From: a virus
Taxonomy: Duplodnaviria > Heunggongvirae > Uroviricota > Caudoviricetes
Length of the DNA: 64,000 nucleotides
Reading direction: 5' to 3' (one strand)
IMG/VR virus record: IMGVR_UViG_3300031414_000001
Location: 1 to 64,000 of that record
A program made the position numbers and the translations under genes. The notes under the pieces are model-generated. The model searched no databases and was not told the origin of the DNA. It was given only the letters and a program-made list of their open reading frames with translations. Below, one piece after another: positions 1-64,000 of the stretch. How positions within the stretch are numbered: position 1 is the first letter of the stretch; the number at the start of each line of letters is the position of its first letter.

Positions 1-107
1 GACAAATCCCGATTCCGTACAGTACGTACAAAATAGCGTACATAGTCCAGATAATCAGATGATACAGAACCTTTTTCCTCAAGAAACTCGATACATGACT
101 GAACATA
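1..107 (-). CDS. Partial hydrophobic (membrane) protein running off the window start
   Basis: ATG at 107 with upstream GAGG; reads MFSHVSSFLRKKVLYHLIIWTMYAILYVLYGIGIC... Confidence 0.5.
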
Positions 108-121
108 ATGCCTCGTTAAAT

Positions 122-340
122 TCATTGTTCGTTCAACTTCATTCGAGCGTTCCCAGGCGTTAGACCATACCTTGTAATGCTCGAATCCCGCTTTGAAAAT
201 GTATTCCTCTGGTACGTAACCAGACCATTTATCATTGATGTAAACGCAGTACTCGCTAACTGACGGATGCCAGTGAACGTATGTAGTACTCCACATAGCC
301 TCTGGAAATTCATCAGCAAGGAACTCAATGAAATCTTCAT
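122..340 (-). CDS. Hypothetical protein
   Basis: 72-aa ORF in the co-oriented minus-strand array; true start may be further upstream. Confidence 0.55.
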   Translation of the reverse strand: MKISLSSLLMNFQRLCGVLHTFTGIRQLASTAFTSMINGLVTYQRNTFSKRDSSITRYGLTPGNARMKLNEQ

Positions 341-397
341 TCAGATTCGGGTCTTTGCGTTCAAATTTGTGTTCACTTTGCCAGTTAGCGTTATCTG

Positions 398-670
398 TCA
401 TTTTATCAGGTCATCCATAAAAGAGCAATCATCTTTTTTCGGTGTTTCAACGATGACAATACCACCGTTATAATCTGGATGTTCTTCATTCCAGTATTCT
501 TCTAGCCAGTCTTCTTCTTCATAACAGTTATCAACATCGAACTTAATGTCAATACCACGATCAGCAAGAATCTTATTCACTTGACTAAGAACATATTCAG
601 CACTATCCCAAATAGAACGTGCGTACTCCATATCTTCATCAGTTACTTTGAAAGTCACTTCAGTACTCAT
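398..670 (-). CDS. Hypothetical acidic protein
   Basis: 90-aa ORF with GGAG RBS, overlaps upstream stop. Confidence 0.75.
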   Translation of the reverse strand: MSTEVTFKVTDEDMEYARSIWDSAEYVLSQVNKILADRGIDIKFDVDNCYEEEDWLEEYWNEEHPDYNGGIVIVETPKKDDCSFMDDLIK

Positions 671-897
671 TTAGTTGCTCCTGAATAGTCTTCTTCTTCA
701 TGCCATGAACATCCAACTTCACAATCACCATCTACTAGTGACCATTGGATACCATGAAGGATATTACCTTGTAATACATAGGATTCGCCCCATGCTTCTT
801 CTGAGCCGATATTAAGGCTTTCAATGAAACGCTCAAAAGCAATTTCCAGATCAACCTGATCACCTTCAGGTAAGGTCAAACAAATAGTTTTATTCAT
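667..897 (-). CDS. Hypothetical protein
   Basis: ORF 667..945; likely start MNKTICL at 897, coupled to the upstream stop. Confidence 0.65.
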   Translation of the reverse strand: MNKTICLTLPEGDQVDLEIAFERFIESLNIGSEEAWGESYVLQGNILHGIQWSLVDGDCEVGCSWHEEEDYSGATK

Positions 898-1123
898 TTT
901 CATCCGTTGGATAGTTATAGAACCCGTAGCCACTAACTTCTTCATATAGTTGTCGCATAATACGGCGATTTGCTTCTTGGCGGCGTTGGTGTTCTTCAGT
1001 GGTTTCTAATTCAAACTTGCCATCACGTACAATCATACCACGTAAACCGTGACCATGATCATAACGCATACACATACTTTCAATCAAACGAGCATCTGGC
1101 TCTTTTGGTAAATTGGGTTTCAT
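890..1123 (-). CDS. Hypothetical protein
   Basis: 77 aa, TAATG-coupled to the upstream ORF. Confidence 0.75.
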   Translation of the reverse strand: MKPNLPKEPDARLIESMCMRYDHGHGLRGMIVRDGKFELETTEEHQRRQEANRRIMRQLYEEVSGYGFYNYPTDENE

Positions 1124-1458
1124 TACTTGTCCTTTATTCCGTTAAGTACTTCCATGAACTTCTCCACGTCAGTACTTTCAAAGAATAAATGATCCCATTG
1201 AGTCATCTTCTGAAAGTGCCATGCTTCATCAGCAAGACGGGAGAAGTTAGGATATTTATAACGGCGTTTAGAACCCATCCAATCTTCAACCACAAGAAAA
1301 TCACTACCAGGAAAATAACGAAAATTCCAGCACTTGTTGTACAGAAATGTTAAATCAATTTCCACCATCTGAACACCATCTTCTTTCTTACAGCGTTCAG
1401 TTAGTTCATAAGCCAGATTTTCAGAACATTCAAAGTACTGTTCAATGAAATTTATCAT
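1123..1458 (-). CDS. Hypothetical protein
   Basis: 111 aa, ATGA-coupled. Confidence 0.75.
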   Translation of the reverse strand: MINFIEQYFECSENLAYELTERCKKEDGVQMVEIDLTFLYNKCWNFRYFPGSDFLVVEDWMGSKRRYKYPNFSRLADEAWHFQKMTQWDHLFFESTDVEKFMEVLNGIKDK

Positions 1459-2249
1459 AAGGATAACATCGCCTCAACGATAGGTGGAATCTCACATTCG
1501 TAGAATCCAGCACAATTGATGTTATTAACTTCCAGTACTTTAAAACCTTCGGAAGTCTCAGCGAAGTCCATCACAAAAGCATCAGCAGGAACCCATTTAG
1601 TACAGAGTTCTTCAGCTTTATCAATAATCTCTTGTGGAACTACTTTGTTAGTACAGAAGTTACCGCGAACCTTATACAAGGAATGTGAAACTACTTTACC
1701 TTTAACAATGAACAGCCGATACTCAGAAATAATCTCTTGAGCCTCAGCTAACAGTACTTCAAACTCAGGATCACCGTAGAATGAAAAGAACGCATCAACT
1801 TCTTGATTGAAGTTCAGTTGTTCAATAACACGAGCAACCATGACTTTAGTATCATGTACTGGACGAATAAAGATATTATTCCAACCTGGATTTTTAATTT
1901 CACCCATAGTGGTAAAGATACCATTTCCGTTCAGGAAGTTCTCTGAACCCCATTCACGCATCTGTACTTCAATGTTAAGATTCTCATTAATGAATCCACC
2001 AGGAGTATAACCTTCTTCAATCAATTGCTGAGCTAATGCATAGCTACCAAATGACATAGTAGGAATACTCTTATCAAAGTACTTCTCATAAGTAGCATCA
2101 CTGTAATCATCAACATCTTCTGGAACGAACATATTGATAAAAGGTACAGGTTTAACTGAAGTATGAGAGATGTTGTTTTGTACCATATATTCTTTCATGA
2201 TACGGAAACCATCTTCATTAAAGTACTTATCCATAATCAGAAAGTGCAT
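1455..2249 (-). CDS. ATP-grasp domain protein (DUF4343/R2K-like)
   Basis: Motifs FIRPVHDTK, EYRLFIVKGKVV, FVMDFAE, VLEVNNINCAGFY. Confidence 0.8.
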   Translation of the reverse strand: MHFLIMDKYFNEDGFRIMKEYMVQNNISHTSVKPVPFINMFVPEDVDDYSDATYEKYFDKSIPTMSFGSYALAQQLIEEGYTPGGFINENLNIEVQMREWGSENFLNGNGIFTTMGEIKNPGWNNIFIRPVHDTKVMVARVIEQLNFNQEVDAFFSFYGDPEFEVLLAEAQEIISEYRLFIVKGKVVSHSLYKVRGNFCTNKVVPQEIIDKAEELCTKWVPADAFVMDFAETSEGFKVLEVNNINCAGFYECEIPPIVEAMLSL

Positions 2250-2258
2250 ATTATGTCC

Positions 2259-2513
2259 TTAACAATTAGCGTGGAAGTAATCTAGATATTCGCGTGGTAT
2301 TTCAAAACCGCCATCGACTAGTGTACCATGACGTTCAGAAGTTAGTTCCAGTACTAAAAATACGTCACCAACTTTGATGCCATCTTTTAAAGCCCATCCA
2401 TATACTTCTAAGAATTCTGGATCGACCAACTTGAGTTTATCATAACCTGGTCGTAAATCAGACCAAGTATAACACCAAGTGAAATTAGTTGATTCGTTAA
2501 CACCATTACTCAT
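2259..2513 (-). CDS. Hypothetical protein
   Basis: ORF 2259..2543; likely start MSNGV at 2513 after GGAG. Confidence 0.6.
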   Translation of the reverse strand: MSNGVNESTNFTWCYTWSDLRPGYDKLKLVDPEFLEVYGWALKDGIKVGDVFLVLELTSERHGTLVDGGFEIPREYLDYFHANC

Positions 2514-2529
2514 ATAGTACTCCAGAAAT

Positions 2530-2554
2530 GAAAAAACCAGCATAAAGCTGGTTT
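2530..2554 (-). terminator. Intrinsic terminator
   Basis: AAACCAGC-TTTAT-GCTGGTTT followed by a U-run on the minus strand. Confidence 0.65.
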
Positions 2555-2564
2555 AGTTAATTAG

Positions 2565-2683
2565 TCGGGAATTGTGGACTCGAACCACATCTCACGGCTC
2601 CCTATGCAATTGTATTGGTTGCTGTGAAATTCCATTACAAGAATTTATGTTATACGGTGTGCTAACCCTTACACTAATTCCCG
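2565..2683 (-). ncRNA. tRNA-like RNA with a 68-nt insert replacing the anticodon/variable arms
   Basis: Acceptor CGGGAAT/ATTCCCG, D-arm GTGT-AAGGGTTA-GCAC, T-arm TGTGG-TTCGAGT-CCACA, 3' A-CTA; no canonical anticodon stem. Confidence 0.7.
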
Positions 2684-2685
2684 AT

Positions 2686-2706
2686 AAGTACCTTTCGGTA
2701 CTTTTT
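2686..2706. terminator. Hairpin (GAAA tetraloop on minus strand), terminator or processing site
   Basis: AAGTACC-GAAA-GGTACTT. Confidence 0.45.
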
Positions 2707-2889
2707 ATTGCCATTCTGTTTCTCGGCTGGCAAGCCTCAGAAAGTTAATTCGAGGACAGCTTTTGCTGTGATTTCATCATGGACGGCGATTTATAGTCTA
2801 GCCGGGACGACTCATGATAAAAATAAAACAAATGAAAAAAATCTGTAACGATTTATTCACCTACAACACGCCTACAAAGGTAACAGGAC

Positions 2890-3231
2890 TTACCAGGAGG
2901 AATTCTTTTTGTTGTAACCTTGACGGGTTACATATGCCATAAACAAGTCGAATGAGCCAATTTCTTCTTCATCCCATTGTCCTTCTAATCCATAACATGA
3001 ACAGTGACCACCATGAACTTCATAGAAGGTATCATTCAAGTTATTATAGAAGAAGACAGTGGCTGAACCGGAATAGTCTTCATACTCATAGAAAGCATAA
3101 ATTATTTGTTTGTCTGCCAGTACTTCAACATCAATACTAAACTGACCAGCAATGTCTTGTTTACAAGTAAACAATTCATGATAGATATTTGGAAAGATTT
3201 CTAAAACTTTAATACGTTGGTCTTCAGTCAT
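2890..3231 (-). CDS. Conserved phage hypothetical protein
   Basis: Likely start MTEDQ at 3231; motif YEYEDYSG...EVHGGHCSCYGLEGQW. Confidence 0.75.
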   Translation of the reverse strand: MTEDQRIKVLEIFPNIYHELFTCKQDIAGQFSIDVEVLADKQIIYAFYEYEDYSGSATVFFYNNLNDTFYEVHGGHCSCYGLEGQWDEEEIGSFDLFMAYVTRQGYNKKNSSW

Positions 3232-3421
3232 TCTTATTCTTTTCTTCGAGGAACTTCTTACGATGTTCAGTTGCTTTTTGTAGTACTTCAATCAGTTGAG
3301 GCCATGCCTCTGAACCAATATATAGAGTATCTTGACCATCTGATATTTCAACAGTTGGGAAGTTCTCATAGTACGTTGCTTCTAAATCTTCACTCAATTC
3401 TACTTCGTGACGGATATGCAT
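3224..3421 (-). CDS. Hypothetical protein
   Basis: Start MHIRHE at 3421; the longer ORF overlaps tRNA-Thr. Confidence 0.65.
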   Translation of the reverse strand: MHIRHEVELSEDLEATYYENFPTVEISDGQDTLYIGSEAWPQLIEVLQKATEHRKKFLEEKNKND

Positions 3422-3447
3422 TTCAGTACTCTCTCGTTTATGTTTAG

Positions 3448-3520
3448 TGCTCCAAGTAGGATTTGAACCCACGGCTTCCTCATTACAAGTGAGGCACTCT
3501 ACCAACTGAGTTATTGGAGC
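3448..3520 (-). tRNA. tRNA-Thr(TGT)
   Basis: GCTCCAA/TTGGAGC acceptor, CCTCA-CTTGTAA-TGAGG anticodon arm, GTGGG-TTCAAAT-CCTAC T-arm; 3' end A-CTA, CCA not encoded. Confidence 0.95.
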
Positions 3521-3567
3521 GGCGATACATTTTTATTTATCAATATAAAAACGTACCAAAAAGATTG

Positions 3568-3818
3568 TGCTGAAGAAGCGAAGCAACCAGACAACCGGAC
3601 AACCCAGCAACCGTACAATCAAGTTGAATGCCGTTTCCACAACCAAGCAAGTTATAATAACTGTTCAGTATAAACGGAGCAAACTCTTTAATAGTAGATT
3701 ACATAAATTGTAATTGACCATTCTTCATATGAGAAGATAAAAGCGTTGAAATTCATCAACGTGCTTCTTCAGCAAGGGGAGTTAGAGAGAGTAAGTTAAG
3801 CGACTACACTCTAACTCC
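3568..3818 (-). ncRNA. Candidate structured RNA downstream of the DIP1984-like gene
   Basis: 10-bp hairpin 3778-3787/3809-3818; 12-bp closing stem 3568-3579/3763-3774; internal hairpins; no ORF. Confidence 0.65.
3581..3620 (-). repeat. Five tandem 8-nt repeats (G(G/A)TTGYNN)
   Basis: Minus strand reads GATTGTAC GGTTGCTG GGTTGTCC GGTTGTCT GGTTGCTT. Confidence 0.85.
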
Positions 3819-3825
3819 AATTTGG

Positions 3826-4404
3826 TTAAAGAACCTGAAGTTCTTTAAACAATTCTGCGAACTTGTCATCAATTTCGATTTCAAGTTTGTTGTTGATATA
3901 AGCGAGTTTATCGCTCACACCTTCTTGTTCTTGCTTCAACTGAACGTACAGCGTGTTCAGGTTGTTGTGCATCACTTCTGAGATGCCACCTACACGAGTG
4001 TAAGTACTGCGATACTCAGATGAACTTTCGTGCATATCCTGTACTTCACGTACAGTTTTAGCCAGAAGTTCTGCGTCCGTAACTTTCATTTTGTCACGGA
4101 AAGATGCCAGAACTTTCATCTGACCTTCAATCAGAACCTTACGGCTCAGAAGGGCATCAACGGAATTACCGTCGATTTCAGTTCCGTTCGCTTTCTGTAA
4201 AGCGGCACGAATGACGTTGATCGCTTCGTGGACATTCAACGCAGTTTCCACTGCTTTGAAATTGCTGCTGTTTACAGCTACAATAGCTGCTTGTACTTCT
4301 TCAGCCGTAGCTGAATGGTGTACGTCTTTTTGTTCAAAACGCAAACCTGCTTTTTGGCCTAAATCTTTAACCAGGCGATGTGCCTTACGCAATGTCAATT
4401 TCAT
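3826..4404 (-). CDS. Coiled-coil protein, DIP1984/DUF6847-like
   Basis: MKLTLRKA N-terminus; IRAALQKAN..G.SVDALLSRK and LKQEQEGVSDKLAYINNKLEI resemble the DIP1984 family helical pattern; GGAG RBS. Confidence 0.6.
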   Translation of the reverse strand: MKLTLRKAHRLVKDLGQKAGLRFEQKDVHHSATAEEVQAAIVAVNSSNFKAVETALNVHEAINVIRAALQKANGTEIDGNSVDALLSRKVLIEGQMKVLASFRDKMKVTDAELLAKTVREVQDMHESSSEYRSTYTRVGGISEVMHNNLNTLYVQLKQEQEGVSDKLAYINNKLEIEIDDKFAELFKELQVL

Positions 4405-4445
4405 ATTTGATTCTCCACAATTCGTTCAATTTCTTTCATGACTAC

Positions 4446-4474
4446 ATTATACCATAAAATTTTGAACCGTTTCA
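4446..4474 (-). promoter_or_regulatory. TG(A/G)AAC-class promoter
   Basis: TGAAAC-N17-TATAAT with extended -10 TGG. Confidence 0.7.
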
Positions 4475-4521
4475 AAATTTTTCACTTAATAGTGGATATT
4501 TCTCAATATCCACATTTGAAC

Positions 4522-5082
4522 TTATTCTACCGCAGGACGAGCCGCTTCGATTTCATCAAAGAATTCGTTATTCATTGCGATTAAGTCAGCGTACCAGAAA
4601 ATACCGCTTTCAGCAGGTGTAATCGGCAAGTCATTTACCGCAGCGAACAGTAGTTCAGCTTTAGTAATATCACAACGAGTCCAAGTACCATTAGTATAGC
4701 CAGTTAGAATAGTAAATTCACCACGGCAATCTTCAGCAAGTTTCTCAGTCAAATATACAGTGTTAACCATGTCATCCTGGTGGGATCGTAACTGATGGTT
4801 AGTACTGTTAATGTAAGACATAAGATTGAAGTTCGCTTCAGTTGTTACTAAGAAACGGTCAATACCTTCAGATTTATCCAGTTTAAAATCTAGAGTAAAT
4901 CCAAGTTTCTGTACTACCTTCTCCATTAGGAAAAGTTCGTAACCATGATAAATGGTTGGATCACCATCACGTGGGAATACACGGATAGCCAAGTAATCGT
5001 CTTCAATTACAGTTTCAAAATTCTCGTTATCTGCTAAAAACGCTTCAATGCGTTTGATAACGTCTTGTACTTCTTTTAACAT
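4522..5082 (-). CDS. Hypothetical protein
   Basis: 186 aa, coupled to the upstream gene. Confidence 0.8.
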   Translation of the reverse strand: MLKEVQDVIKRIEAFLADNENFETVIEDDYLAIRVFPRDGDPTIYHGYELFLMEKVVQKLGFTLDFKLDKSEGIDRFLVTTEANFNLMSYINSTNHQLRSHQDDMVNTVYLTEKLAEDCRGEFTILTGYTNGTWTRCDITKAELLFAAVNDLPITPAESGIFWYADLIAMNNEFFDEIEAARPAVE

Positions 5083-5663
5083 TAAAGTCCCTCTATGTAT
5101 TTTAGTACTTCATCCCAGGTCGGAAATTCTTCTGAACCGAAATGAATAAATGTACCTTCGAATTCTTCACAATTCGCTTTATGCGGCCTGTCGTCGATAA
5201 GTACATCACCACGCAGACAACCCTTGTCTGGTGTAATGATAGTTTTGTCAAGCAACTCTGGAATATGTTCATTAATCCAGTGTTTCTTCTCAGAATCAGC
5301 TAACAGATTATGAGTTGGAGTTTTCGTTGCGATCCAAACATTGTGTCCAGCAGCAATTAGTTTACGAACTGCTTCTAGAGCACCCTGAATAGGGTCTAAA
5401 CGAATATAAGTACCTGGAATCAGTTTTACTGATTTAGGATTACGACCTTTAAGATTAGCTTCAAAGTCAGCAATCACACCATCCATATCAACAAAGATAC
5501 GTAATGGTTTAGTAGCAGTATGTACTACTAAAGGTACTGGTTCTGATTGTCGTTGTGCGTGTGGATATTCATGTCCATTGGCACACGTTGTTGGGCCGAC
5601 CGGATTACGGGCAGCACTAACACCTTCAGCACCGCATTTTGGGCAATAGCCATATACAGGCAT
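5082..5663 (-). CDS. 5'(3')-deoxyribonucleotidase (NT5C, HAD family) with N-terminal Zn-ribbon
   Basis: FVDMDGVIADF, EKKHWI, GDVLIDDRP motifs; N-terminal CPKC...CANGH. Confidence 0.85.
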   Translation of the reverse strand: MPVYGYCPKCGAEGVSAARNPVGPTTCANGHEYPHAQRQSEPVPLVVHTATKPLRIFVDMDGVIADFEANLKGRNPKSVKLIPGTYIRLDPIQGALEAVRKLIAAGHNVWIATKTPTHNLLADSEKKHWINEHIPELLDKTIITPDKGCLRGDVLIDDRPHKANCEEFEGTFIHFGSEEFPTWDEVLKYIEGL

Positions 5664-5665
5664 AG

Positions 5666-5998
5666 TTAGTCCTCTTTTGGTTCTTCTGGAGGGGTTGGAT
5701 TAAACATTGGTGGAATAGTACCGCGAGGCTTTTTACCACGATGTATGTCATACCGAATCCAGTCATGTTCACGAATACACTTATGGAATTCACCCATTTG
5801 GTACGTATTTAGTTGTACTAAATTGGCCTCTGGTACGATGAATATCTTACCACGATCCCAATCAGTACCACGATACGCACCAGTAATGTTAGTCGTAGGA
5901 CGTGGACCGGCTGTAATAAAGGTACAACTAGCAGGTATTACTACCTCTGTATCTAAGTCGTATCTTAATAGTTGTTCAATTAATTCTTGTACTGTCAT
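5666..5998 (-). CDS. Hypothetical protein
   Basis: MTVQELIEQL-type phage N-terminus. Confidence 0.7.
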   Translation of the reverse strand: MTVQELIEQLLRYDLDTEVVIPASCTFITAGPRPTTNITGAYRGTDWDRGKIFIVPEANLVQLNTYQMGEFHKCIREHDWIRYDIHRGKKPRGTIPPMFNPTPPEEPKED

Positions 5999-6008
5999 TC
6001 TTGTACCA

Positions 6009-6035
6009 ATAAAAAAGACGCATTAAGCGTCTTTT
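6009..6035 (-). terminator. Intrinsic terminator
   Basis: AAAAGACGC-TTAAT-GCGTCTTTTTT. Confidence 0.7.
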
Positions 6036-6120
6036 GAAAGAAATTTACGTGCCATTTCGAAATCACGTTTGTATGTATCTGAACCATTTGGAATAATGGT
6101 ACGTAGATATTCCATCCAAC

Positions 6121-6600
6121 TCATTGTTCTGTCTCCAGGATTGTTTCATCCCAAATAAGAGCATGTTTGCTCCAGAACTCATTAGCTTCATGAGCTTCTT
6201 CATATTCGAGATGTGGATCATGTACTTCTTTCGTTGCTAAGCCACCAACATACGCAGTAAGTAACGTATATCCGTAGTTCTCACTATTAGGAGTACGTTT
6301 CATGATAACCGTTACAGTACTACAAGGTTCAGGTTCACGGTTCTTTACAAAACGGGTTGGATATTTCCTTCCGATACGTTTAGCGTATTGGAATTCATCA
6401 CCATCACGTACTGTTACACAAGTACTGAAACCGATTTGTTTACCAAAGTCAATACATACTTTGATAAAACGTTCATCTTTAGAGTCGATGCGTTGAACCG
6501 CTTCCTCTAAGAGATCAATTACGTCAGCATGTACCTTCAAGTGGTACTTACTGTAGTAAACTTTGTGACCATCTTTCGTTACCAGTTTTAACGGTTTCAT
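6121..6600 (-). CDS. Conserved phage hypothetical protein
   Basis: 159 aa; TLLTAYVG...FWSKHALIW. Confidence 0.8.
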   Translation of the reverse strand: MKPLKLVTKDGHKVYYSKYHLKVHADVIDLLEEAVQRIDSKDERFIKVCIDFGKQIGFSTCVTVRDGDEFQYAKRIGRKYPTRFVKNREPEPCSTVTVIMKRTPNSENYGYTLLTAYVGGLATKEVHDPHLEYEEAHEANEFWSKHALIWDETILETEQ

Positions 6601-6630
6601 AGAAAAAGCCCTTTCGATTAAGATAGGGCT

Positions 6631-6659
6631 ATTCTACACGCACGGTCATGGGATGTCAA
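6631..6659 (-). promoter_or_regulatory. Sigma70-type early promoter
   Basis: TTGACA-N17-TAGAAT. Confidence 0.8.
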
Positions 6660-6666
6660 ATTTATT

Positions 6667-6741
6667 TGGCGGGAGCACAAGGAATCGAACCCTGATCTTG
6701 TGGTTTGGAGCCACACATAATCGCCGTTATACTATACTCCC
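6667..6741 (-). tRNA. tRNA-Trp(CCA)
   Basis: GGGAGTA/TGCTCCC acceptor, TGTGG-CTCCAAA-CCACA, T-loop TTCGATT, encoded CCA. Confidence 0.95.
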
Positions 6742-6772
6742 AAATGAGAGGTCTTTCAACCTCTCTTATTTA

Positions 6773-7966
6773 TTACTTACCATCAAACATGGTTTCAATC
6801 ACGTCTGGTGATTCAGCTTTGCTGAATTTCACATGCAGACGGTGTTCACCAAATTCACGGTTGATAACGATACTAGTACTGTTAACAATGGTATCCGCTT
6901 TGTTGAATTCCAGATTCAGGAAGTACTGGATCTCTTTGACTGGTGTTTCAACTTCTTCACCGTCAACATCGACTTCTGTACCTTCTTCTTCGTCATCCCA
7001 ATCCATGTCGTATACACGAGCATCAATTGCCTTCATCTCTTTCTCAAGAGTACCTTCATCAGCGAAGATGTACGCTCGCATGGTATCGTACTTAGCCATG
7101 AAGGAGAAGCTAGTCATGCGGTTCATTGACTTATCATCGAACTTGACTTCTTTACCATCAATGGTGAATTCAGATACTACGAAGGAGTTACCTTCACGAG
7201 CTTCTACTTCAACGTTCAGTTCACGGAAGGTTTCAGTGAAAGTCTGAGTTGGGTAGCGGTTCAGTTCTTCGATCAGACATTGAATCATATCGAAGCTGAT
7301 GGTTTCAGCTACTTCCCAAAGAGTTTCGAACTGAGGGATGTAAGCCTTGTTAACCAGCTTGTCGTTCAGCAGTTCTACCATAACCTGCTTAGCCAGTTTC
7401 TTGTACTCGAAGTGGTAGAAGATACGGCTTGGACGGTTACGAAGGAACTCAGAAACGTTGCGGTTGTTTGAGGTCAGGATGTACAACTTGTTGTACGAAC
7501 CAGTACCATCAAGCAGAGTCAGGATCGCTTCCTGATGCTCACGTTCTGCGTAAACCTTTTCAAATTCATCAAACAGAATCAGAGCTTTGTCTTCAATCGC
7601 TTTGATGAAGTTAATGAAAGAACCATCGGTGTAGCAGTTCTGAATGATAATGGTAGGAATACCCATTTCACCCAAAGCAAGACTAACATCTTTAGCAAGC
7701 TGGGTTTTACCAGCACCTTTAGTACCGCTCAGCAGTACGCCAGTGTTCTTACCTTCACGAGCCAGGTAAGTGTTGATCACTTTGTTGTTACGAGAAGCCA
7801 TTTCACCGTAAACTTTCGCAGGGCGAGTAAACGGAGTGGACTTCAGTAGGTAGTACTGTCCATTTTGTGGGTTGAATTCCACGGTATACGTACCCGCTGG
7901 AATAGTTTCAATTTTGTTACCAAACTCACGAGCAATCGTGATAATGTCACCGCTTTGATTGTACAT
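6773..7966 (-). CDS. AAA+ ATPase
   Basis: Walker A GTKGAGKT, Walker B ILFDEFEK, TSN sensor-1, NRPSR arginine finger. Confidence 0.9.
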   Translation of the reverse strand: MYNQSGDIITIAREFGNKIETIPAGTYTVEFNPQNGQYYLLKSTPFTRPAKVYGEMASRNNKVINTYLAREGKNTGVLLSGTKGAGKTQLAKDVSLALGEMGIPTIIIQNCYTDGSFINFIKAIEDKALILFDEFEKVYAEREHQEAILTLLDGTGSYNKLYILTSNNRNVSEFLRNRPSRIFYHFEYKKLAKQVMVELLNDKLVNKAYIPQFETLWEVAETISFDMIQCLIEELNRYPTQTFTETFRELNVEVEAREGNSFVVSEFTIDGKEVKFDDKSMNRMTSFSFMAKYDTMRAYIFADEGTLEKEMKAIDARVYDMDWDDEEEGTEVDVDGEEVETPVKEIQYFLNLEFNKADTIVNSTSIVINREFGEHRLHVKFSKAESPDVIETMFDGK

Positions 7967-8030
7967 CTTAGTTCCTGTATAGAGATTTACTATTTGCTTC
8001 TTTGTTACTTATTACTTAAAAAGAAAGCCC

Positions 8031-9302
8031 TTATTGGGCTTTCAGATGCAGGTCGATAGACGTATTCCAGATTAGACTACGAAGGAATTTATTTTCTTCT
8101 TTGCCTAAATCTTCAGGGCTGAACACTACAACATCTTTATCACCAATCAATGCGTGAATATATGCTAAATGTTCATCCAGTTCATCATCACCTTCGTACC
8201 AATCAGTAAGACGTTCTACGATTTGTGGTACAGATACTTCCTGCCATGTAGCAGAGAACTTTTGAGTTACAACGTGTTCATCTTCTTCCCACGGAGCAGC
8301 TAACGCACCAACGGCAGCAGCAACTTTATGTAAGAACACACTATCAGCCGCACGGTCATGCTCTTGTCCAGAAATCATAATTGGGCGATACATGAGATTA
8401 CGAGCTTGCATACGTTCATTGAAGTACATTGCTTCGAACTCAAGAGTACGAATAGCAGTTAAATCAATTTCAACAGCACGTTCAGGATTCTTTTCATTGA
8501 AGCCAGTTAATGCGTCAACAAACTCCCGATAAATGCTGCTAGTACTGTAAGCATAGTGCATCTTGTATGAATCACGATCAGAAAGACGCATTTCAGACAT
8601 ACGGTTACAACGATCATGCATTTGTTCTTCGGTCATTTTCCCGCTTTTCAGATCATCCTGATACATTGAATAGAACTCTTTAGCAATAATTGCTTTTTCG
8701 ATTTCTAAATCACGTGTCAGTTCTTTTTGTAAAGAAATCTGGAAATTACGATTTTCATATGGATGGAAATCACTACGATAATCCATACCATCTGGATAAC
8801 CAACATATACTTCATGATCTTCAGCCAGCATCAGTTGGTATACACTTTCGTGAATAGCCATGATACCTAGATACGGAGTATTGTAGTTACCATAACCACG
8901 AAGCCAGAAGCATTCACGGTGATGCATATCGAATACCATAGGCCATGTAAGATCAGACGCTGGAATATCCAGGAAATCTTCTTCCCAACCACGATACTCT
9001 TTACCTTCTTCGCGAGTCTGCATGAGATAGTTCTGACGCAGTTTCATCATAATGAAACGTGCTTCAAGACTTTCTTCGTCAACTGTATAGTCGTCGTAGT
9101 CAGCGTACTTCGCTTTCAGTGGGAATCCACCAATAACCTGAAAATCATCCCAGGGATAACACTGACAGCCATGAGCTAAGCCAGTTTTCTTTACGTCTTT
9201 CTCAATGTAAAGCTTATTTGATGCTAAAAGAAAAAGGCGAACTTCGTCACCTTCAAGAATTGGCGTATTAGAAACCGCACAAGTGGTATTGAACGAACCC
9301 AT
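8031..9302 (-). CDS. Hypothetical protein (423 aa)
   Basis: Long ORF starting MGSFNTTCAVS. Confidence 0.85.
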   Translation of the reverse strand: MGSFNTTCAVSNTPILEGDEVRLFLLASNKLYIEKDVKKTGLAHGCQCYPWDDFQVIGGFPLKAKYADYDDYTVDEESLEARFIMMKLRQNYLMQTREEGKEYRGWEEDFLDIPASDLTWPMVFDMHHRECFWLRGYGNYNTPYLGIMAIHESVYQLMLAEDHEVYVGYPDGMDYRSDFHPYENRNFQISLQKELTRDLEIEKAIIAKEFYSMYQDDLKSGKMTEEQMHDRCNRMSEMRLSDRDSYKMHYAYSTSSIYREFVDALTGFNEKNPERAVEIDLTAIRTLEFEAMYFNERMQARNLMYRPIMISGQEHDRAADSVFLHKVAAAVGALAAPWEEDEHVVTQKFSATWQEVSVPQIVERLTDWYEGDDELDEHLAYIHALIGDKDVVVFSPEDLGKEENKFLRSLIWNTSIDLHLKAQ

Positions 9303-9307
9303 TAAAG

Positions 9308-10126
9308 TTAACCTTCATAGTAGGCTTGAACAGTACTGAACAACTTCATGGTATCCATGTGATAAAGTCCAGAACAGTTCCAGCAGTTATATTCAACAAT
9401 CTTAATGCCATTCGGCGTTTCAGCCAAATCCATAGTATAGAACTGAGCAGGAATATACAGTTCAGCATATTCATGAGCAGCAGCTAATACATTTTCAGGG
9501 ATTTCAGAACTGTAAACAGTACTGTTATTCCGGCGATACTGCGATCCGCTAATTGGTTCACCATTCTTACAGATGAAACGATATTCAGCGTCAATTTGAA
9601 CAACATCGTTTACCAGTACTGTTTCTTCCTGATAGTTTTCACGATGATAGTTCGATTCGATGAAGTATTTCAGTACTTCACCAGCTTCCATAACTCCAGC
9701 CGTAAATGCTTTAAGGTCTGAGCTTGGTTTTACAAATTTATCAACCCCAAAGGAAGCGAATAAATCACGTTCTTCTTTGAGATTCAAAAACTCAGGCGTT
9801 CCGTTCAACAATGGTAATCCTAAAGTTGAATAAAACGCCTGGTCGAAATTACGAATGTCATAGGACAAGCCCTGACGCATTTTGGCAATCAGTTCAGGTG
9901 ATAGATTATCAGAAGTACCAGACTCCAGAATTTCTACCATCTTAGTACCGCCACGCATGATGAATGTATCATTCACATCCAAATCATCTAAGCCAGTAAT
10001 AGTCTTAGTGAAAGGAATAATACCGAATGGTACAATTTCATACCCCAATTTCTGTAGAGGAATAAATTCATCTTCCAGAGCTTGGAACATACGAGCAGTA
10101 TCTTGTACTAACCATTTAATAGCCAT
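9308..10126 (-). CDS. ATP-grasp domain protein (DUF4343/R2K-like), paralogue of 1455..2249
   Basis: FVKPSSDLKAF, EYRFIC, YTMDLAE, IVEYNCWNCSGLY. Confidence 0.8.
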   Translation of the reverse strand: MAIKWLVQDTARMFQALEDEFIPLQKLGYEIVPFGIIPFTKTITGLDDLDVNDTFIMRGGTKMVEILESGTSDNLSPELIAKMRQGLSYDIRNFDQAFYSTLGLPLLNGTPEFLNLKEERDLFASFGVDKFVKPSSDLKAFTAGVMEAGEVLKYFIESNYHRENYQEETVLVNDVVQIDAEYRFICKNGEPISGSQYRRNNSTVYSSEIPENVLAAAHEYAELYIPAQFYTMDLAETPNGIKIVEYNCWNCSGLYHMDTMKLFSTVQAYYEG

Positions 10127-10137
10127 ATATGCCTCAA

Positions 10138-10455
10138 TTAGCCATTACAGAAAAACACACCAATGCTGGATTCTTTATAATCCACAGGAAGATGCTGTTT
10201 GATGATTTCAGTGTAGTTGATACCAGTACTAACTGGTTCATCTTCATCATCGAATTCTTCTTCAAAGTCTTCGTTCAGATACAACGGAGAATTCAAATCG
10301 AAAACGGCAGTGAAATCACCGTCGCAATAATCATACATGTTTTCAACTGCCAAACAATGATTGACTAACGCATGTTGTACATCTTCTGGAAGAACTGAAC
10401 CATCAATTTTGAATGGAGCAGGTTGTACCCAAGGCTTAACTTTAGCTATTGTCAT
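10138..10455 (-). CDS. Hypothetical acidic protein
   Basis: 105 aa with RBS. Confidence 0.7.
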   Translation of the reverse strand: MTIAKVKPWVQPAPFKIDGSVLPEDVQHALVNHCLAVENMYDYCDGDFTAVFDLNSPLYLNEDFEEEFDDEDEPVSTGINYTEIIKQHLPVDYKESSIGVFFCNG

Positions 10456-10482
10456 TTGATTTTCTCACATATGTTAAATGTG

Positions 10483-10569
10483 CGGAAGGTGAGGGATTCG
10501 AACCCTCAAGCCGATTCACACCGACCGACGGATTAGCAATCCGCTCCAATACCGTTATGGGAACCTTCC
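10483..10569 (-). tRNA. tRNA-Ser(GCT)
   Basis: GGAAGGT/ACCTTCC acceptor, loop TTGCTAA, long variable arm, GAGGG-TTCGAAT-CCCTC, G discriminator; CCA not encoded. Confidence 0.95.
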
Positions 10570-10579
10570 AATACTTACA

Positions 10580-11023
10580 TTATAGCACAACTTTCTGAAT
10601 CGTTTCATCTTTTTTCAAGATTTTTATCAGTTCATTGTGTAAGTTATACAAAATGTTCAATACTTCACGAGAGATATTGAATTTAATCAGTGCTTCATCA
10701 GTAACATCTGATAAAGTTGGGAACATCACCAAGCAGTCATCTTCAAGTAAACGTTCGTTACTGAAGAATTGTACCGCACCGTCAGGATCATTACTAGTGA
10801 AAATGACGTTCGATAATTTGGAATCCCAAATATCGAAGAAGTGAACATGATAATCATGTTTGCTCAGTGATACTGACGCAACAACATTATCTTCGCCCAA
10901 TTTCATAGTACTGCTAAAGCACATGTAATTACCACGAATCGGAGATGGATATTCATAGAATTCATCAAATGTGCGTTCCGCATTTTCGGCATCGAATGCT
11001 ACCAGTTTATTGTACTTGCTCAT
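10580..11023 (-). CDS. Hypothetical protein
   Basis: 147 aa, ATGA-coupled. Confidence 0.75.
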   Translation of the reverse strand: MSKYNKLVAFDAENAERTFDEFYEYPSPIRGNYMCFSSTMKLGEDNVVASVSLSKHDYHVHFFDIWDSKLSNVIFTSNDPDGAVQFFSNERLLEDDCLVMFPTLSDVTDEALIKFNISREVLNILYNLHNELIKILKKDETIQKVVL

Positions 11024-11343
11024 TGTAAACTCCGATAGTGAGTTAATATTGCGTTAACATCATCTTTGGTAATACCAAAGACTTCATCTTTATCACCACT
11101 TAAGAATACATGGTAATCAATAGATGCGATGGTTTCACGATTAAAAGGAATACCATGATGTGGATTAACCAGATTCATATTGAACTGTACTTTATCCAGC
11201 TTCATGTAGGTAGGGGTCACTTTTACTTCATATTCTGTAGTACTAATGACCAGTACATTATTAATGCCGTCATAACGTTCATAACGGTCAGTACCTAATA
11301 AGGCTTCAAAGGTTGAACTTAACATAGTTACTCTCCTGTACAT
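11020..11343 (-). CDS. Hypothetical protein
   Basis: ORF in a coupled array; start may be 11325. Confidence 0.7.
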   Translation of the reverse strand: MYRRVTMLSSTFEALLGTDRYERYDGINNVLVISTTEYEVKVTPTYMKLDKVQFNMNLVNPHHGIPFNRETIASIDYHVFLSGDKDEVFGITKDDVNAILTHYRSLQ

Positions 11344-11702
11344 AAGGTGTTGAAAACGTCTTTCAAGAATTCAATATCAGAGTACCGCAAAGAGCCAAAA
11401 TCATGAAGTGTACATAGTTGGAAAAACCATTCTTCAGTGATATTTGCATCAAGTTTCATTCTTTCTACTGTATCATCTCTGAGCCAGAATTTCAAGCCAT
11501 TTTTTGTAATTTTTATCGTATAATCATTGCCGCTCAGTGAGGCATAGGATAAACGAGGGATCACTGATCCTGTATTAACATTGACAATCTTATATTCACC
11601 ATCAAGAGTTATCTCGGATGAAAATAGTCCAGTTTCAGGATATTCAGTAATAAAAGAGTGCGTAGAAACGCACTCGTTGTTGTCAAGATATTCAGATAAC
11701 AT
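11328..11702 (-). CDS. Hypothetical protein
   Basis: ORF 11328..11726; likely start MLSEY coupled to the upstream stop. Confidence 0.7.
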   Translation of the reverse strand: MLSEYLDNNECVSTHSFITEYPETGLFSSEITLDGEYKIVNVNTGSVIPRLSYASLSGNDYTIKITKNGLKFWLRDDTVERMKLDANITEEWFFQLCTLHDFGSLRYSDIEFLKDVFNTLCTGE

Positions 11703-12046
11703 TACATTACTTCGTAGTGTGTCCAAAGACGCTGTTTCAACGCAGCTTCTTTCTGTTCTGGAGTACGGGTATCTTCAAGACGATTTACGGCATCTTTCAG
11801 TACTTCAACGTCCACCATAGTTTCCATATAATGCATATGATCTGTATAACCAAACATGTACTTAATTCCAGTCCAAATACGCTTATACCACGCTTGACGG
11901 ATTTCCATACATAAATTGATATTACACATACCTAAATGCTTATCGTCGTGTTCATCACCAGTATTGTATTGACCAATATGAATGGAATGCTCACGTGCGT
12001 CACCACAATGACAACGGACGATAATTACTTTGCTTTCAGAACTCAT
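11702..12046 (-). CDS. Hypothetical protein (CHC...H motif)
   Basis: AAGGAG RBS, 114 aa. Confidence 0.75.
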   Translation of the reverse strand: MSSESKVIIVRCHCGDAREHSIHIGQYNTGDEHDDKHLGMCNINLCMEIRQAWYKRIWTGIKYMFGYTDHMHYMETMVDVEVLKDAVNRLEDTRTPEQKEAALKQRLWTHYEVM

Positions 12047-12143
12047 AAAGTTCTCCTTAGTTATTTTACCGACATTATCGGTTTGTACTGCTGTTAACTC
12101 AGCTTAGTGTACAAACCGTACATCGGGATAGAACTAATAATCA

Positions 12144-12239
12144 TTATTGACCTCCATCACAATTACATAAATGCCTTGGGCCTAAACAATAAGGACACCA
12201 ACCATACGGTGCTTCTTCATTGATTTTATAGATAATCAT
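12144..12239 (-). CDS. Small Cys-rich peptide (31 aa)
   Basis: MIIYKINEEAPYGWCPYCLGPRHLCNCDGGQ; ATGA-coupled to the upstream stop; below the ORF-track cutoff. Confidence 0.5.
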   Translation of the reverse strand: MIIYKINEEAPYGWCPYCLGPRHLCNCDGGQ

Positions 12240-12550
12240 AGCAGAGGCATCAAAATGTCACCAATCAAATCTGGAAGATTGGTATAATCACTGAAACGAT
12301 ATTTATCGTTCAATGTAATACGCTGAAGATTATGTTCATCAAGAACAATATCAACTACCAGGTTTTGGTGATCAACATTCATTTGGCACATGGCTGAACG
12401 AATGGCTGACATAAACAATTCCTGACCAACTTCAAAGTAATGAAATTCGTCAGTACTACCATGTTCCTGTACAATCTTGTCAGCGATTTTCAGAATCGCA
12501 CCATCGTTGAAAGCGATTGGACAGTTCGGATTATACTTGATATGTATCAT
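12236..12550 (-). CDS. Hypothetical protein (paralogue of 12550..12888)
   Basis: Shared VG(Q/S)E....A.R.A(M/L) and C-terminal PD.....LM.L(L/F). Confidence 0.75.
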   Translation of the reverse strand: MIHIKYNPNCPIAFNDGAILKIADKIVQEHGSTDEFHYFEVGQELFMSAIRSAMCQMNVDHQNLVVDIVLDEHNLQRITLNDKYRFSDYTNLPDLIGDILMPLL

Positions 12551-12888
12551 TAGAATAAATCCATCAACATATGGGTCATATAGTCTGGATAGTCAAAGCG
12601 ACCTTCAAGACCATAGTCCAGGTTATAAGTTTCTTCCACGAGTACAGTAGTTTTTACTTCCTCACCATTAACAACAGCAGGAACTACGAACACGATTCGT
12701 GAAGGTGCGATCTGGTTCTGTTTCAACGCATAACGAAATGCGGTCAACAAGAATTCACTACCAACAGTAATGTCAAAACGATCTGTTTTAACCATTTTGT
12801 CGGCATAATCCATTGATGATTTGTCTGGAAGAACCTTACCCATAGTATCATCATAACGGATAATAAAATCAAACTGTTCGAGATTCAT
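12550..12888 (-). CDS. Hypothetical protein (paralogue of 12236..12550)
   Basis: See neighbour; RBS GAGGG. Confidence 0.75.
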   Translation of the reverse strand: MNLEQFDFIIRYDDTMGKVLPDKSSMDYADKMVKTDRFDITVGSEFLLTAFRYALKQNQIAPSRIVFVVPAVVNGEEVKTTVLVEETYNLDYGLEGRFDYPDYMTHMLMDLF

Positions 12889-12897
12889 AATACCCTC

Positions 12898-13356
12898 TTA
12901 GCAGTATTTTGGTGCTGGTGGTAAATCACCCAGGCGATCAGCCCAATAATGATATACAAAGATAAAGTTCCCTTCAGAATTCACTTTGTAAACATTATGA
13001 TAGTTCGGAAAACCAATACGAACATAACCGGATTTATGATCACGTTTAGCGAACATCTCTGCCAGGGCACGAGTTGGATACAGGTTATAGAAACGACGCT
13101 GTTTATCAACTTCATGTTTGTTCTCGAACAGTTTATTGAACAGAAGTCCAGTTTTATACTGTTCTTCGGTAATCTGTTCAGCACGATTGCGACGGCAATC
13201 CATATTGAATACCCAGCTATTGTTTTCTTCAAACAAAGAAATAGCTTCATCCAACAGATCTTCATCAGACATTGAGTATTCTTCTAATGCGAAGTACTCC
13301 CAAAAATCCCAACCATGACCGGATGCGTCAGTTTCATTAACACGAAAGTATTTCAT
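12898..13356 (-). CDS. Hypothetical protein
   Basis: 152 aa. Confidence 0.75.
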   Translation of the reverse strand: MKYFRVNETDASGHGWDFWEYFALEEYSMSDEDLLDEAISLFEENNSWVFNMDCRRNRAEQITEEQYKTGLLFNKLFENKHEVDKQRRFYNLYPTRALAEMFAKRDHKSGYVRIGFPNYHNVYKVNSEGNFIFVYHYWADRLGDLPPAPKYC

Positions 13357-13358
13357 AT

Positions 13359-13574
13359 TTAACCCTTCAGGAATCCAGTGATTCCACAGATAATTTGTGT
13401 AGCAACAAGTACTGCCCCGATTACATTACCATAGAATCCACCAATTGTATACATCAATGGCATTTGAAGCAATGGCATGAAGATACCTACTAATGTGAAC
13501 CCATTAGAACTAACACGCTCACGAAGCTGGCTATTAATGAATTTCCAATATAATCCGTACATACAGTACCCCAT
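13359..13574 (-). CDS. Small membrane protein
   Basis: Two hydrophobic segments. Confidence 0.6.
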   Translation of the reverse strand: MGYCMYGLYWKFINSQLRERVSSNGFTLVGIFMPLLQMPLMYTIGGFYGNVIGAVLVATQIICGITGFLKG

Positions 13575-13613
13575 CTCGATTAATATGTCCAGTACTAGTA
13601 CTGGACTTTTGTA

Positions 13614-13856
13614 TTACAGTTCAACCAGAGTTTCAGTCCAGTGAGTACCTTCCAGATCGAATGTACCAACTTCGTACATATCGTCACCGTTAGGATCTTC
13701 CCACCAGTCGAATTCAACGTCTGGATGTGGACGACCTTCAAAACCAATAGTTTTACCGGATTTGTCTGTCGCGATGAAGTTGATGTTCTCAGGAACATGG
13801 ACTTCAGTACCGTGATAGTTCACGGCTTTCATTTTCAGTAATTCGATTACTTTCAT
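13614..13856 (-). CDS. Hypothetical protein
   Basis: 80 aa; FIATDKSG...F...P phage motif. Confidence 0.75.
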   Translation of the reverse strand: MKVIELLKMKAVNYHGTEVHVPENINFIATDKSGKTIGFEGRPHPDVEFDWWEDPNGDDMYEVGTFDLEGTHWTETLVEL

Positions 13857-14662
13857 ACCTTACCACCTTTACGCCACTGATACCAGCCGTACACAGAGTT
13901 CATCCAGAATGTGATCCACATTGCCAGTATTGCGAAGCCCTGGGTTTGGTGATGCATCACTGCGATGACCCACATAATTACAGCTACCGTGTTTACCAGA
14001 ATCCAGATAAGCCACTGTTCAGCGAAACGCATAACCATCAATGTAGTTGCTACGATACTCAGAATAGCAGTTGCTGAATCAAGACCAGGTGTTGCCCCTT
14101 CGAGGTAACGGAGGAAAGCAGCATACGCAGCAATCGCAATACCCGTACCGACGAACAGAAGAACACGCTGTTTAGTACTCATGACTTTCATGATTACATC
14201 AGTATTCTCTACCTTGCTATTACGAATCCAGTAGTAATAACCAGAAACTTGCATCGGAAGGAATAACAGAGCATACGTGATAGTTTCACCGTACAACTTG
14301 TACTTATACGAGATAAGGATGTACAGGCCAGTGCCGACGAATCCCCAAACGTAAGAACTAATCTTACCTTTAGCGACCAGAATCGCACCCACAATACTCG
14401 TGAATGAACAGATGAATTCTACCCATCCACCACCCATTATTACTGATGTTGCCAGAATAATTGATGGAGCGATAAGCACCCACGCATATTCTTTGGCTGA
14501 CCAGCCGTAGAAGTCAGTTACGCAAGTACTTAATACCTGCGAGAATTTCAGATCAGTTTTCGCAATACGGAGTACATAGAAACCGCATACGAAGAACAGG
14601 AATGCTGCGTAACTCCACAATAGTTGTGGAGAGAGATTAAGACTCGTCACCAGTGTGTTCAT
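13853..14662 (-). CDS. pnuC: Nicotinamide riboside transporter PnuC
   Basis: Multi-TM; motifs LYGE, GYYYW, LDSATAILSIVA, EQWLIWILVN, GWYQW; start MNTLV at 14662; directly follows nadR. Confidence 0.9.
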   Translation of the reverse strand: MNTLVTSLNLSPQLLWSYAAFLFFVCGFYVLRIAKTDLKFSQVLSTCVTDFYGWSAKEYAWVLIAPSIILATSVIMGGGWVEFICSFTSIVGAILVAKGKISSYVWGFVGTGLYILISYKYKLYGETITYALLFLPMQVSGYYYWIRNSKVENTDVIMKVMSTKQRVLLFVGTGIAIAAYAAFLRYLEGATPGLDSATAILSIVATTLMVMRFAEQWLIWILVNTVAVIMWVIAVMHHQTQGFAILAMWITFWMNSVYGWYQWRKGGKV

Positions 14663-15704
14663 TGGTTGTTCCTTGAAGTAAGTTTTGAACCAGTTTGACT
14701 GCTGTTTTAAAACGTTCGTCATAGTCCGACCCGCTAATCAGGTGGTACTTGACACCATGTGCTTTACAGAGGAACTTCAACAAATCGTGCGTTTCACTGC
14801 GACGTTCTGGTGAATAGTTCAGTCTAAGTGGATCATACACCCAAGGTACGTCTATGTCAAGCATAATTACGAGATCATAGTCTTCGGCGTGTGCCATTTG
14901 GCTTAGTACTGTACTGGTTTTACCCATACATTCCGCTGCGAACAGAGTAATCAGATTGTTAGTATCGCTGAACATCACTTTGTTAGCGGTCTTAGCAACC
15001 TTGTGTTCTTTTACTTTATGCTCCATTGCGACGTATTCATAATCTTCGATATTCATCATATCTTCAGACCAATGATATTCATTTTCGCAAATGGTGCGAC
15101 CAACTTCTTCCACGTACTGAGTACTGAAATGATTGGCGAGGTTAATAGTTAAAGTACTTTTACCAGTACTCTCAACCCCAATGATACAAACCTTCTTAAC
15201 GAAGTGCTTGTGTGCTGCTGGTGCTATCTTATCCCAATGTTCATATGGGTTAGCACGTACACGTGTCGCACTAATATCCACGAATTCACGTGGAGGATCA
15301 ATGAGAACATGTTCTGAATTAGGCCAGTGCGTTGCGAAGTACTCATTGTACTCCGTTTCAGAACTGAATACCTTATCAATATCCGTATGACGGGTTTCGT
15401 GGAAGATTTCATTCAGTACTAGACCAGTGAAATCAGCACTACCATCTGGATAGGACTGAATAGGAGATTCATCTACCCACAACACGCGAATTTTTGACAT
15501 GTGCTTGAAAGTATCTTTCAGCCACATCAGGCGGTTGCGTTTAGTCATGATCTTTTGTAATTCAGGCGTCAATGTATTCTGGAACTTTTGATCCCAGCAC
15601 ATTACTACAAACAGTTCATCAACCATTGTAGCTGCTTTCTGAATTGCCGCGATATGTCCAGTTGTTAACGGTGCGAACTTACCAAAGAATAATCCACAAG
15701 ACAT
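14637..15704 (-). CDS. nadR: NadR-like NMN adenylyltransferase / ribosylnicotinamide kinase (no HTH domain)
   Basis: FGKFAPLTTGH, ISATRVR, Walker A GVESTGKST, EEVGR, WVYDPLR. Confidence 0.9.
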   Translation of the reverse strand: MSCGLFFGKFAPLTTGHIAAIQKAATMVDELFVVMCWDQKFQNTLTPELQKIMTKRNRLMWLKDTFKHMSKIRVLWVDESPIQSYPDGSADFTGLVLNEIFHETRHTDIDKVFSSETEYNEYFATHWPNSEHVLIDPPREFVDISATRVRANPYEHWDKIAPAAHKHFVKKVCIIGVESTGKSTLTINLANHFSTQYVEEVGRTICENEYHWSEDMMNIEDYEYVAMEHKVKEHKVAKTANKVMFSDTNNLITLFAAECMGKTSTVLSQMAHAEDYDLVIMLDIDVPWVYDPLRLNYSPERRSETHDLLKFLCKAHGVKYHLISGSDYDERFKTAVKLVQNLLQGTTNEHTGDES

Positions 15705-15715
15705 GTTATGTTCTC

Positions 15716-16075
15716 TTATAGTTTTGGAATCACACCATACGCTAACAAACCGCCGCGATTATCATCATCAGCGTCTTTGAAAATAACATCGGTGTTATCA
15801 ATACAGCGAACCGTCAATTCAGGATTAACAAAATGAAATAACCACAAAGGTATTAACATCATTTCACTGTTGCTACTCCATTTACGAAAACCCAATTCTT
15901 TCATTTCTTCAACATTCAAATCAGTTATGTCAAGATATGAAAACTCTGGATTCTCTTTAATTTTGGCTGATAACGCTCGCATACGGGTATAATCATGATT
16001 TGGATTCCACGATTCCACCATAGCAGTATCGGTAATCAGATCATGAATAACTTTACATTCGTCGAATGTACTCAT
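15716..16075 (-). CDS. Hypothetical protein
   Basis: 119 aa; LGFRKW...LIPLW...DDDNRGGLLAYG. Confidence 0.75.
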   Translation of the reverse strand: MSTFDECKVIHDLITDTAMVESWNPNHDYTRMRALSAKIKENPEFSYLDITDLNVEEMKELGFRKWSSNSEMMLIPLWLFHFVNPELTVRCIDNTDVIFKDADDDNRGGLLAYGVIPKL

Positions 16076-16318
16076 TTATTTCCCCAATACGGAAGTTTGA
16101 ACGTAGACTTTATGTTGACTACGTTTCTGTAGTGTTGCTTTGAATTCTTCACAAGCTTTATCAGCTTTGGCTTTATCGAAGTATACACCAATTACACCAT
16201 CTACATCATGATGTGAACTGCTGATACGCATAACACAATATACCGGAATTTCTACATCCGATGGATTTGCGTTAGCCAGGAGCTTGTTCAGTTCTAACAG
16301 CAAGTTAGGAGCACTCAT
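16076..16318 (-). CDS. Hypothetical protein
   Basis: 80 aa. Confidence 0.7.
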   Translation of the reverse strand: MSAPNLLLELNKLLANANPSDVEIPVYCVMRISSSHHDVDGVIGVYFDKAKADKACEEFKATLQKRSQHKVYVQTSVLGK

Positions 16319-16328
16319 AGTATTCCCC

Positions 16329-16634
16329 TTACTGGCATTCGTAAACTTGCGAAACGCGAGTTACGGACTTTTTGGTTGGATTAATTGATGAACCCTGATA
16401 CCAGCGTGATTCGGAACTCAATACGTTCCCTGGCTGGGCTTCAGCTTTAGGAATAACTGCGTCGAAGCAGGTTTCACCCATGCTATCTTTCACGTGGTTC
16501 CAGATGCTGAGAGAGAAGCGTTCCAGTTTATTACAAACCTGAACACGACAAAGTGGTTCCTGCTGGAAATCAGCATGAGCCTGAGTTGACAGTACTGCCA
16601 TAGCTACTAACGCAACAAGAATTACTTTTTTCAT
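16329..16634 (-). CDS. Secreted/periplasmic protein with signal peptide
   Basis: MKK-hydrophobic-AHA signal; four Cys. Confidence 0.75.
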   Translation of the reverse strand: MKKVILVALVAMAVLSTQAHADFQQEPLCRVQVCNKLERFSLSIWNHVKDSMGETCFDAVIPKAEAQPGNVLSSESRWYQGSSINPTKKSVTRVSQVYECQ

Positions 16635-16667
16635 CTTCGTTCACCTGTCTAATTAAAGTAGGCAATC

Positions 16668-16696
16668 ATTATCGCTGATTGCCTCATATTTGTCAA
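16668..16696 (-). promoter_or_regulatory. Sigma70-type early promoter
   Basis: TTGACA-N17-GATAAT; -10 lies within an inverted repeat. Confidence 0.7.
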
Positions 16697-16706
16697 GGAC
16701 TTTTTT

Positions 16707-16916
16707 TTAGTTAATTTCGAAATCCTGAACATCACCGTAAGTACGGTAAATGTCAGATAACTCATTACGAGTCATGTTAGGAAATTGAACTTGAAGAACG
16801 TTCAACGCTTCTTCTTCTGAACCAACGAAACCTTTACGGTCTAATCCACGAATCGCACGTTGTACGCATTCGAGTGGTTCATCAAAGCTGAAACTCTCAT
16901 TTTCTGGAGTTGACAT
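16707..16916 (-). CDS. Hypothetical protein
   Basis: 69 aa, GAGG RBS. Confidence 0.7.
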   Translation of the reverse strand: MSTPENESFSFDEPLECVQRAIRGLDRKGFVGSEEEALNVLQVQFPNMTRNELSDIYRTYGDVQDFEIN

Positions 16917-16919
16917 AAC

Positions 16920-17192
16920 TCACCTCGGAATGTATAGGTACTCATAAAACTGGACAGTACATCCTTCATAGAGTGGATTGTTTTGTAAAATCTGATCTAT
17001 GATTTGTGGATGCGAATTACACTGCCAGGCTTTTGAAGGCTTATAGCGAAGTACTGAACCTTCGTGAATAATCCAGTACCGCTTGAGATACACTATACTA
17101 CCATCGGTCGGTTCAGTCAAGGATTCAATAGGATATTTTTCAAATAATTCCTCATTAAATGCCATTTTATAAACCTCCGTTAGATATGACAA
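16920..17192 (-). CDS. Hypothetical protein
   Basis: ORF; start may be 17165 after GGAGG. Confidence 0.7.
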   Translation of the reverse strand: MSYLTEVYKMAFNEELFEKYPIESLTEPTDGSIVYLKRYWIIHEGSVLRYKPSKAWQCNSHPQIIDQILQNNPLYEGCTVQFYEYLYIPR

Positions 17193-18160
17193 TCTACCAG
17201 AATCAGAAGATCATTATCATCGAAAGATTTAACTTTCTCAATGAACATCTCATTCCATTTGTCATTTTCATTGTGAGACATACCGAACCAGCCCATTTCA
17301 CCTTTTTCGTACCAGGCATCGTCCAGTACTGCGTAAGTGCCGATAGCACCGAATACACGATCAATAATGAACTGTTCACGAGATACGTTCCAGAAGTAAT
17401 CTGGTTCACGAGCAATCCATGATTCTTCACCATCAATCTGACTCATGAGTTCTTTAAATTCTTCACGGAATGGTTGTTCCCAATACATAGAACGTGCTTT
17501 AGACATATCATCTTCATTCAACGCACGGCATTCATCCCATGAAAGATATGTATTAACAAATTCATGAGAAGCGTACAGGTCATAGTATGGCATGTACTTA
17601 ACTACTGAATCAGCAGATGCTTGTTCAATATTCCATTCACCTTTAGTGATAATATCGTGGTACTCACCATTGTTATCAAGGAAATGATCTGACCAACGAC
17701 CACCTACAGTCCACCAATCCCATTTACGATTAGGGTTAGTATAACGATAGAAACGACCATCACGGAAATCACTATATGTACCATCCATGCGATAACCATG
17801 CCAATCAGTTAGATATTCTTCGAATGACATTACATCTTTGATAAGAGTGTTGCGAATTTCCCAACCAGTAGGCAGTACTAATTCATCATCACGATTTTTG
17901 TAATGTGAGAGTTTACTGGAATACTTAGATGATACAAAAACACCATCACTGTTAAACACAGCATCGAATGTTTCTTCTTCATAAGAAGCCATGTGTTCAT
18001 CAGTTTCATCAGTTTCAATTACATATTGGTCTTTAACGCCTGTACATTCAAATTCATGATATGGCTGTAGTTTATCAGCAAGAACGTTTTTGATACTTTC
18101 TTCATCATGATTTTCTAATTCTGCTGCTGGGATACGAACAAGTACTGTAAAGTGTGACAT
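17180..18160 (-). CDS. Conserved phage protein of unknown function
   Basis: MSHFTVLV, NPNRKWDWWTVGGRW, WYEKGEMGWFG, VDCHI motifs. Confidence 0.85.
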   Translation of the reverse strand: MSHFTVLVRIPAAELENHDEESIKNVLADKLQPYHEFECTGVKDQYVIETDETDEHMASYEEETFDAVFNSDGVFVSSKYSSKLSHYKNRDDELVLPTGWEIRNTLIKDVMSFEEYLTDWHGYRMDGTYSDFRDGRFYRYTNPNRKWDWWTVGGRWSDHFLDNNGEYHDIITKGEWNIEQASADSVVKYMPYYDLYASHEFVNTYLSWDECRALNEDDMSKARSMYWEQPFREEFKELMSQIDGEESWIAREPDYFWNVSREQFIIDRVFGAIGTYAVLDDAWYEKGEMGWFGMSHNENDKWNEMFIEKVKSFDDNDLLILVDCHI

Positions 18161-18229
18161 TGATTATTACCTTAGTGTAAATATTACGTTTAATTAAAAA
18201 GTTCCCCGACGAATCAGAGAACATAAAAG

Positions 18230-18931
18230 TTAAATTCGTTGCTCAGCTTCGAATTCTTTACCACGCTTGAGGTATTCATTTGCTTTGGTTACAGCTTCGT
18301 AAAGTGTGCGACCAAAGAATGTGTGATGCCAAATACCGTCTTCGTCCATACCCTGATATGGTGCTTCACGGTGACGAATACTCCAACGAACACGTTCATT
18401 GTAGGTATCAGTCATACGTGGGTCATCAGTATTGTACTGTACAAGCCATTCGTTATTGATAGCAATTACTTCTTCAATAGAACAACCAAAGTACTTGAAT
18501 ACTTTATCACCATCTGAAATAGCTGGTTCATCATCAGCTACAGTTTCTAACCCTAAGACTTCGGTAAGTACCGCATCTTCTAGATCATAACCACTGACTA
18601 ACCATTTAGAACCATCCCACTCATATGAGTATTCTTGCTCGAAACGAACAAGATCACAAATCTGCATATCAGTTCCAGTTTCTCCACGGTCACGACCATA
18701 ATATACAGTGTAACCTTTAACTGGATCATCAAAGGTATGACCTTCTGGTTTATCACTTGAATCATCCAGAGAACTAATGTCACCATAAGATACCAACTTT
18801 TCAGCTAGTTCTTGTGAGTTATAGTTCAGTGCTAAGGTTTTACCAACACCTTCAGGATAGCCATCCCAATGTACATAAATTGTATGATACAAATCACCAA
18901 CTTTAACACTAATATTACTACGAGTTGCCAT
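18230..18931 (-). CDS. Conserved phage protein of unknown function
   Basis: MATRSNI...IYVHWDGYPEGVG...YGRDRGE. Confidence 0.85.
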   Translation of the reverse strand: MATRSNISVKVGDLYHTIYVHWDGYPEGVGKTLALNYNSQELAEKLVSYGDISSLDDSSDKPEGHTFDDPVKGYTVYYGRDRGETGTDMQICDLVRFEQEYSYEWDGSKWLVSGYDLEDAVLTEVLGLETVADDEPAISDGDKVFKYFGCSIEEVIAINNEWLVQYNTDDPRMTDTYNERVRWSIRHREAPYQGMDEDGIWHHTFFGRTLYEAVTKANEYLKRGKEFEAEQRI

Positions 18932-18940
18932 TATTTTTCC

Positions 18941-19426
18941 TTAGAGTTTTGAGAGATGTTCAGTAATCTCTGCGTTATATTTTTGTACTGTTTCTTTTAA
19001 ATCATTATAAGCAGCAGTAACAGATTCAGTACTGTAACCCTGTAAGTTAGAATCATCGTTAATGCTTATACGAAGATGGTTAAACATATATGAAATACGG
19101 CCTTCATAAACTGAGTACTCCATCATTACTGTACCGTCATCATTTGAGAATCGGATGTAATCAGAATTATGCTTATAAGATAATGTCCAGCCAGGTTTTA
19201 GAGAATTCAATTCAGCTAAAATAGTATCAATAAGAACATCAGTTTGTCCTGAATTTTCAACAAACTCATAACATCCACAGTACTTACATCCTACAGGAGA
19301 CATATCTTCATATGAATCGAAATGGCGGTGATATGGATGACCACATTCGCATTCACGTTCATCACCATATTCTGGATTATATGATTGTACTTCAATAATT
19401 CGAGTTATATATGGTTTCTGACTCAT
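18941..19426 (-). CDS. Hypothetical protein with N-terminal Cys/His metal site
   Basis: CECGHPYHRHFD...GCKYCGC. Confidence 0.8.
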   Translation of the reverse strand: MSQKPYITRIIEVQSYNPEYGDERECECGHPYHRHFDSYEDMSPVGCKYCGCYEFVENSGQTDVLIDTILAELNSLKPGWTLSYKHNSDYIRFSNDDGTVMMEYSVYEGRISYMFNHLRISINDDSNLQGYSTESVTAAYNDLKETVQKYNAEITEHLSKL

Positions 19427-19623
19427 TATTGTTCTTCTTCCTTCTGAGCTTTACCCCAGGCGAAACCACGTTTGTATTGATCATGTAAATGACCTTCAGC
19501 AATTTCAGCAGCACCATTTAAACCAGTATTCACAAATTTCATATGTGGATTATCATATTCTTCATTTTCATAACCACTACGTTTACCTTCGTAAAACGCA
19601 TTAAGTTCTTCTTCACTAAACAT
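19426..19623 (-). CDS. Hypothetical protein
   Basis: 65 aa, coupled. Confidence 0.7.
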   Translation of the reverse strand: MFSEEELNAFYEGKRSGYENEEYDNPHMKFVNTGLNGAAEIAEGHLHDQYKRGFAWGKAQKEEEQ

Positions 19624-19625
19624 TA

Positions 19626-19949
19626 TTAATCTCCATCATTCGGGTGAAAGAAAAAATCTTCGTCAGCACGATCTTTACCTACGATTGCTTTATGCATTTC
19701 GTATTCTTCCATTCGTGCTTCCTCTGCTTCTTCAGCAGCATAACGTTCTTCTTCTTCGTTCTGAAGAATTTCTTCAATTTCTTCTAAACGGTCAAACATT
19801 GTCTGTACTTGATCATACAACGCATCAAAATAGCGACGTTCAGTTTTAGACAATTGATCAGGATGAAAATCTTCCTGATACATTTTATCAATAATATCCT
19901 GCATGTCTTTTGAGGTATTCTCAAACATACAGTACTCCATATTTGGCAT
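19626..19949 (-). CDS. Hypothetical acidic protein
   Basis: MPNMEYCMFENT phage motif. Confidence 0.75.
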   Translation of the reverse strand: MPNMEYCMFENTSKDMQDIIDKMYQEDFHPDQLSKTERRYFDALYDQVQTMFDRLEEIEEILQNEEEERYAAEEAEEARMEEYEMHKAIVGKDRADEDFFFHPNDGD

Positions 19950-19950
19950 A

Positions 19951-20889
19951 TCAGTTATTCCAGTCGTACAAGTTTTTAGCTAAATCTATGATTCCTTCTG
20001 AATGAGTAATCTTTTGTACCCACTCTTGAGGAATACCATCAATACCATAGTACGCTCCAGCCAACTGACCAGTAATAGCAGCTACAGTATCGGCATCATC
20101 ACCTAAGTTCGCAGCTAAGAGTACTGCTTCCTTATATGAAGAAGTTGTTATGAAGCACCATAAAGCAGCTTCAAGTGAATCAATTACGTATCCAGTACTT
20201 TTAATAGTATCTCGTGTTTTAGATAAGATATTACTAAGATTAATCGTATTTTGAACAGTTTCATTGGTAATACCAAATTTTTCAGGATCGGTATCTTCCA
20301 TTATATCAATAATATCAATCTTATCATAACCCTGAATAGCACGGTTCAACATAATAGCGAATGCTACACATGATTGTACTGGTACTTCATTCGCATGAGT
20401 TGTAGTTGAACTTAACGCAGCATAGCGTAAGAGATCAACAAAAGCATCTGAGTACATTTCTTTTGTATTATAGAAAATAGGAATAGGAGCTAAACGCATT
20501 AGACTTCCATTACCAGCATCCATGAAATGTGTATTATGCTCTAAGGTGTTATTCTGAAGAAACTCACGAATAGCAATACGTGTTGTTGTTCCAATATCGA
20601 AACATACTCCAGTACTACTCATATATCCGTGATTCATCCAGTTAGCATAACGAGTTAACTGGTCATTTGAATCAAATCCATAACGAGCTAACAGACTTGT
20701 ACCTAAGCATAAAGCCATACTGGTATCATCTGTCCATTCTCCAGGTTTTAAATCAAATGGACCACCACCAACCATATCTGTTAAATGCTCATATGTATCA
20801 CGTTCATGGAATTCCAATGGCGTACCTAAAGCATCACCAACGGCTAATCCAACTAGAGCACCAATAGCTCTATCTCTGTTATCAATCAT
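19951..20889 (-). CDS. ADP-ribosylglycohydrolase (DraG/ARH family)
   Basis: GLAVGDALG, WTDDTSM, DIGTTT, GNGSLMRLAP, GDDADTVAAITG. Confidence 0.95.
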   Translation of the reverse strand: MIDNRDRAIGALVGLAVGDALGTPLEFHERDTYEHLTDMVGGGPFDLKPGEWTDDTSMALCLGTSLLARYGFDSNDQLTRYANWMNHGYMSSTGVCFDIGTTTRIAIREFLQNNTLEHNTHFMDAGNGSLMRLAPIPIFYNTKEMYSDAFVDLLRYAALSSTTTHANEVPVQSCVAFAIMLNRAIQGYDKIDIIDIMEDTDPEKFGITNETVQNTINLSNILSKTRDTIKSTGYVIDSLEAALWCFITTSSYKEAVLLAANLGDDADTVAAITGQLAGAYYGIDGIPQEWVQKITHSEGIIDLAKNLYDWNN

Positions 20890-21130
20890 TTATTATCCTA
20901 TTTGATTTGCCATTCTTCGAATGTCAAAGAATTTTCGTCAGTACTCACTAATCGTTCGTACTTGACTCAATTCTATTTCTAAATTAAACATTATTCACTG
21001 ACGAGATTTGGGGAGGACATTTTCATCCCCCGCAGGGGAATGAAGACGTAAAAAAAGTACACAATTGTGTACTGAGTTTAATCTGACGATGATAGTCGTC
21101 GGAATCTGTCGAATTGTGAATTTCTCTGAA

Positions 21131-21516
21131 TTTTAGATACAACTTCATTGTACTATTTCTGGAGAACGAAAGCGGGTTGCTCGGTTTCTCTCTATCACAG
21201 TCATATGCAACGGTCGGAGTTTTATACATTGCTCCACTCAGTACTGAATCTATTCGACCAAATCAGTACCTGCCATAAATGGCTCCCTTAGCGTATTGGT
21301 AAGTGACCTTATATGTCTATCGAGGGAATATCTGTATGCTTAATGTATTCCTTTATAGTGCCGCATTGCCGTGAGTGGTACAAACTATGCCAACTTCTGA
21401 CGGGTTTCTTCTGCACTTCGAACTGATTGAACTTCTCAACTGTCCAATTACGTTTTCATCGGACTAGGGTTATACTCGTCAAGGACTATCCTTGTCAATC
21501 AGAGTTGTATCTAAAA
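21131..21516 (-). ncRNA. Candidate large structured non-coding RNA (~390 nt)
   Basis: 14-bp closing stem TTTTAGATACAACT/AGTTGTATCTAAAA, nested helices, upstream promoter, no credible ORF. Confidence 0.6.
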
Positions 21517-21532
21517 ATATCGTTGTACCATC

Positions 21533-21561
21533 ATTATACCAGATAAAAATGGACCGATCCA
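21533..21561 (-). promoter_or_regulatory. TG(A/G)AAC-class promoter variant driving the candidate ncRNA
   Basis: TGGATC-N17-TATAAT with extended TGG. Confidence 0.6.
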
Positions 21562-21573
21562 AAAATCTTAATT

Positions 21574-21602
21574 AAAAAAATACCAGCACGAGGCTGGTAT
21601 TT
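21574..21602 (-). terminator. Intrinsic terminator
   Basis: AAATACCAGC-CTCGT-GCTGGTATTTTTTT. Confidence 0.8.
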
Positions 21603-21609
21603 GTGGTTC

Positions 21610-23742
21610 TTATAGGTCAGTTTTCTCAATGAGCATAACGTGACCATTTACAGGTACTTCGTAGAATGCGAAGCTTGGTACATCTGAGATGTAATATTCT
21701 GAATTATCTAGTACATACTTAGAACGAAGTTCATCAGTTAGTAATTCAAATGGGATATAGAAATCACCATTTTCTAGTCCAGTATTAACTTTCACTAGAT
21801 TAGCACCAGTAAGAAGTTCTTTAACTCCAGAAGTACGTGTTTCAGTACGTTCTTTGCGTGAAGCATGAGCGGTTAGAGCTTCCCAATCAATGATAAGATT
21901 AACTTCATCTTTCAATGAGTTGAAATCCTGTTCCATGTCAAGTAGTGCTTTGCGAATCTTAGCAGTACTGTCACGTACAAAGGTATTGTGCTTATTCACA
22001 CGATTCAAGAACTCTTGAACTAAATCGCGATCTAGAACCTGATGTAGTTCAGATACGAATTGAGCAGTAATAGCAGGTTGTTCTGGTTTCTCAATCCATC
22101 CAGTATCCAAGCTATTCATCATATCATGGAATTTCTGAATCTTCTCAATTGGAGTATTGGAACCTTCCAAGTACTTGATTAGTACTGTAGTAGGTGTGAA
22201 CAAATCCCATCCAACGATGTTATGAGAAGCAGCATATTCATCGAACTTGCCAAAGCTGATTAGAGCAACTTTAAGTTCAATGGTTTCAACTACGGTATCA
22301 CCAATACTGAACTGAGCAAGTTCTTCTTCAGTAAGAGGTTCATGGTTTTCTGAATCTGGTGCTGACGCAGTATATGTGTTGTTTTCAGATACTTCAAAAT
22401 CAACATCTGCTAGACGAATCTTAGAACCACCTAGAATGGTTTCTTCACCATCTACTTTCATAACGTCCAGTAGTTTTTGCATTTCAGCAATATTACGTTC
22501 ACGACCAGTTAATAGTGATAGTGTACGTTCTGGTAATTTATATGGTTTATCATTAGCGATAGCATCTAAATCTGAAATTAGATTTGCTATATCTTGTGAT
22601 GTTTTGTCAGTAGGTTGACTGTTGATGAAGTTCAACCATTGTTCATGTCCAGGGTGGCGTGGACTACCTGGATGTGTAGGATCAGATGCACCTGGAACTA
22701 CAGGAATTTCAGTACCTTCAATATCCATACGCAATGCTTCTTCCATAGTTAGGTTCTCACCTAGTACTGAACGAACTGATTGCATTAGTTCTTTAAGAAT
22801 ATCTTGTTCAGAACGATCTGACTTCTGTAGTTCAACTAGATTTTCTTGTAAATCAAAATCGAATACAAATTCAGCTAGATTCTGATCTTGGATATTGTAG
22901 TAATCCATCACTGATTGAATTTCAGAAATATATTCAGCATTCCCAATACGAATGTTATCAACTAAAAATACATCTTCAGAAGGATGATTTTCAATATCAA
23001 CCATTAATTCTTTATAAGCATTGTCTAGTTCAGAAAACGCATCAAGAATTTCACGCATTTCTTGTACTTCTTTTTCTTGACGTACAGCAGCATCTACAAC
23101 AGCATTTTTCTCAGATTCAATGATAAGTTCACGAACTGCTTTTAGGTTATCACGAATTTCCTGAATTTGTTCTTCAGTAAGTTCGTCATCTGGTGTACTT
23201 GGTTCTGGTGCTTCAGAACGAGCAGTTTGAAGAAGACGGACAGTACCGGTATCTTTGTTGTAAGTACTATAATCAATAACAACATTACATTGTTTCTCAA
23301 TTAGTACTAGACCTTTATCAGTACTGATTGATACAAGACCATCGTAAGTACTAAGTTGACCTAGTTTGAATTCTTTAGTCAAAAGATAATCAATTTCTGG
23401 ATCATGGTCAAAAATAATAGCCATTGCTGCTAGTGGTTCATCGGATTTTTGTTCAGCAAATGCTTCCTGTACTGAACCTTCAGTATATGCTGGGTTATCT
23501 TTAACAATATCTTCAACGACATTGATTAGACTGAATTCTTTACCATCAACTTCTAGATCAAACGTTGCTAATCCTTCAGTTGGGGTAGCTTCGATGTACA
23601 TAATAGCATTCTTAGGCGTTACTGAGTAACGAATGATGCTGACATTTCCAACTTCAGCTTGAAGCTTGTCTTTCAGTACTTGAACAGAATTGATTCCTTC
23701 AATGTTAACTAGTACTTGAATAACGGATTTAGTATTAATCAT
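21610..23742 (-). CDS. Large acidic protein, probably late/virion-associated
   Basis: Start MINTK at 23742 with GGAG RBS; preceded by TATAAATA. Confidence 0.8.
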   Translation of the reverse strand: MINTKSVIQVLVNIEGINSVQVLKDKLQAEVGNVSIIRYSVTPKNAIMYIEATPTEGLATFDLEVDGKEFSLINVVEDIVKDNPAYTEGSVQEAFAEQKSDEPLAAMAIIFDHDPEIDYLLTKEFKLGQLSTYDGLVSISTDKGLVLIEKQCNVVIDYSTYNKDTGTVRLLQTARSEAPEPSTPDDELTEEQIQEIRDNLKAVRELIIESEKNAVVDAAVRQEKEVQEMREILDAFSELDNAYKELMVDIENHPSEDVFLVDNIRIGNAEYISEIQSVMDYYNIQDQNLAEFVFDFDLQENLVELQKSDRSEQDILKELMQSVRSVLGENLTMEEALRMDIEGTEIPVVPGASDPTHPGSPRHPGHEQWLNFINSQPTDKTSQDIANLISDLDAIANDKPYKLPERTLSLLTGRERNIAEMQKLLDVMKVDGEETILGGSKIRLADVDFEVSENNTYTASAPDSENHEPLTEEELAQFSIGDTVVETIELKVALISFGKFDEYAASHNIVGWDLFTPTTVLIKYLEGSNTPIEKIQKFHDMMNSLDTGWIEKPEQPAITAQFVSELHQVLDRDLVQEFLNRVNKHNTFVRDSTAKIRKALLDMEQDFNSLKDEVNLIIDWEALTAHASRKERTETRTSGVKELLTGANLVKVNTGLENGDFYIPFELLTDELRSKYVLDNSEYYISDVPSFAFYEVPVNGHVMLIEKTDL

Positions 23743-23777
23743 ATAACACTCCATGTTGTATAAAAAAAAGGTAGAAC

Positions 23778-23785
23778 TATTTATA
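23778..23785 (-). promoter_or_regulatory. T4-type late promoter
   Basis: TATAAATA. Confidence 0.65.
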
Positions 23786-23803
23786 AATTTGATCATTCTT
23801 TGA

Positions 23804-24289
23804 TCAGTTCGATTCTTTGAGGACAGTTCTAATATCCTCGTAACTTGCACTAAGCCAGTCGAACCCTTCTGGCATTATAACTCTACCGTGATATTCATAG
23901 TAATGAACGAAGGGTAAAGTACTTTCTTGTAATAATTTGGCTATAGCTGGATTATGAGCAATCTTAGTTACTAACATATTCTCCATGATTTCTAAATCTT
24001 CATGGGATAATCCGAGAACATCCAGCCTATCATCTCTATATTTACGTCCAGCTTTTTTCGCTTCAAAACCGTGTAAGGGTCTAAGGTCGTCGTGTTGTTG
24101 TCCTGTAAGATACCAGTACCAGAATGCTTCAGCACTGGCAAAGTAACCATAAGGTTCATAGACGAAGGGGGAACGTGCGAAGTTCGATAGTAGCCGACCT
24201 AATTCAGTTCTGGCTTGACTATAGATGTTGATGTGAGTTACACCATCTTCTTCAGGATCGTAAATGGGGGTTGTATCAAATTCAAACAT
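23804..24289 (-). CDS. NADAR/YbiA-like protein
   Basis: LGRLLSNFARSPF....FASAEAFWY, AKKAG, K...NPAIAKLL pattern; start 24289. Confidence 0.55.
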   Translation of the reverse strand: MFEFDTTPIYDPEEDGVTHINIYSQARTELGRLLSNFARSPFVYEPYGYFASAEAFWYWYLTGQQHDDLRPLHGFEAKKAGRKYRDDRLDVLGLSHEDLEIMENMLVTKIAHNPAIAKLLQESTLPFVHYYEYHGRVIMPEGFDWLSASYEDIRTVLKESN

Positions 24290-24334
24290 TTTACTTCCAT
24301 GCGAAAAACCCCTCACTTGGAGGGGTTCAGGGTA

Positions 24335-24685
24335 TTAATATGGGTCTGAGTTGTGGTTTTCTTCACCAGGATTACCACGAGTGCGGTTAATGTCAATATA
24401 GACACCAGCGGCATTCTTGGCCTGGCACTGATCCATCCACCACGAGTACTGCGTCTGAGCATTCGTGATCATACCTTGCGTTGAGCAAGAACCCATTTTG
24501 TACAGTTTAACTGAACAAACCAGCGTAGCGATAATAACTGCCGCAAGCATGGTTTTCAGGAAGCGTTTCATGTTATCACCGATAACAAGAACCCAATCAT
24601 CCTTTAACCAGTACTTCGCGAACAGGAACCATACACCGAAGTTCAGAAACATAAACAACAGTACTACTAACAGATACTTAATCAT
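24335..24685 (-). CDS. Membrane protein
   Basis: Two TM segments followed by a Cys pair. Confidence 0.7.
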   Translation of the reverse strand: MIKYLLVVLLFMFLNFGVWFLFAKYWLKDDWVLVIGDNMKRFLKTMLAAVIIATLVCSVKLYKMGSCSTQGMITNAQTQYSWWMDQCQAKNAAGVYIDINRTRGNPGEENHNSDPY

Positions 24686-25016
24686 TTTTAGACTCCCATT
24701 GTGAGTGATCCATAATCCACTTTATGCGTTTTTGGTTCAAGTGGGATTTGTTTAAATACATTTCATCAATAAAATCACTATGTGATTCATTGAATGGAAA
24801 CATATGATCTAAATCTTCACTTTTGAAGATTTCTTTCAATTCAGAATACTTACTGGATACTGAACCTTTATCCACCGAATCATTATTCAGAAGATAATCC
24901 ATCCACATACGGCACAGGCCATTACGTGTGCTGAAGATTTCATGCGATGGAGTTCCTTTATTGAACCAATGAGTATAGTCGCGACAAAAGTTTGTCATTA
25001 CCGTAGACTGTTGCAT
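24678..25016 (-). CDS. Hypothetical protein
   Basis: 112 aa; GLC...FPFN...N.KRIKW. Confidence 0.75.
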   Translation of the reverse strand: MQQSTVMTNFCRDYTHWFNKGTPSHEIFSTRNGLCRMWMDYLLNNDSVDKGSVSSKYSELKEIFKSEDLDHMFPFNESHSDFIDEMYLNKSHLNQKRIKWIMDHSQWESKND

Positions 25017-25019
25017 GAA

Positions 25020-25193
25020 TTATTCCTCAGTACTGAAACATTTAGCGGTTACGATAGTAAGACTACCATTAGCAAACCGATTCTTAGCTTTAGGTAATGA
25101 CGATTTTTCACAGGTTTCAACATCCACTTTAAGTGGAATTTGAACTGTAGTTGGATTACCGTTTAATGACAAGATAAGAATTATGATTGACAT
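25020..25193 (-). CDS. Small hypothetical protein (57 aa)
   Basis: MSIIILILSLNG...CFSTEE; GAGG RBS; directly after a promoter. Confidence 0.6.
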   Translation of the reverse strand: MSIIILILSLNGNPTTVQIPLKVDVETCEKSSLPKAKNRFANGSLTIVTAKCFSTEE

Positions 25194-25225
25194 GTTGGCC
25201 TCACTTAATTTATTAACTTGATGCT

Positions 25226-25254
25226 AGTGTAACAGAACTCTCAGGATTCGTCAA
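25226..25254 (-). promoter_or_regulatory. Sigma70-type early promoter
   Basis: TTGACG-N17-TACACT. Confidence 0.7.
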
Positions 25255-25811
25255 GCACTTTTTCCAAAATTCTCAAACAAATCTATTAGAGCCAGTACTG
25301 AAATGTCATCTTCAACAAGATCATGAGTAAACGCTTCAGGTGAATCTATTTTAAACCATTTGCCGTTAACAAGCAAGTCATTATCATGAAAAACAATGCT
25401 ATGAATAACTTTCTCTGAATGAGATAAATTATGATACCAGTTCTCAACAACTTGTAACTTAACAATACGATCACGAGTACATGTAATAGTTACGTGGTAT
25501 GAAGTTAAACTTGGAGTACTTAATGAACCAGTACCGGTATATGATGTAACCGTATAGACAGCAGGTAACGTAGTTATTCCAGGCTGAGCCATTGATGATA
25601 GAGATGGTGGCATAGGCGGTGGAGAATTGTATTGTTCAGCAGATTCAGCTTTCTTAAATTTGTAAACATTAGGTTGTGGTTTACTTATAGTAAGATTATG
25701 GAACAAATAATCTTCCGCATAATCCAGTACATCAAAATTACATTTCTTAATAGTTTCAAGTAGTGATTCAACGTCTTCGAACCAATCCTTAAAGGGTATT
25801 TTTCTTTCCAT
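25251..25811 (-). CDS. Hypothetical protein
   Basis: 186 aa with an internal Pro/Ser/Thr-rich insert. Confidence 0.75.
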   Translation of the reverse strand: MERKIPFKDWFEDVESLLETIKKCNFDVLDYAEDYLFHNLTISKPQPNVYKFKKAESAEQYNSPPPMPPSLSSMAQPGITTLPAVYTVTSYTGTGSLSTPSLTSYHVTITCTRDRIVKLQVVENWYHNLSHSEKVIHSIVFHDNDLLVNGKWFKIDSPEAFTHDLVEDDISVLALIDLFENFGKSA

Positions 25812-25859
25812 ATTTGCTCCATGCGAAAAAGCTGCCCCGAAGGACAGCTTTTGTATAAC

Positions 25860-26411
25860 TTAGTGAAGTTTAATAACTTCCTGGCGATGCGTTTCGAAAG
25901 CTTTCGCGGTACGGTCATCAGTTACGATGGTACACAGCTTTTCGATGTTATTGCCTGGGTATTTAGCACTCAAGAACATGCTTGACCAGACACGACCACG
26001 GAATTCTTCGTAATCGGAACATACATCAGTTTTCTTATTTTGTGCGTTCTTAAACGCTTCACGTCCAGCATCAATCGTCACCATCAGAGTTTCATACATC
26101 TTAGGTGACAGGTTCGGCATGTTTTGCTGAACGAAAGAACGAATATAGGTTTCGTCTTTGTTGCGACCTTCAAAGTACGCTTTCAGCGTTTTCTGAAGAT
26201 CTTCAGCATACATCGCTGGAATCTGAGCTTGTTCCTGTACTTTCAGAGTATAGGTGCTCAGTTGAGTTTGACTTGCCTGATCGTTACGTTTGATGTTCGT
26301 TTCAAACGCATTGGCCTTGTTGTTTACGCTGGTGTACGTACCAACAACACCCAGGAAGCCCAATACCAGTACTACCACTGTAGCGATGATGACTGCTGTT
26401 CCGAGTTTCAT
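25860..26411 (-). CDS. LemA-like membrane-anchored protein
   Basis: Single N-terminal TM followed by a helical body; PNLS...Y..LM..I...R..F...Q pattern. Confidence 0.55.
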   Translation of the reverse strand: MKLGTAVIIATVVVLVLGFLGVVGTYTSVNNKANAFETNIKRNDQASQTQLSTYTLKVQEQAQIPAMYAEDLQKTLKAYFEGRNKDETYIRSFVQQNMPNLSPKMYETLMVTIDAGREAFKNAQNKKTDVCSDYEEFRGRVWSSMFLSAKYPGNNIEKLCTIVTDDRTAKAFETHRQEVIKLH

Positions 26412-27505
26412 AGATCTACTTTCCTCATGTAATTACCGACGACAATTGATGATACCGCAGCTAAGATTGAGCAGAGAATAACTACCCACAAGCTAGGTTC
26501 GAGTTTGTATTTCAGGTATTCAAATTCCGCATTAGGCAGACGTTTGAAGTCCTGATTAATATCTTTCACTAAAATCTGAACTAAGTCAAGTGACATTTGT
26601 TCAGACATAGCATCCATACGCAGCTTACTATGAAGAAGTTCATTATTAGAACCTTGAGCGAATGAAGTACTGGAAAAGTTACGAACTGAACCAGTGTCAT
26701 CTAACGCAGCGAACATAATAACGTCATTCTTCTTACCACCACGCCACTTACCGAGGATCGCTTTCGGTAACTCAGCATCTTTGACAGGATACAGTACAAG
26801 CACGATGTTAACTTGCTTAGCTGCCCCCATGTCACGGAGTGCCGAGTTGATGTAGTCATTATAACCCTTGACTGGCTGGCTCGTCAAGTTCAAAACGTGA
26901 TTTACCCGATAATAATCGTATACTTCAGGATACTCAGGCAAAGACTTTTTGTATTCTTCAGTATAATCACGTTGGTATTCTTCTTCATGGAATAACGATT
27001 CTTTGTTACCCAGGAGATAGTTAAAGTACGTGTGTTCAGTACTGGCAGGATCACCAATCTGGATCATATTCCAGCGTGGAGGAACTGCTGTACCTTGACG
27101 GTTAACACGTTCAATAGTATGCGAATCGACTGATGTTTTTACACGCCAATCAACTTCATATAAGTAATCAAATACTTTATATGATTCACATGACTTTTGA
27201 CGTTTACCTTTGCTATCACGGTAGTAAGTACACTTCTCATGCCACGTATAATGTTTACACGAACTGCTTTGAGAGTTACACCATTCTACATCACGTGATT
27301 TGCTCAGTACTTTGCCGTTTAAAATCTCAGTGTCAGCCATTGAAGCATAGACGCTTGCGTAGGTAACACCCATCATGATAGCAATACTAACACATACTGC
27401 GAAGAAATGATAGATACATTCTTTAGTAGTAATATCGTGTTGGTACTTGTATTTCATGATGATCAAAATCAGTAATGCTGGTAAAGCAATAATGAAGAAG
27501 TTCAT
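26408..27505 (-). CDS. Membrane protein with large periplasmic region (possible TPM-like domain)
   Basis: Two N-terminal and one C-terminal TM; KQVNIVLV...W.GGKKNDVIM. Confidence 0.7.
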   Translation of the reverse strand: MNFFIIALPALLILIIMKYKYQHDITTKECIYHFFAVCVSIAIMMGVTYASVYASMADTEILNGKVLSKSRDVEWCNSQSSSCKHYTWHEKCTYYRDSKGKRQKSCESYKVFDYLYEVDWRVKTSVDSHTIERVNRQGTAVPPRWNMIQIGDPASTEHTYFNYLLGNKESLFHEEEYQRDYTEEYKKSLPEYPEVYDYYRVNHVLNLTSQPVKGYNDYINSALRDMGAAKQVNIVLVLYPVKDAELPKAILGKWRGGKKNDVIMFAALDDTGSVRNFSSTSFAQGSNNELLHSKLRMDAMSEQMSLDLVQILVKDINQDFKRLPNAEFEYLKYKLEPSLWVVILCSILAAVSSIVVGNYMRKVDL

Positions 27506-27535
27506 GATTTAGCCCTATTATTGGATAACAGGGCT

Positions 27536-27564
27536 ATTCTAGCATTAAGCGGCGGGTACGTCAA
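27536..27564 (-). promoter_or_regulatory. Sigma70-type early promoter
   Basis: TTGACG-N17-TAGAAT. Confidence 0.75.
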
Positions 27565-28234
27565 GCGGTTTTACAAGATCCAGCATGTAACGAGTCATCA
27601 GCGATTCTTTCGCTGCATCGAACACTGGATTGTGTAAGCACAATGGGAACATAATGTCAAGAGAATCTACTTCTTCGACAAATTTATCCAAGTGCGGCTG
27701 AATAGCTTCCTTCATTGCTTCTTCTTGTTCTTTTGATAAAAGCATACGAAGGGTACGCACGTTCTGAGGTGATGTGTAATTCCACAATGTACCTTCACCG
27801 AACATTACACGGTGATTATCTTGTAGAATGCTACAATCAAAATGGCAACCATTACCAAATACTTTAGTACTGAATTTTGGTTCATCAGAACCGTGGAGGA
27901 ACCACTTCAGAATACTTGGAATGTTGGTAGATTCATAAACAGTACCATCCCCACGAAATGCGGTTGGACGTTCAAGTTTGAATGATTTCTGCATTTCACA
28001 AAGTGCCAGAGGGAATTCTTGAGCACAGGCATTAAACCAGAAATCCATAGTACGGGCATCTACCTTCAGACCTAGATCAAGTTGTTCTTGAATAGGAAGT
28101 TGAATGTATAACCAATCCATTTCATGGGTTAGTACTTCAGGGATACGCACAACTGCGTAATTGGGGATTACAATATTATAACCTGAGTTCTCTGGTGTTG
28201 CTAGAGTCTCAATATCAATAGTACACATAGACAT
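27545..28234 (-). CDS. DEDD 3'-5' exonuclease (DexA/Rv2179c-like)
   Basis: IDIETL, TMDFW, GNGCHFDCSIL, HNPVFDA. Confidence 0.85.
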   Translation of the reverse strand: MSMCTIDIETLATPENSGYNIVIPNYAVVRIPEVLTHEMDWLYIQLPIQEQLDLGLKVDARTMDFWFNACAQEFPLALCEMQKSFKLERPTAFRGDGTVYESTNIPSILKWFLHGSDEPKFSTKVFGNGCHFDCSILQDNHRVMFGEGTLWNYTSPQNVRTLRMLLSKEQEEAMKEAIQPHLDKFVEEVDSLDIMFPLCLHNPVFDAAKESLMTRYMLDLVKPLDVPAA

Positions 28235-28554
28235 TATAGATTAACCACCTTATAATAAGTTTTTACTACTGTTTTTTCATGTTTTGTTACGAATGAAAAT
28301 ACAGTATCTTCATATTCATAACCTTGGTAATAATCTCCAGTACGTTCAAGTTCTGCTTGAACAAATACTTCTAAATCTACAAATCCGAAAACCATAGTTT
28401 TATGAGAACGACGGCCTTCATCTTCCCATGCGGTTTCTTGTAAAAGATTATATTTAATTCCTTCGTCACCCCATTTACCTTCTGGATCATCTTCATAATC
28501 CATTGAATCAATAAGTTCACCGAGTTTAGTTAGAAGTTCTTGTGTATATTCCAT
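28234..28554 (-). CDS. Hypothetical protein
   Basis: 106 aa. Confidence 0.75.
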   Translation of the reverse strand: MEYTQELLTKLGELIDSMDYEDDPEGKWGDEGIKYNLLQETAWEDEGRRSHKTMVFGFVDLEVFVQAELERTGDYYQGYEYEDTVFSFVTKHEKTVVKTYYKVVNL

Positions 28555-28616
28555 ACAAATTTTCCATAAGAAAAAGCCCCTACATTGAGGGGCTTTTGTT
28601 TTTTAGCTTTTGTGGA

Positions 28617-29765
28617 TTATTTTTTCTGAGCAATCTCGCGGAGAGCATTTTTCAGATCATCATCCATCTTAGCCATAATGAGAGCGGCTTTCTTACGCTC
28701 GTCACGACCAGCTTGTTCAATACGCATGGTATCGTTGATACCATTCAGCATATCGGTTTGGATTGACTGGAGGGTAGCCAGGTCAACCACGCCACGCTGG
28801 TTCGCTGCCGCTGCGTCTTTCATATTCTGAGACACGGTTTTTGCGTTATCCTTCAGCAGACGGTTAGTTTCGTTGTCGATCATGTTCGACAGTTCGTTAT
28901 CTTTCTTCTGCTGGAGACTGATCAGAGAAAGACTCATGTTGTTTTTCCACGCTGGGATAACAACGGTGTTGAGAGATTCGAACTTCTCAACGGTGTTCAT
29001 GTTAACTTTACGCATTGACGCAATTTGCGGTGCGGTCAGTTTAGAAAGCTGTACCAGACGACGCAGTTTATCAGCCTGTTTATCCAGTGCGTCAGTCAGC
29101 ATACGCTGTTCATCCAGCACGTTCATTGGAGTATCAGGGTTCGCCATCAGTACTGCCAGTTTTTGTTCTTCGATGACCTTAACATCATCAACCGATTCCA
29201 GAATTGCTTCCAGTTCATGGAGATATTCGATGTTAGCGGTATATGCGTTGTTCAGCCATACTGCTTCGCCACGCATACGGTCAATACCAGTTGTCAGAGT
29301 ACCAGTGATTTTCTCAATCTGGTCTTTGCTGGTTTCGAACTGATCCAGTACTTTCTGTTTGGTATCACCAAAGATGTTCCAAACACGAGACAGCAGACCG
29401 GAACGTTGTTCACCCAGGCGAGTAATGTCAACTTTGCGGGTCAGTGTCAGAATGTTAGAAATACCTTCACCGAGTTCGCCAGTATCGGCAACTTTTACTT
29501 TAGACAGAATTTCTTCTGACAGTTTACCGATGTTCTGACCAGCATCAGAACCGAGTGTGTGAATGTTCGCTACGGTCAGTTCCATAGTCGCACCCTTCGC
29601 ATCACGCAGTACTGGCAGGTTCTTTTGACCTTCAGTAAATTCTTCCTGGTCAAAGGTTTCCGGTTCACGCTGTTTAGTCGCAGCGGGTTTACGCTTACGC
29701 GGCTGAGCTTTCTTAGGCTGAGGCTGAACTTCTTCGAAACCGTTGTTTGCGTCGTCAAATGCCAT
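28617..29765 (-). CDS. telA: Toxic anion resistance protein TelA/KlaA family
   Basis: LGSDAGQ...SEEIL, GLLSRVW..F, QIEKI...L, APQI..., IPAWKN, TNRLLKDNA, RGVVD..TL. Confidence 0.85.
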   Translation of the reverse strand: MAFDDANNGFEEVQPQPKKAQPRKRKPAATKQREPETFDQEEFTEGQKNLPVLRDAKGATMELTVANIHTLGSDAGQNIGKLSEEILSKVKVADTGELGEGISNILTLTRKVDITRLGEQRSGLLSRVWNIFGDTKQKVLDQFETSKDQIEKITGTLTTGIDRMRGEAVWLNNAYTANIEYLHELEAILESVDDVKVIEEQKLAVLMANPDTPMNVLDEQRMLTDALDKQADKLRRLVQLSKLTAPQIASMRKVNMNTVEKFESLNTVVIPAWKNNMSLSLISLQQKKDNELSNMIDNETNRLLKDNAKTVSQNMKDAAAANQRGVVDLATLQSIQTDMLNGINDTMRIEQAGRDERKKAALIMAKMDDDLKNALREIAQKK

Positions 29766-29820
29766 GATGGTAATTCCTTCATTCTAAGTTAATTGGGAGA
29801 TTGCTGTCTTGTTGAGATAC

Positions 29821-29849
29821 ATAGTACAGCAATCTTCAGAGTTCGTCAA
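29821..29849 (-). promoter_or_regulatory. Sigma70-type early promoter
   Basis: TTGACG-N17-TACTAT, overlapped by an inverted repeat. Confidence 0.7.
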
Positions 29850-29860
29850 GGATTATTTTC

Positions 29861-31117
29861 TTAGTAGTCGCCTTTTTTCGCTTCAGCTTCGGCATCAGCT
29901 TGGTCAACCGCATCAATATAATCCTGTACTGGATCAACTGGTTCGTCGCTTGATTCAGTAGGAGCATTATAACCGTTATTTGACGGCGACGCAACTACAT
30001 TTTCACGATAAGCCAGGCCACGGATGATATTAACAGTTTCATCATCGACACGTTTAGATGCCTGATTCTGAAGTTTAACAATCAACAGTGGAACTACCAC
30101 TTCCTGTACTTCTTTGAGCTTGCTCAAATCGGACAAGAACTTTTTGTGAATCGTGGTAAGTGACATTTCCGAGATTTCGGTAGTCGCACGAATTTTCATC
30201 AAACGTTCCTGACGCAATTCAAACTCATACGGATCTTCATCAGTCGCAATAACATACTGACAACCAATGATACCGTGCTCAACGCGATCTTTGATTTCAC
30301 CGATATTACCCTGAATGCCTTTAAAGACTTCAGAGATACCGCTAAAGCGGTGCGGGTCAACCGATACTGCGTTGCGTAAAGTACTGAGAATAGTACTCAG
30401 ATCTTCCTGTTTAACTTCGATAGCTTTTGTGCCACCGAACATACGTTGCATGAACGTTGGTTTCAGTGGGAACATACCTTCGAGTACAGTAGTCAGGTTG
30501 TTCATAACACCGTGAATGTAATCACTGTTATTTTTCAGAATCTGAACAAGTTTAATTTGTTCTTCTGACAACGCTTGAGTACTGACAGTAATTTCCTGAG
30601 AACATACTTCGAAGTTTTCAACCCAATCCAGTACTTGCATCGGATGGAACTCTACATTTGCTTTCATGCCGATAATGGCTGGCAAACGAGCATCATTCTC
30701 ACTCAGTTCTTTACGCTCGAATACAATCGGGGCCGGAATATCCGGTGCTGATGGATTGTTATTCTGAAGTACTACAGGTTTAGCTTTCCCATCGAGAAAG
30801 TCCTGATACTCTTGCTGTAAGCGAGGAACCGGAAGGTCTTCAATGCGGATTTTACCAAAGTAAATATCATCCAGCATCATTTCGAGCACACGCAGACGAA
30901 CGCTATCATAGAAGATTTCGTTCAAGTTCAACGGGCGTACATCAAAGATTGGCATACCCGTACCATCATAAGTACGGCTTACGATTACGTTGAAAATATA
31001 CTTCTTCGCAACGTTCTTATCAAATACCTTCAGCAAACTATTGCGAACGTAGTTGTAATCGAATTCCTGAATCTCAATGTTAGAACGACCATCGTTGAAG
31101 AAATATTTTCCTTTCAT
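29861..31117 (-). CDS. Hypothetical helical protein, possibly divergent TelA/Kla-like
   Basis: 418 aa; FMQRMFG amphipathic motif and coiled-coil; adjacent to telA. Confidence 0.7.
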   Translation of the reverse strand: MKGKYFFNDGRSNIEIQEFDYNYVRNSLLKVFDKNVAKKYIFNVIVSRTYDGTGMPIFDVRPLNLNEIFYDSVRLRVLEMMLDDIYFGKIRIEDLPVPRLQQEYQDFLDGKAKPVVLQNNNPSAPDIPAPIVFERKELSENDARLPAIIGMKANVEFHPMQVLDWVENFEVCSQEITVSTQALSEEQIKLVQILKNNSDYIHGVMNNLTTVLEGMFPLKPTFMQRMFGGTKAIEVKQEDLSTILSTLRNAVSVDPHRFSGISEVFKGIQGNIGEIKDRVEHGIIGCQYVIATDEDPYEFELRQERLMKIRATTEISEMSLTTIHKKFLSDLSKLKEVQEVVVPLLIVKLQNQASKRVDDETVNIIRGLAYRENVVASPSNNGYNAPTESSDEPVDPVQDYIDAVDQADAEAEAKKGDY

Positions 31118-31176
31118 GATTCATTATCTCGCAGTTAAATTAATAGGCTGGGGTGCATTATAGCACCCCAAAATGA

Positions 31177-31377
31177 TTAACGCCAGGAAATTTTAGCAAC
31201 CGAGGCGATTGCTTCAACTTTCAGTACGACGAAATCTTTATCGGCATTCTCTTGTGCGAGGCGAGCCGCTTCACCTTTAGCAACAGTCAGTGACATATGC
31301 TCTTTAGGAGTAGCAGACGCAGAGAAGCGACCAGTGTTTTTGTCGATACTAGCGACGATGTATTTTCCAGATTGCAT
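31177..31377 (-). CDS. Conserved small phage protein
   Basis: PKEH.....A..EA.RLA....K.FVVL. Confidence 0.75.
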   Translation of the reverse strand: MQSGKYIVASIDKNTGRFSASATPKEHMSLTVAKGEAARLAQENADKDFVVLKVEAIASVAKISWR

Positions 31378-31407
31378 TTATTTTACCTCTTTGTTATTGA
31401 TTGTTTA

Positions 31408-32040
31408 TTAACGCAGGATGCCTAAAGCACGCAGTTGTGCCAAGTCGTCTTCAGAAATACCAGCAGCTTTCAGTTGTTCGAGAACATTAACTGACTTGCG
31501 AGTACCTTTAGCGGTTGGGGTTGTTGCGGTGGTTTCAGAAGTTGCTGCTACCTGTACTTCCTGAACTTCAAGTACTGGATTAGTGTTTACTTCTTCTACG
31601 TTTGCTGGTTCATCTGCTTCTTCATGAACGACAGTAGCAGTAGTGCCAGTATATTCAGCTTTGCGTTTAGCACGACGAGCTTCGTACTTAGCTTGTTCTT
31701 TTGCTTCACGAGCAGGAGCTTGTTCAGCACGATAAGCAGCAACACGAGCAGCTTCAGCTTCAATGTTAGTCTGACGACGAACAGATTCACCTTTAGGTAC
31801 AATGTCAAAGCTATCGTACAGACCTGGGATGATAGTCACTTCACCAGATTCGGTGTTGCGAACAATAGCATACAGCAGATCGGATTTGTCTACAGCACGA
31901 AGGTTCAAACCACCAACAGTACCAGACTCGTTCAGAACAGTCTGAGAATACTCTACCATAGACTCGTCATGAGTAATGGAGGTAACGTTGGTTGCTTTAT
32001 AGGTAACGCCTTCGGTGTATACGAATAGTACAGTACTCAT
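31408..32040 (-). CDS. Hypothetical protein with Ala/Lys/Arg-rich helix
   Basis: 210 aa; AGGA RBS; early promoter upstream. Confidence 0.8.
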   Translation of the reverse strand: MSTVLFVYTEGVTYKATNVTSITHDESMVEYSQTVLNESGTVGGLNLRAVDKSDLLYAIVRNTESGEVTIIPGLYDSFDIVPKGESVRRQTNIEAEAARVAAYRAEQAPAREAKEQAKYEARRAKRKAEYTGTTATVVHEEADEPANVEEVNTNPVLEVQEVQVAATSETTATTPTAKGTRKSVNVLEQLKAAGISEDDLAQLRALGILR

Positions 32041-32096
32041 TTTCTTTCCTTTTTGTGATTAACTTAAAACATGAATCTTCCGAATTCATGAGGGTG

Positions 32097-32125
32097 ATTC
32101 TACAGCAAGATTTCCGGCCTGTCAA
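32097..32125 (-). promoter_or_regulatory. Sigma70-type early promoter
   Basis: TTGACA-N17-TAGAAT. Confidence 0.8.
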
Positions 32126-32150
32126 GGACAAAAACGAAAAAAGGACGAAA

Positions 32151-32945
32151 TTACGTCCTTTTAATATTCCAATGGAATTCTGTTACTGGTACGAACTGTT
32201 CCGGCATCGGAGTTAAGTCATACATCGTTCCATTTCTAAATTTTAGTATATACGTTCCGCTGAGAATAGCAACTGCTTTCTGTAAAGATTGCATCGCTCG
32301 TTCCTTCCAGAAGTTCTCATACGGCTCAGGGCAGTTTAAATGATCATACCTATACATGCCTAAGCTTGCCTGTATTAAACGCTGTGGAGCCTCGGTACGT
32401 CCATCTATAAGACTAGCACCATGCTGTACGGAAGTCCAGCCAGGAATGCCAGGTAATGAACAAAATAAATCAAAGTCACGAATACTTACACACATCTCTG
32501 AATCCACAATCTGATTGTGAATAACTGCTTCTTTAGCAGTCTTGTATAACTGGAAATCCATGTATACAGCTTTATTATCAATGATGTGTTGTAGTTCATC
32601 ATATGTTGTCGGTACTGGTAGTTCAGGCATCATTTGTCCGAACACTTCCATACAGAAGATTCTCCACAATCCGTTAGTGAAAGCTATCTCTGATTCATAT
32701 ACTTCATCAATAAGAAATCTACCTCTACGGTATTTCTCATTGATGAATATCTTACGTGCCAGATATGCTTTCAGAACCATTTCAGTACTTACATCATCTC
32801 GATTAATATCATCGTAATTCTTTCCAATACGGTTAATCTCATAAGTTCTTACGTATAAACGCTTACTTAATCCTACATTACCAATTGAATGAATAGCTGT
32901 CCTTGTACTTTCGTGTAGTGCTATCAACATATTATAAATTTTCAT
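32151..32945 (-). CDS. Hypothetical protein
   Basis: 264 aa. Confidence 0.8.
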   Translation of the reverse strand: MKIYNMLIALHESTRTAIHSIGNVGLSKRLYVRTYEINRIGKNYDDINRDDVSTEMVLKAYLARKIFINEKYRRGRFLIDEVYESEIAFTNGLWRIFCMEVFGQMMPELPVPTTYDELQHIIDNKAVYMDFQLYKTAKEAVIHNQIVDSEMCVSIRDFDLFCSLPGIPGWTSVQHGASLIDGRTEAPQRLIQASLGMYRYDHLNCPEPYENFWKERAMQSLQKAVAILSGTYILKFRNGTMYDLTPMPEQFVPVTEFHWNIKRT

Positions 32946-33628
32946 TATCTTAGTACTACGTATTTCCCGTTAATACCAACAATGTATTCATTGCCAGATC
33001 TTAATACATCATAGTTCTCACCTAGAACCGCACTCAAACGAGTACCGTCTAATGTCATATCTTCAGATAGTAAATCTTTAACATAAGTTTCGTTTACAAT
33101 ACCTGAACCTTTACTATAATGTAATTCCGTTCCATAAACACTTTTAATCTTGATGCTTTCATTTACAATTTCAACATTTACTGCTGCGAAGTCAAAGAAC
33201 TCTTTTAGTTCTTCTTCTGATACAAGTTCCATGTCATTTGTAATTTGATCAACATCTAAATCAATCGGGTCATTAACCCCGTACATCTGTAACTTCCAAC
33301 CTGGATTTGGGCAGATGTTTTCAATGCTTTTCATTAGCTCTATTAGTTTAGCAGGGAATTCACCATTACGTTCAAATTCAACAAATACTTGATAGCGTCC
33401 ATCAACGTTTGGTGTTTCGGCTGCTTCAGTATCAATTACGTCTACTGGTGAACGTTCAATGAATGAACTCAAATCATATGCTGCGTCAAAATTATCCAGT
33501 ACTTGAAATAGAACAACAATGTTCGAATCATCAATCTTTGGAGTATATTCATCAACGCTGATGATTGGATGTACTAAATCTTTCAGTACTAATGGTCTTA
33601 ATGCTCGTTCGTAAATTCTTTTAGTCAT
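32945..33628 (-). CDS. Conserved jumbo-phage protein
   Basis: LKDLV...ISVDEYTPK...AAYDL.SFIE...Y.VFVEFER. Confidence 0.8.
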   Translation of the reverse strand: MTKRIYERALRPLVLKDLVHPIISVDEYTPKIDDSNIVVLFQVLDNFDAAYDLSSFIERSPVDVIDTEAAETPNVDGRYQVFVEFERNGEFPAKLIELMKSIENICPNPGWKLQMYGVNDPIDLDVDQITNDMELVSEEELKEFFDFAAVNVEIVNESIKIKSVYGTELHYSKGSGIVNETYVKDLLSEDMTLDGTRLSAVLGENYDVLRSGNEYIVGINGKYVVLR

Positions 33629-34197
33629 TACATGCCCCCTTGTGGTTCGTCAAATTGAATATCATCAGAACCCGCATTTGGGTCTTGTTGATCTTGCTGT
33701 TCTGGTTGTTGTTCAGGAGCAGCAGTTTCTTCTTCATTCATAGAATTACTGTTGAAATCAGAAGCCATCAATTTGTATTCATCGAAACTTTCAGGGTTAA
33801 CTAAACGACGAGGAATTTGAAACTTCACTAACAGAATTGGTGTACGTTCATCTTTTGGTGTACTAAGGTTAGCAGCATTACCTAGAATGCTTTGCATATC
33901 ATCATTGCTGCGTGGGTGCTCAATTGGGTGAACTTCCCAATCTGGACGAACAAAAATCTTTGTTCCTTGTTTTTCGAATATCTTCGTTGCTACAGGATCT
34001 GGAAATGTGTCATGGGAAAATTTAAGAGTAATTTCTACCCAATATTTGGAGACATTCGGCCCCTCAACAATTTCACCATTAATCCAGTTCTTATAAGCAT
34101 ACAAATCCATGTTATCAAAATATTCTTCAACGCCAAGAAGAATGTCTAATAAACCGTCTTGATCGTAAAGATTTTGAATTGCTTGTGAACTATCCAT
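33628..34197 (-). CDS. Conserved jumbo-phage protein (late)
   Basis: DLYAYKNW.NGEIVEGP.VSKYWV; TAAATA at 34253-34258 upstream. Confidence 0.8.
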   Translation of the reverse strand: MDSSQAIQNLYDQDGLLDILLGVEEYFDNMDLYAYKNWINGEIVEGPNVSKYWVEITLKFSHDTFPDPVATKIFEKQGTKIFVRPDWEVHPIEHPRSNDDMQSILGNAANLSTPKDERTPILLVKFQIPRRLVNPESFDEYKLMASDFNSNSMNEEETAAPEQQPEQQDQQDPNAGSDDIQFDEPQGGM

Positions 34198-34275
34198 GTA
34201 TATCTTTCCTTTAAGGTTACTTCTCGGTATGAGAATCGTAATAATATAACCTTATTTACTAAACAGAAAAGGGGA

Positions 34276-34899
34276 TTACTCCCCTTTGATTGCTTCAGTA
34301 ATATGGAAGAACATTTGACCCCAATCGTTAACGAATTGATACCGTGGATCATCAGTACTGTCAGCGTTATGAGAACATTTCAGTACTAGAGTATCTAAAC
34401 CTAGACTTTGTGCTACATCAATATTAGCCAGATGATCATCAACTACAGTTACAATATCATACTGTTCTTTCAACTTAGCATAAGTACTGCGTTTAGATTG
34501 ATAGTTTTCAAGGATAATTACATCGTCGAAAATATCACCGAACACATTAATCAGATTTACCTTACGCAGTACTTCACCATGTCCGAACGTACCACTTTTC
34601 GTAACAACGATAAAGGCTACATCTGGATTTTCACGACGAAGTTCTTTCATTGCTGGAACCGTGTGAATATCCATAGGCTCAAGCAATCCAAATTCTACAC
34701 TGTAGAAGTTAAAGTTCTTAAGCAAATCCATTACCTGTTCACCATCACACTGTAACCAATCCTGAAGATTGTATTGCATTGGTTCGCCAACAGTTTCAAT
34801 ATCGTAGTATTTTTCGACGTACTTTTTAAAACCGCCTAGATGATTCAATAGAATCTCGTCACAATCTAAGATGACTGCTTTCTTTTTCTGGTTTGACAT
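34276..34899 (-). CDS. HAD-family hydrolase (T4 gp30.2-like)
   Basis: ILDCDEILL, VVTK, VVDDHLANI. Confidence 0.75.
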   Translation of the reverse strand: MSNQKKKAVILDCDEILLNHLGGFKKYVEKYYDIETVGEPMQYNLQDWLQCDGEQVMDLLKNFNFYSVEFGLLEPMDIHTVPAMKELRRENPDVAFIVVTKSGTFGHGEVLRKVNLINVFGDIFDDVIILENYQSKRSTYAKLKEQYDIVTVVDDHLANIDVAQSLGLDTLVLKCSHNADSTDDPRYQFVNDWGQMFFHITEAIKGE

Positions 34900-34910
34900 T
34901 ATCTTGTCCT

Positions 34911-35864
34911 TTACATTTGGTCGTTACAGATCAAATCCACTTCACATAGTAATGCTGATAGGTTCATCTCGCGGTCAGAAACGGAAGCTTGTTTTACAAC
35001 AGCATCACGAATCTTCACTTTGATCTTCATTTCTTTGATTTCGTCTTGTGTGAACATATCTACGTTACGGTACAGGAACGAAAAGAAGCCATCAATTTCA
35101 TCTTCTGGAATGTTCTGTACGATTTGTTCACGCATCTGACGAATATTACCAGCTTCAAGAGCATCAATAATAGCCGCACGATAACTGGCAGTACTATCAA
35201 TTGAGTCTTCAAGCTTAACTAGTTTACCTTTAACTACTGAGCTTTGCAACGTGTTTAAGGTTTTACGGAAATCAGGGAATGTACATTTAATGTACTTGTT
35301 CACCAAGTCTAGACTTTCTTCGGAATCCAGTTCTACACCTTCAGCCAATAGAATTTCAATAATACGAGTGGTGAAATCATCCTGATCATGTTTCTCGATT
35401 ACAATACTTTGTACACGAGACAAAATTGGTTTAAGAATTTTGTGTTGTTCATTTGATGTTAGAATAAAACGAGCATTCTCGTGATAATCTTCCATAATAC
35501 GTTTTAGTGAACCCTGAGCTTTCTGACCCATTTGTTCCATTTCTTCCAGTACGAAGATACGATAATCACCAAAAGCACTTAGACGAGCAGCAGCATCAAT
35601 CTTTTCACGTACTGCGTCCATACCTTCATCTGACATATTAAGAATTGTCACGTCTGAAGGATCTACGAATCCATTCTCTACTAGACCATTAATTAGTACT
35701 TTAATAGCTGTAGTTTTACCAGTACCTGCTGGACCAAAGAATCCAATATGTGGAATTTCACCAGTTTCGATCCACTCTAACATTTTCTGCTTGAATGCTG
35801 GATTCTTAAACACATATTCATCAACGGTTCCTGGGCGATACTTTTCTGTCCATAGAGTGGTCAT
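34911..35864 (-). CDS. Sliding-clamp loader ATPase subunit (gp44/RFC-like)
   Basis: LWTEKYRP, GPAGTGKTT, RFILTSN, PILSR, FPDFRK. Confidence 0.92.
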   Translation of the reverse strand: MTTLWTEKYRPGTVDEYVFKNPAFKQKMLEWIETGEIPHIGFFGPAGTGKTTAIKVLINGLVENGFVDPSDVTILNMSDEGMDAVREKIDAAARLSAFGDYRIFVLEEMEQMGQKAQGSLKRIMEDYHENARFILTSNEQHKILKPILSRVQSIVIEKHDQDDFTTRIIEILLAEGVELDSEESLDLVNKYIKCTFPDFRKTLNTLQSSVVKGKLVKLEDSIDSTASYRAAIIDALEAGNIRQMREQIVQNIPEDEIDGFFSFLYRNVDMFTQDEIKEMKIKVKIRDAVVKQASVSDREMNLSALLCEVDLICNDQM

Positions 35865-35866
35865 GC

Positions 35867-36163
35867 TTATTCCTTTTTAGTATTGTCTTCATTTATCCAT
35901 TCTGGATAAAGTAATGCTGTAAATAATTCTTCTGTCATTTCTAACTGGTCTAACAAGTAATCCAACGAGTTAGATTGGTTCGGATATTCAGTACCGAATC
36001 TTCTTGCTTCTGAGGCTGTAACCAACATGAATTTAAATTGATCTTCATCAACTGTATAAACTCTACCTTTATTCTTTGGTGTCTGGAAATATAATTTACC
36101 AGAAGGATTAGTACTTACCAGTTCTACATCATAGAAATTAAATTTTCCGTTTTCTACACTCAT
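35867..36163 (-). CDS. Hypothetical protein
   Basis: 98 aa. Confidence 0.7.
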   Translation of the reverse strand: MSVENGKFNFYDVELVSTNPSGKLYFQTPKNKGRVYTVDEDQFKFMLVTASEARRFGTEYPNQSNSLDYLLDQLEMTEELFTALLYPEWINEDNTKKE

Positions 36164-36206
36164 AAAATTCCGACAAAAAGAAAGCCCTGACTAAGCAGGG
36201 CATAAA

Positions 36207-36527
36207 TTAGTATCCTAGACCTAAGAAGTCTGGACGTTCATCAGCAGCAGCGATAACGCCTTTCGGATAATCAACTAAATTTAAAGATACTTCATCAATA
36301 GTAATTGTTCTACTCCAACGACCATGAGCCACCAGAATCCAATCACCAGGTTTCAATTCAGTAATATCTTCACCAACGGAATATACCTTAGCCCAACGAC
36401 TATGTACACCACGTACAGTACCGTCATCATCACGAAGGACAATACCGGATTTTAATTTTTGTTCACCTGTATCTAAATCTGATACAAGGACTTTGCCTTT
36501 ACAAGCTGTAAGTACTTTCGACTCCAT
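36207..36527 (-). CDS. GroES/Cpn10-like co-chaperonin
   Basis: Start MESKV at 36527; GEQKLKSGIVL mobile loop, AKVYSVG, LKPGD. Confidence 0.8.
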   Translation of the reverse strand: MESKVLTACKGKVLVSDLDTGEQKLKSGIVLRDDDGTVRGVHSRWAKVYSVGEDITELKPGDWILVAHGRWSRTITIDEVSLNLVDYPKGVIAAADERPDFLGLGY

Positions 36528-36537
36528 TTGAATATCC

Positions 36538-36897
36538 TTATTCTTGATCAGCAGCGTCATCTTTAGTTTTCGCACGTTTAACTGGTGCTTTCTTTTCTTC
36601 GACTGGTTCTTGTGGTTCAATCTCGAATTGAGCATCATCGAAACCTGTATCTGCGAAGTCAAAAGTATCTGGAGCCATTGAATGGCTTTGATGCTCTGGA
36701 CTAATATCAGGTTTCTGTAGTTCACGTTCACGTTCAGCTAATAGATCTTCACGCTTCTTAATAACTGTGCCGCCTCGACCGATAATATCACCACGTGCGT
36801 TCATATTGGCATTGCCAATAGCTACACTATGTTGGTGCTGGAACTTCAACATTTCCATATCGATCTTCTGACCGCGATAGCTAGTGTGTTTCTTCAT
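36538..36897 (-). CDS. Conserved jumbo-phage protein
   Basis: RGQKIDM...AIGNANMNARGDIIGRGG. Confidence 0.8.
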   Translation of the reverse strand: MKKHTSYRGQKIDMEMLKFQHQHSVAIGNANMNARGDIIGRGGTVIKKREDLLAERERELQKPDISPEHQSHSMAPDTFDFADTGFDDAQFEIEPQEPVEEKKAPVKRAKTKDDAADQE

Positions 36898-36923
36898 AAA
36901 AATCCCTTTTCATTTGTAGGTAC

Positions 36924-36952
36924 ATTATACCATAAATTTTGTTACCATTTCA
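36924..36952 (-). promoter_or_regulatory. TG(A/G)AAC-class promoter
   Basis: TGAAAT-N17-TATAAT, extended TGG. Confidence 0.65.
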
Positions 36953-37460
36953 AAAATTCGTTAACATCTAAGTCGTATTTAATAGAATCTACCATGTGTA
37001 GTTCTATCAGGAATAGACAATAGCTGCTTACTGAACTTCCACGACCTAAACCCCAAAAGATATTATGTTCTTTTAGATAATCTACCAGCCATATCATACA
37101 GCGAAGCAGTTTAGTCATGTTATAGCTTTCATATAATCCCAATTCATACAGTACTCGTTCACGTTGAACATCAGTACTGCATAAATTAAGGAAGTAGTCT
37201 TCTAGATTGATTTTATCATAAGCTGAGTCATAACGCCATAGTTCATGATTCCTATCATGCTCTATAGTGTAATCTAGCATACGTTCTTCTAATCCGAACT
37301 TACGACAATTATCGTTGAACTTCAATCGTTCAGCTTCGTCTTGTTCGTTAAGCTGGATATAACTTATATCAGCACCGCAGTTGATAGCGTACACAACTGC
37401 GTTTAGATCTAAGCGAACGTCACCATCCTCGCTTATAGTTCGATTTCCTTGTACTTTCAT
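36942..37460 (-). CDS. DNA polymerase III alpha (DnaE)-like N-terminal palm fragment
   Basis: ERVLYEL...LVDYLKEHNIFWGLGRGSSVSSYCLFLI....VD.IKYDL...EFL; ends before the PDID motif; start MKVQ at 37460. Confidence 0.8.
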   Translation of the reverse strand: MKVQGNRTISEDGDVRLDLNAVVYAINCGADISYIQLNEQDEAERLKFNDNCRKFGLEERMLDYTIEHDRNHELWRYDSAYDKINLEDYFLNLCSTDVQRERVLYELGLYESYNMTKLLRCMIWLVDYLKEHNIFWGLGRGSSVSSYCLFLIELHMVDSIKYDLDVNEFLKW

Positions 37461-37737
37461 TCTTTTTGTCTTCAGTTCCAGTGTTAATATAACTGTCCGA
37501 ATCAAATACAGTTTTGTTGTCTGCTTCTTTCTGTTGAGCTTCTAAGTCAGATTTAGCCTGACGAGTTCGAAGTTCTTCTTCGCATGAGCGAATAACAGAG
37601 AACATTTGCTGTATAATTTCGTACTGTACACCAGCAGAACGTGCTGATGAAATACGCATTGAGACTTCATTGATTTTATCATAAAGCTCTTGATTGCTTA
37701 AAGAAGAAGTATCAAAAAATGGATGGAACATACACAT
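37420..37737 (-). CDS. Hypothetical coiled-coil protein
   Basis: MFHPF...LS..EL..KINE pattern. Confidence 0.75.
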   Translation of the reverse strand: MCMFHPFFDTSSLSNQELYDKINEVSMRISSARSAGVQYEIIQQMFSVIRSCEEELRTRQAKSDLEAQQKEADNKTVFDSDSYINTGTEDKKNESTRKSNYKRGW

Positions 37738-37742
37738 CCCCC

Positions 37743-40112
37743 TTATTGAAATAGATTTGGCACTTTTAATGTTGCCGTAAAGTTTTCACGCTCATAACGA
37801 GCATTATCTTGAACATAGTAACTAAATTCTACCCCTGTAACTTCGAACTCATAATTCAATAACGCACCATGTTCATTATTCTGAATTAGTGTGTTGAAGA
37901 ATGTTTCACCCTGTCCTGGCTGTAAGTAAGCAACTACAATTCCAGGGAAGTATTCGGCTTGAATATTATCTTCGATATAAGGATGGTTCATGAAGCGTGG
38001 TACAGTATCTATCATTTCATCTGATAGACCACCAATAGCATCAACTACGATTCCACGGTTATTTAGATCTGTAGGGTCGGTTAGCAAGTTAACGGTATCT
38101 TCACCAAGAACTAGATATACGTTTTGACGTAATCCAAAGATTTCAGAAATGATTGAATTGCTATAATCAGTATACACAAGTGGATTCAAACTAAGACTTA
38201 CTTGAGTTCCTTCAGGGTGTACTTCTCTGTATAGTACATCATACAGTACGTTTCCTGCGTTGTCAAGGGCTGAACGAACTTTATAGTTACCAAGTACTAA
38301 ACGGAATGATCCGTCAGGCGTTGGAGCACCACTAGTTGTGTTCACTATACCATTACGAATGTTAGTAACAGTTTGTTTAATACCAGGCCAATTATGAGTT
38401 GTGTCCACATAGTTTTCTTTTAGAAGAATACGAGGAACTTTACGAACACCATAACGAGGATCAGAAGCACGATAGTACTGAGCTTGACTGAATGCTGTAG
38501 TACTGATGGTATTGAACCAAGTACGTTCCATTGTCAAAGATGGTTGAATATCAGCACTGATAAAGTTCTGACCGAAACCGCGAACAATTGTAATGTTGAA
38601 ACGTTGGGTTAATGATTTACCATTTTTTCCAGTTGCTACTACATCGAACTCTAATTTAATATCATCGTTCGCTGAGAAGTCTGTGCTTAAAGCATACGCA
38701 GTACCAATCATAAATCCATCAGCACTTAAATCTAATCCGTACTTACGAATATCATTCGGTGAAGTACTTTCATTGATTTCGTATGTGATTAAGTCAGAAC
38801 CACTGGCAACAATTTTAGGATACACAGTATGACCAAAATATTCACCTACGTGAATTGTACCTAAATTAGCATCAGTTTCAAATGAAATATCAGTACCAGT
38901 ATCCCCATTTAAGATAATACGGAATATTCTAGTATTGTTGATAATACCTGAACCTAATGATTCATTATAAATTCCTAAATCATACCATTTTGTAGCATCA
39001 TATGAAATTACCGGATTACCTTCAAATACATCTTCTGATACAACATAAGGATATATGGTAGTATCTTTTAATTGATATAAATGACCGCTGATTGGTACAT
39101 CATGAAAATCAGAAGTATCAGTTGGAGCAATCCAAGTTTGATAAGCACGGAAACGTTTACCGACATAATAAGCATCAGCTTCAGTACTGTAATAACGTTT
39201 AACTGAAACTACTCGAATTTTGATATAAGCATCAATTGGGTCTGAATCATAGAGCATAGTCTGAATAATCTGACCGTTGTTTCCATTGAATTTTAAGCCA
39301 GTATTAACTAAGTTGCCAGTACTGTCTTTAACAAGTAAAGGAACTTCTTCTAATAGACCATTACTTAAATCTGGAACTAAAATTGTTCCTGAACCAGTAA
39401 TATTAGTACTAGGTTTTTCTGAATCAAGAATAGTCAGTACTTCGTAAGCTGGCATGAATACATTAGTAGCACCGTTTATTGATTGACTTTTACCGAATGC
39501 TTGAACGAACAAGCGACTTTCAGCACCATAACCTACACCACCAATGGTGTATAGATTAGAACCATGAGTTGTTAATCCTGGTGTTAGCCAAATTTCGTTA
39601 GTGGTGTTATAATTCAAAGTACTTGAAGTTGTTCCGAGAACACCGCTCGGTAGCGTATTTGCTATTTGACCATCTAGCAACGTAATTACGTTGATACTGT
39701 CAATATTGAATGTTAATGATTCTGGACCATCCCATATTCCATCTTGTGGACATTCTATCTTAAAGTAATAAGCATCAATATAAGATACAGAACTTAAATC
39801 ATATGATTTAGTACTGAATTTTACTACATGCGTACCTTGAGTAGTGGATACTCCAGTTCCTGCGTTGCCAATTGGAACTAATGAAGAAGTACTTTCACCT
39901 ACACTAACTATAAAATCGCGTTCTTCTAAAGTCTCACCAGCACCGACGATGTTATAAGTAAATTCCAAGTACTGGTCATCAGTTAAAACATAAGTATTAT
40001 CGGTAGAAGTTGATTGACTCTTTTTCAAGCGTAGTCTAAAATAGGTGGTTTGTCCTTCTTGTATTGTATTGGTGTCAGCGATCAAATCCCATTGGGGTTC
40101 GAAGTTTGCCAT
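37743..40112 (-). CDS. Virion structural protein (baseplate/tail-associated, beta-rich)
   Basis: Thr/Ser/Gly-rich with Ig/cadherin-like segments (LGTIHVGE, GLDLSADG..IG); TAAATA at 40145-40150; start MANFE. Confidence 0.65.
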   Translation of the reverse strand: MANFEPQWDLIADTNTIQEGQTTYFRLRLKKSQSTSTDNTYVLTDDQYLEFTYNIVGAGETLEERDFIVSVGESTSSLVPIGNAGTGVSTTQGTHVVKFSTKSYDLSSVSYIDAYYFKIECPQDGIWDGPESLTFNIDSINVITLLDGQIANTLPSGVLGTTSSTLNYNTTNEIWLTPGLTTHGSNLYTIGGVGYGAESRLFVQAFGKSQSINGATNVFMPAYEVLTILDSEKPSTNITGSGTILVPDLSNGLLEEVPLLVKDSTGNLVNTGLKFNGNNGQIIQTMLYDSDPIDAYIKIRVVSVKRYYSTEADAYYVGKRFRAYQTWIAPTDTSDFHDVPISGHLYQLKDTTIYPYVVSEDVFEGNPVISYDATKWYDLGIYNESLGSGIINNTRIFRIILNGDTGTDISFETDANLGTIHVGEYFGHTVYPKIVASGSDLITYEINESTSPNDIRKYGLDLSADGFMIGTAYALSTDFSANDDIKLEFDVVATGKNGKSLTQRFNITIVRGFGQNFISADIQPSLTMERTWFNTISTTAFSQAQYYRASDPRYGVRKVPRILLKENYVDTTHNWPGIKQTVTNIRNGIVNTTSGAPTPDGSFRLVLGNYKVRSALDNAGNVLYDVLYREVHPEGTQVSLSLNPLVYTDYSNSIISEIFGLRQNVYLVLGEDTVNLLTDPTDLNNRGIVVDAIGGLSDEMIDTVPRFMNHPYIEDNIQAEYFPGIVVAYLQPGQGETFFNTLIQNNEHGALLNYEFEVTGVEFSYYVQDNARYERENFTATLKVPNLFQ

Positions 40113-40198
40113 ATCTAATCTCCAAAACATAAAAAGCTTTGTCGTATTTATTCTATGGGCTTAATTAAAAATAAAGGACGCCGAAGCGTCCTTAAAAA

Positions 40199-41614
40199 TT
40201 ATTCATCATCATCTTTATAGACGATGTTCATGTTACGAAGTTCTATGAGTTCTTCTTCGTAGATTTTCCAAATCTTGTCATGATTCTCTAGCAAATCATT
40301 GTATTCATCCATCTTCGCTAAGGCATCTTCAATTTCTTGATTTACCTTAACGTAGTTTTCTTTAGTCCAACGATACGCCGCGAAGTTCACGATGTTCTGT
40401 ACGTTTTCCTCGGATGCTTCAATTTCAGCATTCAATGAGGTTACAAAGTCAACAACTTCCGCACGGTTCTCAAATTCTTTAATCTTAACAGTCATGTCGT
40501 TTTCAAAACATTCTTTAACCAGAATCTTATAACGCACTTCTGCGTCAGCATCGGCTAGAAGTTTCTCATAACGCTTGATGTAGTATTTGAATCGGAACTC
40601 AACGAAGTCCGAGATTATATCTTGAACAGTGTTGTAACTTTTTACTTTTCCGTTTTCACCTAAAACATTGAGGGTATGTGCCAATTTTGTTGAAATGTCA
40701 AAATACTGAAGCACATCCATTTCTGACCATGAAGCCGAAAGACCACGTGGTAGTTTTATGGTAATGTCAACCTTACCAGAACTGTTATCATCGTAGCTAC
40801 GGATTTTACCTGAATCTTCCATTGCGATCAAGTCCTCAACGAATTTTTCTAGTTTCATACGTGGAGCTAGACCAGTAATACGAACAGTACTTGCATCGAT
40901 TACTTCAGCTTTACCGAAGAAAGTATACTTACCTTCGCCACGGTCTTCAACATAATCGTTCGCACCATAACTTGCGTAGTACGGCATCATTTCTAAAAGT
41001 TCTTCACCACGGATAGCACGGAGAGTGTTCTCAATGATTTCGTTCATACGATATGGGAAGATAAAACTTTTATACGCTGTCGCAGTACCATCAACGCCAA
41101 GTAGTGCTAATGGAATAATTGGTAGGAAGAACTTAGGTTCCATTGTAGTACCGTCATAGTTTTCCTGCATCGGTACAACATCCATATCACGAAGTACTAA
41201 AGCTTCGGTGAGTTTGGTTTTCTTCACATATGTATAACGTGGGCTTGCTGGTTCAGGGTTAACCTGAGTACCAAATCCACCACGCTTACCAATAAGTGGA
41301 TAGTTGTTCACAACTGGACTTGCTAGGTTCTGTAGAGTACCACTAGCAGAAGCATCACCATGAAGATAGATACCATCACTAATCATACGACCAGCACAAG
41401 ATACAGTTTTGATTTCACCACTTACTTTACTCAAAGTGAAGATAGCTTTACGCTGTGAGTTTTTGAAACCATCAATCCCAGGTAGAGCACGATCAAAAGT
41501 ACTCAAAGCATATTCTAGGGATGATTGGTTGATATAGTCTGAGCTACCATAGCCTAACAGAGTTAGAGCATTAGGTACAATCTCAGCTTGGGTTTTCTTT
41601 GTTGATTTACGCAT
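40199..41614 (-). CDS. Type IIA topoisomerase, GyrA/ParC-like subunit (T4 gp52-like)
   Basis: RALPGIDGFKNSQRK, YLHGDAS, catalytic ASPRYT. Confidence 0.95.
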   Translation of the reverse strand: MRKSTKKTQAEIVPNALTLLGYGSSDYINQSSLEYALSTFDRALPGIDGFKNSQRKAIFTLSKVSGEIKTVSCAGRMISDGIYLHGDASASGTLQNLASPVVNNYPLIGKRGGFGTQVNPEPASPRYTYVKKTKLTEALVLRDMDVVPMQENYDGTTMEPKFFLPIIPLALLGVDGTATAYKSFIFPYRMNEIIENTLRAIRGEELLEMMPYYASYGANDYVEDRGEGKYTFFGKAEVIDASTVRITGLAPRMKLEKFVEDLIAMEDSGKIRSYDDNSSGKVDITIKLPRGLSASWSEMDVLQYFDISTKLAHTLNVLGENGKVKSYNTVQDIISDFVEFRFKYYIKRYEKLLADADAEVRYKILVKECFENDMTVKIKEFENRAEVVDFVTSLNAEIEASEENVQNIVNFAAYRWTKENYVKVNQEIEDALAKMDEYNDLLENHDKIWKIYEEELIELRNMNIVYKDDDE

Positions 41615-41663
41615 TTCCTTTGCCTCTTTGCTAATACGGGGAACTCCTGTTCCCCACTAATAA

Positions 41664-43652
41664 TTATGCTGCTTCTTGCTCACGTGTCCAATCTTTACGG
41701 TCATCAGCACGTTCTTTGTTGAAGATCAAATCTAGGGTTTCTCCTAGTGATCCATCATCAGTAATCGCTACTGCTACACCATTGGATAGTGCGTCACGGA
41801 AGTTTGTTACTTCTAGAGTACCAAGACCTTTCGCACGTGTTGCTTTCCATCCTTTCCATTCTTCAGGATTGTATTCATGGACGTTATGACCATAGAAGTA
41901 CTTCGATTCTTTACCTTTCTCAAGGATGATGAACGGAGTCTTGAAGATATAAATGAATGGATCTTCTGGATCAGAGAATAACTCAGGCCAGAATTTGTAG
42001 AAGAAGTTAACCACAAGAGCACCGATGTTCTTACCATCTTCATCTTCGTCAGCACAAATGTATAACTTGCCGAAGTTCATGTTAGCACGAACGGCACGTT
42101 CACCTGGAACTAGATTCAATGATGCCATAATGTCATGTATCGCTGATGGTTTATCAGCAGTACCCATTAGGTCTTTAGTTTTCTCTTTACCGTTTACGTT
42201 CTGGATTTTACCACGTAGTGGAAGAATACCATGAATTTCAGAGTTCCTAGCAGCAGTCATTGAAGATACTGCGGAATCACCTTCTGCGATTAGTAGAATA
42301 CATTTAGAACGATCAGTACCGTTAGCATCACGCAATTTAGCAACTTTACCTTTCAGTAAACGTTTAGCCATCTTACGATCTTCATCGGCATCTTTCTTGT
42401 TTGTACGTTCAGCACAACGAGCATAAATTTCTTCTACCCAATCGTTATTTTTCTTAACGAGTTCAGCAAAGAATTCATCAGTCATTGCGTTCTGTACTGG
42501 TTTAATGACATTCTCATTAGTTAGCTTAGTTTTGATCTGAGAGTTGAATGTTGGAGTATTCATCTTAGTGACGTTATAAATCAACAAACCTTCTTCAATA
42601 TCAGAACGGTTAGGGGTCATTTTCTTTTGCTTAGATTTACGTTCTAGGGCTTTAATCACACCTAGTGCGAACTTCTGTTGGAAGGTATCTAAGTGAGTAC
42701 CACCTTCGAGGGATGGAGCGTTGTTAACAAGACCTTGCATATGTAGGTTCTTGCTAAGACCATCAACTACACCAGGGACAATATAGAAAGTACTGTCAAA
42801 GCCAGTTGTACCGTCTTCAACTTTCAATGTCATAGTGTTTTTGTGAGAAGCAAATAGACCTTTCTTCGGAACAACAATACGTTCACCATTCAAGAAAATC
42901 TTGTACGATGGGTTTGCTGCTGCGATTTCTTTCAGGATACTAAACACGAGTTCAAGTGGTAAAGTATGTACTTTGAATACTTCTTTACTGATTTTGAATC
43001 GTACTGTAGTACCAGTCTTTTCTGCTTGTACTTTACGAATACTTGGTTCATTAATTCCAAGTTCAGGGAACATTGCTGTACCTTCAGTGAACTTCTGAGT
43101 GAATTTATATGTACCATCATATTCAGAGTTGGCTTTATCGGTTTTGTACGGTTTACCTGCACGATGAATTTCGAGTTCAGCTTTCTCAGATACGATCATA
43201 ACTACTGAACCGCCTAAGCCGTTCATCCCGATAACGTTAGTACGTTCATCGTCGTTAAAGTTACGTCCAGTTTTCATTTCGGTTAGAACCATAGTACAGA
43301 CATGTTTCTGTGTTTCTGGTACATAGTCGATTGGAATACCACGACCGTTATCGCTAATTTCGAATTCAAGTTCATCTTGATTGTACTGGACTTTCAATAC
43401 TGGATCGCGTGTTCCAGCTTTAACGAATTCGTCCAATGAGTTATCCACGATTTCGCGGAAAGATGTTAGTAGGGCAGGAACCCAACCTAAGTTTTGCACG
43501 TTGAACCCTTCTTCTCCAAAAAGAAGTACAGGTTGTTCATGTTCTGATTTCGAACCCAAATACATTTCAGTACGGATACGAGCATGTTGATATTCAGTTA
43601 ATTGCTGTACACCATGTTCAGCGAGAACAGAACTTTTCTTTTCCTTTGCCAT
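41664..43652 (-). CDS. Type IIA topoisomerase, GyrB/ParE-like subunit (gp39+gp60 uninterrupted)
   Basis: EIVDNSLDE, DNGRGIP, GMNGLG, EGDSA, PLRGK, DEDEDG, KGLG; start MAKEK at 43652. Confidence 0.95.
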   Translation of the reverse strand: MAKEKKSSVLAEHGVQQLTEYQHARIRTEMYLGSKSEHEQPVLLFGEEGFNVQNLGWVPALLTSFREIVDNSLDEFVKAGTRDPVLKVQYNQDELEFEISDNGRGIPIDYVPETQKHVCTMVLTEMKTGRNFNDDERTNVIGMNGLGGSVVMIVSEKAELEIHRAGKPYKTDKANSEYDGTYKFTQKFTEGTAMFPELGINEPSIRKVQAEKTGTTVRFKISKEVFKVHTLPLELVFSILKEIAAANPSYKIFLNGERIVVPKKGLFASHKNTMTLKVEDGTTGFDSTFYIVPGVVDGLSKNLHMQGLVNNAPSLEGGTHLDTFQQKFALGVIKALERKSKQKKMTPNRSDIEEGLLIYNVTKMNTPTFNSQIKTKLTNENVIKPVQNAMTDEFFAELVKKNNDWVEEIYARCAERTNKKDADEDRKMAKRLLKGKVAKLRDANGTDRSKCILLIAEGDSAVSSMTAARNSEIHGILPLRGKIQNVNGKEKTKDLMGTADKPSAIHDIMASLNLVPGERAVRANMNFGKLYICADEDEDGKNIGALVVNFFYKFWPELFSDPEDPFIYIFKTPFIILEKGKESKYFYGHNVHEYNPEEWKGWKATRAKGLGTLEVTNFRDALSNGVAVAITDDGSLGETLDLIFNKERADDRKDWTREQEAA

Positions 43653-43683
43653 TTCAAATTCCTTTTTGTTTCTTAGCCATTGC

Positions 43684-43712
43684 ATTATAGCATAAATTGT
43701 TTCTTTGTTCCA
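43684..43712 (-). promoter_or_regulatory. TG(A/G)AAC-class promoter
   Basis: TGGAAC-N17-TATAAT, extended TGC. Confidence 0.7.
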
Positions 43713-43746
43713 AAAAAATAACGACGCATTTCTGCGTCGTCAGTAT

Positions 43747-44118
43747 TTATAGTAGAACCAGTATAGCAATTATCACGTAATGTGTCAAGTGGTGAGCCAT
43801 CTGGTCAATACCTAAGTACCACCAGAATTCTGGCTTACTGTGATCAGTACTGCGAGATGCCTCAACTTTGATTTTATCAACAATAAAATGTATTCCAAAA
43901 TCAAGAAGTGCTACCGCTATCACAACCGGAAGCGAAGCACCGACACATACGGCAATTAAGAACGTACCTAAAAGGTGCGTAGCCGCATGTGCTGTTAGTG
44001 GTAGTTCCCACCCTTCTTCTTTGAATTTACCTAACATGTAACGACCTTGGAAAAAGTAATCACATAGTAGATGTTTAATTTGGTACACGAATAGTAAGAT
44101 AAAAATCGTGGTTATCAT
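43747..44118 (-). CDS. DUF3307 family membrane protein
   Basis: KHLLCDYFFQ, H...H, HFIVDKIK, GIDQMAHH. Confidence 0.85.
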   Translation of the reverse strand: MITTIFILLFVYQIKHLLCDYFFQGRYMLGKFKEEGWELPLTAHAATHLLGTFLIAVCVGASLPVVIAVALLDFGIHFIVDKIKVEASRSTDHSKPEFWWYLGIDQMAHHLTHYVIIAILVLL

Positions 44119-44127
44119 ATTTTGCCT

Positions 44128-46577
44128 TTATTTGACTAGTAAAAGTTGGAACTGCGATTGTGGCGAACCTTCTTCATCACTCCAGTACTTATGGAACTTC
44201 TCTGGTGTAGCCTGTTGTAGTACTTCACCATTAGCAACCACATATACTTTATGTGACTGAATTAGTCTTTGCCAAAATTTTATGGCATCGTCTGATTGTA
44301 GGCGTCCACTCAAAATTGGAGTACCTTCAACTTTAACAATATCCATGAACATTTGATAAACTACACCTTTCACCGAACGGCTAGAAGCTGTTACATCAAC
44401 GTTAAACCATCCTTCATCCACATGACCTTTAACTGTAGCAATTGCTTCTCCAGTATCATTGTCATATGCCATGTATCCATCATGACCACGATAAGTTGTC
44501 CACTCACCATGATCCTTAACTGGAGTCATGTTCTTTGGTGTATTAGCTTGTGCTTCCTTATCTACGTACACTTGTGGGTCCATTCCCATAAACGAATCAT
44601 ATTTAAGTGGCATTTCTTCTAGAACACCTTTATTAATTAGTTCTTGTTCGTCAGCATCATCCATATCATGTTCTAGTTCAGCATTTTGTACAATGTCTGC
44701 TAGACCACGCATACTTGATTCTGCCATAGCTGCTTCACCACGTTCTCTGCGTTTAGCAGTACGTTCTACATAATAAGCAAGTGATTCATCAAAATCAGAA
44801 ATAGATTCTGAGTACTGTAATGCTTTGTTTATGTGACGTGGTTCAACTTCTGGATTGTAATATCCATCAAAAACTTTAGTGAAAAATTCTTCAATTTCTT
44901 TTTCAGAACCAATGAAATTATTTTCACCATCATCAATATCAACAGTATACATTTTTCCTGATGTTTGGCAAATAATTTTTGCTTTTACATCTGCCATTTG
45001 AACCTGGAAGAATCCTTCATCTTGAACATAATCATCAAATTGAACTTTGCGAGTACTGTCATTATTAAAGAAACCTGCGTTCTCATTGATATTCTCAACT
45101 GCGAATAACATACCTTCCAAGTTAGCATCCGGTGCGTTTTCTTTTTCAATTATATCTTGTAATGTTTGAATACCACGCATGTTTCCAAGATAGTTAACTG
45201 GTAATTTAGCCATTTGCTCTTTAGTAAAATCTAAACGCATTGGCTCTCCACCATCTGGTTTAACAAGGATGAAATAATCATCTCTGTGACCATGACGGAA
45301 TACTAAATCATACGGTGTATAACCACCTTCAACTCGTAGTGTGAATTGTTCAGGATCATGAGCTTGACTTAGACCATGAATCTTTGGACGTTCACCGAAT
45401 TCACGCCATACTTTCAAATATAAATCACCCATTAAACTATCACCAGCTTCAGGATATTCTTGATCACGATTAACTTCATGTCCGTCATCAATATTCTTTT
45501 CAGTACTGTCAAATTCGTGATTATCTTCAGCGTGTAATTCATTATCATAGAAGTTACTAACTTCACGATAAATCAATTTCATTGCCTTATTAGCACGAGC
45601 ATCTTCTTTGTACTTTCTAAGTTCTTTTACTAGATTAGCTTGTGGGAATGATCTCAAAACATGTTGAATAGCTTTAGAAATATCTGCGTTCTTATTACCA
45701 GTTATTAAATCTGGATGTTCTTCAAGCCATTCATTAGCAAAGTTTGCTAAATCTTTAACTTGTGGACCAAATTCAATACCGCCACGATAGTACGCATCGG
45801 GATCTTGACCAGAAATATAATCAGGATGCTGATGTGCTTGTTGATCTTTTGGATTTAAATTTCTATTAACTACTTGTTGAATAGTATGTTGAAGTTCATG
45901 CTCAACTGTACCAATAGCATAATTCAAAGAACGAGCAACACCATCTAAATTAGCATTCTTAATATCTTCATAAGATGGAATACCTAAATCTAAATTATTT
46001 TGCGTTCCACGAACAGCACTACTACCACCTTTATCAAGGAACTGATTACTAATTTTCATCTTGATTGTAAGATTATTAATCAATTCTTTAGTACGAGGAT
46101 TCTTTTTCAAATTCTCTGGCAATGAGTTATAAATTTCATTAGCATCAATATTCAAATTAGTACTGCTATTGATGTATTTCTTTAAATCAGCAGGTGTTAG
46201 TACTGAAGCACCATACTTACGTTGGAATCTACGTAGAAAATTTAGTAGTGCTTCTGATTCAGATTCTCTACCATTTTTTTGTAATTCATGTTGTTTCATC
46301 ACACCCATAGTTAGAAGTACTGAACCAACATATTTTTGAACTTGTTTAAGTAATGTTTGTGGTACTTTAATAATACCAACACCACTAGCTTCATCAAGCT
46401 CTACTTCTTCTGAGACATGAGAAGGAAGATCAGAACCTTTCTTAAGGTTTCCTTCCTTCTCGTCAGCTTTATTAAAATCGTGAGCAACACTCATATCAAT
46501 ACCAGCATCTTTAGCAATGTCTGGATTATGTGCGGCAGCCGCCATTAAGTGTGCTTGTGCTTTGCTTTTACTTGGCA

Positions 46578-46578
<1 letters not shown>
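44128..46578 (-). CDS. Multidomain protein: zincin-like HExxH domain plus C-terminal GNAT-like domain; probable internal head protein
   Basis: VEHELQHTIQ...YYRGGIEFGPQ; C-terminal ILSGRLQSDDAIKFWQRL; LDE/LEE motifs. Confidence 0.6.
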
Positions 46579-48705
<2,127 letters not shown>

Positions 48706-48716
48706 TTAATTTTGAG

Positions 48717-48722
48717 TATTTA
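48717..48722 (-). promoter_or_regulatory. Late promoter (TAAATA)
   Basis: GATAAATA in the loop of a long inverted repeat upstream of the KTSC gene. Confidence 0.5.
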
Positions 48723-48761
48723 TCTCTCAAAACCTTGGAGTTTTATAATTAGGTCAGATTA

Positions 48762-49295
48762 TTAAATATCGCCTGGGAAATCACGACGAATAAGACGTTC
48801 TAGTACTTCTAAGCTGTCCATGCTATTAGCATTGAAGGTTTCGATAATATCTGTTTCCAGTTCTTCACCCATCTGTTCATTAATGGTTTCTACCATACAT
48901 GCGAAAGTATGAGCGAGTTCGTAAGTATACGTTCCAACGATACAAGCACCGTTATAGTGAACGAGGTCAGCCATTTCGGTAGCTTCTTCGAAGGTTTTGC
49001 GGAACAAGTCACCAATGACTTGAGCTACGAAATCTTTTGAAGATTTTGGATTATCAAGGAAAACCAGATTGTACAGTGGAACTGCCAATTGGTTATTTTT
49101 CGGATGGTCACGCAGGAATGCGTCAAGACCATGTTTGATCGCCTCAATTTCATCAATTGCGAAAGATGATTTTACGAGACTAACGTATTCAGTAATGTCG
49201 CTGTCGCCAGCAATGTAGTATACTGAATCTTTATAAGAAGCCTTAACCACATCCATAGCAGGTAGGGAAAATACTTCACGCACGATATGTTTCAT
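48762..49295 (-). CDS. ClpS-like adaptor with extra N-terminal domain
   Basis: YNLVFLDN....DFV..V..DLF.....EA......VHYNGACIVGTY.YELA; start MKHIV at 49295 with GGAG. Confidence 0.75.
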   Translation of the reverse strand: MKHIVREVFSLPAMDVVKASYKDSVYYIAGDSDITEYVSLVKSSFAIDEIEAIKHGLDAFLRDHPKNNQLAVPLYNLVFLDNPKSSKDFVAQVIGDLFRKTFEEATEMADLVHYNGACIVGTYTYELAHTFACMVETINEQMGEELETDIIETFNANSMDSLEVLERLIRRDFPGDI

Positions 49296-49354
49296 AATAA
49301 TACTCCAGATGTGTGTTAGGGGGTGCTTTTTTGTATTTAGCACCCTTACTGTAC

Positions 49355-49861
49355 TTACTTCGCTTTTAACGTACAGGTAACATTGTTTCCTTGTACTGCG
49401 ACATTTTGGACAAAATCAGACTCTTGAACACGAGAAACGAATTGATTCATCTTTGTGATGTTCGCTGCTACCATGTCAGGATTAGATTTGGCACGACCAG
49501 TCATTTTCATAACTACTCGAACATGCTTACCTTCCTGGATAAATTTTTGAGCAGCTTTCAACTTCGTTTGGAGATCATTCTCCTGAGTACTGAAAGCGAA
49601 CTGTACTTCTTTAACCTGAACGGCGGTTTCACGCTGTTTCTTTTTATTGCTTTTATCAGCTTGTTTTTGCTCATACAAGTACTTGTTCAAGTCCATGATT
49701 TTTACAACAGGAACATCTTGATCAGATACTTGGATCAGATCCATCTCTTTACTGTAAGCAAGATTACGTGCTTCAGCAATTGCCATTACTTTACTCGAAT
49801 CTCCTTGTACAACACGAACATTCTTCGCAGTAATTTTTTCGTTGGCAATAACAGATTTCAT
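49355..49861 (-). CDS. infC: Translation initiation factor IF3 homologue
   Basis: NEKITAKNVRVV, DLIQVS..DVPVVKIMD..KYLYEQK, VKEVQF, NDLQTKL....KFIQEG..V.V. Confidence 0.92.
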   Translation of the reverse strand: MKSVIANEKITAKNVRVVQGDSSKVMAIAEARNLAYSKEMDLIQVSDQDVPVVKIMDLNKYLYEQKQADKSNKKKQRETAVQVKEVQFAFSTQENDLQTKLKAAQKFIQEGKHVRVVMKMTGRAKSNPDMVAANITKMNQFVSRVQESDFVQNVAVQGNNVTCTLKAK

Positions 49862-49903
49862 ATAGGATTTGTAACTCCGTGGGGGATTTTGTTTACGTAT
49901 GAG

Positions 49904-49932
49904 ATGGTATCAAAAAGACACCATCTCGTCAA
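49904..49932 (-). promoter_or_regulatory. Sigma70-type promoter for infC
   Basis: TTGACG-N17-TACCAT, overlapped by inverted repeat GAGATGGT/ACCATCTC. Confidence 0.65.
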
Positions 49933-49937
49933 GCGGC

Positions 49938-50132
49938 TTACTGCTTGTTTTCTGCGTCTTTCAACGCTTTGCATATTTCTTGAACAAATTTCAAGTTAGC
50001 TATTGCTGTATCAGCAACGCTACGGGTACGTGGGTACGGTGCTTCTTGAGACATTTTCTCAAGATCAAAAATAATTTGGTCGAACGCACCAACGTCCTCT
50101 AGAATGCGATCATAAAAGGATTTGCTATCCAT
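49938..50132 (-). CDS. Hypothetical protein
   Basis: 64 aa, GGAG RBS. Confidence 0.7.
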   Translation of the reverse strand: MDSKSFYDRILEDVGAFDQIIFDLEKMSQEAPYPRTRSVADTAIANLKFVQEICKALKDAENKQ

Positions 50133-50155
50133 GTCAACTCCATGTTGTGTATGTT

Positions 50156-50704
50156 TTAAGCAGTTAGATCGATATGAACTACAGTACTTTCTACTCCAGA
50201 ATCAGCAACAGTAATGTACTCAGTTTTCAATTCACGATAATCGTTAGTTGTGCTTGAGCCAGGGAACAGTGCTTTAGAGTAAGTAACTTGTACTTCAAAG
50301 AATTCGTCAATAATCTCAACACTCAATGCTTCATCAATGATTGCTTTAATCACTGAAGCAGCATCAGCAAAATGATCACTCGTTAGTACTTCTAGAGTGC
50401 TAAGGAATGGTTCAATTGAAATGTAAGATACTACGATTTCTGCGTCAGATGGAACAGTGCTTGCTGTACCCTCTGTACCGAATTTGATTGTAAAATATAC
50501 AGGAACGGATAGTTCTGATAGTTTACGCTCAACATGTTTTAGTCTAACAAAAGCCTGAGCTTTTGTCAATGTTTCAGCGTCCGTTGGAACGGTTGTGCTT
50601 GTATTGTCGTAATCAGCGTACTCGAAAAATTTCTTATCGTCAAGTACTTCGCCAGGTACTTTAATACTAAATGCGTTGAATAAGTTGTTCATTATAGTCT
50701 CCAT
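50156..50704 (-). CDS. Hypothetical protein (late)
   Basis: TAAATA at 50721-50726; start may be 50692. Confidence 0.75.
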   Translation of the reverse strand: METIMNNLFNAFSIKVPGEVLDDKKFFEYADYDNTSTTVPTDAETLTKAQAFVRLKHVERKLSELSVPVYFTIKFGTEGTASTVPSDAEIVVSYISIEPFLSTLEVLTSDHFADAASVIKAIIDEALSVEIIDEFFEVQVTYSKALFPGSSTTNDYRELKTEYITVADSGVESTVVHIDLTA

Positions 50705-50728
50705 AGAAAGAACTTTCTATTATTTATG

Positions 50729-52065
50729 TTAGAATCTTCCACTTTTACGCAACATCACACTATAACGTGGTCGTGTTAACGCAGTGTACAGAATACGGCA
50801 TTTTGTATCGTTGTTCGGAATTCGTTCAATAAAATCGGTATCGAACCAGATATTATCGAAAGTACTTCCTTGTGATTTGTGAGCCGTAGTCGCATATGGA
50901 TAGTTAATGACATTAATCTTATTCTTGATTACGTAGTAATCTTGCCACATGTAAGGCTTTTTGGTCAATGGATTTTCGACACGTTTTTCAATCTTGTCAA
51001 CAAGATCCTTCAAATATTCTTCTAACTTGATTCGGGTATACGGCCCGACTCCCAATAAGAAGTTACCATTCGGTAACTTGAATTGCCAACAATCAATTCC
51101 TAAGAATGATTCCTGACGAATCTCTGGACACTGAATAACTTGCTGTACCGTATAAGGACAGTTCTCTGTGATGCTTTCAAATACGATTGGTTCACCAGGA
51201 ATAAACTCAGTGTCTGTATGTTCATGAAATACTTCATTACGAATATACATATTAGCGAAGTTAACCCGATAATTTGTATAAGCAATGATTTTGTTTTCCT
51301 GAACGAAATCGTAAATCTTCAATGATGAAGTACTGTGCTCTTTGATATACTCTTTGTATACATCAAGGAATACCATTTCATCTTCAATCGGTGTAATAGT
51401 TTCTAGGTCATCTAATTGGTTTAAGATAGCCATTGGATCATTACGAGTACCGATACATTGACGAATTTGTGTAGCAACACTTAGAATTGGGTTATCTAGT
51501 GCCTGACGAAGTACTTCATTCAATTCGTATTGTAACGGAATATCAAATGTAGGACTTAGTTTTGTTTCACCAGTAGTACCTTCAGATTCAACTGGTGGTA
51601 GCTGGCATTTATCGCCGATGAAAATAATCGCACGGCGTACACGGTGAATTTGATCCATGATGTGTTTGTACATTTCTTCTGAAATCATACTACATTCATC
51701 AACGAACAGTACATCCACCATTGCGGTACTGTTCTTGGATTGTGGGTCATGTTTCAGTACTTGACGACTTTTCTCATAGACTAGTTTTAATCCTAAGAAA
51801 GAGTGTATAGTACTGACTAGAGCATCTTCTTTATCTAATCCAGCATTGAGTAACATCTTACGCAGTACAGCATTAGCTTTGTGCGTGGGTGAAGTTACAG
51901 CAATGTTATATCCCTGATAGATATTCCCGATGATTTCAGATACCAAAGTACTTTTACCAGTTCCAGCATAACCAACGATTACTGCTTCAGTTCGACCTGG
52001 AAAGTTATTGATTCTGTCAATTACATCATCAAAAATATTTTGTTGCTTGTCCGTAAGCGTAATAC

Positions 52066-52069
<4 letters not shown>
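50729..52069 (-). CDS. dda: Dda-like SF1B DNA helicase
   Basis: GYAGTGKST, PTHKA, TIHSFL, VDECSM, GDKCQLPPV, AYTN, TAHKSQGST, YTALTR. Confidence 0.92.
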
Positions 52070-53008
<939 letters not shown>

Positions 53009-53016
<8 letters not shown>

Positions 53017-53389
53017 TGCGATATTCTTTTATTTTATTATATGCCATTACTAGAGACATGACACGATAGAATGCTACAGCCGATATAGCGAACAGTACTG
53101 ACATATTTCCTATCAGTACTCCAACTATAATAGCATGACATAGGTAAGAACCTATGAAGTTATATAGCCGAAGTTTATACTCGGTTTTATCGAAGATTAA
53201 TTCAACAGCTTCTTTGTACTGAGAATTAATATGGGGATACATCTTTACCCAACGATCTAATCTGAAGGTGGTAAAGATTGCCATCATAGAAAGGAAAAGA
53301 TATAATGGTAAAAGATAATTCACATAACCTGCATAATAAAGCACCGAAGTGATTGTAATCATGATTATGTTATAAATAGTGGGAAACAT
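53009..53389 (-). CDS. Membrane protein
   Basis: About four hydrophobic segments. Confidence 0.7.
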
Positions 53390-53416
53390 AAGACGCTCTT
53401 AGTAAGTTTTGTAAAG

Positions 53417-53445
53417 ATTATAGCACAAATCCAAATCTTGTTCCA
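53417..53445 (-). promoter_or_regulatory. TG(A/G)AAC-class promoter
   Basis: TGGAAC-N17-TATAAT, extended TGC. Confidence 0.7.
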
Positions 53446-53474
53446 GTTTTTTACACTTTTTAATCATGTACAGG

Positions 53475-53480
53475 TAAATA
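53475..53480 (+). promoter_or_regulatory. Late promoter (TAAATA) for the plus-strand pair
   Basis: GTAAATA about 40 nt before ATG 53520. Confidence 0.5.
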
Positions 53481-53489
53481 TGTGTATAA

Positions 53490-54233
<744 letters not shown>

Positions 54234-54244
54234 GGAGAATAAGC

Positions 54245-54898
54245 ATGTTTAATCGTAAAGATAAACCTTCCATTTTGGAAAGATTTTTTACAATTGTTGC
54301 GTGTTTCGTACTTGGTGTGTTCGTCCTGATCAACGCGAATTTTATACAAGGTAAAGCGGAAGCAGAAGTATTTCCCATTATGATGAACAGTGTTTATGCT
54401 AGTCAGCAAAACAATGAAAACATTAATGTGGAATTCAGGAAAATGATGATAAAGTATCCTGATATAAAGTCTGTCGTTTTATATAAATTCGTACAAGATA
54501 GCGGAACATCCATATATACAGGTCAAATCAATATAACATCTGAAACACACGATGGCTCTAAATTACCGGATGACAATGACGTTAATCCAATGGTAGATAG
54601 TACTAACAGTATTCAAGATATTTTATTGAATAAGGTCAATTACGAAAACGTGGCAACAATTCAACTTCTATGTGAGAACAAATTTAATGCATCTCAGCTA
54701 TTTTCATGCGAGAGATACAAGAAGATTGGTTCAAAATATAAAAGTGTAATATCTATTCCAATCATCCAAAACGTCGATGTAGGCGTTGTCGGATATGTGA
54801 TGATCACATTGGGTTCAGAATACGATAACCTTCAAGTTCAAGATCTTGTAAATGGTTTACGACCATATATCACAAGTGTTCAACTACTTGTCAATTAA
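54245..54898 (+). CDS. Second holin-T-like/GAF-like membrane protein
   Basis: N-terminal TM; VVLYKFV and SVISIPI......VGYVMITL match the upstream ORF. Confidence 0.55.
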   Translation: MFNRKDKPSILERFFTIVACFVLGVFVLINANFIQGKAEAEVFPIMMNSVYASQQNNENINVEFRKMMIKYPDIKSVVLYKFVQDSGTSIYTGQINITSETHDGSKLPDDNDVNPMVDSTNSIQDILLNKVNYENVATIQLLCENKFNASQLFSCERYKKIGSKYKSVISIPIIQNVDVGVVGYVMITLGSEYDNLQVQDLVNGLRPYITSVQLLVN

Positions 54899-54902
54899 TA
54901 TA

Positions 54903-54931
54903 AAAGGGAGCTTAATGCTCCCTTTTTGTTT
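54903..54931. terminator. Bidirectional terminator between convergent genes
   Basis: AAAAGGGAGC-TTAAT-GCTCCCTTTTT. Confidence 0.8.
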
Positions 54932-55651
54932 TTACACAGTAATGAATTTGTTCAAGTCAGGCTCGAAGAAGTCAAGACCTTTCAGTACTTTACCATCCCC
55001 AGCACGACGAATAACATAGTATGAAGTACCGTTAACCTGTACTTCATGACCTTCAGCACCATTGTAATCTTCTGGTTTTTCTTTCTGGCGTTCCAAAATA
55101 CTCTTAGCACATTCATGAGCAGATTTACAGAACTTAGCCATGTTAGATGCGTGAACTTCTTTAAAAGCACCATCTAAATCAAAGTTGTGTAGTGTTGATA
55201 GGTCAATGATATTATAAATCAAACTATTCAATCCACTCTGGATAGTACGCATATCACCCATCAGAAGACCACGTGCGGTTTTCTCATAGCAATCATTAAT
55301 GTACTTAGACATTGTAGCCGCTACGCTATACGACAATACCGTACTAGCCCCACTACGTTGACGTGGAATTTCATATGTCGGTGATTCGATACCAAAGGTA
55401 GCTAGAGCACCGTAAGCAACGTATAGTACGTCACAAATACCATCAAGAATCCCTTTCAGATCATCTTTCGCGATACTATCAAATAGTTCATTTTTTCCCG
55501 CCATTTCTTCTTTAATCAAAGATAGACGAAAATTACCAACTTTAGTTGTAGGTTCAACGAAAGTGCTATTTACTTCTTGTCCAGCAACAGTCATGAACTC
55601 AACTACTGCGTCAAATTGTTCTTTGGTATTTGTCTTTTCGAACATTACCAT
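54932..55651 (-). CDS. MazG-like all-alpha NTP pyrophosphatase
   Basis: RLSLIKEE...EL, DGICDVLYVAYG, FKEVHASNMAK, DGKVLKG. Confidence 0.85.
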   Translation of the reverse strand: MVMFEKTNTKEQFDAVVEFMTVAGQEVNSTFVEPTTKVGNFRLSLIKEEMAGKNELFDSIAKDDLKGILDGICDVLYVAYGALATFGIESPTYEIPRQRSGASTVLSYSVAATMSKYINDCYEKTARGLLMGDMRTIQSGLNSLIYNIIDLSTLHNFDLDGAFKEVHASNMAKFCKSAHECAKSILERQKEKPEDYNGAEGHEVQVNGTSYYVIRRAGDGKVLKGLDFFEPDLNKFITV

Positions 55652-56022
55652 TCTCCATAATATGCGTCACCGTATAGTACAGTGACATTTCCTATTTCTG
55701 CGTAACTTGGGTCAATCTCTGATAGAATCAGAAGTAGACCTTTACAGTACTCTTTGACGAAGTTTTCAGAGAACTCTGATGTTTTAACTTGGAACATAAT
55801 ATTAGTTCCAACTTGGCTTCCACCAACAAAAGTACTGTCATCATATTCATAGATAGCATCCAGTAGTTTATCTTCTGCTGGAACATCAAATAACCCTGCG
55901 GATAAATCAATGGAAACCAAAGTTTCTGCGAAATCATCTAAATGTAACTTTTTCAAGGAACGTTTACTACGAAGTGTAGTTTTTGGGAATTTTTCATTGA
56001 TTTTTTCGAAAGAGTACTGCAT
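55645..56022 (-). CDS. YggL/DUF469-like ribosome-associated protein
   Basis: RSKRSLKKLHLDDFAE matches YggL RSRRLRKKMHIDEFQE; C-terminal DAYY. Confidence 0.65.
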   Translation of the reverse strand: MQYSFEKINEKFPKTTLRSKRSLKKLHLDDFAETLVSIDLSAGLFDVPAEDKLLDAIYEYDDSTFVGGSQVGTNIMFQVKTSEFSENFVKEYCKGLLLILSEIDPSYAEIGNVTVLYGDAYYGEW

Positions 56023-56033
56023 AATGACTTCTC

Positions 56034-56264
56034 TTATTTGCGGTTCTGACGACGAGACTTACGAGCAACTTTGTTCGCAGCACGGCGTTTAGATTTGATT
56101 TTACGTTTTTCTGCTACGTCAGAATCTTTCTTCATATAGTAGTTAGACAGACGAGCAATCATCTTACTGGTATATTCCATTTCTTCAGCAGTCATTTCGT
56201 ATCCGGTAACTTCTTCTGCTGCTTCCATGTTCTTTTCTACCATTTTGTTCAGTTCGTTGTTCAT
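56034..56264 (-). CDS. Small protein with basic C-terminal tail
   Basis: KRRAANKVARKSRRQNRK. Confidence 0.75.
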   Translation of the reverse strand: MNNELNKMVEKNMEAAEEVTGYEMTAEEMEYTSKMIARLSNYYMKKDSDVAEKRKIKSKRRAANKVARKSRRQNRK

Positions 56265-56299
56265 TGTGATATTTTCCTTTTCACTGTTTTAACACGTTC

Positions 56300-56328
56300 A
56301 TTATAGCACAAAAACTTATGCCGTTTCA
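56300..56328 (-). promoter_or_regulatory. TG(A/G)AAC-class promoter
   Basis: TGAAAC-N17-TATAAT, extended TGC. Confidence 0.7.
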
Positions 56329-56528
56329 TCTTTTTGATCGCTCACTACAGGAACGAAAAATGCAATTTTGTCAGTTGGGATATGTTCTAGTGTGTTTAGA
56401 ATAATTCCATTATCTCTTGCATCAATAACAAAGCCAGTTAGATTAACTTGATTGATCAAAAAGAAAGTGTATTGGTACTCTGGATCAAAGGTGAAAATAT
56501 CTTTGATGTGTGGTTGTGTATTAGCCAT
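56316..56528 (-). CDS. Hfq/Sm-like protein
   Basis: TFFLINQVNLTGFVIDARDNGIIL..IAFFVP aligns by eye with Hfq [30 protein letters not shown]; 70 aa. Confidence 0.5.
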   Translation of the reverse strand: MANTQPHIKDIFTFDPEYQYTFFLINQVNLTGFVIDARDNGIILNTLEHIPTDKIAFFVPVVSDQKDETA

Positions 56529-56567
56529 ATTTTATCCATGAAAAAAAGGAGGCATAGCCTCCTGTTA

Positions 56568-57689
56568 TTAAAGTTCAATCCCTTGGAAGGATTCTTCAGA
56601 AACATCGTTATCAACTCCACCAATTAGGTAAGAACTGATTTCAGTTTCTTGTGGAGCTACTTGTACGTCAGCACCAGTAATCCAGTCCATTGTCCAAGGT
56701 AGCGGGTTGTTCTGTCCAATGCTATAAGGGCATTTAATACCTACAGCACTCATACGCTTACAACCAATCCAACGAACATATTGTTTTAGAATGGTAGCGT
56801 TTAGACCGATGATAGAACCATCTTTGAATAGGAAATCTGCCCATTCTTCTTCCTGCTTGATTGCGTCCATGAACATATCCTGAACTTCATCATAGCATTC
56901 TTCAGCAATCTTCGCAAAGTCAGGATCTTCTTTCTTCATTAGGCGAAGCATCATTTGCGTTGCACCTAAGTGAATGTTTTCATCACGGCAGATGAAACGA
57001 ATGATTTTCGCATTACCTTCCATTTTCTCATTCTCTGCGAAACTCCAGGAACAAGCAAATGATACGTAGAAACGAATACCTTCTAGAATGTTTATACTGT
57101 TGATACACAACCAAAGCTTTTTCTTTAGTTCATACAAATCAACAACAACTTCTTCACCATTTACGATGTGAGTACCTTCTCCAAGCATACGGTACTTAAG
57201 AATGTAATCATCTAGATCATCATAGTACTTTGCAATATCTTCAGCACAATCTGTAATTTCAGGAATATCCAGCATGGTATCAAATACTTCTGATGGATTA
57301 GGATATACGTTACGAATGATATGAGTATATGAACGACTATGAATACTTTCAAAGAACGCCCACGTTTCAATGAATGATTCAATCTCTGGCAGAGAAGCAA
57401 TTGGAAGTAGTGCTAGGTTAGGACCACGACCTTGTACTGAATCCAGAAGAATCTGACGTTTTAGATTAGCAGTAAAGATATGTTTCTCATGATCTTGTAG
57501 TGCTTTGAAATCAATACGGTCTTTGGACAAGTCAACTTCTTGAGGACGCCAGAAGAAACTTTGATGGCTTTCAGTCATTTTTTCAAATGGTGAATACTTT
57601 ACTGCGTCATAACGTTGAATGTCTACCGATTCATCCAGGAACATATTCTTTTCTAGATGGGAAGTTTCATTCTTTTTAAATACTGACAT
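56568..57689 (-). CDS. nrdB: Ribonucleotide reductase class Ia beta subunit
   Basis: FFWRPQEV, LDSVQGR, ESIHSRSY, LEGIRFYVSF, RDENIH, APQETE.SSY. Confidence 0.97.
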   Translation of the reverse strand: MSVFKKNETSHLEKNMFLDESVDIQRYDAVKYSPFEKMTESHQSFFWRPQEVDLSKDRIDFKALQDHEKHIFTANLKRQILLDSVQGRGPNLALLPIASLPEIESFIETWAFFESIHSRSYTHIIRNVYPNPSEVFDTMLDIPEITDCAEDIAKYYDDLDDYILKYRMLGEGTHIVNGEEVVVDLYELKKKLWLCINSINILEGIRFYVSFACSWSFAENEKMEGNAKIIRFICRDENIHLGATQMMLRLMKKEDPDFAKIAEECYDEVQDMFMDAIKQEEEWADFLFKDGSIIGLNATILKQYVRWIGCKRMSAVGIKCPYSIGQNNPLPWTMDWITGADVQVAPQETEISSYLIGGVDNDVSEESFQGIEL

Positions 57690-57698
57690 TGTATTTCC

Positions 57699-58472
57699 TT
57701 ATGTGTTAATCTTTTTACCAAGTTTCCATGAAAGCCAGTGAATATCACGCTGTCCATCTTTGGTAGTATTGTGTAGGGTTAATAGTTCGTTCCATGTTAG
57801 AACAGTTGTGTCAAGTGGTGTATGTGCGTGGTAACGTGTCATACCATCTTCACAAGGGTCAAAAGCCATAATCTGAGCACCAGTAATAGTTTTTGCTGGT
57901 GGTTGTAAACCTAGTAAATCACGAACATCATCTTCAATGATTTGGAAGGTAGCAATTGCGGCTATACTTAATTCTGACCACTTTTCTTTAATGAAGTCCA
58001 CTGTTAGCTGTTGATATTTTGAAATGTAATTCTTGTCTAGATATTCCCATTTCTCTTTAATGAAATCAACAGCCATTGTTTGGTAACGTGAAATCTCACC
58101 AGCAACCTTATCTGAAAAGGCTACCAGTTGATCCCATTTCTCAGAAAGAAAGTCCTGAGTTAGTTTTTGATACTTAGCAATGGTTTCAACAGCAGTACTT
58201 TGAAAGTCCGTCCACTTTTCTTTAATCCATTCAATAGGCATAATAACATATTGTGCTATTACATTCTTATTGAACCATTCCCATTTCTCTTTAATGAAAT
58301 CCATTGTCATAGTTTGATAACGCACTAATGCGTTAGCATCTAGTTTATGAAAATGTTTCTCAATAAAATCTTGAGGTAACTTTTGATATTGAACAACTTG
58401 GTTCATATCTAAGTCTTCCCAAAATTCTTCAATGAAATCTAAATCCATTGGTTTTGTATAATCAACTTTCAT
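57699..58472 (-). CDS. Tandem-repeat protein (~22-aa YQ.L..DFI.E.W repeats)
   Basis: About 8 repeats; 25-nt exact DNA duplication 58043-58067/58277-58301. Confidence 0.85.
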   Translation of the reverse strand: MKVDYTKPMDLDFIEEFWEDLDMNQVVQYQKLPQDFIEKHFHKLDANALVRYQTMTMDFIKEKWEWFNKNVIAQYVIMPIEWIKEKWTDFQSTAVETIAKYQKLTQDFLSEKWDQLVAFSDKVAGEISRYQTMAVDFIKEKWEYLDKNYISKYQQLTVDFIKEKWSELSIAAIATFQIIEDDVRDLLGLQPPAKTITGAQIMAFDPCEDGMTRYHAHTPLDTTVLTWNELLTLHNTTKDGQRDIHWLSWKLGKKINT

Positions 58473-58517
58473 ATTGCATATCCGATAAAAATCCCCTCAC
58501 TTGGAGGGGATTTTATT

Positions 58518-60839
58518 TTAAATCTTACAGCTATCGCAATCGTCTTCTGCTTCCATAGGAGGAAGAAGTACTACAATACCTTTTTCTTTCTTTTCGCCTT
58601 CTAGTTTATCTAGATCTACTTCACCAGAACCATCGTTCGTGTTCATGTAGTACAAGTTCTTAAGTCCGTACTTGTAAGCTAATAGCAATTCTGTTAACAG
58701 CATATCCATAGATAACTTACCGTTAGGATAGTTAGCAGGGTTATAGCTGGTGTTAGCACTGATACTTTGGTCGATATATTTCTGTAGAACACCACAAATC
58801 TTAATATAACCTTCGTTGCTAGTCTGTTCCCAAAGTAGAGTGTACTTGTTCTTCAGTTTACCAATTTCTGGAACAACTTGTTTCAAGATACCATCTTTGG
58901 ATGCTTTAATTGAAACTAGGTTACGTGGTGGTTCAATACCGTTAGTACTGTTACTAATCTGTGCTGATGTTTCAGCAGGCATTAGAGCCATTGTTGTTGC
59001 GTTACGAATACCATGAATCGCAATCTCAGCACGTAGAGCTTCCCAATCCATCTTCAATTCAGTACCGACTAAATCATCAATACTTTTCTTGTAGTTGTCA
59101 ATTGGTAGAATACCTTGAGCATAACGTAGGTTTTCGAATTTCTCACAACGACCTTGTTCTTTTGCTAATTGTACTGATGATTTAATCAAATAGTACGACC
59201 ATGCTTCTGACCATTCGTTAATAGTACTGAGAGCACCGTCATCGTAGCGTAGGCCACGTTTAGCAAGGAAGTAAGCTAGATTGATGATTCCTACACCTAG
59301 TGGACGATAAGCCTTTGTAGCTCGTTCTGCGTGGATTACAGGGTATTCCTGATAATCTAGTAGAGCGTCCAACGCACGTACAGAAAGGTCACAAGCTTCT
59401 TCCATTTGGTCTGGAGTATCAAAGTTACCCCAATTGATTGCTGCTAGAGTACAAAGGCTAATTAGACCTTCTTCATCATCCTTCACATCTTCAAATGGAA
59501 TAGATGGCAGAGCAATCTCTTGACACAAGTTACTTTGTTCAATCGGAGCAACCGAAGGGTCGAACGGAGAGTGATCATTAACTAGGTCAATATTTTGAAC
59601 ATAGATACGACCAGTTTCAGTACGTTCAGTCATTAACTGAGTGAATACTTCTAGTGCTGGAAGTGTCTTTTTACGAATGCTTGGATCAGCTTCGTATTTT
59701 TGATAAAGTTTTTCAAATTTATCTTGATCGGCACAAAACGCTTCATACAATCCAGGAACATCACTTGGAGAGAAGAAAGTAATATTTTTACGTTGAATCA
59801 AACGTTGATAAAGAGTTTTGTTAATTTGGAAACAGTAATCCAACTGACGAACACGAGATACTTCAGTACCTTTGTTATTCTTCAGTACTACAAGATCTTC
59901 GAACTCATAGTGCCATAGTGGGAAGTGAACTGTTGCCGCTCCACCACGTACACCACCCTGAGAACAGGATTTAACAGTTTTAGCAACTGCGTGTAGGAAT
60001 GGAATCAAACCTGTGTGAACTGCGTCACCACCACGAATTTCAGAACCAACAGCACGGACACGACCATAGTTAACACCTAGTCCAGCTTTCTTAGAAATGT
60101 ACTTCATGATAGCACTATTACCAGCACTGATGCTGTCTAGACTATCACCAACGTTCATAACAACACAAGAACTGAATTGGCGTGTATTGGTACGAAGACC
60201 AGCCATAATTGGAGTTGGTAGAGAAATGTCGAAGTTACTAATCGCATCATAGAATTTCTTAACCCATTGAATACGGTTATTAGTATACTTCATGAATACG
60301 ATAGCAGCAATCATCATATATGCCATTTGCGGGGTTTCGAAGATTTGAGCTTCAACACCTTTCTTGGAACGGTTCTGTACTAGATACTTACCTTCCCATT
60401 GCTTCATAGCAACGAATGTGAATTTGTCATCACGTTTGTGTTTAATGTATTTTCCAAGTTCTTCTAGTTCTTGGGTAGTATACATGTCGAGAATTTCTGG
60501 ATCATATTTTCCGTTTTCAACTAATCCGGTAACATGATCTACGAATTTGATTGGCTCATAAGTTCCATATACTTGCTTACGTAGAGAATAGTTAATCAAT
60601 CTACCAGCGACATATTGGTAATTAGGAGTTTCTTCAGAAATGAGTTCTGAAGCGGCTTTGATTAGAATGTTATGAATGGTCTTAGTACTCATACCTTCAA
60701 AGAACTGAAGTTGAGAACGCATTTCAATTTCTGAAACAGAAACGCCAGTTAAACCTTCACACGCAAAAAATAAAATCTGATGAATTTTATCTAGATCTAG
60801 TGCTTCCTTAGCACCATTACGTTTAGTAACGTTAATCAT
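58518..60839 (-). CDS. nrdA: Ribonucleotide reductase class Ia alpha subunit with ATP cone
   Basis: VTKRNG ATP cone, PTPIMAG, QFSSC, SQGGVRGG, SNLCQEI, LCTL, MPAETS, C-terminal CDSCKI. Confidence 0.97.
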   Translation of the reverse strand: MINVTKRNGAKEALDLDKIHQILFFACEGLTGVSVSEIEMRSQLQFFEGMSTKTIHNILIKAASELISEETPNYQYVAGRLINYSLRKQVYGTYEPIKFVDHVTGLVENGKYDPEILDMYTTQELEELGKYIKHKRDDKFTFVAMKQWEGKYLVQNRSKKGVEAQIFETPQMAYMMIAAIVFMKYTNNRIQWVKKFYDAISNFDISLPTPIMAGLRTNTRQFSSCVVMNVGDSLDSISAGNSAIMKYISKKAGLGVNYGRVRAVGSEIRGGDAVHTGLIPFLHAVAKTVKSCSQGGVRGGAATVHFPLWHYEFEDLVVLKNNKGTEVSRVRQLDYCFQINKTLYQRLIQRKNITFFSPSDVPGLYEAFCADQDKFEKLYQKYEADPSIRKKTLPALEVFTQLMTERTETGRIYVQNIDLVNDHSPFDPSVAPIEQSNLCQEIALPSIPFEDVKDDEEGLISLCTLAAINWGNFDTPDQMEEACDLSVRALDALLDYQEYPVIHAERATKAYRPLGVGIINLAYFLAKRGLRYDDGALSTINEWSEAWSYYLIKSSVQLAKEQGRCEKFENLRYAQGILPIDNYKKSIDDLVGTELKMDWEALRAEIAIHGIRNATTMALMPAETSAQISNSTNGIEPPRNLVSIKASKDGILKQVVPEIGKLKNKYTLLWEQTSNEGYIKICGVLQKYIDQSISANTSYNPANYPNGKLSMDMLLTELLLAYKYGLKNLYYMNTNDGSGEVDLDKLEGEKKEKGIVVLLPPMEAEDDCDSCKI

Positions 60840-60881
60840 TATACATCCTTGTTGTTGTTTTTCTTAAAAATTGTGGTTCTT

Positions 60882-60889
60882 TATTTATA
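60882..60889 (-). promoter_or_regulatory. T4-type late promoter upstream of nrdA
   Basis: TATAAATA. Confidence 0.5.
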
Positions 60890-60914
60890 AGGGTCGAAAA
60901 AAGGTGGGAGCCTT

Positions 60915-61493
60915 TTAAATAGCATCCCACCCGCGAAGTATATACTCAACAGTAAAAGCTTCAGCACTATCATTAGATAGAGTGACAGCCATTCTGCTGG
61001 TTCCTGTGTCAAAGGCTGGATCTTGAAATTCGATCACTACTAGCCCTTCAGGTTGATTTGTGTTGTTTTGCTGAGCAATAAGTACTGTGCCAGCTTGAAC
61101 CACAAGTTGTACTGTGCCAGATTCTAGTAAAGTACTTCCAGTAGCATTACTATATCCAACGTAATCAATGAATAACCTTGATGTACTTTGTATGTTTACA
61201 GTTACTGAACCATTTGCTGGTACTGTAACCTTATATGGTTTGTTGATAAGTTCGTTAAGAATGCTCCAAGGTGTAAACTCAGTAAGAATTTCCACATTTT
61301 CCTTTCCACTATTTGGGGCGTTATCCCATGTTCTACCAGCAACCAATGAAGAAGGTTCAGAAGAACTTGGTAGGCCGATAAAACAGCGACCTACGTCAGT
61401 ACTAAATCCGATTTGTCCTTTTTCAAGAGCCAAAGGTAAGTCACGTTGTTTACCCATACGAACTTGCATCAAAGCAATTTCTTTTTGAGCCAT
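60915..61493 (-). CDS. Virion structural protein (fibre/baseplate N-terminal motif)
   Basis: QVRMG...DLP..L..GQIGFSTD.GR.FIG; TAAATA at 61523-61528. Confidence 0.65.
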   Translation of the reverse strand: MAQKEIALMQVRMGKQRDLPLALEKGQIGFSTDVGRCFIGLPSSSEPSSLVAGRTWDNAPNSGKENVEILTEFTPWSILNELINKPYKVTVPANGSVTVNIQSTSRLFIDYVGYSNATGSTLLESGTVQLVVQAGTVLIAQQNNTNQPEGLVVIEFQDPAFDTGTSRMAVTLSNDSAEAFTVEYILRGWDAI

Positions 61494-61521
61494 AACTAAA
61501 ATCTCCTATTAAAGTATAGAA

Positions 61522-62088
61522 TTATTTAGTGCTTTCGGCTTGAGCTTTAACATCAGCAATACGCTTTTCAATTAGCTCATTCACTTTTGAACCGTCAACT
61601 GATGAAAGAATAGCTGCTGGGACAGCGGTTTTCAAATGTTTTAGGAACGGAGCAAAAGATTTAAAATCTTTTTCATTCAGTGCTTGTACGATAATATCAA
61701 CATCATCTTGAGCACTTTCAGTACGAACAATCTGAACTTCATCTTCAGGAATAACCACTGAACTTTGAATTTCTTCAATGATAGCTTGTTGTTCTACTGT
61801 ATTTGTTTTATATTCTAGTACTGCTTCATCTACAGTACCGTCTTCTACGGTAGCAGATTCTTGTACCATTAAATCAGCAATTTCTTCAGAGATTTGCTGG
61901 ACAGTTTTACCGCCACGCATTTTATAATCTTTGATTGCTTGAATTAGTTTTACTGGAAGTGGTAGTACATCCAGTTCTGAATCGTCTTGTTTGATCAATT
62001 CATTAATATCGTAACCTTTAGCTTGTACTGCTTTGATTGCGAAAATATCTTGTTTCATTGCTCTTAATCCCATTTTACATTTCTCCAC
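61522..62088 (-). CDS. Hypothetical protein
   Basis: ORF; start probably at a downstream Met (MGLRAM or MKQD). Confidence 0.75.
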   Translation of the reverse strand: MEKCKMGLRAMKQDIFAIKAVQAKGYDINELIKQDDSELDVLPLPVKLIQAIKDYKMRGGKTVQQISEEIADLMVQESATVEDGTVDEAVLEYKTNTVEQQAIIEEIQSSVVIPEDEVQIVRTESAQDDVDIIVQALNEKDFKSFAPFLKHLKTAVPAAILSSVDGSKVNELIEKRIADVKAQAESTK

Positions 62089-62776
62089 GTTGAGCGTAAT
62101 ACATTTCGACTCTTTCTATCCACATATTGACAGCTTCATCAAAATCAGCACCCTCAATTACGAATTCTTGATATTCAAGATTCTCAGGGTCTTGACGAAC
62201 ACAAATAAAAATAACACCGCGATCAATCGTAGTGCCGTGTTGTTGATTATGTGCTAGTGCGTATGCTGCGATCTGAAGACGATAGTTTTCGATGTATTCC
62301 CACGTCTTAGGTTTACGGGAGTTTTTATAGTCCATTATACTAGGGATTCCATTATGTATTCCTACTAAGTCTGTTGTTCCCGCCCAAAGTCCTTCATAAT
62401 ATAAAGGTACTTCTTGACCCCATACTTCATTTATTTGAGGCCAGGCATTTGCCTGTATAACATCAGCCATATTACGAGCCAGTACTCTTATAGGCATTCC
62501 ACCTTTATGATCTGGATCACCAACTAATCTACGTTCTAAATTTTCATGCATGAACGTTCCGACTGTTGTAGCTTCTAATGTTATTTCGTTGGCTTTCTTT
62601 TCACCAACTGCGGCTCGCCATTTCTTCAATCCTTCATCATCAGAAGTGGCACTTAGTATTGTAGTCACGCTTGGCAGGTTTCCGCTTGGGGTAGAATAAA
62701 GGCGACCATCAGGGCCGCCTTCAATTCGTTCATAACCTGTATACGTGTACTTATTGACAATAGGTGGTATGTACAT
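62075..62776 (-). CDS. PD-(D/E)XK exonuclease (Cas4/RecB-like)
   Basis: LPSVTTIL, GTFMHE, E.PLY, AGTTD, IMDYKNS, Y.LQIAAY. Confidence 0.9.
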   Translation of the reverse strand: MYIPPIVNKYTYTGYERIEGGPDGRLYSTPSGNLPSVTTILSATSDDEGLKKWRAAVGEKKANEITLEATTVGTFMHENLERRLVGDPDHKGGMPIRVLARNMADVIQANAWPQINEVWGQEVPLYYEGLWAGTTDLVGIHNGIPSIMDYKNSRKPKTWEYIENYRLQIAAYALAHNQQHGTTIDRGVIFICVRQDPENLEYQEFVIEGADFDEAVNMWIERVEMYYAQRGEM

Positions 62777-62789
62777 CCTGTACTCCTAT

Positions 62790-62818
62790 ATTATAGCACA
62801 TGTTTTTAGTTTGTTTCA
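62790..62818 (-). promoter_or_regulatory. TG(A/G)AAC-class promoter
   Basis: TGAAAC-N17-TATAAT, extended TGC. Confidence 0.7.
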
Positions 62819-63151
62819 AAAATCTTGTTTTAAGTTGTTTGCTGCTGCTTTTGTTGCCATGTCCTCTACTTGTTCTTCAGAAGATTCAGCATTGTCACCA
62901 CTTGGAGTAGTATCATTGCCTTGTAGAGTAACTATGTCAGAGTTCGCATCTTGAACGAATGGTAGTTCATTCAGAATGTCCATCATGACGTTATAAGGAA
63001 CATCAATATTAGTACGCTTCTTAATCTCATTAATTAGAGATTGAACACTGATCTGTTCCCTGCCAGTGGCAATAAGAGACAGTGCGATAGTACTAATCAT
63101 GTTCCTAATATCTTTTCCTGGAGCATCCTCGGTTATTTGACTATAACGCAT
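62816..63151 (-). CDS. Conserved jumbo-phage protein (head region)
   Basis: MRYSQITE N-terminus; V..MATKAA C-terminus. Confidence 0.75.
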   Translation of the reverse strand: MRYSQITEDAPGKDIRNMISTIALSLIATGREQISVQSLINEIKKRTNIDVPYNVMMDILNELPFVQDANSDIVTLQGNDTTPSGDNAESSEEQVEDMATKAAANNLKQDF

Positions 63152-63163
63152 ATAACCCTCCGA

Positions 63164-63814
63164 TTATTTTAGGATCTTTAGAACCTTAGCGATTTTGTTT
63201 TCGTTTTCAGAAAGCCATTGGTTCATTTCTTTCTTAGAGTTGAAGTACTTATTACCTACAGTACCTTTAACACTTTCAAGTTGAATACCAATACGCTTAG
63301 GTTTAGCAGATTCTTTCATTTCGCGATCCATTGGAGTTGGTTCTGGTAGATCACCAGCGTCACCTAGTCCAGCATCATCTTCGAAATCAAAATCACCTTC
63401 TGGTGTATCTACATCTAGAGATACATCATCAGATCCAAAATCATCTGCACCTAGATCAGCAACATCTGGAGAACTTGTAATGTCACCAGTTAGTTTTAGA
63501 GTTTCAGTACTGATCTTGTCTTTAACATCCATAATTGTTTTAACAGCATGATCTAGAAGACCACTAATGTTATTACGGAATGATTCTGCTGCTTCAACGC
63601 CGTGTTCAGCTTTAATACGGTCTAGTAGTGGACCTAGTACGTCAACACCCATGTTGTTGATTACTTCAGCTTGACGTTGTAGTTTATCTACGATTTCACC
63701 CTTAACTGCTAGTACAATTTCAGCTTTCTCAATATTTGATTCATTTAGTTGAACAAAATTTAGAGCTTCAACGCGACTGCCGGATTCCATCATTTTTTGA
63801 AATTGTTTTGACAT
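63164..63814 (-). CDS. Probable prohead core/scaffold-associated protein
   Basis: LNESNIEKAEIVLA motif, acidic linker, REMKES; TAAATA at 63847-63852. Confidence 0.6.
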   Translation of the reverse strand: MSKQFQKMMESGSRVEALNFVQLNESNIEKAEIVLAVKGEIVDKLQRQAEVINNMGVDVLGPLLDRIKAEHGVEAAESFRNNISGLLDHAVKTIMDVKDKISTETLKLTGDITSSPDVADLGADDFGSDDVSLDVDTPEGDFDFEDDAGLGDAGDLPEPTPMDREMKESAKPKRIGIQLESVKGTVGNKYFNSKKEMNQWLSENENKIAKVLKILK

Positions 63815-63850
63815 TATTATTTCCTTATAAATGAAATTTATATCCTTATT

Positions 63851-64000
63851 TAGTTATGAATCCTTCTTCTTTTAAGAAGTTCAATACTCTTGCTTTCAAG
63901 TCTTGGGCTTTTTTCTTGTGTTCAGCTATAACTGTATCAAGTTCCTGAGCCTTGTCGTACTTAGATTCTTTAAGTACATTTTGACGTTCTTTGGCAGCTT
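63851..64000 (-). CDS. Partial CDS (C-terminus), Lys/Glu-rich
   Basis: Minus-strand reading ...KAAKERQNVLKESKY...LLKKKDS ending near 63855; boundaries approximate. Confidence 0.5.

Follow-up and report, generated by a model that had tools for sequence, protein, structure and literature searches.

The window analysed here, i.e., the whole stretch of DNA of 64,000 nucleotides, comprises the first 64 kb of the 371 kb genome of a RaK2/GAP32/CBB-like jumbo phage of enterobacteria. It carries 177 copies of the palindrome AGTACT (2.77 per kb), and the whole genome contains 1166; selected copies and relevant genes are compiled in Table 1. All 24 positions listed in a first-pass annotation of the sequence are exact (12 within 1-2600 and 12 within 38293-39973), while its GC content of about 36% has to be corrected to 38.1%. 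The large open reading frame (ORF) harbouring the second dense stretch has orthologues in Kaldavass and CBB that carry the annotation virion structural protein. The copy at 3425 is found in the context GAGAG-AGTACT-GAA-ATG, i.e., between a Shine-Dalgarno-like GAGAG run and the ATG of the minus-strand gene.

Table 1. AGTACT copies and relevant genes; coordinates refer to the window unless marked "genome"
Feature	Coordinates	Strand	Remarks
Whole window	1-64000		177 AGTACT, 170 inside and 7 outside ORFs
Dense stretch	1-2600		12 AGTACT (4.6 per kb) at 248, 285, 662, 1145, 1171, 1434, 1534, 1753, 2078, 2222, 2350, 2516
Copy outside ATG-called ORFs	3425-3430		upstream of a minus-strand gene start
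Abutting pair (13591 and 13597)	13588-13605		forms the longer palindrome CCAGTACTAGTACTGG
Intergenic copy	20940-20945		minus-strand gene 50 nt downstream
Intergenic copy as CAGTACTG	21240-21245		minus-strand gene start 10 nt downstream
Second dense stretch	38280-39975		12 AGTACT, all in the 795-aa ORF
795-aa ORF	37743-40130	-	
Topoisomerase II	40199-43685		
Beta-class N4/N6 methyltransferase	genome 192256-193149	-	closest solved relative M.PvuII (N4-cytosine)
Small C5-cytosine methyltransferase	genome 367175-368035	-	

The excess claimed in the first-pass annotation is real. From base composition, 21.1 copies are expected in the window, corresponding to an observed/expected ratio (O/E) of 8.4 (9.5 for the genome), and a dinucleotide-preserving shuffle of the window yielded 19.05 ± 4.31 copies with a maximum of 28. 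A synonymous codon shuffle within genes, by which protein sequence and per-gene codon usage were held constant, had been suggested as a check; also under this null model the excess persists, both in the window (170 copies versus 38.2 ± 5.8, with a maximum of 54 in 300 shuffles; z 22.7) and in the genome (1020 versus 243.6 ± 13.6; z 57). AGTACT is the top-ranking genome hexamer in this analysis and is followed only by its own extensions; the equally strong enrichment of unrelated hexamers, which had been named as an outcome that would speak against the claim, was not seen. Among the hexamer palindromes of the window no other is enriched, the runner-up being TCATGA with an O/E of 2.2; 30 of the 64 are absent from the window, and 26 of them, together with GCGC, have zero copies across 371 kb.

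In an AT-rich genome such as this one, the codons AGT, ACT, GTA and TAC are frequent, and the excess might be suspected to be an artefact that stems from codon usage, from amino-acid composition or from dinucleotide bias. However, dinucleotide and codon shuffles both miss the observed counts by 20-57 standard deviations, and AGTACT is enriched outside ORFs genome-wide and conserved at synonymous positions. The codon shuffles and the synonymous-site conservation refute a codon or dicodon artefact, and the probability of such an origin is negligible. As had been noted before, the word is used in all reading frames (in the window, AGT/ACT 77, xxA/GTA/CTx 68 and xAG/TAC/Txx 25). Its reported presence in intergenic DNA holds as well, but in the window such copies are few, with 7 of 177 outside ORFs (1.2 per kb). 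Genome-wide, the density is 3.1 per kb in ORFs and 3.8 per kb in gaps, and the intergenic excess is owed mainly to a promoter-rich region outside the window.

The pressure on AGTACT is visible in codon choice, in amino-acid order and in the comparison of genomes. Wherever the protein sequence offers the opportunity, the synonymous option AGTACT is realised in 67% (Ser-Thr), 59% (x-Val-Leu) and 48% ([KQE]-Tyr-[FLSYCW]) of cases. The dipeptides ST, VL, QY and KY are over-represented—Ser-Thr with an O/E of 1.5 in the phage proteins—while the reversed orders are not. Third-codon-position changes inside AGTACT occur at 0.28-0.53 times the frequency of those in the same codons elsewhere, and a comparison with two relatives revealed synonymous constraint (2-3.5-fold; p 2e-3 to 7e-14) at six of six motif positions, which answers the question of conservation at synonymous positions raised in the first-pass annotation. 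Together with the codon-shuffle null, the dipeptide skew and the conservation in the clade, this upholds the earlier proposal of a genome-wide, positively selected cis-word. The conclusion that selection on the DNA itself, beyond protein coding, keeps AGTACT genome-wide is well supported.

Individual sites are nevertheless not fixed. The loss rate of AGTACT is 0.11-0.125 as compared to 0.20-0.23 for all hexamers, and among three genomes of approximately 89% identity lineage-specific presences (273) and absences (281) are nearly balanced. At 78% identity, 43-50% of the sites are conserved in position, with counts still near 1000. AGTACT sites thus turn over at equilibrium, and their density holds constant at about 3 per kb.

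Drive can look like synonymous-site selection, and a motif-directed bias in repair or gene conversion could make and keep functionless copies of AGTACT; in E. coli, VSP repair raises CCWGG. In line with this, the transitions AGTATT>AGTACT and AATACT>AGTACT (9 each) lead the one-step gains. However, gains hit all six positions and include transversions, and no one-mismatch neighbour is drained: AGTATT has a z of -2.0, AATACT is lowest with -3.5, and many others are enriched. C>T (18) and G>A (26) are still the commonest losses, so that deamination products are not preferentially repaired. A VSP-type repair drive is rejected on the grounds that neighbours are not depleted and gains are not confined to one mismatch type; considering, in addition, that no methyltransferase tracks the trait (see below), a neutral drive in general is very unlikely.

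Along the genome, AGTACT is spread almost evenly across gene classes. Spacing is near-Poisson (CV 0.93, largest gap ≤ 2.2 kb), and the only periodicity visible is the 3-nt coding period; this settles the spacing periodicity brought up in the first-pass annotation and rules out helical or otherwise regular spacing. The metagene profile is flat except for dips at the ribosome-binding site and the stop codon, which rules out a positional role relative to genes, and the equal density in core and accessory genes rules out an amelioration gradient.

Copies in fixed places are contained in recurring promoter modules at 263-281 kb of the genome. The first type consists of AGTACTTGC(T/G)T, a short spacer and AGTACT(G/T)TATAAT, with the AGTACT copies 20-21 bp apart; in five modules, the pair flanks a TGCTT-type box and a TATAAT-type -10 element. 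The second type follows TTGACA-N17-TATTCTatcAGTACTG, and in several of these modules AGTACT is located right after the -10 element. The favoured extended form of the word is CAGTACTG. C at position -1 shows a 1.3-2-fold motif-specific excess, which is weak in CBB and Munch; the flank preference is not wholly motif-specific, but partly background, given that G is scarce before AG in general.

The even distribution, from which AGTACT appears to be wanted everywhere rather than at particular places, could also be accounted for by a symmetric phage DNA-transaction enzyme with AGTACT as its preferred action site, such as a T4-type topoisomerase II that cuts GTAC with a stagger of four bases, or a nicking enzyme that supplies sites for clamp loading or priming. 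With sites this dense, a genome of 370 kb could be processed faster, and the enzyme would act preferentially on phage DNA. A palindrome with central GTAC would suit such an enzyme, and the phage has its own topoisomerase II; however, topoisomerase II homologues are found in AGTACT-poor relatives, too, and the fixed promoter positions are left unexplained, making this reading improbable.

The trait is shared by 12 enterobacterial RaK2-like genomes, with 850-1313 copies of AGTACT versus 137-200 of the reversed control. AGTACT is at or below the control in PA5oct, Atu_ph07, XacN1, RsoM2USA, phiM9 and a Vibrio phage. Relatives poor in AGTACT include jumbo phages that infect Pseudomonas, Xanthomonas, Agrobacterium and Ralstonia, and two of the related jumbo phages avoid the word (XacN1, 0 copies; PA5oct, O/E 0.15). 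In the 4.64 Mb of E. coli K-12 there are 400 copies, a density about 36-fold below that of the phage, and no CAGTACTG cluster. In the literature, no published description of an AGTACT signature was found.

This limitation to enterobacterial phages, with jumbo relatives on other hosts lacking the trait, and the rarity of AGTACT in E. coli K-12 invite the explanation that the word is recognised by a factor from the Enterobacterales host, and that the phage gathers copies to recruit, titrate or evade a binding protein or defence nuclease. Chi, the host RecBCD word, is also enriched in the AGTACT-rich phages (18-41 copies versus 1-3.5 expected; 1 copy in PA5oct), with 26 copies on the coding strand versus 9.1 ± 2.5 under codon shuffle; thus, these phages do adopt host words. 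However, AGTACT shows no enrichment in a T4-like phage of Klebsiella (27 versus 66 for the control), and an enterobacterial host alone is, therefore, insufficient for the trait. A preference for CAGTACTG is, to our knowledge, not on record for any host protein. For an AGTACT-centred site, SlmA is the single reader known from the host; it recognises GTRAGYRCTYAC, where G1, T2, A4 and G5 are required and position 3 is a purine (PMC3020112). Among the 850-1235 AGTACT cores per genome, 0-1 full SlmA-binding sites (SBS) are present, and SBS-type half flanks are depleted two- to threefold (38 versus 74 expected). SlmA recruitment or binding is excluded by these numbers, and the decoy for a host protein contemplated in the first-pass annotation is rejected for SlmA, the one host protein examined. 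Overall, a host factor as the reader is unlikely.

AGTACT is the ScaI site, and the phage encodes both an N4/N6 and a C5 methyltransferase. A covalent modification placed on AGTACT, by methylation or otherwise, could hence label the DNA of the phage as self or protect it; the DNA of RaK2 has been reported to be modified (PMC3622015). However, the N4 enzyme is missing from five AGTACT-rich genomes (Hallingskeid, Munch, WPEC5, RaK2 and TH47, with 850-1313 copies) and the C5 enzyme from AGTACT-rich Munch, which eliminates each of them as the clade-wide cause. D12-class Dam was not found in the phage genome, and the AGTACT-rich genomes have no recognisable methyltransferase in common. Because the N4 and C5 enzymes are each missing from such genomes, no recognisable methyltransferase tracks the trait, and the idea of a methylation self-mark is weakened. 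Moreover, shielding a site gives no reason for multiplying it nine-fold. We regard modification as the basis of the trait as rather unlikely.

Since AGTACT is palindromic, a dimeric reader of double-stranded DNA is indicated. Our main reading, to which we assign a probability of roughly 40%, is that a symmetric (dimeric) protein, probably encoded by the RaK2-like clade, reads AGTACT as a selected cis-word on double-stranded DNA. From the candidates listed in the first-pass annotation, the binding site of a phage DNA-organising protein is our best guess. What counts would be the density of AGTACT along the genome and not the place of single copies. The dimeric protein is envisaged to bind these sites; pairs 20-21 bp apart around promoters may serve as operators, and, more speculatively, the genome-wide density might allow phage DNA to be coated, organised or told apart from host DNA by the protein. 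In its strongest form, with word density acting as a self/non-self code of a phage with unmodified DNA that is read by a clade-specific protein, the model is doubtful, yet it would imply that transcription, nuclease protection or compaction can be aimed at phage DNA alone, and AGTACT density would, at the level of sequence, play the part that hydroxymethylcytosine has in T4.

Two points stand against the main reading: an ordinary transcription factor has no need of approximately 1000 intragenic sites, and no reader protein was found by phyletic profile, Pfam or PHROGs. The core of the AGTACT-rich genomes includes 86 ORFs without a hit in three AGTACT-poor relatives. No sequence-specific DNA-binding domain was detected in 40 small ORFs out of the 86 by Pfam, or in 10 small basic ones by PHROGs. 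TetR and HU are absent from the phage genome, matches to Xre-type helix-turn-helix (HTH) domains were below threshold and none was convincing, and a MotA search gave no signal, with the controls equally silent. Two basic proteins were dismissed as readers, one of 90 aa with a ParE/RelE toxin fold, and one of 76 aa, encoded in the window, with an unspecific Lys/Arg tail.

Short palindromes should be lost from phages, and in the AGTACT-rich clade they are, to an extreme degree, yet one of them is lifted to approximately 1000 copies. In hundreds of proteins, the pressure on this word bends the choice of codons and the order of amino acids, and its excess implies a strong DNA-protein interaction that is central to the biology of a widespread group of jumbo phages, with several members under study for biocontrol. 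In practical terms, AGTACT is a simple diagnostic word for the clade and a caution for codon- or k-mer-based host prediction.

Several known systems lend themselves to comparison. Phage restriction-site avoidance is extreme in the very same genomes, and AGTACT runs the opposite way. Chi (GCTGGTGG) and the uptake sequences DUS/USS are likewise over-represented identity words by whose density DNA is told apart, as proposed for AGTACT; however, they lack symmetry, depend on orientation and have known readers. In the phage, AGTACT reaches about ten times the density of Chi in E. coli and, being its own reverse complement, is a poor fit to the Chi-like site that had been suggested. The SlmA site (GTGAGTACTCAC) of E. 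coli nucleoid occlusion is also a dispersed palindrome with AGTACT as its central six bases, recognised by a dimeric HTH protein that belongs to the host group; in contrast to its purine at position 3, the phage sites favour C there. Of the DNA-binding proteins with which phages coat their genomes, SPO1 TF1 depends on a modified base, as do the T4 systems, and phi29 p6 shows little sequence specificity. In the proposed genome-wide marking or organising of own DNA, combined with control of early promoters, the AGTACT system may resemble TF1, p6 and T4 hydroxymethylcytosine, with the difference that the proposed mark is an ordinary sequence word in a phage genome without an HU/TF1 homologue. HIP1 (GCGATCGC) belongs to the highly iterated palindromes (HIPs) of cyanobacteria, which show a many-fold excess in genes and spacers, synonymous-site selection and turnover. 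As with HIP1, AGTACT is a palindrome over-represented in coding and non-coding DNA (O/E 9.5; 3.1 versus 3.8 per kb) and kept beyond codon usage (z 57; synonymous change ratio 0.28-0.53), with its sites turning over. Unlike HIP1, it is a hexamer of other sequence that resides in a phage genome instead of a cellular chromosome, and, while a cognate methyltransferase has been proposed for HIPs, neither phage methyltransferase tracks AGTACT.

The first-pass annotation had reported the palindrome AGTACT as enriched, and every position it gave for the word proved correct on recount. The window contains 177 copies, compared with 21.1 expected from base composition and 19.05 ± 4.31 (largest value, 28) in dinucleotide-preserving shuffles; the genome holds 1166, i.e., 3.14 per kb, with 21 to 64 in each 10 kb bin and no bin outside this range. 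Under a within-gene synonymous codon shuffle, which preserves each protein and the codon usage per gene, 1020 copies are observed in the genome versus 243.6 ± 13.6 (z 57), and 170 in the window versus 38.2 ± 5.8 (z 22.7). In the genome-wide codon-shuffle ranking, AGTACT is the first hexamer, followed by its own extensions; the octamer CAGTACTG is found 177 times versus 19.9 ± 3.9. As the excess persists under the codon shuffle and the word heads the ranking, the earlier finding survives the refuting conditions set for it at the outset, and the excess is real, very strong and specific. An artefact, ranked last among the explanations, is practically inconceivable given the z-scores left by the codon shuffle.

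Selection is evident at the DNA level. Ser-Thr is written as AGTACT in 514 of 769 cases (67%; 14.5% expected from codon usage), and the word occupies 355 of 602 x-Val-Leu and 151 of 316 [KQE]-Tyr-[FLSYCW] opportunities. The pressure bends protein sequence, too: dipeptide observed/expected ratios (O/E) are 1.51 (ST), 1.32 (VL), 1.43 (QY) and 1.24 (KY), versus 1.00 (TS), 0.99 (LV), 1.11 (YQ) and 0.95 (YK) for the reversed pairs. Upon alignment with Kaldavass and XbC2 (89% identity) and CBB (78%), third-codon-position changes within AGTACT occur at 0.28–0.53 times the frequency of the same codon elsewhere, a reduction seen for all six motif positions (p 2e-3 to 7e-14 versus Kaldavass and XbC2). 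Whole sites are lost at 0.11–0.125 per branch versus 0.20–0.23 for all hexamers. The codon shuffle and the synonymous-site test support the general reading, already put forward from the sequence, of a positively selected genome-wide cis-word.

Among three near-equidistant genomes, 702 sites are common to all, while 273 are present in one only and 281 are missing from one only; hence, gains balance losses. At 78% identity, only 43–50% of the sites are at the same place, and totals still amount to 850–1313 per genome; it is the density rather than the position of copies that is kept. A neutral drive creating the excess, ranked fifth, is very unlikely, considering that one-step gains involve all six positions, transversions among them, that the commonest losses are still C>T and G>A, and that none of the one-mismatch neighbours is drained; on the same grounds, a very-short-patch-type repair drive is a misfit. 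Spacing is near Poisson (CV 0.93), with a largest gap of 2220 bp matching the random-process prediction and the 3-nt coding period as sole periodicity. The profile around genes is flat, with lower values only at ribosome-binding sites and stop codons, and the density is the same in core, partly shared and accessory genes (2.9–3.3 per kb).

Concerning the shape of the word, the preferred flanks are C at −1 and G at +1, with G seldom occupying the −1 position. This is partly background, since G before AG is generally rare in these genomes; after background, a motif-specific 1.3–2-fold excess of C remains, strong here and in both RaK2 and TH47, and weak in the genomes of CBB and Munch. Therefore, the hexamer is what selection acts on, CAGTACTG being a preferred version of it; this corrects the flank rule. 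Only 7 sites in the window lie outside ORFs. Two recurring promoter modules contain the word (see the coordinate table). In the first, AGTACT precedes both a box of the TGCTT type and the −10 element; judged from sequence, the placement of the word in these modules looks like that of an operator. Also present in the surrounding region are terminator-promoter cassettes in several copies (GGGG-TTGAC...CCCC hairpins), blocks of A/T-rich TTTATAAATTAAA ~20 nt upstream of AGTACTTGC promoters, and long hairpins with CAGTACTG within their stems.

Coordinates of features discussed in the text
Feature	Position	Strand	Remarks
Promoter module 1	genome, 263-281 kb		small-gene region; AGTACTTGC(T/G)T, short spacer, AGTACT(G/T)TATAAT; two copies 20-21 bp apart
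Promoter module 2	genome, 263-281 kb		small-gene region; TTGACA-N17-TATTCTatcAGTACTG; AGTACT directly downstream of -10
Promoter-rich region	genome, 263000-281500		outside window; many small genes
Chi octamer GCTGGTGG	window, 12914 and 57895
76-aa core protein	window, 56037-56264	-	clade-specific; N-terminal half acidic, C-terminal tail almost all Lys/Arg
Cas4-like PD-(D/E)XK nuclease	window, 62075-62776	-	annotated in relatives as exonuclease, type II restriction-like or Cas4
90-aa basic protein	genome, 269972-270244 (sequence locus L209:9575-9844)	-	conserved in all AGTACT-rich genomes
N4/N6 methyltransferase orthologue	Kaldavass (PQ464595), 294923-295789		one in-frame TAA within match

The virus record comprises 370,971 bp (window, bases 1-64000), with nearly all genes on the minus strand. 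Its closest named relatives over a test stretch are Erwinia phage Kaldavass (~92% identity) and Xanthomonas phage XbC2 (90%), followed by Pectobacterium phage CBB and Cronobacter phage GAP32 (both ~80%) and, more distantly, Eneladusvirus, Asteriusvirus and Munch-like phages; all are RaK2-like jumbo myoviruses. Whole-record counts separate rich from poor genomes, and the trait is, therefore, a property of one phage clade.

Whole-record counts of AGTACT and of the reversed control word TCATGA
Genome	AGTACT	TCATGA
Kaldavass	1114	174
XbC2	1105	186
CBB	1235	187
GAP32	1011	169
BF	1072	152
Yen9-04	1008	137
Hallingskeid	1313	200
Munch	850	149
WPEC5	1122	143
RaK2	937	142
TH47	917	139
Relatives and comparison phages without the trait
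PA5oct	15	40
Atu_ph07	25	82
XacN1	0	127
RsoM2USA	62	176
phiM9	39	67
Vibrio phage R11Z	73	116
Klebsiella T4-like phage KMI9	27	66

Given the counts for KMI9, an enterobacterial host does not impose the word on every phage; E. coli K-12 itself has 400 copies in 4.64 Mb (TCATGA, 1147), 36 times sparser than the phage. That a host factor reads AGTACT is ranked second and regarded as unlikely. That AGTACT is the preferred site of a DNA-transaction enzyme, ranked fourth, is improbable.

Other words are biased as well. Palindromes are extremely purged, with 30 of 64 hexamer palindromes at zero copies in the window and 26 in 371 kb, and GCGC is missing from this genome, Kaldavass, XbC2, CBB, RaK2, TH47 and Munch. 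Some jumbo relatives are opposite with respect to AGTACT: XacN1 (AP018399) lacks it in 385 kb and has 25 zero-copy palindromes, and in PA5oct (MK797984) its O/E is 0.15. TGCA has an O/E of 0.27–0.31 in this genome (window 1-64000), Kaldavass and XbC2 and of 1.5–1.9 in CBB, GAP32, BF, Yen9-04, Hallingskeid, Munch and WPEC5, a lineage-specific avoidance that suggests recent, host-specific restriction pressure. The E. coli Chi octamer is enriched (41 in the genome, ~3.4 expected by composition; 26 on the coding strand versus 9.1 ± 2.5 under the codon shuffle), with 18–41 copies in every AGTACT-rich relative and one in PA5oct. In genes, the genome-wide codon shuffle reveals strong avoidance of TATTTA (14 versus 151) and TAAATA (56 versus 178), which fits with genes being kept free of stray late promoters of the T4 type (TATAAATA). 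Avoidance extends to AAAAAA and GATATC.

Two methyltransferases are encoded in the genome: an N4/N6 enzyme of the beta class, for which M.PvuII is the nearest relative of solved structure, and a small C5 enzyme. The former was not found in AGTACT-rich Hallingskeid, Munch, WPEC5, RaK2 and TH47, nor the latter in Munch, so that neither enzyme is the clade-wide basis of the word; a covalent mark at AGTACT, ranked third, is decidedly doubtful. The Kaldavass N4/N6 orthologue may be broken or mis-assembled. The Cas4-like nuclease is also conserved in AGTACT-poor PA5oct and RsoM2USA and is, thus, not tied to the trait.

Ranked first, at a tentative probability of about 40%, is a symmetric DNA-binding protein encoded by the clade that would read AGTACT. 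In the phyletic profile, 178 ORFs belong to the core of six AGTACT-rich genomes, and 86 of these have no match in any of PA5oct, RsoM2USA and XacN1. No sequence-specific DNA-binding domain was detected by Pfam in 40 small core candidates or by PHROGs in 10 small basic ones, and nothing in the genome reaches the threshold for a TetR, HU or Xre-type HTH family. The 90-aa protein was rejected as reader because of its ParE/RelE toxin-like fold (ParE_like feature score 0.94, TM score 0.76), and the 76-aa protein because only its tail is basic and unspecific; the latter may be a non-specific nucleic-acid binder.

Full-text searches found no published description of AGTACT in phages or jumbo phages, or of CAGTACTG, and the RaK2 and CBB papers do not mention the word. 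The present analysis adds a synonymous-site test for each motif position, the balance of gains and losses, the sharp phylogenetic boundary and the exclusion of both methyltransferases by distribution. As to known readers, SlmA, which acts in E. coli nucleoid occlusion, recognises GTRAGYRCTYAC (PMC3020112); it is excluded quantitatively, with 0–1 full GTRAGYRCTYAC sites in the phages and half flanks of the SlmA-binding-site type depleted 2–3-fold.

Follow-up and report, generated by a model that had tools for sequence, protein, structure and literature searches.

A probable stand-alone gene for a large, multi-pseudoknotted RNA in Rak2-like jumbo phages and enterobacterial mobile islands

RNAs whose tertiary structure is conserved to the extent described here are rare, and most of those known are ribozymes, the cores of ribonucleoproteins or self-assembling cages. 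The cages of ROOL and GOLLD are RNA-only homo-oligomers, 8-mer or 14-mer, with kissing loops and A-minor bridges. Among RNAs linked to origins, ColE1 RNA II is structured and ~550 nt long. In ROOL and GOLLD, 'pseudoknots' detected by covariation are intermolecular bridges of the RNA-only cages (PMC12286853). In PA5oct, a jumbo phage related to the Rak2-like phages, ncRNA001-004 are ORF-free and RNA-seq-supported, with lengths of 236-619 nt, and two of these ncRNAs make up 1.2-5.1% of phage reads (PMC7318152).

The RNA that we describe here, from a 64-kb stretch of phage DNA (the window), matches no catalogued family. At gathering thresholds, Rfam 15 cmscan over the whole window gave no match to the RNA and only three tRNAs elsewhere; over 20800-21700, with E up to 10, it gave only chance-level matches to unrelated small RNAs (E 0.4-9), well short of the gathering scores. 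The covariance models of ROOL (RF03087) and GOLLD (RF01998) did not match at gathering thresholds or at E up to 10, and those of tmRNA, SRP, 6S, HEARO, OLE and raiA did not match 20800-21700 at E up to 10. PA5oct ncRNA002 was considered as an expressed homolog and rejected, as nhmmer with filters off finds no similarity, and BLAST of the whole PA5oct record gave no match to the RNA family. We found no description of the RNA in the literature, including the CBB, fEgEco12 and PA5oct papers and a 2026 preprint on noncoding-sequence space. An original prediction, made from the letters of the window, had put forward a large phage RNA of no known class, transcribed from its own promoter and similar in character to GOLLD/ROOL or a ribozyme, to be followed up by cmscan against Rfam and by a search for relatives and covariation. 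The lack of an Rfam match, the dedicated promoter and strong covariation that is specific to the minus strand all support it, and both relatives (by BLAST) and covariation were found.

The gap in question, 20890-21609, is the largest ORF-free gap in the window, as had been proposed: no ORF of at least 80 aa, the cut-off used, lies across its 720 nt. The features of the locus are as follows.

21610-23850: 746-aa gene upstream of the RNA unit
21578..21602, minus strand: intrinsic terminator of the 746-aa gene, a 10-bp stem (21602-21578) with 4 GC pairs, then a T-run
21533..21561, minus strand: promoter, TGGATC (21561-21556), N14 and extended -10 TGGTATAAT (21541-21533)
21049..21526, minus strand: short form of the RNA, ~475 nt, from the predicted start to a terminator-like hairpin and U7
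21073-21056, minus strand: this terminator-like hairpin, from a terminator scan, with U7 at 21055-21049
20998..21048, minus strand: conserved 3' extension, hairpin P15 and tail CAAAUCUCGUCAG (21010-20998)

Both the upstream terminator, which is predicted to insulate the RNA unit from the 746-aa gene, and the promoter pointing into the gap had been anticipated and are present. The promoter belongs to a 34-member phage class: the 29-nt motif TG[GA]A[AT]C-N13-15-TGnTATAAT occurs 34 times in the genome, always on the minus strand (34/34; shuffles, 0-1), and stands ahead of 5/5 RNA copies, with TGnTATAAT nearly invariant across 43 copies. From its position, the RNA is predicted to start near 21526. 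The same class drives the many tRNA genes of the phage. In phage CBB it is matched by the 'TGAAACG + TATA' class, which there also drives DNA-synthesis genes (PMC5259590).

The original length estimate of ~390 nt was too short, since the RNA is predicted to span ~475-530 nt (21526 to 21049, with the conserved piece reaching ~20998). The short form is conserved in all five paralogs of the phage (c1 to c5) and in 65 non-redundant copies, and the 3' extension is present in 42/42 aligned copies as well as in a copy on an E. coli island. The terminator-like hairpin with its U-run is found in c1-c3 and the E. coli copy and is absent from c4 and c5; because it lies inside the conserved unit in 3/5 paralogs, the true 3' end is uncertain. 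Among the 65 copies we found no conserved ORF, the longest ORFs (median 61 aa) being scattered over strands and positions. A protein-coding reading was rejected, as ORF strand, position and length all vary between copies. Some GenBank records annotate tiny CDSs over copies; these are not conserved either. Thus the ~475-530 nt downstream of the promoter are conserved as a fold and not as a reading frame.

Support for this fold is comparative, not energetic. On 42 copies, the 100 pairs of the fold are paired to 88.6%, whereas slid controls reach 37-43% (about 41%), and 70 of the 100 pairs show compensatory changes on both sides. The covariation score is 0.479, compared with 0.08-0.11 for controls, and was reached by 0/500 shuffles. 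The same helices were recovered independently on 65 copies and by RNAalifold, where 43/66 pairs are compensatory. Within the helices G.U occurs 236 times and A.C 40 times, which indicates that the fold is selected on the minus-strand transcript and not on a DNA duplex or cruciform. The folding energy of the single sequence is modest (z = -2.0), with 3/100 shuffles folding equally well. Judged from these sequence comparisons, the gap is very probably a transcribed gene for a structured RNA on the minus strand.

The structure curated on 42 copies comprises 19 helices, four of them pseudoknots, and its elements are listed in transcript order.

21516-21503 / 21144-21131, minus strand: 14-bp helix, in which the 5' leader pairs with the 'UACAAUG-AAGUUGUAUCU-AAAA' module
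21423..21502, minus strand: P1 region, CUGAUUGA (21502-21495) with UCAAUCAG (21430-21423), enclosing hairpins P2 and P3
21494-21489 / 21485-21480, minus strand: P2, both sides changing in 6/6 pairs
21464-21458 / 21448-21442, minus strand: P3, which the RNAalifold register supports; its loop, GAAAAyGUA, is near-invariant
21435-21433 / 21422-21420, minus strand: Px, GAA with UUC, a loop-to-strand pseudoknot in which the 3' strand of P1 forms the loop
21417-21413 / 21361-21357, minus strand: P4, AGUGC with GCACU, enclosing P5 and P5a
21403-21400 / 21372-21369, minus strand: P5, CCGU with ACGG, 98.8% paired
21392-21376, minus strand: conserved hairpin P5a, inside P4
21366-21364 / 21315-21313, minus strand: pseudoknot PKa, AUG with CAU, spanning hairpin P6
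21351-21346 / 21330-21325, minus strand: P6, GGAAUA with UAUUCC, 6/6 pairs covarying, 4-5 pair types each
21283-21280 / 21275-21272, minus strand: P8, GCCA with UGGC, 4/4 pairs covarying (65-copy alignment)
21269-21241, minus strand: long hairpin P9, both sides changing in 11/12 pairs
21258-21252 / 21114-21108, minus strand: pseudoknot PKb, P9 loop GUCGAAU with AUUCGAC
21236-21215, minus strand: P10, in the 3' domain (21115..21236)
21211-21207 / 21180-21176, minus strand: pseudoknot PKc, GUUGC with GCAAC, in the 3' domain
21199-21195 / 21119-21115, minus strand: P11, UGUGA with UCACA, in the 3' domain
21192-21188 / 21172-21168, minus strand: P12, GAGAG with CUUUC, in the 3' domain
21165-21163 / 21125-21123, minus strand: P13, UCU with AGA, 99.2% paired, 3/3 pairs covarying
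21100-21096 / 21089-21085, minus strand: hairpin P14, GACGA with UCGUC, only 69% paired in the register used
21039-21035 / 21030-21026, minus strand: P15, UCCCC with GGGGA, 98% paired

P1 occurs in at least 8 different sequences, with both sides changing in 7/8 pairs (42 copies), and Px, whose stem is longer in copies with a shorter P1, is 100% paired with a middle pair that is UA in 21, AU in 12 and CG in 9 copies. P4 is 98.6% paired, with both sides changing in 4/5 pairs. PKa is 100% paired; one pair is GC in 32 and AU in 10 copies, and the other two show single double changes. PKb is 99.7% paired, with 6/7 pairs covarying on 42 copies and 7/7 on 65, and has its own sequence version in each of c1, c3 and c4 and one common to c2 and c5. 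PKc, P11 and P12 are all 100% paired with 3-4 covarying pairs apiece. P15 varies only by C to U opposite G, so that its pairing is preserved on the minus strand only. Near-invariant unpaired stretches include GAAAAyGUA, GCAGAAGAAACCCG, CGGCAAUGCGGCAC, GAUAGACAUAUAAGG, CUAAGGGAG, GACCGUUG and GAAACAGAGCAACCCGC, and indels among copies sit in hairpin tips, with lengths that are not multiples of three. Two candidate pairings, a long-range UGA/UCA from RNAalifold and GAUGAG/CUCGUC, were dropped, as their letters are invariant and the variation seen would break pairs.

Every hairpin listed in the original prediction exists where it had been placed. Compensatory changes support the proposed closure of domain 1 (CTGATTGA/TCAATCAG), the CAAGGA/TCCTTG hairpin and the GGAATA/TATTCC, GCCA/TGGC and GTACTGA/TCAGTAC helices; GTCCGAT/ATTGGAC is supported in the RNAalifold register. 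The proposed closure of domain 2, CCACTCA/TGAGTGG, pairs in this copy but is mostly unpaired in other copies. Likewise, the 14-bp stem proposed to join 21503-21516 to 21131-21144 is present, but only the positional orthologs of this paralog share it. These c1 orthologs retain the stem, which in Munch/Kae01 carries a G.U change; in several other copies a comparable helix is a local hairpin (GGACGCAAUUU/AAGUUGCGUCC, GAUGGAUUUA/UAAAUCCGUC and GAUCAA/UUGAUC). In other paralogs the module that supplies its 3' strand is inserted at P8. Essential helices lie outside this stem, as the 3' strands of P11 and PKb occupy 21119-21108. None of the pseudoknots, at least four in number, was part of the original prediction.

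The RNA is not a singleton, as both paralogs within the phage and copies on bacterial islands exist. The five paralogs of the 371-kb phage genome are 60-72% identical, lie on the same strand at 21, 106, 187, 251 and 311 kb, 60-84 kb apart (84, 81, 64, 60 and 81 kb between successive copies), and all occupy ORF-free gaps. Relatives occur in every Rak2-like jumbo phage checked. BLAST detects the element in 72 phage records, at 4-5 places in most and with 1-2 detectable copies in the Klebsiella/RaK2 group, and a direct search of five phage records gave 5, 5, 5, 5 and 4 copies. That a 350-kb genome keeps five ancient paralogs at even spacing suggests heavy investment under selection.

Full-length copies were also found in nine enterobacterial chromosomes (E. 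coli, and others by pattern scan and nhmmer). On the integrative islands the RNA is carried alone, with its own extended -10 box. Island context refers to 7/9 chromosomes examined, by an adjoining integrase or CI-like repressor, with three islands examined in full. Copies in Citrobacter, Enterobacter, Buttiauxella, RIT714 and Serratia sp. come directly after a serine or tyrosine integrase, and those in Citrobacter, Enterobacter, Buttiauxella and an uncultured Enterobacteriaceae face a gene for a CI-like repressor, which in two cases was identified by the size and order of the ORFs. In E. coli the copy is found behind a 303-aa ORF, ~1.7 kb beyond an integrase fragment. A role for the RNA as an integrase att target was rejected, as the copies adjoin two unrelated integrase families at different chromosomal sites. 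Island cargo includes candidate anti-phage defence genes, namely GmrSD, and DarT with ADP-ribosylglycohydrolase. In a tree of the copies, those from islands are interspersed with those from phages, suggesting that they are exchanged during infection.

No consistent neighbour protein gene was found in the phages or islands examined. Among the genes on either side of the five phage copies, Pfam gave no common partner, the downstream genes being unrelated. Pfam and PHROGs on island backbone proteins, together with an Atlas look-up of a 286-aa island protein, gave no conserved partner, and a tblastn search of the phage genome with the proteins of the E. coli island returned only a weak DUF4326 match (194235-194489).

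The best explanation overall, to which we assign a probability of roughly one half, is a stand-alone gene for a large structured ncRNA that acts in trans. By analogy with ROOL and GOLLD, we tentatively propose that it works as an abundant structural RNA. The RNA would act stoichiometrically, which would account for there being five copies with strong promoters, and would form a compact particle, either self-assembling like ROOL and GOLLD or as a protein scaffold, with PKb as a candidate bridge between RNA molecules. Its role may lie in conflicts among phage, host and mobile islands. Against the structural reading, the fold would suit a catalytic RNA just as well, and the even spacing is unexplained by dosage and fits a chromosome-level role better.

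Such a role is offered by the idea that the five loci are replication origins, at which the transcript forms an R-loop or primer as in T4 oriF/oriG and ColE1 RNA II, the fold controlling hybrid formation or recruiting the replisome. Islands would then have copied the element to replicate via, or to titrate, an infecting jumbo phage. T4 oriF/oriG and ColE1 RNA II likewise involve a promoter-driven non-coding transcript of several hundred nt, and dispersed sites in a T4-superfamily genome recall oriF/oriG. The spacing of the copies is more even than chance (P about 0.001 with the genome taken as a circle, 0.005 as a line), beyond the terminator-like 3' end lies a conserved C4/G5-6 hairpin, and the element is in 3/3 fully examined islands of ~9-10 kb each despite their differing cargo. 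The interleaved tree also fits, as do the T4-type replisome of Rak2-like phages and the link of the promoter class to DNA-synthesis genes in CBB (PMC5259590). However, the even spacing amounts to a single evolutionary event, because copy positions are syntenic across phages, and the strand-specific G.U signal reflects RNA-level selection along the whole length. At 39.5% GC, compared with 38.3% genome-wide, the element is not rich in AT, and no DNA-unwinding element was seen. Cumulative GC skew shows no sawtooth at the five copies, although it tracks gene orientation and is thus uninformative as an origin test here. The fold is far more elaborate and more conserved than in T4 oriF/oriG or ColE1 RNA II, and R-loop origins are not known to require anything like ~19 helices with several pseudoknots and invariant loops. 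We consider it unlikely that the five copies are origins fired by a ribozyme-grade primer RNA, and that defence islands have repeatedly copied an RNA origin that is amplified by, or sabotages, the jumbo-phage replisome.

Catalysis is less probable still. The conserved unpaired core would be a ribozyme that processes itself or acts on phage or host RNA, e.g., the phage tRNAs, whose many genes share its promoter class; the RNA does resemble large ribozymes in size, in its pseudoknots and invariant joining regions, and in having peripheral hairpins with GNRA caps. Against this, Rfam gives no match to RNase P, group I/II introns or small self-cleaving ribozymes, the RNA interrupts no gene, and the five copies, with their strong promoters, point to stoichiometric use more than to catalysis. 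A group I intron (RF00028) was rejected specifically, as the RNA lies between a terminator and the next gene, has its own promoter and has no Rfam match. RNase P RNA (RF00010/RF00011) is of a similar size class and also has long-range pseudoknots, the genome is rich in tRNA genes, and short phrases are alike: AGUGCAGAAGAAA, and ACAGAGCAACCCGCUU here for the ACAGAACCCGGCUUA of RNase P RNA. This likeness, hinted at originally, did not hold up and the RNase P reading was rejected, with no model match at E up to 10; the phrase here is the P12 hairpin loop that pairs with GUUGC (PKc), not a P4 strand.

A cis-acting leader (attenuator, riboswitch or antitermination) that controls the ADP-ribosylglycohydrolase operon downstream of c1 is very improbable. 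It would account for the terminator-like hairpin inside the unit, for the same-strand genes that follow c1, c3, c4 and c5, and for the lack, at c1, of a promoter of the 34-member class between the RNA and the gene after it. But the genes that follow are convergent at c2 and at those island copies that face a CI-like repressor, the paralogs have unrelated genes downstream, the hairpin is missing in c4 and c5, and the RNA is far larger than any known riboswitch. Finally, a repeat that acts at the DNA level only, as a recombination site, protein-binding site or cruciform, which the original prediction had raised against itself, or a small-ORF cluster with no functional RNA, is most improbable: one GenBank record does place a repeat_region over part of a copy, and others tiny CDSs, but compensatory changes keep the pairing, with G.U over A.C by 236 to 40, ORF strand, position and length are not conserved, and the indels respect hairpins rather than codons.

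Whether structural RNA, origin primer or phage-island weapon, any outcome would be new for phage RNA biology. The RNA is found in phages or islands of E. coli, Salmonella, Klebsiella, Serratia and Citrobacter, which are genetically tractable, unlike the hosts of ROOL, GOLLD and OLE. The paralog-specific pseudoknot sequences provide handles for compensatory mutations, and the small integrative islands that carry the RNA with differing cargo help to make its function testable.

Among known systems, ROOL and GOLLD, and loosely OLE, are closest in size, at ~500 nt or more, and in their many covarying helices and long-range pairs that resemble pseudoknots. ROOL and GOLLD are likewise stand-alone transcription units on phages or integrated elements, without an evident adjacent partner protein. 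They differ in that the RNA described here has no sequence or structure match to them, occurs in Enterobacterales and Rak2-like jumbo phages and not in Lactobacillales, rumen or lake bacteria, and is present as five diverged, evenly spaced paralogs per genome. PKb, a covarying pairing that may form in cis or in trans, resembles the loop-to-strand pairings of ROOL and GOLLD that became cage bridges (PMC12286853). With ROOL and GOLLD as the first two classes of self-assembling RNA-only particle, the RNA of these E. coli phages might conceivably be a third.

A 370,971-bp jumbo phage record is the source of the window, which covers its first 64 kb. The phage is most closely related to Xanthomonas phage XbC2 (88% identity over the gap), Erwinia phage Kaldavass, GAP32, CBB, Yersinia fHe-Yen9-04 and Serratia BF, with 121Q, Munch, 7t3 and RaK2 more remote; near and far, these are all Rak2-like myoviruses. 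As the original prediction held, the gap at 20890-21609 is the window's largest stretch without an ORF of at least 80 aa. It lies between a 746-aa gene without known family and an ADP-ribosylglycohydrolase gene (19951-20889; Pfam E = 1e-75), the surrounding genes are on the minus strand, and none is interrupted by the element. The predicted insulating terminator and dedicated promoter were both recovered on that strand, together with three elements near the 3' end:

21602-21578, minus strand, terminator upstream of the RNA (terminator scan)
21561-21533, minus strand, promoter, 29-nt motif TGGATC-N14-TGGTATAAT
21073-21056, minus strand, terminator-like hairpin, with U7 (terminator scan)
21039-21026, minus strand, conserved hairpin P15, beyond the terminator-like hairpin
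21010-20998, minus strand, conserved tail CAAAUCUCGUCAG, also beyond that hairpin

Shuffled sequence contains 0-1 matches to the promoter motif, whereas the genome has 34, every one of them on the minus strand. The class that the motif represents, TG[GA]A[AT]C-N14-TGnTATAAT, precedes mRNAs, all five genomic copies of the RNA and several tRNA genes near 328-369 kb; it is the counterpart of the 'TGAAACG plus TATA' promoters described in CBB and GAP32 (PMC5259590). Within the window, the last base of TATAAT falls at 4446, 10579, 21533, 43684, 53417, 56300 and 62790 (minus strand). Rfam also places three tRNA genes here (3448-3520, 6670-6741 and 10483-10569, minus strand), the last directly behind the promoter at 10579. 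Between the conserved tail and the next gene, 20904-20995 (minus strand) is partly conserved among the paralogs as well; it contains the box AAAAUUCUUGAC, with TTGACA at 20927-20922, which could serve the downstream gene as a sigma-70-type -35 element, with no good -10 following it at this copy.

BLAST with the gap found four further copies in the same genome, at ~105.6, 186.7, 251.1 and 311.4 kb (c2-c5; the copy in the gap is c1). Like c1, they are minus-strand elements, and each lies in a gap of its own, 660-965 nt long and free of ORFs; pairwise identity among the five is 60-72%. Invariant blocks alternate with hairpins that differ in sequence while keeping their pairing. Relatives were present in 72 phage records, at four or five places in most and at one or two detectable places in the Klebsiella/RaK2 group; direct search of five records gave 5, 5, 5, 5 and 4 copies. 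Where inspected, the neighbors are kept, as for the copy beside SbcC/endonuclease VII and the baseplate hub. The five sites are separated by 84, 81, 64, 60 and 81 kb, which is more even than chance (P ~0.001 on a circle, ~0.005 on a line), although this spacing represents one evolutionary event only.

Single-sequence folding of the c1 region gave only z = -2.0, so the case for an RNA rests on comparison. We collected 42, and later 65, non-redundant copies. RNAalifold predicted 66 pairs from the 42-copy alignment, and compensatory double changes mark 43 of these; when every pair of columns was scanned without bias in both alignments, the same helices were returned, plus long-range ones. The curated structure has 100 pairs in 19 helices, 70 of the pairs changing on both sides; it is 88.6% paired, compared with 37-43% for controls in which the partners are shifted by 1-3 columns, and its covariation score is 0.479 against 0.08-0.11, with none of 500 shuffles reaching any measure. 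The supported helices contain 236 G.U pairs and 40 A.C/C.A pairs. Neither duplex DNA, nor a cruciform, nor an RNA from the plus strand would produce such a bias; the fold is thus, on this comparative evidence, under selection as a minus-strand transcript. The same bias contradicts the alternative that the region holds DNA-level repeats only. P15, which varies from C to U opposite G only, provides a further signature of minus-strand RNA. No conserved ORF was found among the copies.

The best-supported helices of c1, and the four pairings that cross them as pseudoknots, are as follows:

21502-21495 / 21430-21423, minus strand, helix P1
21494-21489 / 21485-21480, minus strand, helix P2
21417-21413 / 21361-21357, minus strand, helix P4
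21403-21400 / 21372-21369, minus strand, helix P5
21351-21346 / 21330-21325, minus strand, helix P6
21269-21241, minus strand, helix P9
21199-21195 / 21119-21115, minus strand, helix P11
21192-21188 / 21172-21168, minus strand, helix P12
21165-21163 / 21125-21123, minus strand, helix P13
21258-21252 / 21114-21108, minus strand, pseudoknot PKb, P9 loop GUCGAAU with AUUCGAC; 99.7% paired, 6-7 of 7 pairs covary
21211-21207 / 21180-21176, minus strand, pseudoknot PKc, GUUGC with GCAAC in the P12 loop
21366-21364 / 21315-21313, minus strand, pseudoknot PKa, AUG with CAU
small GAA/UUC stem, minus strand, pseudoknot Px, its loop being the P1 3' strand

In the c1-based register P3, P8 and P14 score poorly; other registers lend support to the first two, while P14 stays weak. 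The inverted repeats listed in the original prediction are all present. Its first domain corresponds to P1 with P2 and P3; the hairpins of its second domain are real, but the closing helix CCACTCA/TGAGTGG is one that the other copies mostly leave unpaired. The phrase ACAGAGCAACCCGCUU, read as recalling RNase P, is the P12 loop engaged in PKc. The palindrome GTAC/AGTACT underlies many hairpins in the RNA and its island relatives (window 21241-21269 and 21056-21073; leaders of the retrieved loci L115 and L125).

The predicted 14-bp stem exists, but as a peculiarity of c1. Its 3' strand is part of a module, UACAAUr-(helix strand)-AAAAUUy, that folds locally in several other copies, with UACAAUA as the loop and a covarying helix (GGACGCAAUUU/AAGUUGCGUCC, GAUGGAUUUA/UAAAUCCGUC or GAUCAA/UUGAUC). 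The module occupies P8 in c2, c4 and c5 and P13 in c1 and c3. In c1 the 5' strand of its helix has relocated to the leader, so that the 14-bp helix ties the RNA 5' end to the 3' domain. Each of the five paralogs has the module at one site only; several copies, mostly from islands, carry 'UACAAUA...GAUCCGUC...AAAAUUU' at both (L115:11948-12551, L125:3507-4122, L166, L128, L136, L142). The ~390-nt extent first proposed is too short, as the essential 3' strands of P11 and PKb, as well as P15 and the tail, lie 3' of the stem. Because P15 and the tail are conserved past the terminator-like hairpin, which is absent from c4 and c5, we give two predicted lengths, ~475 nt (to the U-run) or ~530 nt (to 20998).

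The RNA also occurs in bacteria. E. coli LR-29-1 and another E. coli genome have full-length copies (73% identity). Scanning 185,579 species genomes with a 20-base degenerate pattern, and then with nhmmer, brought in eight further enterobacterial copies (Citrobacter amalonaticus, Serratia fonticola, Serratia sp., Silvania hatchlandensis, Buttiauxella, Enterobacter chinensis, Enterobacteriaceae RIT714 and an uncultured Enterobacteriaceae MAG); another match was a 2.8-kb contig binned as Clostridium. Genomic context was read for seven of nine bacterial copies, all except those of Serratia fonticola and Silvania, and each copy inspected possesses an extended -10 box of its own. A large serine recombinase lies directly upstream of the Citrobacter and Serratia sp. 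copies, and a tyrosine integrase directly upstream of those in Buttiauxella, RIT714 and Enterobacter. CI-like repressor genes (HTH plus S24 peptidase; Pfam-confirmed) face the Citrobacter and uncultured-MAG copies, and ORFs matching such a repressor in size and order face those of Buttiauxella and Enterobacter.

Two ~9-kb integrative islands without virion genes, one in C. amalonaticus between ppdD-hofB and nadC (L174) and one at the nadC hotspot of E. chinensis (L175), share the order integrase, RNA, CI-like repressor, Cro-like gene, two or three unannotated ORFs, resolvase, cargo; the similarity is one of gene order, the unannotated ORFs being matched by place only. They differ in integrase family and in cargo: a GmrSD type IV restriction enzyme in Citrobacter; DarT, a 561-aa ADP-ribosylglycohydrolase protein and a UvrD-like helicase in Enterobacter. 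The RNA thus keeps its place while the cargo beyond the resolvase varies, and the islands may be satellites or defense islands. The E. coli island adjoins ffs and is organized otherwise, its remaining genes unannotated or DUF-only. DarT is an ssDNA ADP-ribosyltransferase. The phage ADP-ribosylglycohydrolase gene (19951-20889, minus strand) lies directly downstream of c1, and the Enterobacter locus to compare with it, where DarT adjoins the 561-aa protein, is L175:12204-14564; the phage enzyme could counter a DarT-type defense, or the co-occurrence may be chance. In a FastTree tree of 452 core columns, short and without resampling support, the bacterial copies form two groups, each allied with particular jumbo-phage copies, and a phage copy with SbcC/endonuclease VII synteny (L142) nests among island copies. 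This suggests, but does not prove, repeated exchange of the RNA between islands and jumbo phages.

We conclude from these comparisons that the gap contains the gene of an uncatalogued family of large structured RNAs, real and well supported, with a dedicated promoter, a strand-specific conserved multi-pseudoknotted fold, five maintained paralogs and independence from any adjacent protein gene. The RNA would act in trans. That there are five copies, driven by a strong promoter class, suggests that it is needed in stoichiometric amounts, like a scaffold, particle or sponge, and the complexity of the fold and its GNRA-capped peripheral hairpins suggest a compact three-dimensional particle. An abundant trans-acting structural RNA, self-assembling or protein-scaffolding, is our leading reading, at a probability of about 0.45. 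The main rival, an RNA that primes replication at origins, is a good deal less likely. It alone explains the even spacing, is compatible with a T4-type replisome, would make sense of the element's copying by islands, and fits a promoter class that in CBB is mostly upstream of DNA-synthesis genes, according to its authors (PMC5259590). However, the fold is extravagant for such a role, and both an AT-rich element and a GC-skew signal (a weak test) are absent. For an RNA of this fold to work as a ribozyme seems more doubtful still. That it serves as a cis-acting leader is very improbable. Across islands and phages, the RNA has no constant protein-coding neighbor.

The structural-RNA reading can be set against known families. 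As the original prediction supposed, the RNA is unclassified: Rfam 15 gave no match at gathering thresholds and, at permissive E, only chance-level matches of the region (E 0.4-9) to unrelated small RNAs, and we found no description of the element in the literature searched. The related phage PA5oct has ncRNAs defined by RNA-seq (PMC7318152), which sequence comparison rejected as homologs. The suggested kinship with GOLLD and ROOL holds for lifestyle, which is similar, but the RNA belongs to neither family. In both, loop-to-strand pairings detected by covariation are intermolecular bridges in RNA-only cages (PMC12286853). PKb is a covariation-detected pairing of the same loop-to-strand type, and its sequence is private to each of c1, c3 and c4; these private sequences and the bridge precedent, taken with the five copies, the promoter class and the complexity of the fold, place the structural-RNA reading first.
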